Assembly: GCA_963924565.1 (NCBI GenBank) | Contig: OZ004613.1 | Coordinates: 23,064,001-23,128,000 of the forward strand | From: Ascidiella aspersa | Taxonomy: Eukaryota | Reading direction: 5' to 3' | DNA length: 64,000 nucleotides | Shown: one piece after another, positions 1-64,000 of the stretch | How positions within the stretch are numbered: position 1 is the stretch's first letter | Layout: each line of letters begins with the position of its first letter | The notes under the pieces: generated by a model | What the model was told of the DNA's origin: nothing | What the model saw: the letters and a program-made list of their open reading frames with translations, nothing else | Databases searched by the model: none | Translations under genes and position numbers: made by a program

Positions 1-314
1 TCTAGGACTTAGCTAGTTAGATATTTTTAAAATTACAGAAAAAATTCAACTGTTACAAACAAAATAAAAACGAGTGATAAATAGACATACAATTGTGCGA
101 TTCTAAGAGTAACTATAATCCACTGCTACAACAGTACTCCGTTTGTAAAATGCGACTCCTAAATTTGGGAGATAAGCTGAGACCTCCACACGAAGGCTAC
201 TCGAGACAGCGTTTCGAATTCAGGCCGTTTTCGTCATGCCGCTATATCCTTACCAAATCTCAATGAAAATGCCTTAATTTTCTAAACATCCAACTCGAAG
301 TGGGCCCGCTGAAG

Positions 315-803
315 GGGACAAGTGCCCGTACCCGGAGCCCGGGGGCCTGGTGTTTTGTCGTCAAATAGCTGCCACAATAGAGAGTGACGTCACGCGGGCA
401 GCTCTCAAAGGGCCCTGGTCAGCGCGTGTGACCGACGGCGGATCGGTTTCGCCCGGCGCGCAAGTTTGCGCGATAAGGTTACCGGGCTTTGCACGCAAAT
501 GCGCGTCGATCGCGGCCTCTTGCAAACAAGCGGTCGGAAGTGAAACTTAAGATCGGCACACAACACGGAGCAAGTGGCTCCCCCCTTCATTTTAGCCCCA
601 CTCCGCACCCGGCATCGGGAACTTTGGGTTGCTGTTTAGGGGTACACGCGCCCACGTCTCTCTCGAAAGCCATCGGCGTTTAAAGGTTTAAGGCGCAGCT
701 GAAAAGAAATGCTGGGCTAATTTGGTGCCAGTCAAGCTGTTACCCGAGGCCGATCAACAGCTCGACGAGGTTTACGCCGAAGTGAACTCCAAGTGCCCGA
801 CTC
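315..803 (+). repeat. Mirror element A, left copy (inverted duplicate of 61735-62220); putative cis-regulatory module
   Basis: About 490 bp with roughly 20 differences (about 95%) to the reverse complement of 61735-62220. The ORF track shows the same spurious ORFs on opposite strands. Contains TGACGTCA, GATAAG and GGAAGTGAAAC. Confidence 0.95.
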
Positions 804-1544
804 ACTGCCCCTCTAACAACGGCTTGTTGCCCGGTAATTATTTCAACTTATCGAGGGTATTGTTACAGCGAGATTCCTCTTCTTTAACTTCTTTTTCAGG
901 ATGTTTCGACACTAGCATATTTGATTTTGACACCGTAAGCGCTTTGGTGGCCGTATGCAACAAAGCTGGTAAACATAACAAAAAAAAGGTAACAACTTTA
1001 ATTTTTATAAATAATTTCCTTCGACATATTTTCGAAAAAGTTCTGTCACATCCACGCATGCTCAGTTTTAAAACTACAAGCCATGAGTTTCATTTAAGGC
1101 GGGATACTTTAATTGGTACTTCACCAGGTAAAATTTGTTCAATTATTTTTGAAATTAGGCAATCTGATCCTAGTATATGTTGTACATAGAGATTAAGTCC
1201 AATGATCCTCACATAACCAATAAAATACGTTATAAACGTTGTAATGTGAAAGTTATTCAGATGTACCATAGAGACTTATTAAAGAAAGAACAGTTTTCCG
1301 CATCACCTTTTACATTTTACATCATCCGTTAACATGCGTATACAGAAGATACAAAATGGCGCCCGAACCTAACTGCTGTTTACTGTTCAGCACACATGGG
1401 TGCAGGGCAGAAAGTGTCAGAAGACAGCGCTCTCTGTTGCCTCAAAACAATGCTGGTGTGCGAAGCGCGGTGAGCGACCAAATGCAAGACACGAACGAGT
1501 AGAACCGGAATTCCTCTTCGCTGCCTTTTCGCCCAAATCCTCAA

Positions 1545-1791
1545 GATAATTTCGCTAATGCGCCAGTCGGCTTTTGCCGTTGGCCTGGGGTTTGCACTGG
1601 GGGCGTTGTAACGCGATCCCCGGCCAGCAATCGAGAGTGCTCTGGGCCGCGGCAAAGTCGTCAATTCTCGTCCGATACGAGGCAAGGCCTTCTATTCAGT
1701 CAGGGGTCGCACACGCCTGATTGAATTCCGCTTCCTAAACGCTCATCGCCGACAAGCGAGGCTGTCAAACTTGTAGTGCGATTTTCTCACG
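1545..1791 (+). repeat. Mirror element B, left copy (inverted duplicate of about 53804-54046)
   Basis: Core 1545-1745 has about 11 differences in 200 bp to the reverse complement of 53847-54046. Weaker motif-level similarity continues to about 2010 <-> 53590. Confidence 0.93.
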
Positions 1792-3059
1792 CCCCCGGTC
1801 CCTTATAACATTGCATATGTAGCTTTCCGCGCCGCTGTGCAATCGCTTCATTTTTGGAGTGCGAGTGATTCAGAGCTCGCGCCTAAGTCAACTCATCCTC
1901 CCCCAGGCCGCTCTACTCGCAGCAAGATTAAGCAGCGCGATTTCCGCTCCGGCTAATGTGGCTGGATTTTGTGTCAACTTGAAAACACCCGACCATTCGT
2001 GCTAATTGACCGCGTGAAGGGAGAACGTGTGTAGGTGTGTAGGTTATGCGTTTATGTATATGCGTGTGTGTGTGTGCCTGGAGAATCGACCCTTAGTGAA
2101 TCACAGTTGCACTTTGGCGGTGGGAACTTGTCCCGTGTATTTAGGGTGACAATAGACATCCTCTGACCCTGAAAAATCAAAGACGTTGAGCTGAATATTA
2201 TTCAGATACAACCAGCGATCCATGCAAGTGTAGCGTTTTATCTATAGCAACTGGATTTCATTACCTTGAAACTGATTTTCTGTTTTAGTGTGTAACATTT
2301 TTTCCGTTTAATTCACCCAAAAAGACAACCAACCAAATAAGTTGCTGTGTTTATTATTTGCCGAAAAGCTAACTCAAATATATATTATCAAGCTTTACAG
2401 ATTGTTTACTTATCTATTAACTTCAGTATTCAACAAATCTTAATTGTACATCTTCGAGGAACGGTTTTAATAAATTTAGTTAACCATTGGGGGAAAACCG
2501 GGACCAGTGAGCAACTTTTCAAACTTTTGCTCACAACTTCTGTAATTCTAAATCAATATGCCCAATTATTGGACAACTGGTGCTACTGTGTTTAAGGGTA
2601 GATTGTGTAGCAGTTTCAAATGATTTACGTTTAAACCGTTTAACTAAGAAGGCAAAAATCGGGGTATCTAAAATGGCTCAAGGGTCCCTCGTAGGCGGGT
2701 CCCTTGAACCACCATGAAGGGACCCATGAGACACGTGTATATTATGTAAGAATTATTTTTGCACTATAAACACATAACGTTTTTCAACGGCTTTGAGCAA
2801 ACAGACAAACGCTTGCACGGTTTACATATTAAAAGCAATTTTTTTAATGGCAAGTGTTTAAAGCTATACCTATTTGGCATTCTTACCTGCTGGAACTCCG
2901 TTTTTCAGAACAATTTGTTTTTGTTATTATTCACATCCAGCGTTTCGAATTATTCAGTGTTAATTGGTGTTATTATATGAACCAGTTTTGCCAATGTTTT
3001 TCACATTAGTTCTACTATCTCTGAAACGCAGTAGTAAAAAAGTATTTTTCGATTAAATT

Positions 3060-3205
3060 GTGGGGGAAGGTTGCCATAATGGGACACTTTTTTCAAATGA
3101 TTATAGTTCTCAGTTTTTACGATGATTTTAAATATTTTCATGCTTACTTGATTACTCTACCTTGAATTGACGTCATCGCGATGTCCCAAATCAGGCAACG
3201 TCCCA
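3060..3205. mobile_element. Short MITE-like element
   Basis: Imperfect terminal inverted repeats GGGAAGGTTGCCATAATGGGACA / TGTCCCAAATCAGGCAACGTCCC. Confidence 0.55.
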
Positions 3206-3859
3206 TTTTAGGGTTCACCTATGGTTTGACACATTATTGATGAATTAGGGGGCAACATGACACTTGGGCAAAATAGATTTGCTTCATATAATAAAAAATT
3301 TGGGCAAATTTTTAGATGATTTTCAAACCAATTTCAAATTGACCCCACAGCTGTATGGAATTTTCGTTTAGCTAAAAGTCATAGGACATATATGTGCATG
3401 GAAACGCAGAGTATAATACGCTTGTCCAATTAAGTAGCAAACGTTGCAAAAAATAGTTTTGCACCATTATTACAATAACCGACGTAAAAACATAAAAATA
3501 GGATTTACAAATTCCCCCCTTGAAACTTCGAAGTTCCCCCTAGGAGTGAATTATAGAACACCTAACACATGTATCCAGCAATAAATATTATGCTTTCTTT
3601 GGGGTAGCATATAAACCTTAGGCGGTATAGTTGAATACGACACGCTATGATAAAAGGTAGTGTTTGTTTTGCGATAAATTCAAGCAAAACCACAAAGGTT
3701 GTAAAAGAGATCCAAAAACAACTTTATTCAACAAAAGCAGAATACTATAGTTACGCAAAAAGCATCGTCAGTTCTGCTAATATACAACAAACACAACGAA
3801 ACACCAAAATTATATATAAATAAAATAAAATTTAGCTTTCCACAGTCAAAATATTGATG

Positions 3860-4255
3860 AAGGCAAGTCGGGCCCATGCGGAAAGTGTGCTTTGTGTGAC
3901 AATTATGGAAAATATAAAACTTCAATGGTTAACTGTTCTAAACAGCTCTACACTCCACAAGGTTATATCAAACTCAAACGCAATCTAACGTGTTCTAACT
4001 ACGGGATTTATGTCGCGACATGTAAATTATGTAAAAATCAGTATGCCGGCCAAACAAAAAATAAATTCTCTACCAGATGGACCGCACATAGAAACCATTG
4101 AAAAAGTTTGACATTTCAGGCAATAATGACCAATCTGCCCTCCTACGACACTACGCCACACATCACAGTAATGAACTATAAAGAAAAACCCCAATACACG
4201 AGTGTTACAATGTAACATTTGTTGCACAACCCGAAATGGTCCAGCTCGACTTTTT
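3860..4255 (+). mobile_element. Penelope-like retroelement relic, GIY-YIG endonuclease fragment
   Basis: Translation CGKCALC...LTCSNYGIYVATCKLCKNQYAGQTKNKFSTRWTAHRNH, followed after a stop/frameshift by NNDQSALLRHY. This is the Cys-rich GIY-YIG pattern of PLEs. No RT is present. Confidence 0.85.
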
Positions 4256-4265
4256 GTGATTTTCC

Positions 4266-4550
4266 TGCATTTGTCCTCAATTAAGGTTACGTCACGCGGT
4301 GTGACTATAGTTGAAATATCTAGAGGGGACGCTCAGAATTCCCTTTCCAAGGACGGCTTCCGGTTATCTGATCTCTAAGCTGTCGAAAAATGTTCATCCG
4401 TCAATGGAGGCAGCGAAGTGCGACCGTGTTGGGTTGCCACTCACCCAGGCCCCAGTCGCAAAGCTCGTGACAGCAATGGGGCGCGGGGCCGAACCCTGTT
4501 TGGGGTTGGGGGTGAAGATGATAGAGCGCAACATCTGTGGGCGAAGTGCC
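4266..4550 (+). repeat. Mirror element C, left copy (inverted duplicate of 50761-51059)
   Basis: Near-identical core of about 120 bp (gaattccctttccaagg...ggccccagtcg) with more diverged edges. Contains adjacent ETS-like TTCCGG and GATA-like TTATCT. Confidence 0.93.
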
Positions 4551-4639
4551 ATGAACAGCCACAACAACCAAAGGGCGGCGTGGTTTGCATAGCGGCAGGA
4601 GAACAGTAGGCTTCTACATCTGTAACGATAAGTCTGCCA

Positions 4640-5190
4640 GACTCCAGACATAAGACCGAAAAAAAACACATTAATGTCGAAATAAAACACAGTTTGGCAT
4701 AAGACCAAAATAGGACTAATACCTTTATTAGTCGTAATTACGTAGAAATAGAAATAAAGTCGTCGGAATAAGACCTAAATGGCCAGAATCAGGCCTATGT
4801 ACAACATTTAATCTAACCCAAACCACACCCTTAAGTACATTTCTAACTCCCCTAACAATTTCAACACTTATTTTTTAACTCAACTCATTACCTTCAAAAA
4901 ATCCCAAACAGGGCTAAAAATTTGGTTCCAAAACAGCGGCTCTAACGGCGCCATTTAAATTTAGGCGCCGTCAACACCAAACCGACCGATGCCAGACCCA
5001 TGGTCCCCGATCGCCACATGGCCTCTCCCTACAGTTCCAGGCCTTATTTTGGCCGTCTATGCCTTATTGCGATGAATTTAGGACTTATCCCGGCAGGGTT
5101 ATGTCTTATTCAGACAATTAAGTTATTATTCTGTCGTGGATATTACTGCACAAGTTGCTTTATTATGCCGTTGGTCTCAATACTATGTTT
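4640..5190. mobile_element. Foldback/non-autonomous DNA element with ATAAGAC-like subterminal repeats; partial direct copy at about 43960-44190
   Basis: Repeated ataagacc words on the left and (g)ycttatt words on the right. The segment gtcggaat(a/g)agacctaaatggcc...ccaaaccaca recurs at about 44038-44160. Confidence 0.55.
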
Positions 5191-5289
5191 TATGGATTTT
5201 TCTGCTTTAGCTATTGTTGCTTTTTACGTCTTGTGTATTGTATGGTCGGCCAACACGGCAATTGTTGCAACTAAGGATGAGCGCCTTTC

Positions 5290-5354
5290 TTCGATGATGA
5301 GCGCAACGCTGTAAATTCGCGCTTGGGTCTAGACTTTTTGCACGCAAATGCGCC
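5290..5354 (+). repeat. Mirror element D, left copy (diverged inverted counterpart at 49382-49456)
   Basis: Collinear blocks ATGAGCGC, TTGGGT and TTTGCACGCAAATGCGCC are shared with the reverse complement of 49382-49456. Confidence 0.65.
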
Positions 5355-8300
5355 TCTCAATCGGGCAATCGAGAAGGCGCCGCGGCGTGCGACGATAATT
5401 GGGAAACGCATGGCTTTCAGGCGGTTTTGCAAACAACACGAAAGAAAGAATTCATTTTTATTGCCAGCAAGGCTCGAAATATTTGCAAATATGTGCATTG
5501 TGCAGGTGCAACCTTGCGTTGTTCAAACCAGCGCACTACCAACAGGAAACAGTTTTGAGGTTTTTGTTGAAGTCTCTCATTGTTCGCGTCAAACTAGTGG
5601 CTAATCATTTTGGTAATATATTACAAAAAACTATACACTGGGCTTTGCACCACATATACTATATACATGTTTTGTAACACAAATTGGTTCAATAATACTC
5701 ATATTTTGTCTCACTATGGAGTCGGTTATCACAAGTAAAACTACTTTACCCTGAAAAAAAATTCCGTATACGGCAACACACACATGCGTACATTTCCAAC
5801 CCTGTTGAATTGTTCATAGGCAGTCACCTTAGCGCCCCTGAAACAATCGGGCAACCATTGCACGGGTGCGCTTGTTGCTGCAGATCGAGTTAACTTTGGT
5901 GCAAAGTCGGTCGGCTGTCGTGCGCTTGTGAATGTCAAGTGGAACGCGTAACCCGAAAATCCGGAAGACGCGCAGCGAATGCAGGTGAGGTAACACTATA
6001 TTGTCGACGAAAGTTGCCAGGTGCGCAGTTTCGGGTAATCGTTTGTCTCTGTTTGTTGGTTTGCACGTAGAAACGGTGATGAGGGGCATTCCAAAGGCCT
6101 ATGGTCATTCAGATTTTGTAGAAATATAGTTTTAGAGCAGTTGCTCATTATTTTACACGTCCAGTCGCCCAGTAGCCAATGGTTTACCAAACCATGTATC
6201 TGTACTAAATGGTTTACCAACTCATGTACTTTGAATCTCGGAAAACGAGTTCGGTATAAGCAATTCTATCGTATTAATATTTTTACAGTAAATTCAGGTC
6301 TAAAGACATGTTATGTCTTTCATTTTTCCCTAATATTCAGAGGTGAAATTGGAATAATTTTCCTACTGAAACGAATAAAAATTTCCTAGAAATGGCTTCA
6401 CAGAGTTACGTCATAACGTTACGTCATAAAACGAGTAACCTTACGCAACCTGAGCCAATATCTGACGATGTCGTGCACAAATGTTCAACAATGTGTGGCC
6501 TGGTAAAAATAAAACATTACGGCGTACTTGCTAGAATTATGTTACCGAAACGCCGTTTCGGACCGTTCTATATGCTTACTTTCACCGCTGTTAATATCGC
6601 TTTAGTCAACGCTGTTAATATTGCTTAAGTATAGCTCGTTCCACAGTGAACAGTTGTGTTCCCGGTCAGCTGTTTGACTCATCGCAAGGGTAATTATGTA
6701 TTGTTTCTGACTTGCAACATACTAGGCTTAAAGGGATTTATGGATGTGGGTGCCTTTTCAAATCGATTTATTACAAAGTTCAACAGCGGACTTCAAGACA
6801 TGTTCGTGATTAGCGCGATAATGTTAGTTAATTGGGGTTCACAATAGTGCCAATTTTTAAAACGTTAATGTTCTGGTTACTTTCATCGCTGTTAATGTTG
6901 TTTTAAGTAGCCCGTTTCACACTGGACAATGGTGTTCCAGGTTAGCTGTTTGACTTTTTACTACACTACCGACTTTAAAACGTAAAATATGTTTTTATTA
7001 CATTTTGCTAGAAAAATGTTTATAGAAAATGTTTATATCACGTACGACCCTATCAAACAACATATCCAAACAAAATATTGACCTCAAACAAAAAAGGACA
7101 TGGGACAATCAAACAAAATAATACATGGCTTAATGAGGCATTCCCCAATAAGTGTGTTACAGGGAAACCCGGCAACATTGCCGTTTTACAAAGAGACGAC
7201 TTCTCGTTAAACGAAACGAAATACTCTCTGCCAGAGCTGTCAAATTAATTTGAAATCGGCGTTGGAAGACATGAGATTTGCAGTAAAACTATACGTTGAA
7301 CCTTGCAGCAATCGGAGCGGGAACTTTAGCAGGCAGTTTCGCAACCTGTCTAGGTGCTAGCACGTCAAACGAGGCTGATTGCCAGCGCAAAAGCACAACA
7401 CAACCCTTGTAGTCGTTTTCCGCTTGCAACATAAAACCTTCACGCAGTAGGCCCTATGCGCTTAAGTCGGCACTTGCTTTCCCGGAAACGGCACTTTGCA
7501 GGTGTGTGCGACCTAATCAGCACGCCCTGCAATACTAATTAAACACCAAACGGTCAATCCTCATTTTCGCAGCAATCTCGGTCAAGCACAATTGTAATAG
7601 CTTGTTGTTGCAAAATTCTGTTGGCAAGATTGCGTTTAGTGACTTTGTTTTATGCCACCTTAATGAATATCATAAAAAGTGCATCTTAGCAACGATGTAG
7701 GCCTATTCAAATTTCAAGATGATAGAAGAGGAAAGATGGATGTCTTGTCCATCTGAAAAAATATGGTATGTAGAGATTTCAAATAAATAATATGTGTTTT
7801 AAATTTGGTTGAAGTTAAACGGATCCAGCAGTTCAGTGTTAAAATGCAAAAGCTACATTTTTAGATAAAGTAATTAACCTCGTTAAAAATGTCGGTTTCG
7901 GGCGGTAGGCTTCAACATGTGTTGCTAACACAGGAAACCTATCAAGCTAAGTCGTAGCAAAAATCAGTCTTTTATTGTTCTGTGACATTGGCATGGAGTG
8001 TGCTCCATTATAAACTTTTTCTTTGATCGGTTCAAAGCAGTAGTATTCAGAAATGAAAAGAAAAAGAAATATTGATAAGAAAAGACAATATGTTTAGCAA
8101 CCTTTAAAAAATGCGAACCAGCCGTGTTTGTGACGTCAACATTACACAAAAATCGTGTTGCGAAAAATGGAGACTTAAACCGTAATTTGAACTAGATAGT
8201 GCATACTTCTGGCGCCAATCCGAACATTTTAGCCTTATTTTAAAACAATCCCTCTAGAAATGGGATCGTTTTCCCAATTTGAATTTGATTAGAGTTATAA

Positions 8301-8623
8301 CGCTTTAGGATTAAGGGATCACTTAACTTTTCTTAAACTAAATAGGGGTATAGTAAAAGCAAAAAGTCAACAAACACTGGTAAATAGGTAAAGGGATGTT
8401 CAGCGTAATGCTGCATTGTAACTAAAGGCCTTGGGTAGGGCAAGGCACCTGGTTAAACTTTTTTAAATGCTACCGATTCTGTTGTATACGGTGTGTTGAA
8501 AACACGTATATGGCAAAAGCCCGTTTTTGTATTTTGCTACATGGCTATTCACGCCGGCAACTTTACAGGGGCCAAAAATCGGCCAAACTCCCGTGTAAAT
8601 AAAAATCATATTTGGAGTTCAGT

Positions 8624-8982
8624 GAATTGGCAACCATAACAATGCAAGTGCGGGCCCAAGCTGAGAAAAGGACTGTTCCGGCCATCTCTAGTCGGTCGCG
8701 AACGCGTAGAGATAAGGGAGCGCGGGTTGGCGAAAAGACAACTTTCTTATCTGTTGCCTGCTGTACACCTTTGTCCACTCAAGTGTTGACTGCTATTGTC
8801 GCGCGAAGCAAGTTATCGGACACAAGTGGGGCTTTTGCGCGGCGCTTGGCCTGCTTTCTCCCCTGCACTTCGCGGACACAATTGGCCCGAGCCTGCTTTC
8901 CTGCCGCGATCGGTCATTATCGCCACAAACAGGTAAATACGGTGTTTTCGAGAGGGCTGATTGGACTGTTTTTACTTTCTCG
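8624..8982 (+). repeat. Mirror element G, left copy (inverted duplicate of 33478-33855)
   Basis: Core 8636-8695 is 58/60 identical to the reverse complement of 33783-33842. Further collinear blocks: AAAAGACAACTTTCTTATCTGTTGCCTGCTG, GTGTTGACTGCTATTGT, GACACAAGTGG, CTTGGCCTGCTTTC, GGTCATTATCGCC and ACTTTCTCG. Confidence 0.92.
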
Positions 8983-11900
8983 ACTTGTCCCAGCACCTGA
9001 GTTGCCAAGTGATTCCTGATCAAACCAGCTGCGGCGTTCGATATCACAACAGCGGTTGACAGGCGTGAGATTCATTTTCTAGGCAATGTTTGACTTTTCG
9101 CTAAATCGGACAAAACTCCTTGAAAAAAAAATGGATGATTTTACGCTGATTTGACACCAATTTGTGGACAATAGCCGCTATTCAACACCACGACAGGAGA
9201 CATACAGACGCTTTCTAACACAAGGCATGATTAATATGGATGTGATGTGTCAAGTATAACTTTTTCCATTGCATTGGTCAAGATGTTAGATATTATTGCA
9301 ACTGTAAGATGCCAATGTTTTTAAATATTTGTCTTTGTTCAATATATTTTACGTTGATGAGCACACCAGGCCTTTTTAAAAATCCGCTTTTGGGCGCTAA
9401 AGATCCCTCATCGTTTTTCTTTTGCAACAGATAAACTGTAGGCACAGACTTTATCAATGACTCCACAGTATAAGCTAAAAATCTCCCATGATAAAATTCG
9501 AAATAATAGTTCCTACATTTACCATCTTGGTAAGTTCAATACATGCTTTGTTTAGTTACTTACCAACGTGGCCTAGTTGTTTTAACGACGTTACTTAGTA
9601 TTCGAAAAATTTCCTCTAATTTAATTTAATTTTTATGTTGGAACGTGTATGGTTTATAGCGTAACAAATATTTGACATTACAACACCGGACTGGTCTATA
9701 TCTACGTTATTATAATGTTACCCAATCATTAAATAAAGTTGCTAAAGCAATATACTCGCTGACTTTTTTTGGATTTTGAGACGTACTCCTAGTATTAAAG
9801 GACATATTCCAGAAAAACAGTTCCTTTTGTTCTTTTCTGAAAGCACCTCTAATTCCAAAAAGTTCGATGCTCACTCTTTTTATATCAGCAAAAAATGACC
9901 ACGCACCCATTGCGTTCAATTTTTTTATGCCATCAAAAAGTTTCGAGCCCTGTCGGCGTTCTCAAAGTTTCATAACGCGCGATGAAAACCCACATATCGA
10001 GTATACACGAAAAGAGAAATCAAGGGAGCAATTGTCGCAAACCCGTCTGTAGCCGTTTTGTTTGAAGTGCGCCTTTACAATAATCCGGGGGGTGACGAAC
10101 AATAACCCAGTTCCCGCGTCGCGCGTCCGGTTCCCTAAGAGTGGCACTCTCGCGCTTTGCACCAGGCACAGGTGGCCCCAGTTAACAGTCACCCCTCGTC
10201 ACTTTGTGGCCAGCCGTCGCGAAACAAATTCGATAAAGCTCGAGTACAATTGTAGCCTGGCCCCTTGAAAAATGACAGGGCCGTTTATCGCGGCAGCGCA
10301 GTGCAAGTGAAGGGCCTTTCGAACTCGCCATCACACGGCCCCGCTTGAGTCCACTCCTCGGCGCACTGGTCGTCTATTTTTTGATATCGGGAAGTTGCTC
10401 GCGCGACCAAGACAAACCGACTCGAGTGCTTCCTTTCTACCCCCCCCAACTACCCTAAAAAAATGCCGCGCGCGCACCCCTTGGATACTCTCTCACGGCG
10501 TGTTGTGCAACTGCGTCGAGTGCAATTGATTCGAGTCCGACACAAACGCGCACACTTCAGATATAAATGTATACATATATTTTTATATGTGCAAGGTTTC
10601 GAAATGAAATGGAATTGAGAGGGATCTGGTGAGCACACTCGAGCGAAACGTGTCGTCTGCGCGAACAAAGTTGACGCGTGTTGAATTGATGCGCCGTTGT
10701 GGTCTTGGCCGGCTTTGTAACATCTGTGGGTCGTCTGAACTGAGCCAAGGTCAAAGACGCCTCGACTCTTTCGGCTGTTTGTTTTAATTTCTCATAAATA
10801 GGGATGCGATACTGTAGATTTTATTCCGATAGCGATACCCGATAATTTTGACTAACAGCATCGCGATCCCTTCCGATTAATAGTGACGTCATGGCTGTGC
10901 TTTAACAGGCAAAATAATAAAGAAAAAACGTTCAAAGGAATTTTTCTACCAGGTTTTTAAACCCAAAATTATTTTAGCGTTAATAAGTTTAGTTACCTTT
11001 AAATAGGTTGTGTATCAACTATTTTTAATTTATTCACATGTCAAGGTAGAATCGCTGCGATGGATTACAAATCACGCCCAAAATTGGAATATTGTTTGTT
11101 ATAGGATCGGCACCGATATTCAGCTCCTCTGGTAAGTGTAATTGTTAAACAACGTTTCGGCAACCATGTGCAAGTCGCCTTCGTAGGCTGTTTTTTATTT
11201 ATATTACCATGCCTGGTAGCAACAGTTTATATATTGGATACCGAGACTGTATTAGGCCTAATAAACTTAAATTCGCTTTACGCCTCTATGGGTAACTCTA
11301 CATTTTCTGAGGTTCATCAACTTCATTAGGGTCCAGCTCCGGCCACCAAACACATATCCAATGGCTTCGGTTTGGTAGTGGTAATTTTTTAAATTTCCAA
11401 CACAGGCTTAATTAAGTTACATTTGTCACACTAAACTGTTTAGTAGTTTTCATGTGAGCAATTTAGAATTCTTGAACGGATAACAATTTTATAGCTTCAA
11501 CTCTCAAACTTTACAAATGGCTATACGACTCCAGCTCAGGCTCAACAAAGAAAATAAAAATGACTTCGGCTGCGGTTAAAATGCTTGGCTACAGAGTTCC
11601 CGCCTTCAACTTCGACTCTCCAGTCCTACATTTTACTCGCATGTTATCCAGGTTCTGCAAATTGGTTAGTGCACAAACTGTAACATGAAGTACAAGAAAT
11701 GCTCCGAAAAAGCCTGGTTTAACATATTTTTAAATGGAAGCAGTTTTTGATATGTTGGATCTGTGGTTCTCACCCTTTTGCTGTCGCGGCGACCTTTTAC
11801 AAACTATACGACCTCCCAATTTGGTGTATTGTACATGAACATTAACCAGATTTTAATCATAATATACAATTTGTCAAAATATTCTCATTTTTATACAGAT

Positions 11901-13307
11901 TGTTTAAATTTGGCCAGAAAAAGTTAAGTGTGGAACAATGTTGTTCCGGAAAACGTCATAAACACGACTGGTTTACTGTAGCTAAATGATTAACATAATT
12001 GCTAAAAGCGTCGGTTGCTCATTTATTGATAATTTATAATTTGTCTATACTCTATATACTTGTTTGTTTTTTCTTGCCATTTTTTCGTTTAGCAAATAGC
12101 ACGGCGGTTGGCCAATCGTTAGACTATCACTAGAGAATGCCATTTCTTTTAGGATGAAACAAAGCTGCAAGAACTTGTTGCCGTTTATCTCTGGTGCTTT
12201 CTAATTACTTAAATTGTTTTTAAATTCTTTTTAGAAGTATTTATTTTTCATTAAATTATGCAAAGCAAAGCGTTGTTGTTTGTGGCTGTATTTCTATGCG
12301 GATGACATTCAGAGTTAGCTAATTGATATGACCACAGTATATCATAACTGGTTTTGTAGCATTGTACTCGCAGAAATGCACAAAAAACAAGAACTTTTCA
12401 ACATATTATAAACGTTAACCTACCATAAAATAATGAACTATTGTATGAAATAATGAGTTATTTTTAGGCTCCTAAAATGTCTTCTGTTGTAACACGCGCG
12501 CAATTATTTTACGCTGAGTGTTTATCAATGAGTTTCTTGGCACTTTGTTCGATTTGAATTTTACATCCGATCACCACAGACAAGTGGCACCGTGATAATT
12601 TGTGACACATTTCTTTAAACGCTTTATTACTGAGAGCTATTAAAATGTATTTTTCGAGGGCCATCGAGCACCGACTGTCGCTATATAAGTAGTTCGAAAA
12701 ATACGCACCGGGCTATTGATTAAATCGGACTTTTTCATGTAATTTGTTTCTCTTATTTTTCTCTCCCCTGACGTGCGACGAAAACAAGTTTCGAAAAATC
12801 CATAATTTCAAAACGAGCACCAGTCAAGTGTCAGTTGCACTTAGACTAATTGAGTTTCTTTTTGAGTGGCCGAGGTGTGTTTCCACGTCACTTGAAAAGG
12901 CCAAATGTAGCAATTCCCAGTTGCGTTTGCATTTTTTAAAAGTTGTTTGAAATGAACCAACGACAATAGGCCTATTGTTGTTTGCCACGCGCCTGATCGA
13001 ACCGCCCGGAACACATGTTTTCGCGTTTGTAAGCAAGCCCACGCCACCACGCCGCCGGGAAGAGTCGCGTTTTAACGCTTTTAATGCCATCCACGCACCA
13101 CCACCAGCATCGAAATAAAAAAGACGCGGGCGCCGCTGATTTACATACACCTGCTGCTGCGTTGCTGACCAGAAATGTCTCGTGACCGATTTGGATTCTG
13201 CAGGAGGAAACGGGGTTGCCACAGCTGCTGGAAAGACACGGTTGCTTGAGGAGCGAATCAGCGAAGGCAGAAGATTCGACGCGGCGCTGCCTAGGTTTAT
13301 AGTATAG

Positions 13308-13565
13308 TTGGTCTTAACCTATTTCCTTGCTTCACACCTTTAAAATCATCAAACAATTCCCGCACCCCTTTTCAATCACCAACCAATCCTCGCAGTTTTT
13401 TATGTTTATACACGAAAATGATAACACATTAACACAATGCAGTGTGAGTTAGTTTTACATTTAACTGGGCAAATAAATAAATTACGGTAATATATTTTCT
13501 ATGTCTCATTCAGCATCCTCGCATCCCCTTGGAGCAGTTGTCGCACCCCTGGTTAAGAAACCCTG
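13308..13565. mobile_element. Degenerate hAT-like MITE
   Basis: Ends ...ggtcttaacct and ggttaagaaaccctg, with internal cgcacccct repeats. Confidence 0.55.
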
Positions 13566-13808
13566 GTCTATAGCGAAGCACTAGCCCGGTTGACGCGTCT
13601 GTGTTGGCGGTCGGCGGATGATCTGTGCAGCTATTTTAAGTGCACAGTTGTTGCAAAATGCGTCTTCTGACTTCCGGCCGTTGCAGCGCGTTCGGTTATC
13701 TGATTCACCCGGACTTCGACAAGTCACTATACTGTCGTTCAACCGCGTTTTCCCCTCAACTCTGTTCTATTTGCGATCCGAAGAAGGTAGGTCCACTTTA
13801 GGCCTATA

Positions 13809-13812
<4 letters not shown>

Positions 13813-13887
<75 letters not shown>
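13813..13887. repeat. (TG)n microsatellite, about 37 units
   Basis: Uninterrupted TG run. Confidence 0.98.
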
Positions 13888-13888
<1 letters not shown>

Positions 13889-15831
13889 ATGTATATGCAT
13901 ATTCGATCACCCGATGTGCAACTTGTTTACATGACTCGTAGCTAGCAATGACGTCGAAGAACAACTACACGAATTATCTATTTCCGTCTGTTTTTGCTGT
14001 CACGAGGCTGATATGTGATAGACACAGATACGAAACGAATTTACGTATGGCTTTACGCACATATATGTCTTATCGATTTGCTTGTAAAATGTGAAATTTC
14101 AGCATGTCATATAAATATCAGTATATTCCACGCTTCCTTTGTCATATACCCTAAACTGGAACATCTATCGATATGTTTATTTATATTTAATGACTTTAGT
14201 CATTTACGAAGTAATCGAGTATTTTTTTATGAGAAAACAACAAATACCTATTTTCATTTAACTACAAATAAAATAAAAAAGTGACATTCGTTGTGAACTT
14301 TCTAATGTTTAACTTGCACAACATTTCTGCTGTAATGCGCATGGTACCGTCACCAAAGGGTGACTTTCTGAAAATTGTTCTTCTGCACAAATAAATGATT
14401 GAGATTATCATATCATTTTTTGGCTCGGTAAATATTTTTCTGTCTATAGCCTATAGATATCTTAAAATTATATTTCGCGGATTTTTAACATTTGAAGCTG
14501 TAATGTGTTTGATCTAACGGGCCTCCGCAGTTGTTTAACCAAATGCCACCTCTCATAGTTAAGCAAAATTATCGATAACTATTTGTTTGATAACAAATGC
14601 TGAGCCACTGAAAAGTGAATCTTAATTTGGAAAACATCGATTATAAAATTTTGTTTGCATTCTAAAAGTCGGTTTCTATTTTTTGTATCGCTTAGATGCT
14701 TTATCCCCACCTTGCTAAAACGGAGGCTGGTACAGGTGCCGGAGAGGGTTTGGACAGCTAACACACTTTTGAGCTGGATTGTTTTTTCGACCATGTATAT
14801 TTATTTCATTTCGATGACTCTCGCGCACTTTTAAATGTCGGATACTTCCGGCCGGCGGTTGTCACTTGCATGTCGCAAACAACATGAATCACATGTCGGT
14901 CCACTTTTGCCTTGCACCAAAATAAATTGGCGATTTATTAAGATAGCACGTGTTCCTCGCAGACTTTTTGGACAACTATAGATAATTCTAGTTTTCTAAT
15001 TCGATGATTTAGAGCAAATTTCGACTAAATCTAATCTAATTTGTGAATTGCCTGTGTGCTCTAATTTTAGTTCTAATCTATATCGGATTTTTCGAAAAAC
15101 GCTACTTTTTGCAACGGAACTTTAAGTGACTCAATCCTAACAAAGAATTTGAATTAAATCACAACTCGTAGGCGATTGTTACAGCCTGAATAGCATGTAT
15201 ATATAGGCTTTTTTAAAACGTGAAGAAATTAGCACAGAAATATTTGCCGTTTACATTTTTATCACAATCAAATGCGATTTAAACTAAGCTGATTGTGAAC
15301 ACATTTAATTCTAATTCAAAACTCTATAGTTAATATTTTAATTTTCACGAGTTCAGCAATTCAAATTATAATGTAATTTAAAAACACTTGAAATGATCTA
15401 ATTCTAATATATTTTTAAAAACGAAAATCTTTTAATCCTAATTCTAATCTAATTAAAAAAGAGAAAAATAAATCTATCAATATGTTTGCACGTCACCGTT
15501 CACTTTTTCACGCGTTGTTTTGAGTTTCTTCCTGACTGAGTACGCGATTCTTATTTCATTAAGTGTTTGCTTGTGTTTTGTGACGCACAATTTTGGATAC
15601 AACCAATGGATCCGCTTATTTTACCAGTTGGATTAAAGCGTCATGATCTGATCATTGGCCACTGGCAAAATCACTCCTCTTTCGCAGTTTGTCTAGTTGC
15701 CTGAAGTATGTTGACCGCAACTGTTTTGTGTAGAATGAAACTTTACAAAAAGTCCTCTACCTAAAACAATATAAAACTCAGTCGTTCTGTGCATTAGCAT
15801 GGAAATTTGTCCGAAAGTGTTTTGGGTATAC

Positions 15832-16264
15832 CAGTGGTTCACAACCTTTTTAGCTTACGGACCGGTAAAATTTCAAAACAAATTTTGCGGAACGGTGGAG
15901 CTTAATCAACCCAAATTCAAATCAACTCCAAAACAAGAAATTCAAATCAACCCAAAATTTATTAACGCAACAGGCAACTAAATACACTTCTAAGCTTTCT
16001 CATACAACTGGTCTTAAAGTTTAAGACACGAGTTGTAGCCTACTTTTAAACAGTTGGCCAAAAACTTGCAGTATTGTGACGTACAATAAAGTCAAAATCA
16101 ATTCTATGTTACGTCATAATGCTGCAAATTGCGGAGCTGGCGAAGTTCAACATTTCATAGATAAGGCATCAACATCTTGAATTTTGCAATTGAGATACAA
16201 AATTGTAATATATTTTGCGGGCCGGCAGGAAAGTTGACGCTGACCGGCGGTTGAGAACCACTTG
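15832..16264. mobile_element. hAT-like MITE
   Basis: TIRs CAGTGGTTCACAACC / GGTTGAGAACCACT. Confidence 0.75.
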
Positions 16265-17495
16265 TGTATAGCACCAACTATAATTGTATGTCAAAAAAGT
16301 TTCCTTTCAAGCAATTCCTAGGCCTAGGGCAATATATGACTTTGAACCATTGGCGGCTGTAATAGTTAGAACAAGGCTCAACTTTGGGTCACCACCGCTT
16401 TGATTTTTGGGTCATCACCGCTTTGATTAAAAATATTTTCAAGATAAATCTTTTTCAAAAATGTTATCATAATATATGTAATAAATCCATTTCGTCTAAA
16501 AATCTTACGCACTAAACCCAGTTAAAAAATTATAAAATCCGTAACGTTTTATGTTGGAATAAGGGTCGGTCAATTTGTGACAAAAATTTGTGGCTTATGA
16601 TAAAATGAGATAATATAAAACAACTAAACCTTTTGATAAAAATAACTTGAAGTTTCATCTTAGTCTGAAGAATGTTTTTTTACGTAAAAGCGTGCGTCAT
16701 GTTTCTTGGCAAAAAAAAATTTTTTTTTGGAAAATATACCCGAACCCAAAGTTATTTAGGTGTATTATGTGGGATACTTCAGTTATATTTCTCCTAGTGC
16801 CAGTAAAAAGCCTACTAAAAAGGTTGAGAATCATTGTTTAGCTAGGTCATCGATTCATAATAAAGCCGTAAAAAACGAAAAGATTAAAACTGTTTAAGTG
16901 ACTTTTCAGTGCCTGCAAAATGCGGAAACGTGCGTCTCAAAGTTTATTTTTTGACACAAACAAGCAACCGACCGCTGAACTGTTGCAGCAGGAAAACAGT
17001 TCCTTATTCGTCATTTCGCATTCCAGAAACTTGTATGGTAATCGGTTCCAGAGTGCTGTCCGATACACCGGTGGGCGTTAATATACGCGTCTTAAAATGG
17101 CTGTAGAATGTTACGCGTAAGACAGCGCAGCTGGTTTCTTTTTATTTTTGTTGCAGCCCACATATTCTAGAATGCTCCTTACACGCAGACACTGATAACT
17201 AGCTAATTTTAGTTGACTAATGTGTATACTTCCTCTGATCTAATTTTTCGTTTTCAACAAAAACCTCACATGGTGCAACGGTGTTTTTAGATTTTCCATC
17301 GATACAAATTTTCAGCTGCACGTGAATTAAACAGTCAAAACTGCGAATTTTGTTTTTCTAATCTTAGACATCCCCATAACTATAAAACCATGCGATTTAA
17401 TTATATAATTTGTTAAATTAATTAAATATGCTAGTTCATATTTTTTAGTTAAATTTGTATATTTCGCTGAGATATTTAAGACATTTAATTTGAAA

Positions 17496-17975
17496 CAGTG
17501 GGACTCAAAGGTTTTCTTTGCCCGACCCCCTTTTAAATTTTCCTCCATTCGGGCATAGAAACCAGTTTGCAATCATTATATTATACAAGTTGACAAAATG
17601 TTCATAATTTCTGGGTTAGGATATTCCGATTTACGACAGAAACGTGCACAAGTAACGGGAGTTATTTTTTAAGGTTTATTTGCGCCTTAACTTTTTATTC
17701 TGAAAGATTAAAATGTATTGTGTTCAAGTGACGAAACAACAGAAGATTGGCTGTCGTAAGACAGTAAGTTACTTAAACAAAACAATAAGAAATAATTTAC
17801 AAGTTTATGCCAAGTAAAACTAAAGAAATCTTAAAATCATTAAAAAATATTTTATAGCAGTATTGTTTACGTACGTCTTTAAATAATTAATTGTTCATCT
17901 ATTGTGACAAATAGCCCACGGCGACTACCCTGACAACCTATTGCGTCCCTTGTATGTCGATACCTCCGACCACTG
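17496..17975. mobile_element. Degenerate hAT-like MITE
   Basis: Starts cagtgggactcaa, ends ...gaccactg, with an internal cgacccc. Confidence 0.45.
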
Positions 17976-18535
17976 ATTTAGTAGGAGGCGCATCGCGTTG
18001 AGCATGCTAACTAATAAAGTGATCACCATAATCAAACATTACTTAATATAATGGCATTTAAAAACATTAAATATAGGGCCGTTATATACGAACTCAAACA
18101 TGCCGGCGTATCAATTTTTATCTACAACTTCTTCCAGTGCCAAAGTTTCGTAACTAATTAGTTTTAACTTAAAAGCGTTTTTTTTTTACAAAATACGAAA
18201 ACGTTTATTTCACATGATTTTTACACATGAAAAACGGCCCTAAACCTTCCTTCTCAATCGTCAACGAATGAAATCCTGAAACATTTATTAAAAAAGAGAA
18301 TAATAAATTCAGTGATTTTTTACAATTTTTATCCTTGTCAAGTGGACTTTGCAATACACAATTTTGGTTAGTTGTGACCAGTTAAATCTGAAAAACACCG
18401 TATTCAACCGTGGGCAAGTGGCATTAGGTTGCAGCATAAAATTGCGAATGACGAACACACACAAACCTCTTCAACACTGTGCGTGCGTCTGGTAATCATT
18501 TTTCAGCCAGCTGTCTGCGTTTAGGCGCTTTAGCC

Positions 18536-18896
18536 CAGTGGTTCTCAACCTTTTTTCTCTCGTGGCTCATTTTCGTTGCTCAAAAATGCTGTCGCCCAAT
18601 AGTTTTCATGAAAGAACGAACTATAAAAAATGTTTAGAGTAAAAAATAGCGGGTCACATATCAAAACCGATTATTTATTCAATCGTGCATTAGTGAGGTA
18701 CTTGCTTTTGAACAATAAATTTAGGTTTCGTTTACATTCCTTCTCAATTCCTCCACAAGCCATTATTCCTGTAAAATTAAGTATAGTGACACAAATGACA
18801 CTAAATTCTTTAATAAATCGAACTTTTTAAAATTGTTATGTGGCCCACCTCAAAAGTTTCCATGGCCCACCAGTGAGCCAAGGTTGGGAACCGCTG
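18536..18896. mobile_element. hAT-like MITE
   Basis: TIRs CAGTGGTTCTCAACCTT / AAGGTTGGGAACCGCTG. Confidence 0.8.
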
Positions 18897-21800
18897 CTTA
18901 AGGCCTCTGCTCAAAGGCAGGGCGCCGCAGGAAGAAACTTTCATCCAAGTGCCGGAAAATCCTGCACCGGTTTCCCGCCGAACGTCGCCGTTTCTCTCGT
19001 TAAAAAGGCCGGTGATAGTGTGCGTTCAGTTAGAAAAACTTTCCCAGTCGGCCATATGCCAGCGGGTAGCGGCCGATGGAGGCTCAAAGAGTCTCAACTT
19101 TTACTTTTTTCGCAAAAACTAACGACCGCCTTTGCAAGGGCGAGGAACAGTTCGCTAGGCGTATAAGCACGTATGCCGACACCTCACACAAAAGCGTTTA
19201 ATGGACGTGATGTCGTGCTGCTTGCAGTCCTAACGCTCCGTTTGCAAGCTATATGAAATGTTCTTTTGATTCAAACCGGTGTAATATTCCCATCTGTTTG
19301 TAATGCTCACGTGCATTTTGGCCAACTCAGATATAAGTGTCAAGGAATTCTGTTTTTGTCGATTACATATCAAGGCAATTCTGTTTATTATTAATAAATA
19401 TATTATTATTAAATACTTTTATTAAATATATTTATATATATTTTTATTAAATACTTGACAATGCTTCGAAAAGCGGCTGACAAAACGACAATGCTTTTAT
19501 GACGCCAAGTTTGAAAATGCAGTACCCAAAAACAAACGTTGTTTCCTTATTTATCGATCTTAGGTATAGTTGGTACTTGGTAGTGGCCGCAAACTTTTGC
19601 AATAAATCCATACTATATACAGAATAGACAGCAGATACTCGTGGCTAATACTTGATTTGCGCAGCGAACGACGGAGGCCCTTTTCACTGCTTTGGTTTGC
19701 TGAACTGCATTTTTACTTCTTGTCGTATTTCGTTTCTTGCCGTTAAACCTTTACGTTTTCACTTGTAATCACCCATTGTTTTAACTTTTTTGTCAGCCCT
19801 GAAGGGACATTCCTTGGTTTGTAATGTAAGCCGCTTCAAGGCACAAGGACAGTCCAGTATTAGTGATGGTGTGAGATGGCCACTACTTTAGGAACAAGCG
19901 AGCTATAGCGTTTGCACTAGCTGCATTCGCTCAAGAAAGAGCCTCGCCACACGGCCTTTCTCCAAATAATATTTAGTTTTCTAGTATAGTTGTGTGCGTA
20001 CACGAGGTCAGCGACAGGCTGTTAAGCGGGAACAAAATATGGCGTAGCATTAGCATGTGCCTAAACGCCAATTTACCGGTCCAATAGGTGCTGCGTGCGC
20101 TTTCTCTATTGGCGCTGCATTCCACCGCAATATTGGCGGGGTGCGCGCCAGCAACGAGCAAAAGTGAAACCGATATAGTAGGGTAAGGAATCGATTAATC
20201 ATCGCCGGCGAGAAAGCGGCCTGCCGTTTCGCGGGCAGCCGAAGGGCCTTTCGCGGTCGAATGTGTCAGCCGCAGGAACAGGCAAACGCCAAGACGGGGA
20301 AATTGAACGATGACGGGCCATCACGGACCCTTGTTTTTCGCACGCTGAGCAAGTCAAAGAACGAGGCGAAGGACCCATGTGGCACCACCTCTATACGTCG
20401 TTTTTTCCTTGTTACTTGTTTTTTTTTTGAAGCAGCGCAGCTCTCTTTTTTTTCTTTTTTTTCAGCTCTCTTTTTTTTTCTTGGCGCTTTTCACCCTTTT
20501 TTTAAGCGTGACTAAATTGTGTGGCTATTTTAGCAAAACAAATTGTTTGGCAAGTTTAGGACTCTGCTTAAAGAGACATGTATACGACAAAACACATCGT
20601 ACCAGAAGTGTTTTTGCTACGGTTTGTTCTGACCAACGTATTTTAGTCAACATAACTTTTAAAAACACGGTGTCGAAAGCGAAGGTGGACACGTCATAAT
20701 TAATTTTCTTTGAGTTTCAGCTTTTGTGATTGCCCACATATGCTGGACATTTTATTCAGCGATATTTCGAGCTCAACGAAATGGCAAATCAATTTTTCAA
20801 AACAGCAATTTTTCGTTGTAAGCAAGCTCGATTTAGGACGGTTGCTGGTGTTAAAATGACCTTTGAATAATATGAAAATGGCACAAGAAGGGTGAAAAAC
20901 TGGAATCAAATGCAAAGTGGCCAAGGAAAATCCACCTTAACTATGCTTGTACATGACAACTTAGCTGATCGTTACAGGGACTGAAATGCCACAGCCGTAC
21001 ACTCCTATGGATACATCGAACACGTGCGCGTAAAGCGTGGCCAAAAAACAACAGTTTGTCTTATTGATCGCTCGCTTCCTTAACACGCAAGCGCTGCTGT
21101 AGTTTGTAGCAGTGCAAGCAACGTTCACGGTTTACCGGGCACAGGTGCTCACTTGTTCGACTCGTAATAAACGCGTGTCTATTTGACAATTCCACAGAAC
21201 AAATAATGTGGAATGTTAAAACAATAGAACAGAACGTTCGGATTTTGTGTTTGTAACCAATTTGTAGTACTGAAACGGCGCTCTGTTGGGTATTTAAATT
21301 GGGAGCCTGATCTACTGTTATTTTCAATTAAAGACTCTGTCGCACTAAACTGTGTAACGAAATGTGTAACGAAAGGCATCGGGTAAAAAACACAATGTAG
21401 CACATCATTAGTTTCGTAGCCTGTAGAGTTTTATGTTCAAGTACTTACTCTATAATACGAATGACGTAACTTGGCCTTCGAAGGGTTGCGACCGCATTGC
21501 CAGCGTTGTTACTCCCCAAAAACACGTTACGCCACGTGTGTGCTCTTCAGTTGTTACAGTTCGCGTGGGCGACAGTCGTTTTGTTTTTGCTTTTGTTTCC
21601 GCCCCATTGCCCGGATAACTAACGGAGAAGGCACTGAAGGGGGGTTAAAATCGGTACCAGTCACACACACAATGTGCCCGGCACTCGAGCATTCGCAATG
21701 CAAACTCAGGTCACAGTATGGTGAAACTTGTTGGCGCAAGGACGCATGTTAAGTGTGTCCATCTGGCTTGTTCGCGCCCAAAAAACTGCGACGATGTGCA

Positions 21801-24293
21801 ACATACACGAGTTTATGCGCCCGCCTTGAAGGGCCTCCTTTCCTATTCGTGCTTCGCAGCTTTGCTTGTCCTTACCCGTGTAAACAGGACGTTTGCAAAC
21901 TTAGCGAAAACCTGAAGTACGCTATTCTGTATGTTGTTGTTAATCTAAGCCGGATCTTCTATGTATTGTTGTCTAGAGCAGATTGGCAACCTACGACCCG
22001 CCAATGTAAATTACCCGACCAACAAACTCTCCATAAAAACTAGGCACGAGGACATTCCGTAAACTTTTTTACATTTTATTTATTTTTTACATTTTATTTT
22101 ACAACTGCCTAAATGCAAAACAGTTAGTATTTTGATTGGGATCATTGTTGACGCCGTGGGGATTCAAATTTTAAGCCAATAAGAACTGAAGGAAAGCGCT
22201 AGTCAATGCAATCGTGGAAAATTTTGAAGATTGCAAGTCGCTTGCAACACAATATATCGACAAAACTAACTTTTGACTTTCAATGGGGTATTTAAAATTT
22301 CTAGAAAAATCATAAGGTACCCAGTTGCCATTTTTAAATGCTGCGAAAAGCAAAGAGTTTTTAAATGCTGCGAAAAGCGAAAGGGTTGCTGTTGACCGGC
22401 AGTTTGTGATCCCGCGTTTAATGCATTGGGCGGGCATCGCTTTCTTTCGTGGAAGCGCCATCGCCATCGCCAGTTTCATTGGTAAACCGTTCGCGGACCG
22501 CGTGGGTCCCAGTGGGCTTCGCCAAATTTTCGCCGAAATTTCTCGAAATTCCGCTCAGTCCGGAGCGCGCAAACCTTCGCTTGCAACGACAGCTCTGTTG
22601 CAAAACACCGTAGGCAGGCTGGAATCGTGGCCAGTGTCGGGCTGCTAGCGAATTGATTGCTTGGCATCGTGTGTTATTCGATCTGATCGCCATCGCGCTT
22701 GCATGTTGTTTTCGTCGTGCGTAAGTGGTTTCGGCTCTCGGTATAATGATTAGTGTTCGACCATATAGAAACTGTGTTTGACCATATAGAAACACTTGGA
22801 AGTCGAAACGTTGCCATTCTGATGCGGGACAAACACCGCTATTCAATAGTTTGCTGTTTATGTCTTCTAACGTCAAAACCTGTTGTAATGTTTACTTACT
22901 ACAGCTTTTCCAGGAGCGCCATAATTTGGAATAGCACGAACCGTTTTCTGACGCTATGTTGTCCTTAAAATTGATGGCGAAAAAACAGAGAAGCAAAAAC
23001 ATGTATTTTATCGTTTTATAAACTTTTTTTACCACACTGTAGAAGCACAAATCCTGTTACACATTTCTTAATTTGCACATTTCCGCAATGGTTAGACACC
23101 ACGCGCACGAGTTAATGTTCCATTGGGCGTAAACATGTATAACATAAACATTCATCCCAATGTAACCATGTTTATTTTTATACAATTCTGTTAGAAAAGT
23201 TTTGTTGACGGTGAGTGTCTTACAAAACTATACAGTTTGTAATAAATAACTATATTTGTTCCACGAAATAAACATCGCTCAAATCTGACTTTGTAGCTTT
23301 TCCGTGCAGAAAGCCGCGCTTCCACAAGCCAGGTCCAACTTGCAGCAAAACAATGATTTTCAAACAATGTTTCGCGGATTCCTATAGTATTCCGTGAAAG
23401 GTCGCCAGGAGTTCCGAAGAAATTCATTAATTCGAATAAAGTCCCATGAAACACATTTTAGAAATTACTGCTTTACCAAAATGGAATTATTAGTTGTTGT
23501 ATTAGGGAAGTAATTTTCACTATCACCAGTATAAATGTTTCGTAGTGATTTGATCCGCAAATTGTTGGCAATTAGAAGACTCAGTGTGTGATAAAATTCC
23601 AAAAACATGAGCCTAATGCGTATACTACGTGTGATACCACCCGAATTTCAACTTTGTGCTCATCCAAACATTCCCAGACATAGTACTAGATAAACTAATA
23701 TTGAAAAATCTGTCGTTGCGTGGTTAACTTTATCGCATTATTATAAACCTTCGTTTGGTATGACGGGAATTAATTTACTATATAAAGTGTCCTGTGAATT
23801 GAAAGGGGTAAAAAATCTCCGGCGTATAAGGACAACAGTTCACACGTCAGCAAAAATCAGACGGCGTGTCTGTAGCGCGGCGGCCACTGGTTTATTCGCA
23901 GCACTGGCAGTCTCTATAATCCAGACTTGGCGCTCGCGGCCCGCGCCGCCGCTCGTATTTTCCGCGCAGTTGCCATAAACAGTTGTGGGTCGAAAAAACA
24001 ACGCATCGTTCGCGCGCGCTCTGAAAACCAACAAACCTCTCCCGAGTGCCGGCGTTCCCTGCTCTGTAATGCCGTGGCCTTGGCAACTGGGCCCGAGGGG
24101 GTCGGACAACTTGCAAGCGCTTTCGCTACGGGTGCTAAGCGGCGCGTCATCCAAGTGCCTTCTGAACATGGTAACTTCAAAGCAAGCACCTGCGACATGC
24201 GCGTCCTGCGTGTGCGACGGATATGGCGCAACCCCACAGCTTTACAGCTTGCTCTGCGTTTTTTTTAATTTTCGCTGCTACCAGGGCCTATAG

Positions 24294-24602
24294 GAGTGTT
24301 TCTCAACCTTTTATGGCTAGCGGCACATCTCAGAAATAACAAATAGATTGCGGCACCCCTACAAGATTTTTCTGTAGGTAATTCACTATAGAGTGTCATA
24401 ATAATAAACGGAACTGGGACAACACACATCTACTCTACAAAACGTGAGAAGTTATAATTGGATTTATTCCACTCTAATCTTTGCAAAAATTGTGAGTTGA
24501 GTTAAAATCAGATTTCTCAAGATTCTCAAATATCTCTCGTCACCCTTGAGCTTTAAAAATGGCGATCCAGGGTGCCGCGACACCCCGATTTAAGAGCCTC
24601 TG
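24294..24602. mobile_element. hAT-like MITE with 8-bp TSD GCCTATAG; same family as 41477-41782 (opposite orientation) and related to 49726-50046
   Basis: TSD at 24286-24293 and 24603-24610. The internal sequence matches the reverse complement of about 41500-41760. Confidence 0.85.
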
Positions 24603-25949
24603 GCCTATAGTGTTGTAAAGAGTTTTATCATTCCAAGCCATTCCTTTCAATGATCTGACTTTATATATTTAGTGTCAAAATGCACCAACTTTACTTGGTT
24701 CAATTGGTCAAATAAACTGAGGCGGATATTTGCAAATGACTCTTTTCACTGAATAATTGTTACAAGATGTCTGGTTTTGCCTATAGCTTTGTAAAAGTTG
24801 AATTGTTTCTCTGCTCTATGTAAAGTTTTAGGAGTATGTCACTCATCTTTTAGGCTTGGACTTGAATTTACTGATATTGATTATGAACAACGACTTATTT
24901 ACGACATCTGAACCACAGTTTGTGTTACCTTTCTGAGGGGGTAGATTTGCCTGACGTGGGCAACTGCTTTTAAATTGCACTTTTTAAGCAACTTGCGCCA
25001 AGAAATACGTTGAGGAAAGCATGCTCACGCCAAATGGTTAAAATTAGTTGTTTGTCGTGCAATGAATGGAAGATCAAAGTTTGTAAGCCAAATCAACAGC
25101 AACAGGTCTTTGGCGAAACCTACAGTTCACGCGATCGTATAACGGGAAATTTCGCATTTAAAACTGTATGTTTTACATGCTCGCCACTGCGATCCTAAAT
25201 GCGGCGCCGCAAAGTGCAAGTAAAGCAGCGAGCCGAGCCCGAAAAGCGGAAAATCCAATAGGCGCGGGGGCGTTTCCAATTCGGATTGTATTTCCACCTT
25301 TTGGGAGCGTCCGCCAATTATATACAATAATAAAGAATGGAAGCGAGCGGCATCCTCGCGTTTCGACCGAGAGAGTCGCAGCGCAATCGTTGGAGGAGGC
25401 AGATTCGACGTCTATTTGCGTGCTTTCTATTTTTGGTTTGCTTCTCATTGTGTGCGCCCGCCCCTCGATAGCTGGCTGTTTGTTTGTCGGCTTCTGCTGT
25501 ACTCTATTGCTCTTGCGATCTGCATCATAGTTTCGATATTGCTTTACAGGAACCGCCACCCTGAAATATGGCTTTCGGCTTTCCCCGTTAACCCTGTTTT
25601 CGCCAGATGCCTCCTGAATGACTGGCAGTTCGCCACAGTTAATTTTCCCGATCTTGTGTAGGTTATATCAGCCTATTGCTGGGTTCACGTGTGTGTATGT
25701 AAATACAATTTTGCCTCGATTAAACCTTTATTTTATTAGGGTACGTTGATTAGATTACTTTAATAATACCAATTTGGTCTTTAGGAGTCAAAATTCTAAT
25801 GTTTTACTAGAACTTTTTCCATATCTTTAACTTAAAGACCTCATTCTATTTTTTTAATGGATTCCGAAAAAAATGGGGTCTTTCTGTTGTGAGTGAAAGT
25901 GATTTTCCCTCCCTTATTTTAAACCTCAATTACAAACGCAATTAAAGCA

Positions 25950-26641
25950 AGCATTTTCAGGTGTACTGTTTTTTTTAATATTTGAAGTACTCAACAATCC
26001 TCGGTAAATATGGATAACGAAAGTAATGGTGATAATAGGAATAATAATGAAGAAACAAAAGTGAAAGAAAAAAAAACAACAACAAAACAACAGTAGCAGT
26101 ATAACGCAAAAAAAAATGATAATAGTAATATTATTATTATTAATAAGTATAGAAGAAAACAAAAAGGCACAACACACGTATAACGACATCTGCGTATAGA
26201 ATAACAAAGACAGCAATATAGATCGATTTTGTTATAAAATCTGAGCGGTTTGCTTGCGAAAAGCGAAAAGACAAAGCACGCAATCCGACGCAAGGCAAAA
26301 CACTTAAGCAGTAATATAACAGTGGTACGTTCTATATATATATAAAATATATATTTATGTATATCTCGCGACATATCATATGGAAGCATTCGCCAACCTA
26401 TTCCACACGCCTACGTAAGACAGCGAGGCCGTTGGGAATTTATTTTCGTGCAATATACATATTAGAGGCGGCCCTCGCTTGTTTTTTTTTGTGCCGCTGT
26501 TGTTTTAAAGGTCCCTCGTGTCGAGGGGAGTTGGGCGGCGACTTTTTCTGGATCTTCCAATTTCGTATCGAGAACTTTCACAGCAAGGCAAGAAGATAAT
26601 GGAAGTTTGTTGATCCTTCGACTGGCTTGCAAGTCAACCAC
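25950..26641 (-). other. Probable terminal (3'UTR) exon of the PRDM1-like gene
   Basis: Strong acceptor ttttttatttttaacag| at 26642/26641 and U-rich low-complexity composition. On the minus strand there is AATAAA at 26444-26439 and ATTAAA at 25979-25974. Confidence 0.55.
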
Positions 26642-27995
26642 CTGTTAAAAATAAAAAAAAAATGCTTAAAAACACGTCGCCGCGGCAAATAACTATGTTG
26701 TGTAACCGACTAACTATATAGATCTGCTGACTACAAGTTCTCATATAGTACGGTATATATACGTTTGTTAAAATATTTCGGAAACTTTAGTATGTTTCCT
26801 TGACAGGCGTCTATATAGCTAATCAAAATGCACTTTCAACTTGTTCAAAGAAGCAGAGAAATCAAGATTACGAAGCTGTATAGTGTCTAATATGCTATAA
26901 CACCATAGTAATCGTTTAAGCATTGCGCTCGCAGTCAGTTATAAATTTGTTCCGCAAATAAAACATCTTAAATTGGCCAGTCGCGTGGTGATAAAAACAA
27001 CACTCAAACACGTTTAACTAAACACGAATGACCGGAATCCCCAATTTGTTGTGCCATCTGTTTGTACCCTCTAAGTAATTTTAACTGCATTAACCTAAGC
27101 AGCGCCCTTACACCAAGAATTATCATAAATATTTCTAATTGAGGTGGTGCGGTGATACATCTATTAGACCTAAACTCGAACAACATGTTTGTTTTTAACT
27201 CTACACAGCAATCGAGTGATAAATTGACCCAATACACTCGCGACCAGTTTTATTTTCAAGCACACCGTTGACGAGCTTGGCACGATTTGATCCGCGAATT
27301 TATAGCTAAAGTCGCAACCGAAATGTATTTTAGTAGATCGAGGGAGTCGCAATAAGGGCATGGTGCACTTAATCTCGTTTAAGAAAGACGTAAGAAGCCA
27401 AATTACTATATACATTGGCGAATAAGCATCGGCAAGGGTGGTGAGCGTTTAGAGCAGTTAAGCGCGGCTATTAGCGCTGTGCAAAAGAGGTTCGAAGCGA
27501 TTTAAGAGTGATTATAGCAAACGAATCTTCAGAGCCCGGGCGGCTGGATGTTTTCGACTGCGTTTCACCGGAATGTCCCCCGCGCTTCCCTCCGAGTTGC
27601 CCGAAATTTATCGACACTTAGCAAAAGCGAAAACTTCTGCGCTCGACCGGGGCACTGTGCTTATTAATTACCTACACTGAGGGTGGCACCTCTATGGGGC
27701 ATATAGGCTGTGGGGCAGAGCTGGTTCTCAAAGGTGTGTAATAATAAGCCTTGATAAAGTAATTTGACGCGCATTAGGGCAATATTTCGACGGAGTTATG
27801 CACTGCACCTGCTTGTTTTAAACAGTACTAGTAGCCCTTTATTTGTTTTTTGTTGAGTTTAACACATTACGCCGCATATGTTCGCTTTTTAAAACTAATT
27901 GGCACTAAGTCACTGCTGGGGTAACGGCACTAAGTCGGTGTGCGGTAACTTGTTAAATGTATCCACTCTTACGTTTTGATTTGGAGTTGACGGTT

Positions 27996-28125
27996 TTAAA
28001 ACCAGCGCAGAAGAGGGGGTCCCGACGTGATGTGGCCAAAGGGCCTTGGGGGCAATGCGGAACCAATAGGGCTGTTGGACGACGACGCTCCCATAACCGC
28101 CTTGATATTGCACGGGTAGTCGCTG
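27996..28125 (-). CDS. PRDM1: Probable terminal coding exon (SDYPCNIK...PPLLRWF*); the exon may continue to a donor at 27973
   Basis: GC-rich block with a strong acceptor tttctttgtattcgcag|. Entered in phase 2 it reaches TAA at 27998-27996. A donor AAAC|gtaaga follows at 27973/27972. Confidence 0.6.
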
Positions 28126-31100
28126 CTGCGAATACAAAGAAATGTTAGATTTGGGGATCATTTACTTATCATGCTTTTGAAATTCCTTTTCACAAAACTT
28201 TAGAATGCATAAATATTCTCTGTTAGATTTCAGGTTTTTCATGCACTGATCAATTTCAAAAAAACACACGAAGTAACTCCATGAAGTTTAATCAAGTTGC
28301 TAGGGCTAAGCTTACTTTTTTGATTTGAAAAGTGGCCTTGGTTCGCGTATAATCACACACATATCGTGACCACCATTTTTTTAGCAAAACTTTTTTTGTT
28401 TGTGTTTTTAAGGAAATGAAACGTAGAAAAATATTGTTAGAAGGTCTTTTATATTACTTTATTTCTACCTGGGAAAGATTGTAAGATATACATGTTTTTT
28501 AAATGGGCCATTTGGGACAACACCACTTGCGTCTATGGATTTTATTGGCTGATTAGTTTTGCACAAATGGGACGCAAAGTGATTCCTGTTTCAGGCCTGT
28601 ATGTAAATACCTGTGAAGTCGCATGTGCGTCTTGAGGTTGCTGGTGGAGCTGAAGCGCTTGTGGCAGACGTGGCACTCGTGCGGTTTCTCGCCGGTGTGC
28701 ACTAGGTGGTGCTTCTGCAGGTGAGCAAGCTGCGTGAAGCCCTTGCCGCAAGTGACGCACTTAAAGGGTCGCTCGCCGGTGTGTACGCGAAGGTGCACCT
28801 ATGAAGTAATAAAAGTACAAGCGGTCAGTATTATGATAAAGCATGGTTAAAACGTAAGTGTGTAAAAGAAAATACCGCACTGTTTATATATGAACCTCTG
28901 CATATGAGTGTTTAACCAATTAAATGTAAGCATTAGCGGGCCATTAGTGTTTCAATCTAATACGCAGTTGATATGAACCGGTTGAAAAACTCAACACAAT
29001 ACGTAAGTGCTGACACATAATGTAATTCTGCCAACCGACTTCCCAAAATGGACGCTGTGGCGAGGTATAGCTTCTATATATGAGGAGTTATTTTAGCTTA
29101 CCTTTAAGTTGGAGAGCTGCCCGAACCTCTTGTAACAGACATTGCACTCGTAAACGATCTTGCCGTTTTCCTTTCGGAGCGGGTAAGGCAGCGACTTGTA
29201 GCCGGAGTTGGGTCCGCGCTTGCATCGCATGCTGCCCGAACTGCCGCATTCACTGTGGAGGAAAACGTATATGTTACAGTTGCGATTGGAAAATGAGAAT
29301 CAAGGACAAAAAGGCATATCTCGCTCACAAGCGAAAGGGTTCGTGACATGAAAAACCCTAATTTGTAGGTGATGACGTATTTCTACTAAAAAATAGGCCT
29401 TGCAGTTTTATTCAATAAAAAATATCTATGAAAGAGCGTAAATCCTTGTGGAGAATTTTTCTTATCGTTAATTCCAAGGATAACTGAAAACATCTTAACT
29501 GTGGCTTAAGGTTCGATTTCCACAATTAAATTAGCGCTTGTAAGATCTCAATTCGTACAACTTATCGACGCTAGTCCAGCAAGTATAAACATTTCGTCAT
29601 CACTTACCTCACGGATGACGTACTGCTGTGCGTCGGCGAGTTGGACTTGGGGGGAGAATAGCCATTGCTCAGCAGACTACCAATGGAGTGGGACGATTGA
29701 CCGCTGGAGGGCGTGCTTCCTCCGAACGCGCTCGGGAAGAAGTTGAAGAAGCCGGCTCCAGGACTGGAGGACTCGGAAAATCTTCTCTCCTCTTGCGATC
29801 GTCGATTACTATCGCCGCTCCCGGAGGTATGGAGCTTGTGGTGGTGAGGGCTGGGCTCGTCTGTAAAAACGACAAAACGATTTTACAGCGCATATTCTTA
29901 GTAGGGCCACAGAATTTAATAGAAACTGAACAAATAACAATATCTAAAAAATCCAATAAAATCGACATACTTGTCACTTTTTTCTGCATTTTATCGACTG
30001 TTCGCGCTTTTTTAATTATATTTTTCTTGAATTTGTCAGCAAACCGGTGTATTTTGTTTCGTACTTAAAAGCATTCGTCGTCTTTTGTAAAAAAGACCTT
30101 CGCATTGACACTATTACGACATTGGTTATGATTTTAAACTGTGTGGATCTTATGACCTAAACTACACGATGGAAACACGGAATTGTTTGTCGTTCAAGCA
30201 CGTTGGCATTGACTGTCGAAAACAACCCTTGAAGGTGAATCATATCCCGGTTTTAATTAAAACAACATAAAAACCGACCTAACAATGCTGAAAACAAGGA
30301 CTTACGATCGTCGCGTGTCTTGTCGGCGGAAGGACTCCATCCGGAAGTCGGCGCCGGGGCGTCTTCTCTTCTCTGGACCGAGGCCTGCTTTGTGACGTCA
30401 CGTGGCGCCACGGGAAAGGCGCCGGTGGCGAACGGCGCCGCAGGGGTCAGGTGTGGGGCGGCGGCGTAACGGTAGGCTGACGCCGTGGCCGACATGATGC
30501 GCTGGAATCGGTCGGCGCCGTTCGGGCCAAGGGACGATGCCAGGTTGTTCAGGTAGTGGGGAGAATTGACCGCGTTCCTCATTGCGTTGTCCCACAGCAG
30601 CTTTCCCATCTGCATCGCGTAGATCTCGTTGGGCAGCAGCTGCACCTGCGTCGGTGCGTGGTAAGCGGCCTGAAGGAACGGGTTGCACGGCTGCTTCGGG
30701 TTTTCCTTGTGGCTTGGGTTGGGGTTGGGGCGATGTTCGTTTGGAGAAGTGCGCACGCGGGATTCGAACTCGCGCTGGCTCGAGATGGCTGTGTGTCGCT
30801 CGTATTTAGCCTTGTCCTCTTGCTTGACGGCGGCGGCCCTTAGGTCCACGGAGGCTTCGACCGCGCTGCGATATCTAGCCAACTGGTTTTGCTCCTTCGC
30901 GAGAACCTCGCGTCTGCGATCGGGCGTCGGCGGGGAAACGACGCCTCGGTTTCCCGCGTCGCTGCTCTCCGTGCGCCCGAGCCCGTGTCGCGCAAGGAAC
31001 TGCGAGTTCATGGCGTAGAGAAGGTTCTGGTAGTACATTGGCAGCATGGAGAAGGCTGGGGCGGCCTCAGAGCGTACGGAATCGGTGACCTCGGGTCTTG

Positions 31101-31440
31101 CACTCGAAGGCGACGTTAGACGATCAATGCATTGCGACTGATCGGGACTTGGACTACCGCTTCCATAGCCGCTGTCCGAAGGCGAGGTGACGTTGTGGTC
31201 GAGCAGAGAACGAACGGAGAAGTTGATGGACTTTGGCTTGCTTTGGGGCGACTTCTCTATGGCGGCGAGGGGACGACTGCTGGTCGAAAGGCCGCGCGAC
31301 GCTTCGGAGCGATACGCGACGGCCGACGCCATATTGTTGCCGTTGTGGTCGGGCTGCTTGCGTCCCTCCGACTTGGCCTTAAACAGGGCCGAGTCTCGCG
31401 CCCAGATCGCCTCGTAGTGCATTCGCTGGTGATCTTGCAT
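27996..31440 (-). CDS. PRDM1: Blimp-1/PRDM1-related C2H2 zinc-finger transcriptional repressor (Prdm1-r / BZ type), spliced CDS join(31440..30306, 29860..29608, 29252..29102, 28798..28611, 28125..27996), about 618 aa
   Basis: The exons join in frame through canonical GT-AG introns (1857 nt = 619 codons including stop). The translation [34 protein letters not shown]|[63 protein letters not shown] matches the Blimp-1 pre-finger motif and ZF1-3 almost residue for residue. The last coding exon is less certain. Confidence 0.9.
28611..28798 (-). CDS. PRDM1: PRDM1-like exon: end of ZF1, ZF2 and ZF3
   Basis: Acceptor ttcatag|GTG and donor CACAG|gtattt. Contains two complete C2H2 fingers with TGE(R/K)P linkers. 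Confidence 0.95.
29102..29252 (-). CDS. PRDM1: PRDM1-like exon: GYKSLPYPL motif and first part of ZF1
   Basis: Acceptor ttttcctccacag| and donor AAG|gtaagc. Encodes ...[34 protein letters not shown]. Confidence 0.95.
29608..29860 (-). CDS. PRDM1: PRDM1-like internal exon (EPSPHHHK...[11 protein letters not shown])
   Basis: Acceptor gtttttacag| and donor GTGAG|gtaagt. The exon is 253 nt, phase 1 in and phase 2 out, and is open in the frame required by its neighbours. Confidence 0.85.
30306..31440 (-). CDS. PRDM1: PRDM1-like large coding exon (ATG 31440; exon acceptor at 31531); Ser/Pro/Ala-rich region with FSVRSLL and DSGYGS motifs
   Basis: 395-aa ORF 30253..31440 in GC-rich sequence. Acceptor ttttctgttcag|ATTTC at 31532/31531; donor GATC|gtaagt at 30306/30305 (phase 1). 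Confidence 0.88.
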
Positions 31441-31994
31441 GCTTTCGTGCTGCTTTGTCGATATGTTTGTTTTTTCAGTAGAAAGACGAAATTGGCGATT
31501 TTGTTCAAGTTGTATTAAAGTCGTTAGAAATCTGAACAGAAAAATGATGGTTTAGCAAAACTCTACAAAGCGCGTATTTTGACCATGCATTTGTCATGAA
31601 ACACAAACACTTGCAAGCCCCGGTTAACCATTAGCAGTTCGGTTTGGCACTTAGGCTGCATTTGTTTGGGTAAACTCTCTTATCTACCGCTGTTTACTCG
31701 AATCGACCTGGCGAAAATACACTGGCGACACTGGCCCCTTTAAAACGAAAGTTAACGCAGTCTGTAATGTGCAGTGCTTTTTATGCGCAGCTTCTGAAAA
31801 AAATTAATCCTTTACTTTGTAAATTAGTCTGCGATTTTCTACACACAATGTTATTCTGCCTCAATGCACTTTTGGTTTTCTTTTTCCGGCATCTAAACTA
31901 ATTGACCTTTTCAACGCTGAACTCACAATAGAATGAGTAAAAAATCGTAGCGACCGTTTCGTTTTATGCAAAAGGCCAGCGACTGACAAATTAC

Positions 31995-32176
31995 CTAGCA
32001 ATTAACTGAACCTCAAGTCTCACGCTGAGCGAACACCGTCCTACTTCTCGCCCGATGGTTGACGGGCCCGGTGCGCCCAAGTGCCAAACGAGCTCAACTG
32101 CAGGGGGTACGATCGGATACCTGTCTAATAATTGCCACCGAGTCGGCTGCGGCCCTTTTTCCCACTTGTCGCCCAC
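31995..32176 (-). other. Probable first (5' leader) exon of the PRDM1-like gene; its 5' boundary is uncertain
   Basis: Donor GCTAG|gtaatt at 31995/31994 pairs with the acceptor at 31531. It lies in a GC island, has no ATG, and has a possible ttttag| acceptor at 32177. Confidence 0.5.
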
Positions 32177-32480
32177 CTAAAACGTTTCCGCTCCTCGCCC
32201 GAGCCGCGTCGCCGCTCGCCTTTTTCTCTTTCGATTCTCTTTCCCTCTCCGCTCTCTCTCTCGCCCCTCGCTCGCTTAAACTGCTACTGTATAATCGCGC
32301 GATCAGGCTGAACCGCCCCGTAAACTGCAAGCAGCTGTGTTGCTCTTGGTGTGGACAGGAGCACACGCCTTCTCTTTTGCCGAGGCTCGCCTACCCCACT
32401 CTCCCGTAACTGAGCCGCGGCTTTTCGGTCGCAAAATTTCGGCGAGATTTCGACTTTAAAATTTTGCGCAGGACCTCACA
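32177..32480 (-). promoter_or_regulatory. Putative promoter region of the PRDM1-like gene
   Basis: CpG-rich island directly upstream of the leader exon, with a GA-rich/GAGA tract at about 32221-32265 on the minus strand. Confidence 0.5.
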
Positions 32481-33477
32481 ATTTTCCTTTTTTAACAGAC
32501 GCTTTAGCACCGCAGAATTTTACTTGTTTTCTCCAGGTTATGTAGCCTTATTGCACTGTTCATATTTACTTTCTGTTGGAATAAAACAGAAGAATAAATA
32601 ACTCTGCCCTTCAATTAAAATTTAAAACAACAAACGCTGAAACCCAGCCTTATTACAGCTGGCATGTTTGTTAACGCATCTAGGTTATCACAACTGAATG
32701 TATTTTTTTGTCTTAACTCGTCATTCTTTCTGCTGCCCGATTCAGCGTGCTTATACGTGTGTTATAGTGTGGGACGACTGCTGAGCACTAGATTTGGAGG
32801 TTTTGCATTCTATTGACCGTCCAGTGACTCTAGTCTAGGCAATGCGTGTGCCGTTTACTCAATAATGTGAAGCCGAAACTTTACGAGTTCCCACCTGTTT
32901 CTTAAAGCCGAACAACATCACGTGCTGGCATAAAAAGTGCAACAGTATAGTTTTACATCAGTGTTTTAAACTAGCAACTAAACGGCTAATTTGCCCTTGA
33001 AAGAGATCCCTTTGATTGCTTTTAATTTAAAAGCAGTTTTCCTTTTCGGGGAGTGTATAACACAATGCACGCAACTTGGAAGGGTTTAAAAATAAATATG
33101 CAGAAACTGTATTGTTTGGTCGAATATTTGTATAGATAAATCGGCCTACTTTTTGGGCGACGAATCGTTGACCCAACGATGGTTATCCATTAGCGCTGAC
33201 CTGGGCAATCGAAAATTGCGATGCCCGAAACTGTCCTACGCAGGCGAGCTGTCAATCTCGCGAGGTGTACGGTGTTCGCGCAAATGCAAACGCGCGGTGC
33301 GAAAGTATATAAAATACCACGGGAAAGCGTCGTAGCCGGGCAAACAGCGAACAGCACTTGCTGAATATTCGGCAAGTTTGCGATGGCTTATCGGTGGCCC
33401 GAGTGTTTGCCAAAGACACATGCGAGCCTCAGCACTCGCGATCCGTGTTGGGATTAGCAGGCTCGTTAACATGCGCG

Positions 33478-33855
33478 CGAGAAAGTTAAACAAGGCCGGG
33501 GCCTCGCTCGGGTGATGTTTGCCAGTTTGCGGCGATAATGACCAGCGTGGAAAGAATAACAACAACAGCGGAGGGTCGCGGAAGAGGCGAAAGCAGGCCA
33601 AGGGCCGCGCAGAAGCGCCACTTGTGTCTAATAGCTTGTTTGCATATTTGGCCGCGCAACAATAGCAGTCAACACTCGAGGGGACAAAGGTGTGCTGTGC
33701 ATGCCTCGGTCCTGCCAACGAGCAAACAGCGCACGCGCAGCAGGCAACAGATAAGAAAGTTGTCTTTTAGCCAACCCGCGCTCCGACTAGAGATGGCCGG
33801 AACAGTCCTTATCTCAGCTTGGGCGCGCACTTGCATTGTTATTGTTGCCAAATTC
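33478..33855 (-). promoter_or_regulatory. Mirror element G, right copy; probable proximal enhancer about 1.3-1.7 kb upstream of the PRDM1-like leader exon
   Basis: Inverted homolog of 8624-8982. Dense in Sox-like (ATTGTT/AACAAT), GATA (AGATAA), ETS (CCGGAA) and Fox-like (GCAAACA) words. Confidence 0.7.
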
Positions 33856-36800
33856 GCCGTCAATCTGCGCGCGGCTATCTCTCCTTGCTTTGTCCCCGAT
33901 CAGGAAACGCCAGATATGGTTTTATTTGCTCGGCAGTTTGCTTTTGCGCAAGCGGCCGGATAAGGGCCCCCCGAAACGCTGCCGACGCGATTAGCAAGGT
34001 AAGGCAAGCTGCAAAATGTCAGGTGACCTAGACTGAATGCCCGCACCTAGCCGGGCCGAGGCCTGAGGGCACTTAGAATTCCTAGCAAGGTGTGTTATGT
34101 ATCCTTTTTCAGGTAGTGGTATTGTATGGAATTGTGCTTCACCTGTCCTGCCTTTCTGATTCCCTCGTTTCCGGACAATGTAGCCTGTAATGCATCCCGC
34201 ACGCTTTCTTTAAGACTGCCATTCTTTCTGCTGGCCTACACGCGCCCTCAATACCTTTCCAACGCAAAGCACTGGTTTTACAAACTTTTCATGATAGTCG
34301 TTTCTTCAAATTTCTGACATTTAATTTAATATAAAAAAAATAAAATGCACTTTAAAGCAACTTTTGATGGCTGCCGTCTTGTCTAATTTTAAAGTAGTTA
34401 ATCAGAACTTTAAAAATCGAACCGCATTCGTCAAATAACCAAGCTTAACACAACCGACAAGCCAAAGTAATGGTTGACAAACCGTGTTTTGGTCTTAGAA
34501 GTTTAATTTTGCGGCGCGCATATGTCACAGGATCTCTCAACGCAACATATACTACACGAAAGATCACTGGAAATTGTCCTGCGACAAAAATCTGGCAATG
34601 TAGTATGGCGCGGCGTCGCTCTCTTCGTTTCCTGTTTGGAGGAAGGCTGAGTCAACTTTTTGTTGTTTATTTGATCCTCGCTGAACTGTGATAGAGAAAC
34701 TTTCCCTGCCAGAACGGAGAGAGCAGAGTATAGCGACGGTGCTTAACTCGAGCGACTCATCAGGACGAGGTTCCTCCTCAAGAGATCAGGGAAAGGCCTC
34801 CTTGGCTTCCGAGACGCCCTTTCCACCCCACAACAACTGGTAAGAGCGCGTAGGCGCCTCTGGAAAATATTTAGAAAGGCGGTGCGTCGTGCTTGCGCAA
34901 TTTTCTTGCGCCATTTAATATCTTAACCCCGGCGTGGCACCGCCGACTTTTACTCTTGCAAAATATTTGTTCGGAAAGGCACCTGTTTTCTGAGGCTTGC
35001 CGCGAATTGTTTTATTCAGTACGCTTCTATTTCTAAAGACCCCTTTCAAAAACAGTGCGCCCACCTGTTTACCTTGTTGTGGCGCATAAGTAGAGGCTAA
35101 ACAGTGGTGAAGGTTGCAAAGTAATTGAACCCGTCTGTGTATTTTAGCCAAGTTAAGTTACTGATTGAGCATCTGCATGGGCGTTATTCTTACTTAACTA
35201 TAAACACACAAAAAGACTTCTCTTCAAGATTCAAACGAGCAACTGTTGTGAAATTAAGTCCAATACTTTGTCCGGATTGAGATTTTTAATAATGATTTTT
35301 TTAACCAAAATGCGGGATAAATAAACGTATCCAACCATTAGTGGTAAAGGATTTAGCACAATCAGGCAGACAATACCCAAAGTCCGTCAAAAATGGCCAG
35401 GATGAAATAAAAGCTTATGGCCAGATATATCTCTCCCCAATGCTACATCACACTTTTGAATACCGCGGTAATTAAGGCCAGATTGAAAACAAGCGGTGAA
35501 TCTACATTCGTTTTGCCTGGACAACACCTGGAAAGTTTCCTTAAGTGCTCGATAGCATTTCCTTGTCGCCCTGTGCGACTTTGCAAACGGTCAGAGGAGA
35601 AGTTCGGAAGGAAAGGCTTTTCTTACCTACCTGGAAACCTCACTGAGGTAACAGGCTGGGCGGAAACTTTTATGAGGTCGCCCGTGTGCAGCGAGTGTGG
35701 CACAGTTGTATCGTTTACAGTCGAATTGGCTTAACTGCAGATTACTCGTTTAGGTTAAACAGGTAATGGCATTAGATATGTCGGCCTTCCTGCCACGTCG
35801 TTTTATACGTACAGGTTTGGATTTGGTTGCATACGGATTTTATAAGAATAACAAAAAGTATAAACTTTTGGGTTAAATATTTAATCCTAACTAAAAAAAA
35901 GCGCTACGAATCAAACCTACACGCTTCTTCCGATTAAAAGACATCCGGATAAATATAAAATATCTTACTAACATGTAATTTTCAGTGTGCGAAAAACTCA
36001 CAATGGCGTCTGTGTCTCATTAATCGTGGTTTTCCATCCCAAAATTAGGCTTTGTGCATTTAACCGGTCGTTTATCCGTTGTGGAAGTTGTGTCAAAAGT
36101 TTGTGACATTTTTTTCGCTGGAAGGTATAAATTCTGTGGGCTTTTTTTGGTTTTATTAAATTAGGTTTGTATGTGGCATCGCTTAAACATGGCAACGAAA
36201 ATAAAAAAAATATTATAATTTTGTTTTCAGTCAAGTAATTTGTTTAGCTCAAGTCCCAGTCACAAAAAAAAATTGACACTGTAACTATAAATAAATGGAA
36301 GATGTTGTACTCTTAAGAGAATAATGAGCTTCGGCTCACATTTTGTCGCTTTGGCCAAAGGATTGCATTTATGCAGAATGACCTTTCTTTGCCCAAGTCT
36401 CCTTTCCTGTTGCGACAAGGAAGCTTAAAAAGCGGCGTTAATGCTGCAACACGGAAAACTCATGGCGGTTGTAAACCTGCCGCATCCGACGAACACAGCT
36501 CGCCGCGCGGTCGCGAAGCAGAAACGGCTCACGTGTGAACTTCGGGCGCAAACGGCGAACCGGGGCGATGGGACTGCGGCAGTGCTGAGAGGAAAGCGAC
36601 ATCAGGCCGAGCTTGTAGCGTCCCGTGTTAGAGGATGCGGCGTCGGCGCGTTCACGGGATTGTTGCTAAATTCGCCGAATCGCGTCCGCGCATCCTTTCT
36701 CACTGTGACCGACCTCTGCCGCTGCCCTTGCAGGTTTTTTGCACGTTGCAGTTCGACGCGAAACTGTCCGTTACCGTCGGAAGAGGTGCTGGGCTGTTTT

Positions 36801-36894
36801 TATTGTTCACCGCGCGAAGTTCGCCCGACAAAGAATCCCATCAGATAGGTCGACGTAGCATGATATACGCTGCCCTAAAAATTAAAGGCAAACT

Positions 36895-37254
36895 CGCGGT
36901 TTTAAAGTCCTAAACAAGTCATTTTGAAATGGCGTCAATCCAAGTCAAGCCATTTAAAAAAAACAAGTCCATAAGTCAAGTCTTTTTGAATAAATAACAA
37001 GTAAGGTCCCAGTCAAGTCATAATTAGAGCAAGTCAAGTCCTTGTCATAAAAATTTAACGATCAAGTGTTAAAGTAGGTAAACTCGTACGATTATGCGCA
37101 ATAGCTCAACAAAAAAATAACACCAATGCCCAATTTTTTACAAAAATGCATGATGAAAACACTTAATTTGTCCAAAAGACTTAAGTCAAAGTCATTTGTT
37201 TAAAAGCCTTAAGTCATGCAGGTCAAGCCATTGACTTGAGTCTTTACAACGCTG
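36895..37254. mobile_element. Degenerate element with (CAAGT)n-like subterminal repeats; GACTTG-rich counterpart at about 40520-40850
   Basis: Many aagtcaagtc words, ending gacttgagtctttacaacgctg. Confidence 0.5.
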
Positions 37255-38459
37255 GCTAAAACATAAAAATTAATCAAAGGATATTATATTTTGATAACGC
37301 ATATAGCCAGTTTCAATGCATGATCTTCGCATATAGCTTCGCGCGACGAAGCACATTTTTTTAACCTAGCCGGGAAGAATTGATCGGTTAAAATAAAAAG
37401 CAGTAAAATCAAACAACCTTTTTTCCCCAAATTGACAAGGTATGTCTACGTTACAAAAGTGTAAGTTACGATTCGGCCTAACCATAACCGATTTGACGCT
37501 AATAAATGGAAGACCAATAATATTTAGGACAGCGATTCTTAACCTTTTCTATTCCCCGACCCCCTTTCCAGTTTTTTAAAACCTACACTGCCCCCTAATT
37601 TTGGTGTAGTACGCATAATCCAGATAACAATCATATACAAGTTTGCAAAATGCTCACAGTCCGTTTCAAAATTTGGCAAGGATGTCCGAATTTAGCCCTT
37701 AACCATGTACACTTACTTAAAGTTACGGTTCAAGGTTTATTTAACGATTTTTATATTGTAAATCAAAAAATGTTGTGAGTTTAAGACGTAGGTAAATTGC
37801 CTTCCCGTAAACTCGTAGTGTGACTTAAACAAACTAATAATCATTATTTACTTTAGTTTTTGTAAAACTACAGCAATTTTACTATAGAATAAGAAAATAT
37901 TTAATTGCACTGTTTTTGCGTAGGGCTTTTACTATCTGATTTTTCTCTGAAATGTTTAACTGGAGTGAGTATTGTTATAGAGGATCCAATTATGTGTGAA
38001 AGTGGTTACAGATAGTTTTATCGAGTGTGGAAAAACGGGCTTGAGTCATCAAATGGCAACCGTTCCTATTTAAATTAGACAAAAGTTTATTAGACTGCAG
38101 CTATGCTTCGGCCATTGATTGAAAAGAAGATTAATGGTGGCGTCTAAACACGGCTTGTTTTATTTAAATTGACTCTGAGCAAGCTTTCTCCGATACTTCA
38201 GAATTTAGCGGAAGAAATAAGAAGACGTGGCTCATATTGATTAAATTCGTAATATTTATACAAATGTTGTGTGCGCTTGTAAAAAAATTCAACGAAGAAA
38301 ATTGTTTCGTCAATGCTTAGCTGTTCGTCTTACGCCTGTAGTGCTTGGATCGCCGCGAAACAAAGATTCAGAAACACTGATGTAAGTGATGACCCCAGAT
38401 CGGAACAGTTGACAGACGATGTGATCGGCGCGGTTAAACTCTTCAGGTGTACCCTAGTT

Positions 38460-38864
38460 CAGTGGTCCCCAACCTTTGGGTCGCGACCCAAAGTGGGGTC
38501 GCCTAAAATTTTTTTTTGGTCGCCATAACTCAACATAAATTTTTTGCTCACTATGCAGGCGCAACCACCACACTAAATGCAATTTACTGTTGAAACAAAT
38601 TGCAATTTTTGTGTTCGTTCTAAACTCAAATGTAGTAAACTCAAATTCGCAATTTAAATAAAACTTCTTAAAAGAAATCACTTTGGTGCACATTTGTAAC
38701 CACAGTTCTCTGGAAATGTGTATAATTTACGCATATTCGCGCGTGTTACTTGGTTCCAGCATTATTATATCTATTTTATTTTTATCTGAAAACAAAATGG
38801 GGTCGCAATGTAATTCTGATCTCATTTGATTGGGGTCGACTATTGAAAACGTTGGAGACCACTG
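38460..38864. mobile_element. hAT-like MITE, TSD CCCTAG(T/G)T
   Basis: TIRs CAGTGGTCCCCAAC / GTTGGAGACCACTG, with a 7/8 TSD match. Confidence 0.85.
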
Positions 38865-41476
38865 CCCTAGGTTGATACTCAAGGCGGATTCGGTCTTTAG
38901 GTCGGGCAATTTTTTATGTGCCTTGCGCAACGCGGCGCTTACGTGTTCGCTGTAGTGTTTGCCACGCATCATTCTCGATAATTCGCCGCTTCCACGAAAC
39001 GCCGAATAGAAACCAACCGGGCGCGCGTGCACAAACGACAAACGCGCTGATTTGTCGCAGGCCCCAACCTGAAAAGCATAGCTCGCGCGTGCTTCTACGA
39101 AACGCATCGGGGTCTCTTTCCTTCGCCGTTTCAACACATCTTCGCGCAGCAGCGCGGCGCTTTGCGGAAAACATCTTCAGCGATTGTCTCTCGCGGCGGC
39201 ATTGTGCTGCCTGTCAGGCCGCCGTCGCTTTGTGCGCGAAGCGTCTCGCGCATCCGGGCTTCCTAAAAACCGAACGCTGTCATCCCGCCGGAGAATCGCT
39301 TCGACGGGCGCGCGCGCGCCGGAGGACAATGGAATGCGAGCGCGTGCAGCTCGAATTAAGACCTCTTCCCCAAAATATCACACTTTAGAAACGCGACCGC
39401 CGCATTCACGACGAGAATCAATACACACATGTATAATACAATTAAGTTCGTTTCCTCGTCGCGTATCCGTGCGCGCGCCTGTGCCGCGTTTGGTGCGGTT
39501 TTAAATGCATCCTCAATAGAACGGGCAACTGCTGGTGTCTGTTGGCGACATTTAAAGCGGTTAAAGCTCACCCGACTGGCACTGTACAAAGCGCATACGA
39601 GCCGGAATTTTTGCGGTTACCACTCGATTCGATTAGCTTTTCACGCTTTCGGAATAAAAACGTCACTGCCTGGCGTGGAACGGCAAAAGTAAATACACCC
39701 GGGCTTTGATAAAATCACGTTGCCAAGGGATGTGCCCCTTGCCGTTTGCCCTGTTTGGGTTTAGTATGGTATCCACGGTTTAAGTTTTTAATTTAACTAA
39801 AGTGAATATATATTGAATAGCCACTCCAGAAGTGACACACGGCAATCTACCCATTGTATAAGGGTATCATATAAATTATCCACTCACAAAACGTGATTGC
39901 ACTACATTGCAATAGAACTAAATGCACATTGAACGTAGTCGAAGATGTTGCAAATAATCTTACGTATTTTGTGTAAAAAGTGTCCGTTCTTATCCTGCTA
40001 ATTACATTTTTAACTCTAGCGCAAGTTTATTGTTTCAGAATTTACTGCGTAAATACTTGTTTTATCGCTACTTTTTTTCTTTCTTTTTTGTTGATTGACG
40101 TGTTGGTTTTCACATTTTGAAGTTTGCAATAAAACTCGATTTTACGTATAGGCGTCACCTAACGGTTAAAACAGTCAATATGTTATAGGTAAAGAATGCA
40201 GTTTATCAGGAGATAATACATTTTTTCATTCTCACTTAAATTTCGTTTGCAGAGTGATGAATGGTAATATCAGGACTTGACTCAAACGGTATTTTTGGAC
40301 TTGTAATACAAACGGTATTTTTTGTTTAAAAAAGAATAGGCAACAAACACCATGATGTTTTAAATCGGTTTAGACTCAAATATTGGACTGTTGTTCACAT
40401 GATTCCGTATATAAAAACCTTATAGCGACAATAAAATGATCAGATGAAAGTTCATTTATGTAAACTGAGGCTCTTCTTTGGTGAAAAACAAAAATATTGT
40501 TAGTTGGTCAATCATCAGTGCACTTGTCACTGTTTTCAAATAACTTGACTTGACTAAAGTCCTTGGATTGAATCACCTGATTTAGGACCGTTTTAATCAA
40601 ATAATTTTTGTAACTATTTCGCAAAAGCTATGCTAACACTTTGCTCTCTATGTGTTATGTTTTTGTTGTTTGCTCATTTGTCATATATTGAATTTTGTTA
40701 ATACTTTAACGTTCTATTTTGATGTAAATGACTTGTCTTGAATTTCACCTGCTATGGCAGGGATTTGTACTGTGACTTTGATTTGCTATTTTCGAAAATA
40801 AATAGACTTGAACTTGTGTTATTTGGCAAATGACTTGACTGCTGAGATTAAATCATTCAACATATAGCTTGTTTGCGACACTGTAAATCTTTGGCGGGTG
40901 GTTATCAAATTGATTCTTTTTAATAAACTTTATCAAAGCATACACCGAAATGAAGGCATAATCAACCGAATCAATGAAGTCTTTGAACGAAAAGATAAAA
41001 CACTTGAAAAAAATCTGTTATACTATCACCTCAATAAGTGATTTACCACTACTACTTCAATATTACCAGACCTGTCGCCTGCATCCGAACCGCAGTAGGA
41101 GCAGCAAAAAGTTTTCTGTGCCAAACCGACATGTACCTTTCATTTCGCCGTAAAAAGCGAGCAGCGGCGACTCAACTTTACGCGCCCTGCGAAAAGTCGA
41201 AGCCGACTAAAGAAATCGGGAATACCAGGTGGAGAATTTTCGTGTAGCCTTGTCGTTTGCCGACGGGCCGCTCGCGATTTGCGACACGACTTTTGCCGGC
41301 GCGTATGTCGCTACCGAAACATACTGTCGCCCCTTTACCGCGAAATACGTTTTACTTGCCGCTATGCAGTAGTCCACTTGTCCGCTGTAACTTGTATTTT
41401 GATGTCGAACCTTGCGCCCTCAACAAACCGACAGGGTTAAAGAAATGCGCGAAACTACGCGTGCTATACCCTAACC

Positions 41477-41782
41477 CAATGGTTTTCAACCTGGGTGACG
41501 CGGCACCCTTGGGCTCCATTTGTAATGCTCAAGGTTGCAGAGAGATATTTGAGAATCTTTAAGAATCTTTTTTTTTGCTAAAATTCTTTCAACTTTTTGT
41601 GTAAGATTAGTGGAATAAATTCACTTATAACTTCTTACGTTAAGTAGAGTTGATGTGTGTTGTTCCAGTTCCGTTTATTGTGACATCCTAGTGAATTACC
41701 TCCGGTAAAATCTTGTAGGGGTGCCGTAATCTATTTAATATTTATAAGGGATGCCACTAGCCAAAAAGGGCCAGAAACACTG
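41477..41782. mobile_element. hAT-like MITE, TSD CCCTAACC
   Basis: Perfect 8-bp TSD at 41469-41476 and 41783-41790; homologous to 24294-24602. Confidence 0.85.
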
Positions 41783-41818
41783 CCCTAACCAATATAGCCT
41801 TGCGCGTACTTCATAAAT

Positions 41819-42170
41819 CAGTGGTTCCCAACCTGCGGGTCGCAATAGATCAGCTTTTCTTTTCTTTATTTAGGCCAGTATTTCGTTTATGACGTAACAG
41901 GAGACATAGAGTCCGAAGAGTTTGTTAACAAAACACTGATATTAATAAATATTGTGTGTGTTATTTTGCTATTACCGTTATTAATGTGTTGATTATTACC
42001 GTTTTGTTATATTACAATTATGTTATTACGGCGGCTGGGCTTGCTTTATTTACCATTTTTGTATTGAAATAATTTTGACGCTCTTTGGTGCTTGTATTTT
42101 CTGCAAATGGCTCTTCCATTGAATACATTTGCCCACCCCTGCAATAGATTGTCCAGGGGTCGCCGTATAC
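41819..42170. mobile_element. MITE end interrupted by a nested insertion (41851-42141, TSD CAATAGAT)
   Basis: CAGTGGTTCCCAACC TIR at 41819. CAATAGAT is duplicated at 41843-41850 and 42142-42149, and the insert starts CAG and ends GCCCACCCCTG. Confidence 0.65.
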
Positions 42171-42689
42171 TATTTGTCAAACGAAAAATTGTAAGAAAAG
42201 ATGACAAACAATACGAAATCAAAATTGAGCACTAGAAAGAGCAAGAATAACCGCACGCGAGTCTAACAATCGTGTCGTCAAACATTCTTTCTGTTTTCAA
42301 TCAATGGCCGAATAGCTCCGGGCCTTGTCTAATGTTAATGATCTTGTGTAATACGAATAAGTACGATGGTCGCTTAACTTACGAATACGTGTTTTGCGTC
42401 ACTCGATATATAACAATTTCATGTAAAAACATTTATAAACCATTGAATTTTTTGTAACAATATTTTCCCAGAAATATTTTAAAGAAAAACTAAAAAATTA
42501 GAAATCATTGTAAAAAATTATAAAATATCTCATTTATCCTTTGAAAGATACTTTTGTTTTAGATTTTAAAAATGAAGTCAGTTAATTCTTCTATGAGAAG
42601 TCAATTTTTTCTCAGTTAGAAACAAATCTTGACACAAATGAACCTTTAGTTTAATTACTAATACGTGCTTTTGACGTTGATTCGAATAG

Positions 42690-42854
42690 TCTTGTCAATT
42701 GTGGAAACAATCTGTCTTGAAATGTGTAATGTTTGCCAATTGAATATGATTGTTATCTGGTTTATGTGCAGTGCAATATACCAAAGTTGGGGGTCGCGTA
42801 TGCTTTGGAAAACTGGAAAGAGGGTCGCGACAACAAAAAGGTTGGGAACCACAG
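42690..42854. mobile_element. MITE terminal fragment, related to fragments at about 11761-11900 and 37530-37680 in opposite orientation
   Basis: Ends aaaaaggttgggaaccacag; subterminal sequence is shared with the other two loci. Confidence 0.6.
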
Positions 42855-43959
42855 CCACAAAAGGCTTCGCATGGAAGAGTGACGCGTTTAGGTTAAATAT
42901 AAAGGCGAGGTTCGAAATGCACATTAGTTCGAACTATAGTAACATAAAAAAACAACAACACTGTACCCCTTTAAATTAAACCTTGCTTTATTTCTGCTTT
43001 AGTTGTTTGTCGTCAAATAAACTTAAATTGCAGTAAACCTCAAAGGAAAAACACATACACGCTTACCCTAATCCACTATTTTCGTGCTAAAATCGAAAGG
43101 TCCGATAGGAAAACATTACGCGAAGTTGCATTGAAACTACAGCATTTTACCATTTTTTGTGAAAAAATTTTGCCACAAAATGTGCAGAAATGGCCACAGG
43201 GAAATACCTGATTGCATACTTGCCCCAATCTGCCCCTTTCGGCAAAAAGCGGCTCCCGCGTTGCTAGTATTTCCGTTGCCCAAAGGCTGTCGCCGTCAAA
43301 CGCCTTTAAGGTAATCTGCATAATAGTAATTTATAAGATCAGCGACAGGTCACACAATAAAGGCCACATTCCTCCTGTTTCGAGGAGAGAATGTAAAATA
43401 ACATGGATGCTAAACTACGGGCCCCTATAAACGATTTCCTGCCTTTTGGTGTTTCATTTTTAATGACAGGATACGTACAATTATGCCTGTGGTTGTGCAA
43501 TTTATATTCAGCATACACATTTAAGCTTTAAAAATAGTATAGAGAAATTACAGGTTTTGTCAAGCATTTTGCGTAAGAAATTAACGAGAGCGGTTTCAAC
43601 CACGACGGGCGTCGTAACAGGCTCGTCTTGAATGTCTTCGAGGCCACTCGACAGCTGTATATAGATTTCGCTTCTGGCCTGGGTATGGTTCAGTGCCGAG
43701 CCGACCCCAGGCGCTTCCTAATCGCATCTGACAGCGCGCAACACGGCCGCCATTGCACCAAGTACCGAATATCGAATGACCCCGGCCGCCGAACATAGAT
43801 TACCCTCTCCGCGGGGACATGGTTCACGGGACTCGGTGACATTCACACGCGAGGAGGCTTGAGCGGCAGCTATACGAAGCCCGGTGCTTTAAGGTGACTG
43901 GAAAGGCTCTGCTATGATTTAGCGGCCTCCAGCCATAGGACCCAAATATGAGCAACATC

Positions 43960-44190
43960 AAGGTCGGAATAAAACACGGTATGAAATAAGACCTAAATAG
44001 GATTAACACCTAATCCAAATCGGAAAAATCCTACTGCCGTCGGAATGAGACCTAAATGGCCAACATCAGGACTATACAAATTTTTACATATCTCCAAACC
44101 ACATCCCTAAGTAGATCACTAACTTTCTTAACAATATCAACACTAACCCATTTTCAAACCACACCTATTACCCACCATTGGTCTTATAAT
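43960..44190. mobile_element. Partial copy of the 4640-5190 element
   Basis: Direct similarity to about 4675-4890. Confidence 0.55.
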
Positions 44191-45682
44191 ACTATATGAT
44201 TTTTTAGATTTTTCTGCATTGTCCTTTTTTGTCTTATTGTGTGTTTCCTATTTAACCTTGTTTTTTAACCGCCCCTATACTGTGTATATGTGCCTCGTCT
44301 ATCGTATTTTATTCTGATACAGATACCCGATGTTTTGGGCAATGATAGCAATGACATCGTCGCTGCTACAAATAACCAAATTGATAAAACCAAAACTTGC
44401 ATATGCGATGCTTTGAGGTTATTGGGGACTATATGCCTCAAGTTAAGTTTCCGTCGACTGTTAATTCACGATTTTCTAGGAAATTTAATTTCCAAGGCTT
44501 ACAACGTTGCTTCAGTTGGCAAACTGTGGCTTAAATAAACAAACAAATTTCGTGCCGCTTCACCAAGCAGTGAATATACCGCTCGTCATCAGGTATACTG
44601 TATAGATAGCTATATGACTTCCCAACTCTATGCTGGCCTCAGCTTATCAATCGAATCGTTTGATTTACACTATTTGAATGCAATATGGCAACAATTTAAT
44701 TTCCAGTTTTTTATCTATAGCATAAGTTGCTACTTCAAGGCTGTCACTATAAGCACATACTTTAAATGCATGTTAAGAAATAATCTTTTAGGAAATTATT
44801 AGTTATCGTTAATCAGTAATCGCAAGTGTTCCGAGCATTTTCAGTTTTTATGTGGAATTCAGAGGGTCTATAGACGCCTTAAAGGTATTCTGCACAAAAA
44901 TGATTAATAAGATTTGCGGCAAGTCACAAAATAATGGCTGCGTTTCTACTGTTTCGCGGAAAGATGGTAAAAATAATTAATGACAGGGTATACGTATACA
45001 CATTTAAGCTTTCCGTCGTTATCTGCACGGTTAGTTGTTTGAGAAACTCATGTTGCATCTCTACAGGTAAAATATGAGTGCATGTGACAGTCCGATTCAA
45101 CATGCAACCTCTGGCCTTTTTGACGTTCCGTTATTTTTATTGCTCTTCTATATTACGAAGAGGTGCAGGATATTAATCAGACGGCAAATGATTTGAAAAA
45201 ACTGCGAAATAATCCAACCATGGCCACTTAAGCGGCGTTTCCTCACTTTGCAATTGAACCCCAATCGTGAACGTGCAGCACACCAGTCTGTACAGTCGTT
45301 GGTACAATATTACATCAGCGGCTTTATTCAACAGCTCAATCGAAATTGCGCGAAACTTGTTTTAACGGTGCGAAAAAAAGTGGCGAAACAGGCTCGACTG
45401 TTCTCAGCGAGGCACCGAATGGGCTGGTGGGCGTGAGAAAGCGGCTCGGACACTTGTTGATGTCCAAAAATTTAGGAAGCGGAATTCAATCAGGCGTGTT
45501 CACGAGCCCGAGACAAGCCTGATGATCTGCGGCGCGCACCGAAAGCCTGTTTTCCAAGCGAACTTTTCGTTCGAGTGGCGTTTTAGCGCTATACTCGCTC
45601 TTGCCGTTTTCACTGAACGAGAGTATAGCTTGGGCCATATGTTTCAAGAAATCGACAATTTTGGATAAATCGACAAAAAAAT

Positions 45683-45800
45683 GAACTAGATAAAATAACG
45701 TTCAGTTCTTTATTGCTTATTTTTTGTATTTTACCCTTTTCAAAAAAGGAACTGGACAAAATAACGTTCAGTTCTTTATTGCTTATTTTATGTATTTGGC
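45683..45800. repeat. Tandem duplication, period 66 bp
   Basis: aaaataacgttcagttctttattgcttatttt occurs twice. Confidence 0.85.
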
Positions 45801-48800
45801 CTTTTGCCGAAACTGATTTTCGTGTGTGACCTATAATCCAAACATTCTATATAAAATTAAAGCCCAATGACTCAACATTTTTACGGTGGCTCGACGAGCA
45901 AATGTTCATTATTCAGTAAAGCGCAACCTCAAACATTGGAAAACATATTAAAACAGCACTTCGATGCTGTTTACGTTGGCACGGACAAAGCTTACCCTGA
46001 CAGAAATTGTGTTGTTCGTCACGCAAGGCGGAAGTGGCAAGCAGGCGAGTGCGAACAGACGTTACTTTCACCTGTTTCCCGAAGAACGCCCCTCCCTGGA
46101 CCGTCACGTCGTCGTGTAAGGCCGTCGGCTTAACGCGCCCCGGTGTATTTCAACGCCGACCACAATTTGGGAATTTGTTCGGGTCCCTACTGGGGGTGGG
46201 GAGGACGGGTGAAAGGTTTTGCATGGGGGGACGGGAAAGACCCTCCGGGAAAAAAAAGAATAAAAAAGGTTTTTATTTATTTAATACTATACGGTTCGCA
46301 TATATCTTTTTATCTTTTTTTAACTACTTTTAGTCGTAATTAATACACATTGTTTTCTTACAATCACTTAATCTATTCCCTCAGTCATATTAATTGCTTT
46401 TTCATTTTTGTAATATAGGTTTCAATAACCCGGATGTGGCAAAATACTTGCTATACAAACCGCACAGTGTTGCTATATGTATCCAAACAAATTTCGCACT
46501 TCGCGCGAACATATTTCTTGCTTTAGTGCTTGTATATTCCGTTTGAAAGAACTAATTTCAGTGTAAAAGGCGCGGTTCGCATTATCGCATAATGCTGTGT
46601 TGTGTGAAATCAAGTATTCTGGAATGACCATGAATTTATTTGTAATTGTAACGTTTAGCCAAATAAAACAGCAGTTATACATCAATTTCGCAGAAAGGGG
46701 CGCGGCCCCAAAAGTTTATAAACCTGCCATCGGACGTCGTGCTTGCGAAAACGGTTCACCAACTCTGCGAGGCGAAGTACAACCTACGTTACAATGGCCA
46801 CATGGTAAACACGTTAAAATTGCATAAATGCTATTATTTCGCAGATATTGCATTTTTTTGTTTTTAAAAGTCCACAAGGATCTATGGTCACAAAAATGGC
46901 TGAAACATAAAAGCTTACGGGAACCGCAATAAACTCACTGATTATTTTACGCAAACCGTGAGAAAATACATTTACACAAAACCGACCAAGCTATTTTTTT
47001 GTTTTTTTTTGTATTGCTTTGCAACGTTCTGGCTGCAATTATTGTACACTGACTGTGATAAATTTTAATTTGCCTGTCGCCGCTCTGAAGATGTGAACCA
47101 GGAGGCTCTTGGTGACTCCTGGTGTAAAGCATGGTGCTTTGGGAGCATTTTGCACTTATGTGATAAAGGGACGATTTTTAGTTAGGCCAAAGTTTATACT
47201 TCTACTGCAGATAGACCAAAGGTTATGGCTTTTAACCATTCGTTAAAATATTAAAACAGCGTTCGGATAATATTTTTTTCAGGTTTTTCCTACCGGTAAA
47301 AATGTTTTTTCGTTACCAGGGGACAAGTCCCTGGCCTGTACGAAAATCATTCATCGCTCCAGTAAGAAAATAATATTCTACTTTCACTCGTGTTTCCAAT
47401 CCTAAAAACATACATACAGATAGAAAGATAAACGAAGCTAAAAAAAATATTGGGACCCTGTTATCGACGTTTAGGTTTTTCAACAACGTCAAATATTGAC
47501 GCTGCCAGACACAAATCAAAAAACTTTAATTTAAGGATTATTATAAGTATCTAAATGGAACATGACTCTTTAAAAGAAGGTTACGTGACACTATTTTCAC
47601 TTGCGTTTTAAAATGAGGATTTCAGGATTTCAATATAACCTAAGAGCTTTCGTGTTAGGATTACATTGAAAATCGAACGGCGCTTCGTCGTTTAACCTTT
47701 AACCACATCCAAGAAGCCGGATTTCGAAAGAGTGACACCTTTTAGAAAGCCTTTTGTTCAATGCCCGCCGTCGAGGAATCAACACGTATCGAATCGCACA
47801 CTTGCCCTTAGACCGCCAAATGGCCCCGACCAACAAGAGGGCATCAGACACTTACCAGCAGGCGTGCGGTGCGTAATGTTATTGGGCGCTCTATCATCAC
47901 GCTAACCGCAAACCCACCGGGCCCCAAGTCAAGGACGGTATTGGGTTGCGCAGAAAACAGTTTTAACTGCGGCCATTCCGACACTCCTTGGCACAGTGAA
48001 GATCGCGCACCTGTAATTATATTTTCAAGTCGCGTGGTTTCTAATTGCGCCCTTGTTGTTGCACATGTTGTGGTCGTTTTCACATATACTGTCATTATTG
48101 TCCATTTATGTCAAAATCTGACGTAGTCGACAAGGGATTCTTGCCCGCTGCTAAATTGTTTGGTATATACTATTTTTTTAACGTGAATACTGTATAGGGG
48201 TGGTATTTAAGTCTTAATTATAAGATGACTTGAATTTACAAATAGTCGTTTTCAGGCACTTCATTGTGAATCAATCGATTAAAAAAAGTAAATTCAAGTC
48301 AGTTGAAGATCTAACGGCCAATTTTCAGCCAAGCACTTTTTTAAGTGTTAAAACATTTTTTTCGTTCCTTTTTTCTCTAAACCAAATGCATAGAGAAGGT
48401 ATAGAGAAAGGTTTACCACTTTCAGCAAAAGCAAATAACGTTTCCGTTGTTACTGTAAATGATAAAAATTTCAGGTAATTTAAAAGAGTAGTTCTATTCT
48501 AAATTAAAGATAAAAAAGAAAAAATAATAAAAAAAAACACCATGAGAGATATAGAGCCAAAAAATGATTTTAGTATTTCATTTAAGGAAAACAAAAATAT
48601 ATGGGCTTAAGGTTTGCGGTTTTATGGAAATCGTAATAATTCTGTATAAAAGGAGGTTAGGATGTCTTATAAAAAAAGTATTTTAATAGCTAAAGTCTCA
48701 TTTTAGGCAAAACAAAATAGAAAAAACACACTATTTAGCTATCATGTTGTACAAATTTGCATATTTGGATCTTATTTCTACCACTATAATAAATGTGCTA

Positions 48801-49381
48801 TTCAATAAAACTTCTGTTTTATTTGCGTGGAAATTTTAGAAAAACCTATAAAGCACAGCTGAAGTTTAACGCCAAGCTATAGAACGGCCCGACATCAATA
48901 AGAACAAAGTCCACCCATAAACCGAATGACACAGGAAAGACGCTAAAAGGTTTGTTTCGCTACAAAACATGAACGAATCACGGCCAGGTGCTACACAGCA
49001 GCTCTTCACTTACAGGGGTACTCCGTGCCCCCACATGTGCGCCACACAATGGTAGAACAACGTGCATTCATCGGGAAAAAACGTGTAGGCAGTTTCGCGG
49101 GTGGCTGCGGTCACCGACGACGCTTTAGTTGAATTTCAATTGACAGCGATCAAGGCATTTCGGGATTCCTTATTGAGCGCTGACCCCGCGGGGCCCCGAC
49201 TCTCAATGGTTTATCGAGGGCGCTAGATCGACTTACAGCCCCTCTGCAGGGTATAAGGGGGCCTGGGTTGCGTGCGCGGCGCACGAAGCGCAAAGAGTCG
49301 GCGGTTTCGCTCGCGTCTTCAGCTGTTTGTGGACGCGCATCGATTTCGCTTCCGAGTTGTTGTTCTCGTGGAACGCGCGCC

Positions 49382-49456
49382 GGCGCATTTGCGTGCAAAG
49401 AGGCGAAACCCAATAGCGGGCAAGTGGCGGTCGACGAATCAGCGCTCATATAACGA
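49382..49456 (-). repeat. Mirror element D, right copy
   Basis: Shares the same collinear blocks with 5290-5354. Confidence 0.65.
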
Positions 49457-49725
49457 AACCCCTTTTTGGTCTCTTTCGGCAAACATTTAATGCTATTTAT
49501 ATTACATTGATTTATATTGCTAGCATTATTTGGGTTAGGGGAGAGGAAGCGTTTGGGTGGGTCAAGTGTTATTATTATATATATTCTAACAAATTTATGC
49601 TTATCCTTGCAATTTCAACTTTGACAACTCGTTTCGTTAGTGTTAAAATAAATGTGGGGGAATTCTAAACCAACGAACTCTTAAACGGCTGAAAGAGAAA
49701 GAAAAAAAACAACATTGCTTTATCT

Positions 49726-50046
49726 CAATGGTTCGCAACCTTTTATGGCTTGTGGCACCCCAAGGAACGAATAAATAGATGGGGTACCCCTAATAGATTT
49801 TTCGTTGAGCTATAATCACTATAATGTCAATTGGTTTACTGTAAATAAACGAAACTGTAACAATACAAATAAACACTAGGAAATGTTTGAATATTTTTTC
49901 ATCTATTGTAATCACACACAATGAGTGAAAAGCTTTGCAATAGTAGCAAAAATAAAATTCCTAAAGATTTCAAAATATCTCGCGGCACCCTTGAGCATTG
50001 GAAAAAACACCCCAGTGTGCCGTGACACCCCGGTTGAAAACCACTG
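49726..50046. mobile_element. hAT-like MITE, TSD CTTTATCT
   Basis: TIRs CAATGGTTCGCAACC / GGTTGAAAACCACTG. Perfect TSD at 49718-49725 and 50047-50054. Confidence 0.87.
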
Positions 50047-50760
50047 CTTTATCTTATTGTCTTGGACGTTTTATTTTTGTTTTATCGCCTTTAGTTTGAC
50101 GGGCCAATAAAATATTTTTTTGTTGGGAAAATAGTGTTGTCTTTCAACCAATGGTGCCTCCAATGCGTTAAAAACGGCAACGAAAAAATCCTAGCTTTTA
50201 TTTTCTCGGTTCTACGAGGTTTGGCCTAAACCAATTGCCAAAACAACGCAACGACAACTTTCAAAACATGAAAATATTTTTGTATAAATCATCTTCCGCT
50301 AATTTTAACATTGGTTGTTTTGTGTTGGTTTATATGCGCATTTTGGTAGAATATACTTCGATAAAGAAGAATTAGGGGTGCTTTGCTTAACCAGTAAACT
50401 CTAAAAAAATTCACTAAATCACGCTTTAAAAACAAAATTAGACAGTATCTATCGCAAAAATTGGAAAAAATGTGTCAATTGTTACACAAAATAATAACGG
50501 CATTTACATACATTTCCACGTCTATAATATTTTCTGCATTTTGTTGGTTAGTGAAGTTATTTTCCTGCTTCAAATATTTATGTATTATAGAAAACACTAT
50601 TTTTTTCAATTTTGTTTTCTGTGCACTACTATAAATTAACACTGTTGGTTTTTAGTTTTACGTAAAATAAACGATCTTTTAAATATAATGACTGCTTTAT
50701 ATATGGTATAGAGCTAGTTAATATTGAGGCGTTTGTTAGCCGCCTGTTTAATCCAGGGAA

Positions 50761-51059
50761 GGCACCTATGCCCACAGATGCTGTGCTCTATCGTATTCAC
50801 CCACCACACCAAGCCCCAGTTTTTCTCCTTTTACCCCACCCTTCGCCCCATTGCTGTCACGAGCGCTACGACTGGGGCCTGGGTGAGTGGCAACCCAACA
50901 CGGTCGCACTTCGCTGCCTCCATTGACGGATGAACATTTTTCGACAGCTTAGAGATCAGATAACCGGAAGCCGTCCTTGGAAAGGGAATTCCGAGCGTGC
51001 CCTCGAACGATTTCAACAAGTCACACCGCGTGACGCAACCTTGGTTAAGGACAACTGCA
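50761..51059 (-). repeat. Mirror element C, right copy
   Basis: Reverse complement of 4266-4550. Confidence 0.93.
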
Positions 51060-53803
51060 CGTTGGAAATCACAAAATGTATTTTAAGTAGCCTAGTCGCA
51101 AAGTTGCCCCTAAAAAATCACGAAACTAGCTATTCTATGAAACATAAGTACAGCAATGGCTTTCGGTATACTAACTTCTGTTATTATTCATCATGTATAA
51201 AGATAAGCATTGTCATTCACCATCTAATAGTTTAACGCCACTCCTTCCAAAAATCCGACACGTTGATTTTGCCGAATTCCAAAGTGTTGGATGTTAAAAT
51301 ATTGTGCCTCAATTTTTCCAAGTTTTCGTTCTCAGTTAAATTTGTCAACTTACAGCAGCTCAAAAAACAAAGCAATTACTATTCCTTTAAGTTAAACAGT
51401 CGCGTAACAGCCAGAACCCAACAAAACTCGCCAACGCGAAGCCAAACATTGCGGGGCCCGGTATGCAGGCAAGCAAACGAGCTCCTATAGTTCTCTACGG
51501 AATTGCAGCACCGGCAGGTGAGCCAGGAAAGCGACCGCGTCGAGATTGGCTGTCGAAAGCGACACCGCGGTCCAGCTGCTTGGCAAGGACCTGTAACTTG
51601 TCGGAGCTCTGTGTAATCGTATCGTAAGCACCGGTGCGCCTCGAGTGCGGCCAGTGCCGGATTTCTCCAATTAAGAATTAGACAAAATTCTTTTGTTACT
51701 TTTACCCGTGCCCCCTAACCCACCTATCACCCCCACCGCCGCCGCTACTGCACACGCAAAGACCCCGCGGGGAGGGGTAAGTTTCCTGCCTATTTCGTGC
51801 AAACACCTAAACCGCGTTTTGCTTTGTTTTGCGATACGACCCACACAATGCATTTTTATGAGACTTTATCAATTCGGACAAATTGCAGTTGTAGCCCTAC
51901 ACGCTGTTTTTTATCCACTGGGTGTTTTTTCTAAAGGAAAATTACTTTTATTTATTTTTTGGAGTTTTGTATAAAGCGGCTATATTGGATTGAATAATAG
52001 CCTAAGGCACATTGTTAATTTTTTGATTAAATAAGCTTTAGTATGGTTTCAGGTTTGTTTCTGTTTTTGTTACATAACACTTTTGTATAAAATTTATCCG
52101 ATTTCATTGCAAGTCAAACTGCAATTTGTTGTAGTTTGAACATTAACGTACCGAGCATCAAAGCCATAATCAAAGTTCAGTTTCGTCTATGTATAGTAAA
52201 ACAAATTGAGGCCAAAGAAAGGTGCTCCTCAAGATTACGACTAAAACGCACTAAATGCTAAATTACTGAGGACTATCTCGGTCACAAGGGATAACAATCA
52301 TTTCCTAAACATTCCTTTGAGAAATGTTAAATAAATAAATGTATTCTGCTTGGTTTTAAGTCACATATAGCACTTTTTGTGACCATATGGCCAATTTAAA
52401 CAAGTGCGTAATACAAATCGGATTTATCCGGTTTTAAATGACGTAATTTGTTATTGGAGAGATGACTTTTTCACGTGAAATCGGCCTAAAACAGTCCACA
52501 CCAAAACAAGTTAGAATAAATATTTTCGTCATGAGAAATCCTCTCGCGATATTTGAAAAGCGTTGGCGGTTGCTCCTAAGAATCAATCTTGAATAGACAA
52601 AGGAAAGTCAAGGCGGTCGCTGCGGTTTCTCCTTTCGGTTACTTTTCCCTATGGTCGCTGTACAGTTACCAATTGCCTCTTCGTTTAGCATAAGATGGTC
52701 CATAAATAAACACTTGCTTGTTTGCTGACTAACTGGTTCGCAGACTGTAAACACCGGCCGGCCATAGAATGCTCAGGACATAGGGCGCCAACCAGTATTC
52801 CGGGGTGCTCTTAGTACTGTTGGGGCGCTCCTTACCCCTTTTCGGCCCCACTTCGGGGGTATAAGTTTACCCGACCCACCCGAAGCCCGCGTAGAAAGTT
52901 TTCCCAGAGTTTCGTGTCGAAACGCGACACTGTGAATCACCCCATGGGCCCCTTCCGGAACGATGGATGGGACCTCGTCAGGAAACTGTGACAGCCTGAT
53001 CGATTGCCTTCTTGTAAACACGATCGGGCACTTTGCTTTTGCACCGGATGTTTAGTTACTGCTGCCGGGTGTCGAAGGGCCTGATGATCTGGTTTCGTTT
53101 CAGGGGGACATCCTAATTTGTTTTCTTTTAATGTCGTGTTGCTTTAAAAAAGTTGAATTAAAAGTTGTTCTCCTGACAAATATTTTTGTTATTTGCTAAT
53201 GTTTCGACGATCTATTAGAAAAGAAATGTTTATCAGGTCACTTGTATTCGAAATTGCAAGATAAAGTCTGCACATATAAGAAATATTTTTGTTGGACTAA
53301 CAATTTTGTATTGAACTTTTTTATCATGGGGATTCGCCTATTTATTCAGATATATTGCCATAATTTTCCTGACTTCATAATAAAAACAACTATAAAAAAC
53401 AATTATAGATCTGAGAGCAAATTTAAAAATAATTTTGTATAATATATAGAAAACATTCCGTTATAAAATTCCGTATTTCCCATGATACTGTTTGTCAAAT
53501 TAGACAGGGATGTCGTGGTTTTGCAATAACGTCCATGTATACTTTAGATTGAAGTCCACAAAGTGGGACATTCGTAGCAGGAAAATTCGAAGGAAATTCG
53601 TTAGCATGGCATGGCTTTTTGACACCCAAATGACGTCATTTTGGTTCACCCAATCCACATGGGATGCCAACGATCGCTCCAAATTTTCCGCTCCGTTGCT
53701 AGAATGAGTCAAGCACTTGCGATCCCAAGCAGCAAAAGCGGTATTGCGCAAAAAAGAGAAGATTGAAAACGCCGGGGACGACATAATTACTCTTGCCCAG
53801 GCT

Positions 53804-54046
53804 CGTGAGAAAATGACAAACCGGTGCGAGGGGACACTTGTTGGCTTGAGCGTTTAGGAAGCGGAATTCAATCAGGCGTATGCGACCCCTGACTGAATAG
53901 AAGGCCTTGCCTCGTATAGGGCGAGCATTGACGACTTTGCCGCGGCCCAGAGCACTCTCGATTGCTGGCCGGGGATCGCGTTACAACGACCCAGTGCAAA
54001 CGCCCGGCCAACTGCAACAGCCGACTTGCGCATTAGCGAAATTATC
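53804..54046 (-). repeat. Mirror element B, right copy
   Basis: Reverse complement of 1545-1791. Confidence 0.93.
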
Positions 54047-54111
54047 CGCCGGTTTTGGGCCGAAAAACGCTCGTAATGGAGATTTGCGTTCACGGGTTGG
54101 TGCCTCGCTTT

Positions 54112-54730
54112 CACAAGTGTTGGCCCTCTCGCGCTAACAAGGATGCGTCTTGATGAGCCTGGTTTTGAACTTGTTGAACATTTTCGAAGAAGCGAACACC
54201 TCTAACTTATATTATTTGTTTAATTTAATGTATTTTATTACCTCTCCCGATTTAATGTGTTTGTACACAAGTGTTGGTTCGCTTGCGCTAACGAGGATTC
54301 GCCTTGATGAGTCCAACATTTTCAAAGGAGCGAACACTTCTAACTTTGAAAACGAATAATGTATAATATGTAGTTTTATTACCTCTCTCGATTATTGTGT
54401 TATTCCCTGTCGATTTAATATGTTTCTACACAAGTGTTGGCACGCTCGCGTTAACAAGGATTCGCCCTGATGAGCCTGGTTTTTTTAACACTTCTAACTT
54501 GGAAAATGATTAACGTATATGTAGTTTTATTACCTCTGTCGATTTAATGTTTTTTCTTTGTCGATTTAATGTGTTTATACACAAGTATCGGCTCGCTTGT
54601 GCTGAGAAGGATTCGCCCCGATGAGCCTGATTTTTGATTTGTTGCACATTTTCGAAGGGGCGAATATTTTTGATTTTGAAAATGAATGATGTAATGTAGT
54701 TTTATTATATCTGTCAATTTCAAGTGTTGT
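54112..54730. repeat. Degenerate tandem repeat, about 4 units of 140-163 bp
   Basis: Units start CACAAGT at 54112, 54266, 54429 and 54580. Each contains aggat(t)cg...gatgag and ttttatta blocks. Confidence 0.85.
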
Positions 54731-55029
54731 TCTCTCACGATTAGTGAAGTAAGTGTTGCATCCGAATTACACAAAGCTAAGCAATCCATTCGACTTGACG
54801 TTTTCTGAATTAACATATGTCAGCCATGTAGCGACGACCTTTCACAGAACGCAAACTATTTCCACTTACCAAGGGTGATTTCGCGACGATTTAGAGATTT
54901 CTTATTATGTCTTACTACAACCTCCAACCATTATGCTCCAAAGATTTAGAGATTGTTTTTCGGAACGGTCGAAATCTCCCACAAAAGCCCCCATTGTCCA
55001 AAATCCAAAACTTGGTCCGAAAACTAGCG

Positions 55030-55048
55030 CCCCCCCCCCCCCCCCCCC
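55030..55048. repeat. Poly-C tract (C19)
   Basis: Read directly from the sequence. Confidence 0.9.
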
Positions 55049-58000
55049 GCCGTATCACCGCGACATAACACGGATTACGGGCTCCGTGATGTTTTCGCGT
55101 TTCCTCCAAAATAAAGACGCGAAGCCGCGGCAGGTCGGGCAGTGAACTTTGCCTTGGTCAGGCCGCGTCACTCAACTGTTCGCTTTGTGCCTGGGGCCGG
55201 ACGCCGTCGACGCCCCCCTCCCGTTTTCGTGGGTGACAAAAATGCGGGAAAGGATTTGGTCACGTGTGTTGTCGATAGATTGGTGTCGCCGTCGGTCGAA
55301 CAATAATCTCTTTTTTGAGGAATGCGATGTATTCACGGTATATTTCTTTCACTGTCGTGCACGCCTTTGGATTGAACAGCTGCTCTACTTTCCGTGGATA
55401 TAGGTGACCTCTACGTGGCATTCTTTTTAATTTTTTCTAACTATTGATTGATCGTCGACCTTGTATGGAATAAAGGAAAATAAACTAAAACGGCATTTTT
55501 TTGTTTAAACGTATAGCAATCTTATATCGATAGATAGCACGTTAATTTCCGGGCTGCACGATTATTCCACTATGTCATAAAAAAAACGTTCACACTTACA
55601 CAAAATAAATGTCGTTAGATTTCTCAGAAGAATACGATAAACTAAAACACATTTTCTATGCTACAACATAAGAATGACACAGTGAAACGATGACGACCAA
55701 TATTCGATAAATTTTGTGAAGCTTTTTGGGGATGTTTCAATTCTGGCACACAGCATGAGTTCCTAACATAATGGATTGTTTGTAAAGTAATGGAAAATTT
55801 TATTGTCATAAAGTGTGTGTATCTTGACAATTGCAATGGATATTTTGGAAATGTTTAGCACTGCAAACAAATGTAGATACGAGTTTACATTTTTAAGCAA
55901 AGTGTGCGAATACCTCGCAATGACCACGGTTAAAATTGATAAATCAACTGATCACTTTTCCGAATTTACTGCTCGAACTATATGCCACCAGCCATAGCTA
56001 TTCACAGAGGCACAACGTCATCGTTTAACAGCAATTAAGGCGGGGTATAATACCGACGTGAATGGCTTCGATGCGCGCTCCATTTGCTCTGGCTGCCAAA
56101 CATCCACAGGTGCCAGGGCAACGACCAAAGGCAGAGGGCTCAAAAAGGAAAGATTAATTTAAATCTGACCATCCCCTTATTATTTCATCAACGGGTGCCC
56201 GCGGCCGCTCTTCCGTTGACAGATAATAAGCCCAAACACGCAAACCACCGGTAGAAGACCAATGCGTGTAAGTAAAGAGGGATGGGGGTCGGGAAGAAGA
56301 CCGCTCGTCATCGTCACACAGTTGTTTTGAATCGCCTCGTCACGGTTTCACTTAATTTCTCGCCTCGACGAATGCGCGCAGTGAACGCTATAATATAGGG
56401 CCGCGGCTGAACCCCGAGCAGAAGCGTAGACACCGCAAGTCGACAGATTTTCGCCGCTGTCGCACTTGAAAGGCGGCGGTTTTTGTGTGCACCCCGCCCG
56501 CTCGCTTACCCTTTACCCCTCTCCGTAAACACCCGCTCGAATTGTTGTTAGGACGAGCGACGTTTTTTAGGCAAACTCTTAACCGCCGAACCATTTTTTT
56601 TAAGAAAACACATGTGCGTGTGTTTATTTATTTCTGAGTTTGTTTATTATGTGAGCATGAGTTTTATGTATAGGTGAAATAGTTTCGTAGGCAACTCTCG
56701 CGTAAAATAAAGTACAAGGAAAAGATTCTTGCTTTCGAAACAGTTGTTGTTTACTATGTTTAGTAAAACCAGGTTTAAAGGATATAACCATTTCTTAAAA
56801 TTTACAGAAGTATGCCCTTATACTTTTTGTACGAATAAAGCAACCCATAGTAAAATTCTCAAAAGGTAGTTTTTTTGTATGAACGTTTATGTTTTTTTCA
56901 TGCGTGTCTTTCTGTTGTTGTGTTTTTCAGTGTGTGTTTCTATACGTGCTAGTGTGTAAATGTGTGCCAGTGTGTTCATATTCAAACGTGTCCACAGCCC
57001 AGAGAATCTACATAGTGCCCCATGTAGCAGCGCAACCGCTTATTTTGCACCACAAAGTTCGGGCTACGGTACAGGGAAACTCTTAACCTCCAAACCATCT
57101 TTTTCCACGAAAATCCATGTGCGTGCGTATGTTCTTTTACTCCTGTGTTTTTGTGATTATGTGTGTATGGCTTTTACGTAAAGCTGAAATATTTTCGTAC
57201 GAATTTCTCACCGAAAATAAATTCTTGCTTTTCAAAAATAGTGTTCGTTTGTGTTGGTGTCCATATCCAAACGTGCCTATAGCCCAGGACATTTACACAG
57301 CACAGTGCCCCATATAGCCCCGTCAAACGCGTTTCTTTTACCTCATGAAATTCAGGAGACGGCACCTGTCGTAGTGAGCTTATGTGGAGTGGCGGGGCAA
57401 GTTTATGGGAGAGTTGTCGTGGCGTGCGACCCAACACCTGTCCAGCAAGAGTCCGTCGCCGCCCTGCTTCGATTTATTTGTTGACGAGCACCAATCACAG
57501 GCCAAGCGTCGCCCTGTTTGTGAAGGCGTCAAGAAGATTCTGGAAAGGCGCGGAGGAATTAATGCCCCTTTACTCCCTATGCCAGTTATTGTCACCTGTG
57601 CATCGACCGCGATCGAATTAAACCGGTTCCGGTGCTATTTTAGCGCGATTATCTGCGCCTGATTTTCAATGAATAAGGCCACGCCTACGTGTCGTTGTTT
57701 TGCCGCCGAGGCCGCGGCGCCGTGACGCGGCATGTCACGCCTCGCTGTGTTTGCCGGTTGCCCGTGGCGACCAGGTGGCTGGTCGGATGACGGCGACGAC
57801 GTCACGGCCAAAGTCACCTCTGTCACCTTGACTGATGGGGTCTCTCGACTGCTGCGGTCCGGACCCCGCGTAGTATTGGATTTTTGCGGTATGCGAAAGT
57901 TAATTAAAGTTTACTTTCTGGCTGTGGGTGTATAGACGCACACAGCTGGTTAAACTCTCGTATGCAGACCTATATGTGAGTAGGAATGTTCCTTGTCGCA

Positions 58001-61000
58001 TTCCAGGCAAAAACGCGCTCAAGTAAAAAGAACTGTGGCTCATGAGAACCAGATTTTCATAAAAAGATCATAAAATTGCCAATGTCCGCTATTAATGAAA
58101 AAACTAATCGAAATTCTTTTAATATGTTATGTTTATGTGGTGTGGTGTGTGTGACGTTATATTTACCAATCCTAACGACCCAACATATTTTCTGACCATG
58201 TGTTACGATTTATGCTTAATGTTAACGCAAATCACAGTTTTCGCAAGTCGGCGTGGACAGACCAAATTTAAAATACAACTTCAAATCATACTTTTTTTAT
58301 TAAAAGCATGGATGTTGTTTTAGTGATTTTAAATTGTGTAGGCGTACAACATATTTTAAAACAAATGCCTTGAATTCCTAGCTAAAATATCTGAAATATT
58401 GAAATTAAACGTCTTACGTGCAAGGACCACATTTTGTCAACTGTAAGTCGTCGACAGTGACTTTTTGTAAATAGTTTAATCGAAGCGTTTAACCACGTAT
58501 GCCAACTTGAAAACCTGCGAGCAACAAATAGAAATAACTAAAAAAGAAAAGTGAATCGCAAATTGCTCGTTTTCGAGGGCAGGGCAAACAATCGGGTGCA
58601 CAGCGCCATGCCTGTCGATTAGTCATGTCGCCCCATACCTGCCCAGTAGAGTTCTTATCTGACAGGCAATTAAGCCAACCGCTCATGGAGGCATTAAGAG
58701 CGTCAGGTGAACGAAAGTTGCCTGCGCTTTGCTGCAGCAGCAGCATCGACAGTGTCGAAATGTTTGCTCGCCTGTCAATTGCTATCGGCGGCTATTGACT
58801 CCAGGCAAACCCCGCCTGTCGACCGGGCGAGCAAAATTGTCAACTGTTGGTTAAAGCCTGTTTGCTGACGCGGCCGCAAAACGGAAAAGTGCTACCAAAT
58901 TATGACGGCTAATTGCCACCGCGAGCGCCCGGTGTGCCCGTTTTCTGCTTAAATATTAATTTCGCCATGGCATAGCGAAGGTTCGCGTTTCTTTGTTTTA
59001 ACGCGTTGTCGATATAGTGATTGCAATAGGGCCACGGACCGGGTTAAACTACTAAAGGTTATCGGAATTCGGTGTTGGTTTGTGTCAATCGTTTGGACTT
59101 CGATAACCTCACCTTTAAATAGCTTCAACGCCGTGTTTGTCGTTGTTGGCTGTACTTGTCTGCTTGAATAATATAATTAACCTTTCTAAAGGTTTCCTGC
59201 AAATTCTGAACTTTTCCGTTTTATTTTATTGTTTAATTCTTCATTAGGCTATTTCTTTGTGTGCCTTCTATATCGACTTCCAATCAGTATATGATGCATT
59301 GCAACTGTCATCTGTTCACACAAAAAGTTGTGAAATGTCCAAATTTAAATTAAACAAGACACCAAGTGAGAGAAACTGTCAATCAAGTAATGCGAACAAC
59401 TTATTCAAATGCCAAGTATATGCGGGGTTTTAAAACACTTGTATGCAAGTTGCATTAGCATGGGAAGCTTTGTACAATTAGGCTACTTTATTGAGGTTAA
59501 CAATTGCTAAACAGAAATCCGGTAGCTCTCAGAGGAAACGAATGCAACTCTTTGTAACAACAGGTATATACAGACTACAACGAAACATGTAATAATTCTT
59601 TAAAAGCAAGAAACAAAACCTTTATTTAAATTAACTTAGTTCACTTGACCTATACCACTCAGTTTTGCCTATGTGCGATATCTGGGCCTGTTTGGATGAG
59701 AACAAAAATTTATCTTCGGGATGTATGGCAATCCTACTTTTACGCGGTCTTAGACAAAAATAAATTAGGCTTATCGCAATCGAAATTCCAAACTGGTGAC
59801 AGTGGATAATTTGGCATAAAATAAAAGCTACTTTCCATTGTGTTAAATCATTGATTTTCGACCTGTGTTCCATGGAACATTAAATGTCTTACAAACAAAT
59901 TTCTCGTGGAACACCTGACGATCTTCCACGTAAAACGGTTGAAAATCATTGTTCTAATGTATTTAACACTGGGTTTCGTTGGGAAACATGATTAATTAAA
60001 ATTTCAAATAAAAAAATGGGGTCAGTGGCTGCTTAAAGGGCACCAAAATGGATCCGCCAAGGCAAATAGTGTAACAGCCACTTCTCGAAAGTTGAAATCA
60101 AATATATACCGACCCGTCGTTAAAAAAACGCGCGCTAAAAACGAGGGGATCACAGCAAACGGCGAAAAACACATGTATTGCATGATTGGCGCCTGGCCCA
60201 TTTCGACGAAAGTTTTCGACGTCGACACTCGACCCAGTGGCCTTTCGCAGAACTGCGAGCAGGGCGCATTGGGATAGCTCCATAAACCGATCAATGGCGC
60301 GCTGGTACAGAGCTGCCTGGAATCAGCAAGACGCGTATCTGCGAATCTGCCCGTGCAGATCTCAGGCGCGAGGCGCGGCAAGAAATCCAGGCTCTGATTA
60401 ATAGCTTCCGTCGTTGGCGCGCACTACTTTGCTTCTCATTGTCGCAAACGGATGCAAACGGCACCCCTCCTCCAATCAGCCTCGTAATATGCCCTTATTG
60501 AAAGCGCGCCAGCGAAAACCCTTCTCCGAAAGTGCACCATTTGTTTCTCCCGCGATTTCGGCTAGGGGCGCGAAAATATTGCCTGCCGCGTCTTGGAAAG
60601 CTCATTATCTTGTCTGTCAAACGCCGGAGCCCCTTATGGGAGCACTTGATGTCCTTTCCTCTGTGCCAGAAGCCGAGCGTTGCAAGGCAAGGCGAGGATG
60701 CGATATTCGCTCACTTCCCCGAAAGACGTCAATAATCTGGTTGCACTGAAAATACATCGGTGCTGATTCTGAATGTCATATGCTGGTCTATGTTTTGTTT
60801 TTCGCTTTATCAGAATGCCAGCTTTGTCAAACCAAACACCATCAAGCCTAGGCGTCAAAACTACTTTGATTCATTTGTTCGATTATAAACTATTGCAGTT
60901 AAAATATCCATTCAGTTTTTAGATAATATTTAACCCAAATAGTGTATCTATCACTTACTTACTTTCCCGCGCCCCACGTAGAATAGTTAAAGCAATCCAC

Positions 61001-61734
61001 CATGTTATTCGAACAAAACAATGTGCATCTAAATAGGACAACATTAACATTCAGGAAAGGCCAAACGATAAGCGTTTAATGTTGTATACGAGTTGATCTA
61101 TCGTAGTCGTACCTATCCCATAGTATTGCTGAATAAATGTTAGACATTCCATTAATTGGTGGGCTTAAACTAGGCATTAATGCTGTTTTGTTGAACTCAA
61201 ACTTGACGGGTGAAGAAAAGACATGGTATGGATATGCTGTATGGACTACAGTTTACCTTAAAGTGATAAGTCTTGAAGGTTCAAAATATAATTGAAAATA
61301 TATAGGAGTGCTATGATTATCGTATATAATAAATGGTTGAAGATTTAGCTGAAACGACTGCCACCTGAAGATGTTGTCAGCATAGTTTTCCCATACTAGG
61401 CTCGGAATACTTTTAGTGCGTATATAGCTATATTTCAAAACTATATGTACGCCACAAACAATGTAATATATAGTATTTAGAATTTCGCTTTAGAAAGCAG
61501 GCCGTATTAGTTACTCGGCTTAAAAAGGTCAACGAAAGATCGCCCAATCTTTCAAGGTCAAATGCCAATCTTCTGGGCGAGGACTTGGCCGCCTTCTTGC
61601 GCGCCAAGGTCAAGTGGACGCGGATGCGCGAACGAAAAGGGGTATTTCAAGGTCACCCGACACCGGCGAAGGTATTTTTCAACGCTCAAGGCGCGATTTC
61701 GACCCGGTTTTCTGCTGCAAAAGAGTCTCTTGGC

Positions 61735-62220
61735 GAGTCGGGCACTTGGAGTTCACTTCGGCGTAAACCTCGTCGATCTGTTGAACGGCCTCGGGTAACA
61801 GCTTGACTGGCACCAAATTAGCCCGGCATTTCTTTTCAGCTGCGCCTTAAACCTTTAAACGCCGGCGGCTTTCGAGAAAGACGTGGGCGCGTGTACCCGT
61901 AAACAGCAATCCAAAGTTCCCGATGCCGGGTGCGGAGTGGGGCTAAAATGAAGGGGGGCACTTGGTCCGTGTTGTGTGCCGATCTTAAGTTTCACTTCCG
62001 ACCGCTTGTTTGCAAGAGGCCGCGATCGACGCGCATTTGCGTGCAAAGCCCGGTAACCTTATCGCGCAAACTTGCGCGCCGGGCGAAACCGATCCGCCGT
62101 CGGTCACACGCGCTGACCAGGGCCCTTTGAGAGCTCCCTGGGTGACGTCACTCTCTATTGTGGCAGCTATTTGACGACATAACACCAGGCACCCGGACCC
62201 CGGGGACGGGCACTTGTCCC
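61735..62220 (-). repeat. Mirror element A, right copy
   Basis: Reverse complement of 315-803. Confidence 0.95.
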
Positions 62221-64000
62221 GGTCTTGCCGACTAATCAGCATCAATCCTGATCGGGTTTCCATTCTTCGCCTTGGAATTTTTGCGCGCTTTGACAGAAAC
62301 GGCGGCTGTTATTCTGTGCCATCGGAATTTCCTGTTGCGACGTTTTTTTTAGATAATTTGGAAAAAAAAATCGTGATTATTTCCTTGCAGAATAGGCGAA
62401 TCCGTTTTATAATAAATTCCACCCAAAACACTATGGTCGTGCGTTATTTTTGTTTAATTTGGAAAATCACCAAAATTCCTAGAATAAAAAGTCTTTAGCC
62501 TGTATTTTTTTTAAAACGAGCCTTTCGTGTATTTACGTCTAACTATTATGTAATTTTGTTGTGAAAATCTCATATTGCAGAAACTGAAACTGCAACGAGA
62601 AGCGCGCAAATGTTTTTATCAAAAAAGTATGTAAGTATAATAAGCGCACTTCTCTCATTTCATTTATGCCTGAAAATAACCTGTTTAGTTTTTTTTTAAA
62701 TATTGGTTAAACAGCATTTACAAGCCGTTGGGACCACAAGGTTTCAAATAATTTCATATAGATGTCTCCACGACTTAAGTTTAGTGAGCCAGGTTCTTGT
62801 TCACAAAGTACCAACATCATCATGGGCAAGGCCAGACCCAGGAAACGGGGAAGGTGAAAATTTTGAGGGTTGTGATCGTACCGTGACGTCTTATAACAAT
62901 TGATCTTTAATATAACCGTTGTAAAAAAATAATGCCGTTCATTTAGTTTAAATTGGCAAAACGTTTCAACTTAAAAGAACACGTGAGACTCGCACATTGA
63001 TCACAATACCAACACTTAAAGTTTTATTTAACAGAACTTGCACGTTGTATAGAGTTTATGGCACATAATAACTATAACGTTTCATATCTTTCTCCATTTA
63101 ACAAGGCCGCCTTATAAATAATTTTATTTACAGATACGCAACGAATCCTAGAAAAACAGGCCGTTGTAAGGGATCCGGCTCCTTTAGAATTTTAGATATA
63201 CCGGACGAAGTGGGCCGCTGCATGTGGGTCTCAACGCAGAAGCAGCTCACTTCGTTTATTTTTTGACGCCTTGACAAATCACAACATCTGGCCTTTTCAC
63301 GGCCGCTGCCAATCCGTCTAAACCTGACCAGGCGATCAAAACAGACCGGCGGAGTAATGCCAAACGTAAGGTTGGTTTAGTAGCTGGTCTCCTATGATAA
63401 TCGTCGTAATGTTTGTATGATCTCCGTAATTTTGGTGAAAGTGTGGATTTTCGACTCACGACCGAGATTCATTTCGTAAAAAAAAAAACTTATTTTCTTG
63501 TTTGTTCGATGTTTTCAATTGTAGCTGTTATGGTTTGTATTTGCCACAATGTAGCGATCCCGGTTAGTTACGTTTTAACCAAACTAAACTAATGTTTACT
63601 ATAAAGTAAAAATGTGTTACCTAAGAAACTGTATTATAAAGGAGGATGGCTATTTTGCTTTTAAAATTAACGCTGTGAGATATAAATAACATAAAACTAT
63701 TTCACAAGTACTTCTTCTCAACGCATACTGCAGTCTTAGAATTCTCTTGATTATGAGCTATGACAAATATATACATTTTTGCATATTAAAAATTCAGAAA
63801 TTGTTCTGAGATTTACAGAGTTTGCAAGAGAGACGCTTGGTGACTTTCGCAACTCGACGTTACTCGTCGCTTAAGCTTAACATAAGACAATCAGTGGATT
63901 AATGCACTAATAAAAAAATCATACATATGCATAAAAATATATTGTTCACAACTGATCTACGGTAAAATAGAGTTGCATAATAAAAAACAGGCCTTTATTA

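Follow-up and report, generated by a model that had tools for sequence, protein, structure and literature searches.

The window, that is the whole stretch of 64,000 nt of Ascidiella aspersa DNA analysed here, contains five inverted pairs of non-coding islands (four robust, one short) arranged in strictly nested order around the orthologue of the ascidian gene Prdm1-r ("Blimp-like zinc finger", BZ). This array is probably what remains of an old segmental duplication in which distal upstream DNA of Prdm1-r was copied in inverted orientation; it contains candidate cis-regulatory modules that would be maintained by gene conversion. The right arm (33.5-62.2 kb) would represent the original 5' regulatory region of the gene, and the left arm (0.3-8.9 kb), which is geneless and situated 3' of Prdm1-r today, its inverted copy. 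Neutral DNA between the modules would have diverged past alignment, leaving five discrete GC-rich non-coding modules, most likely putative enhancers or silencers of Prdm1-r. Ectopic conversion between the inverted copies probably maintains their cores, and would do so only where the stretches are similar enough to pair.

The left copies of all islands were assigned to the plus strand and the right copies to the minus strand. Island 1 (315-803, GC content 0.585) matched 62220-61735, distally upstream of the gene, over 489 nt with 96% identity and sharp edges; its left copy had neither an open frame nor an RNA structure signal, and the same 10-mer was present just inside each end. Island 2 (1481-1856) matched 54111-53749, with a core at 1600-1745 that was 97% identical to 53847-53992. 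Island 3 (4249-4550) matched 51079-50761 with 83% identity over 321 nt and about 94-97% in its core; ordinary dispersed repeats flank the left copy. The innermost island 4 (8627-8937 versus 33851-33518, or 8584-8937 versus 33940-33518 at full extent) is a mosaic with 67% overall identity, in which blocks of ~96% identity alternate with indels of 11-43 nt; its right copy is located ~2.1 kb upstream of the start codon. The small fifth pair (5318-5354 and 49382-49418) gave a local alignment score of 25 versus a null maximum of 17, and none of 200 shuffles reached 25; its left member has a 17-mer in common with island 1. Across the arms, the island cores were 94-100% identical. The four clear inverted pairs of the original prediction were all recovered as non-coding elements with two copies each, and uniform inversion, strict nesting and the arm lengths (left compact, about 8.7 kb; right expanded, about 28.7 kb) were as described there. 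Among its three motif-level pairs only that at 5.3/49.4 kb was real; those at 6.0/46.0 and 7.4/39.1 kb were at background, as shuffles scored equally well in 182/200 and 174/200 cases, respectively. Past the outer pair, neither the flanks of ±20 kb nor a dot-plot covering 326 kb showed further mirror pairs.

The spacers between the islands consist mostly of unique sequence, and none could be aligned between the arms (word size 7, E up to 50), as had been claimed. Because the spacers are mostly unique and yet unalignable, the duplication must be old; a recent duplication broken up by transposons was ruled out by the same unique sequence.

Prdm1-r is encoded on the minus strand (coding region 31440 to 27999) by five coding exons with approximate ends at 31440-30328, 29840-29610, 29245-29099, 28798-28613 and 28145-27999. 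In tblastn analyses the exons were collinear with residues 1-646 of Phallusia ZF(C2H2)-46, and the start codon aligned to residue 1 of the homologues, which carry the names BZ1 or ZF(C2H2)-46; protein-level searches were run exon by exon rather than on the spliced protein. The finger exons showed 92-97% identity to Phallusia and Ciona proteins, and Blimp-type C2H2 fingers, the conserved motif that precedes them and the shared invariant N-terminal blocks were all present, in line with membership in the Prdm1-r/BZ family. The PF21549 profile detects PR exons at other places in the genome but found no PR/SET domain exon in the window. Of exon 1, the genome contains a single copy. Within the window Prdm1-r is indeed the single Blimp-1-like gene that had been proposed; beyond it, another Blimp-type zinc-finger gene lies 152 kb past the right end. 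From the minus-strand orientation of the gene it follows that its true upstream (5') region is the expanded right arm and that the left arm is the 3' copy, 19-28 kb past the 3' end of Prdm1-r, a point on which the earlier picture of a 5' set and a mirrored 3' "shadow" set needs correction. In the central gap (8938-27998), where mirror symmetry predicts a plus-strand paralogue, such a gene is absent and ordinary dispersed repeats are found. When a vestigial paralogue was sought in the 9-26 kb gap, tblastn and Smith–Waterman scores were at background, with island 4 as positive control giving 106 versus a null maximum of 15. Left island 4 showed no homology to the promoter or to exon 1.

For an outgroup comparison, the Prdm1-r locus of a distant tunicate (contig Ga0210059_1000258) was used, of which 21 kb were compared, 10 kb of it upstream. 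Three collinear non-coding blocks upstream of the gene were common to this locus and the right arm. The first is the deep core of island 2 (53814-53889), located in the right copy, with 77% identity over 78 nt to L015:1108-1182, a segment 8.9 kb upstream of the orthologue that has the same orientation with respect to the gene. The second, 33431-33541, overlaps the inner edge of right island 4. The third is a promoter-proximal block at 32111-32215 (minus strand, GC content 0.61, ~0.7 kb upstream of the start codon) with 72% identity over 106 nt to L013-L015. These comparisons identify at least one island, island 2, as a genuine, deeply conserved element that is linked to Prdm1-r. Among the islands, conservation in the outgroup was seen only for the core of island 2 and for the edge of island 4, and no match to islands 1, 3 or 5 occurred within the 10 kb of upstream sequence compared. 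Inverted islands were not found in the 21 kb of the distant tunicate, a span too short to reach an equivalent of the left arm.

The two arms differ in content. Of the ancestral element as defined by the outgroup, left island 2 retains no more than the first 36 nt, versus 70-75 nt in the right-arm copies; it is thus partly eroded, and the left and right sets are not equivalent. A third copy of the island 2 deep core (45430-45498, minus strand, 82% identity over 72 nt to L015) has no mirror partner, and the same applies to the blocks 32111-32215 and 33431-33517 and to many GC-rich blocks of the right arm. The claim that a whole cis-regulatory landscape had been duplicated does not hold in view of these unmirrored elements.

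Evidence for gene conversion at the locus comes from the gene itself. Exon 4 differed from an inverted paralogue 187 kb away at 2/186 nt, whereas exon 3 differed at 22/117 nt (P = 7e-11), indicating that gene conversion works at the Prdm1-r locus; the near-identity of exon 4 was confined to the exon. In the islands, perfect runs between the arms reached 170 nt (island 1), 123 nt (island 3) and 62 nt, the last one outside the deeply conserved part, and mismatches were clustered. An old inverted duplication of which only the modules survived, as originally envisaged, is in agreement with two-copy, collinear islands and unalignable spacers; survival alone, in turn, underpredicts the identity observed. 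Values of 96-100% with razor-sharp edges exceed what is expected from survival under constraint, making conversion a likely contributor, and plausibly it is conversion that keeps the islands near-identical. The near-identity probably reflects selection plus gene conversion, two factors that in a single genome and in non-coding DNA, which offers no synonymous-site test, are inseparable if constraint is very strong. The indels between the conserved blocks of island 4 look more like constraint than conversion. GC-biased conversion was considered as the source of the GC-richness of the islands and was rejected, as unduplicated conserved blocks and the outgroup elements are equally GC-rich; base composition is therefore no pointer to biased conversion.

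The duplication could also have left a functionally dead left arm, whose islands would be overwritten by conversion from selected right copies, so that a 3' shadow set would not exist. We regard this as unlikely, although it accounts for the loss of the second half of the ancestral element from left island 2, for the several conserved right-arm blocks that have no left copies and for a left arm accompanied by neither gene nor promoter, and it draws on a conversion process that is active at the locus. Against a dead left arm, five modules have been kept in order over 8.6 kb, and the mosaic of conserved blocks and indels in left island 4 is the pattern expected if the left copy is itself selected. 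It is a tentative possibility that both mirrored sets are active modules of the one gene and evolve in concert, with recurrent conversion between copies 25-61 kb apart holding the 3' set in step with the 5' set.

All islands contained stops in all six frames and, apart from the DNA self-match, had no protein similarity; the stops led to the rejection of the islands as protein-coding exons of a duplicated gene. It appears improbable that the islands are exons or promoters belonging to unannotated non-coding transcripts, such as those of a mirrored pair of lncRNA genes, or segments of one long transcript forming double-stranded RNA. The sharp, exon-like edges and a size of 150-490 nt would suit exons, and the exon-limited conversion tract of exon 4 is similar in appearance. 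On the other hand, AG/GT dinucleotides occurred inconsistently at the island edges in both copies and both orientations, indels of 11-43 nt interrupt island 4, and the deep core of island 2 resembles clustered transcription-factor sites. In Rfam searches the islands matched no family, whether at the gathering threshold or with E values of up to 0.1, and folding z-scores of -1.0 and -0.4 indicated no stable fold. A hammerhead considered in a 151-bp tandem array was likewise discarded, being without Rfam support.

A search of the whole 308.6 Mb genome gave exactly two copies each for islands 1-4, as had been predicted for a genome-wide BLAST. The 17-mer common to the fifth pair and island 1 occurred four times, with two plus-strand sites in the left arm and two minus-strand sites in the right. 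A 23-mer of the island 2 core occurred three times, always within the window and identical in all three copies. Applied to real repeats of the spacers and of the 9-26 kb gap, the same search returned thousands of candidates, which served as a positive control for repeat detection. Neither terminal inverted repeats nor differing flanking duplications were present at the island edges, consistent with the absence of such hallmarks noted before. As the islands are exactly two-copy and form collinear pairs, they are not a transposon family. Independently inserted low-copy mobile elements, or chance similarities, are effectively refuted as an explanation: the 10-mer repeated just inside both ends of island 1 and the ordinary repeats abutting left island 3 would fit insertion, but each island has only two genome copies, and the core of island 2 also occurs upstream of the orthologous gene in the other tunicate. 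Moreover, by our own arithmetic, five independent insertions would all be inverted and nested with a chance of about 1 in 3840 ((1/2)^5 × 1/5!), which agrees with the earlier argument that independent insertions would hardly yield such an order. A fold-back, a haplotype mis-join or another assembly artefact is very improbable, since the copies differ by 4-33%, contain indels and have unrelated, unique spacers of unequal length between them, whereas fold-backs are contiguous near-perfect palindromes, and no N runs occur in the window or its flanks.

Of the known systems, duplicated conserved non-coding elements (dCNEs) of vertebrates (PMC1896008, PMC2781166) share with the array that ordered non-coding modules near a developmental transcription-factor gene outlive diverged intervening DNA, and that the elements are non-coding, low in copy number and not a repeat family. 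They differ in that dCNEs lie beside two retained paralogues, usually on different chromosomes after whole-genome duplication, whereas both sets described here flank one gene in cis, mirrored, one of them geneless with neither a paralogue nor a vestige at the left arm. The core identity of 96-100% is also far above that of usual dCNE pairs. Shadow enhancers (PMC7556877) resemble the locus in having two separated sets of similar putative modules in the neighborhood of one gene. They are defined by overlapping activity, whereas the islands are known from their sequence, and they usually have common inputs without alignable sequence and form no mirrored array. Interlocus gene conversion and concerted evolution (PMC2720389, PMC1274310, PMC3924837) likewise produce sharp-edged, near-identical tracts in diverged paralogous DNA, a likeness that is direct for exon 4. 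Known cases concern genes and their immediate flanks, whereas conversion of the islands would involve isolated intergenic modules 25-61 kb apart, with one side geneless. In palindromes with arm-to-arm conversion the inverted arms are collinear as they are here, but the arm homology in the window is not contiguous. The Prdm1-r.a/b/c cluster of Ciona (PMC6836712, PMC10069452) represents the same gene family with local duplication in an ascidian, and its paralogues have common expression and regulation by FGF/ERF/Foxa.a. The duplicated units of Ciona include genes whose start sites are separated by about 18 kb, whereas the upstream duplicate of Ascidiella is geneless.

Prdm1-r is among the earliest zygotic, FGF-timed repressors of ascidian embryos (PMC10069452). 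The locus offers a natural experiment, in that five module pairs are matched in sequence, differ greatly in their distance from one promoter and have opposite orientations relative to it. In an electroporatable chordate, enhancer redundancy, independence of orientation and distance, and the homogenization of regulatory DNA by conversion in the way of exons are open to direct tests. Should both sets be active and evolve in concert, the locus would exemplify concerted evolution of cis-regulatory modules in the landscape of one gene without a duplicated gene; should the left arm be inert, it would be a decaying duplication partly kept alive by conversion and of modest interest. The island 2 core also documents that a non-coding ascidian element can stay conserved even where the proteins encoded by exon 1 of Prdm1-r have only ~31% identity between the lineages, an uncommon finding among fast-evolving ascidian genomes.

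In Ciona, Prdm1-r is a locally duplicated, FGF-induced multicopy gene, and the bound regions upstream of it contain motifs for Fox, Sox and Gata (PMC6836712, PMC10069452, PMC5453608). In the left islands five GATA sites were counted versus 1.0 expected (0/300 shuffles), and in the right islands, less clearly, three versus 0.7 (13/300 shuffles), an enrichment that is weak once the eight motifs tested are allowed for. The core of island 2 contains two adjacent GGAA cores.

Scanning the window for inverted repeats and comparing it with itself by BLAST at word size 7 recovered the four clear inverted pairs of the original prediction where it had placed them: island 1 (315-803 with 62220-61735, 489 nt, 95.9% identity), island 2 (1481-1856 with 54111-53749, 78.6% overall, with a core at 1600-1745 of 97%), island 3 (4249-4550 with 51079-50761, 82.9% overall and about 94-97% in its core), and island 4 (8627-8937 with 33851-33518, 67% overall), a mosaic in which blocks of ~96% identity are broken by indels of 11-43 nt. 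Among three further pairs proposed at the motif level, the small inverted pair 5318-5354 with 49418-49382 stood out from shuffled sequences in local alignment (score 25; null mean 12.2, maximum 17; 25 reached by 0 of 200 shuffles), whereas those at 6.0/46.0 and 7.4/39.1 kb scored as background. The five pairs are all inverted and perfectly nested, for which we calculate a chance of ~1 in 3840 under independent insertion, in line with the predicted improbability of such an origin. The spacers were claimed not to align; in an arm-versus-arm search at E up to 50, weak matches were as common in direct (50) as in inverted (42) orientation, so the spacers are truly unalignable. The observation of a mirrored array was thus largely confirmed. 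Neither the ±20 kb flanks nor a dot-plot of 326 kb showed any outward extension of the mirror. The remaining inverted hits in the window, at 24.3, 41.5, and 49.7 kb, come from an ordinary dispersed family.

The core of the prediction, an old inverted duplication of putative regulatory DNA of which the modules alone would be left, survives these analyses; its extension to a whole cis-regulatory landscape does not, the mirror being partial. The spacers rule out a recent duplication that transposons simply broke up: a few dispersed elements do occur in them, yet the rest of the spacer DNA is unique in the genome and still unalignable between the arms. A repeat family is ruled out by the genome-wide search proposed as the main refutation test, in which islands 1-4 gave exactly two matches each (self and partner) in the window's own 308.6 Mb assembly, while the same search detected real repeats (8561 first-look candidates from the 9-26 kb gap, with 350-bp families on every chromosome). 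A 23-mer of the island 2 core and a 17-mer of island 1 occurred three and four times in the genome, respectively, always within the window. No runs of N were met. Island 3L is flanked on its left edge by a young dispersed repeat (3668-4253; copies 95-99% identical, on many chromosomes) and on its right by an older family (4640-5255; 75-77%) that reappears at 43927-44172.

Every island contains stops in all six frames, and consistent AG/GT dinucleotides at the island edges are absent in both copies in either orientation. Rfam searches came back empty both for the window under the gathering threshold and for the surroundings of the left islands with E relaxed to 0.1, and island 1 folded no better than shuffles (z = -1.0 and -0.4 for the two strands).

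The arms enclose a single gene, in minus-strand orientation. Its first coding exon, single-copy in the genome, finds Phallusia ZF(C2H2)-46, Ciona zinc finger (C2H2)-46, and "Blimp-like zinc finger protein 1", and contains the invariant N-terminal blocks of these homologues. Residues 1-646 of the Phallusia protein map collinearly to five exons lying between 31440 and 27999, as judged by exon-by-exon searches rather than from a joined spliced protein. No PR-domain exon was found, as expected for ascidian Prdm1-r/BZ genes. This orientation makes the expanded right arm (33.5-62.2 kb) the upstream region of the gene; sets do lie on both sides, as predicted, but the 5' set is the right one. At 19-28 kb past the 3' end, the compact left arm has the orientation that would suit a plus-strand gene with its start at about 9-11 kb; no plus-strand gene, exon or promoter vestige was found beside it. 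GC-rich blocks (0.55-0.61) without a left-arm mirror occur in the right arm at 36.3-36.9, 38.8-39.6, 43.6-44.0, 48.9-49.5, 51.4-51.8, 52.7-53.1, 54.9-55.4, 57.3-58.0, and 60.1-60.7 kb, and could be extra regulatory modules or unannotated exons.

A metagenome scan yielded three near-identical contigs (JGI; 98.7-99.3% identical to each other) from another tunicate, with a Prdm1-r relative of 31-33% identity over exon 1; a single species, sampled as several haplotypes or individuals, is their probable source. The contigs are tunicate host DNA and include a Prdm1-r locus, as in Ga0210059_1000258 (L015:1-10000). In addition to the exons, three non-coding blocks in the upstream region align collinearly between the outgroup and the window: 32111-32215, some 0.7 kb ahead of the start codon; 33431-33541, at the inner edge of island 4R; and the island 2 core at 53814-53889 (77% over 78 nt), which in the outgroup lies 8.9 kb upstream in unchanged orientation relative to the gene. 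Reversed-sequence controls reached E of about 0.3 at best. A third, unmirrored copy of the island 2 core at 45430-45498 is 82% identical to the outgroup. The collinearity of these blocks with the right arm identifies the latter as the ancestral, orthologous set. From these alignments, at least island 2 is an element long conserved in association with Prdm1-r, and its left copy, matching the outgroup at 34/36 nt over the first half of the core only, is partly eroded. Of the two mirrored sets envisaged, the left one is eroded and has no gene.

The spacers are saturated, yet the island cores are 96-100% identical, with perfect runs of 170, 123, and 62 nt. Mismatches are far from uniformly spread (P from 0.003 to below 0.0001), and both ends of island 1 are sharp, identity falling from 96% to the random level over a few bases. 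Plain constraint looks the more fitting account of island 4, with its indels between conserved blocks. For island 2, the 62-nt perfect run falls in sequence that neither the outgroup nor the 45.4 kb copy conserves, so deep constraint alone does not explain that run. The islands' GC content (0.54-0.585 versus 0.37-0.425 in spacers) is undiagnostic of conversion because unduplicated conserved blocks (0.59-0.61) and two of three outgroup elements (0.54-0.58) are also GC-rich.

An independent control comes from a second Blimp-type zinc-finger gene at 216.4-217.9 kb in window coordinates (L018:445-561 and L018:1662-1847, corresponding to contig positions C7:23280445-23281847, plus L017:8999-9634), which is located 187 kb away from the window gene on the opposite, plus strand. 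On one side it is flanked by an SH3-domain exon (L017:2317-2973), on the other by a WD40 exon (L018:7375-8484). Only finger exons 3 and 4 are common to the two genes, the N-terminal exon of the second gene being unrelated. Exon 3 differs at 22/117 nt (95/117 identical; 15/39 third positions), exon 4 at 2/186 nt (184/186 identical), both third positions, with a 165-nt perfect run and identity ending at the splice sites (binomial P = 7e-11, Fisher P = 6e-6 for the contrast). At the Prdm1-r locus, exon 4 is on this evidence a gene-conversion tract, confined to the exon, between inverted paralogues that have otherwise diverged. Since the islands share its signature of a sharp-edged tract of 150-500 nt, we rate conversion, on top of selection, as a rather likely contributor to their identity, as judged for non-coding DNA in one genome; the high identity probably needs it.

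The nearest known kinds include vertebrate dCNEs (PMC1896008, PMC2781166), shadow enhancers (PMC7556877), an enhancer role of the islands here being a candidate one, and concerted evolution by interlocus conversion, also in non-coding regions (PMC2720389, PMC1274310). The Prdm1-r array differs from all of these in its mirrored, gene-less, in-cis copy with near-identical cores.

When motifs in all islands were compared with dinucleotide shuffles, GATA sites were enriched in the left islands (5 versus 1.0 expected; 0/300 shuffles); in the right ones their enrichment was less clear (3 versus 0.7; 13/300), and that of high-affinity ETS and CRE sites was only weak. The shared island 2 core carries two adjacent GGAA cores on its reverse strand. 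Ciona Prdm1-r.a/b are induced by FGF, which lifts the repression by ERF while Foxa.a acts as activator (PMC10069452), and they have Foxd-bound upstream peaks with Fox, Sox, and Gata motifs (PMC5453608); the fit of the island motifs to this regulation is suggestive only. Copies a to c on Ciona chromosome 12 mark a locus prone to local duplication (PMC6836712).

The 10-mer CAAGTGCCCG lies 4 nt inside the island 1 edges (319-328 and 790-799, mirrored at 62207-62216 and 61739-61748); these are its only four occurrences in the window (0.03 expected), and it may be a trace of the boundary of an element or a conversion tract. Distal to island 2R adjoins a tandem array of a 151-bp unit (54112-54742) with a CTGATGAG box resembling a hammerhead core, for which Rfam gave no match. 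A separate, much denser inverted duplication pairs -84.8 to -71.6 kb with -54.8 to -67.0 kb in window coordinates (loci L032-L035) in ~20 collinear inverted blocks of 65-92% identity with arms of ~13 kb, indicating that inverted duplications recur in the Prdm1-r neighbourhood.
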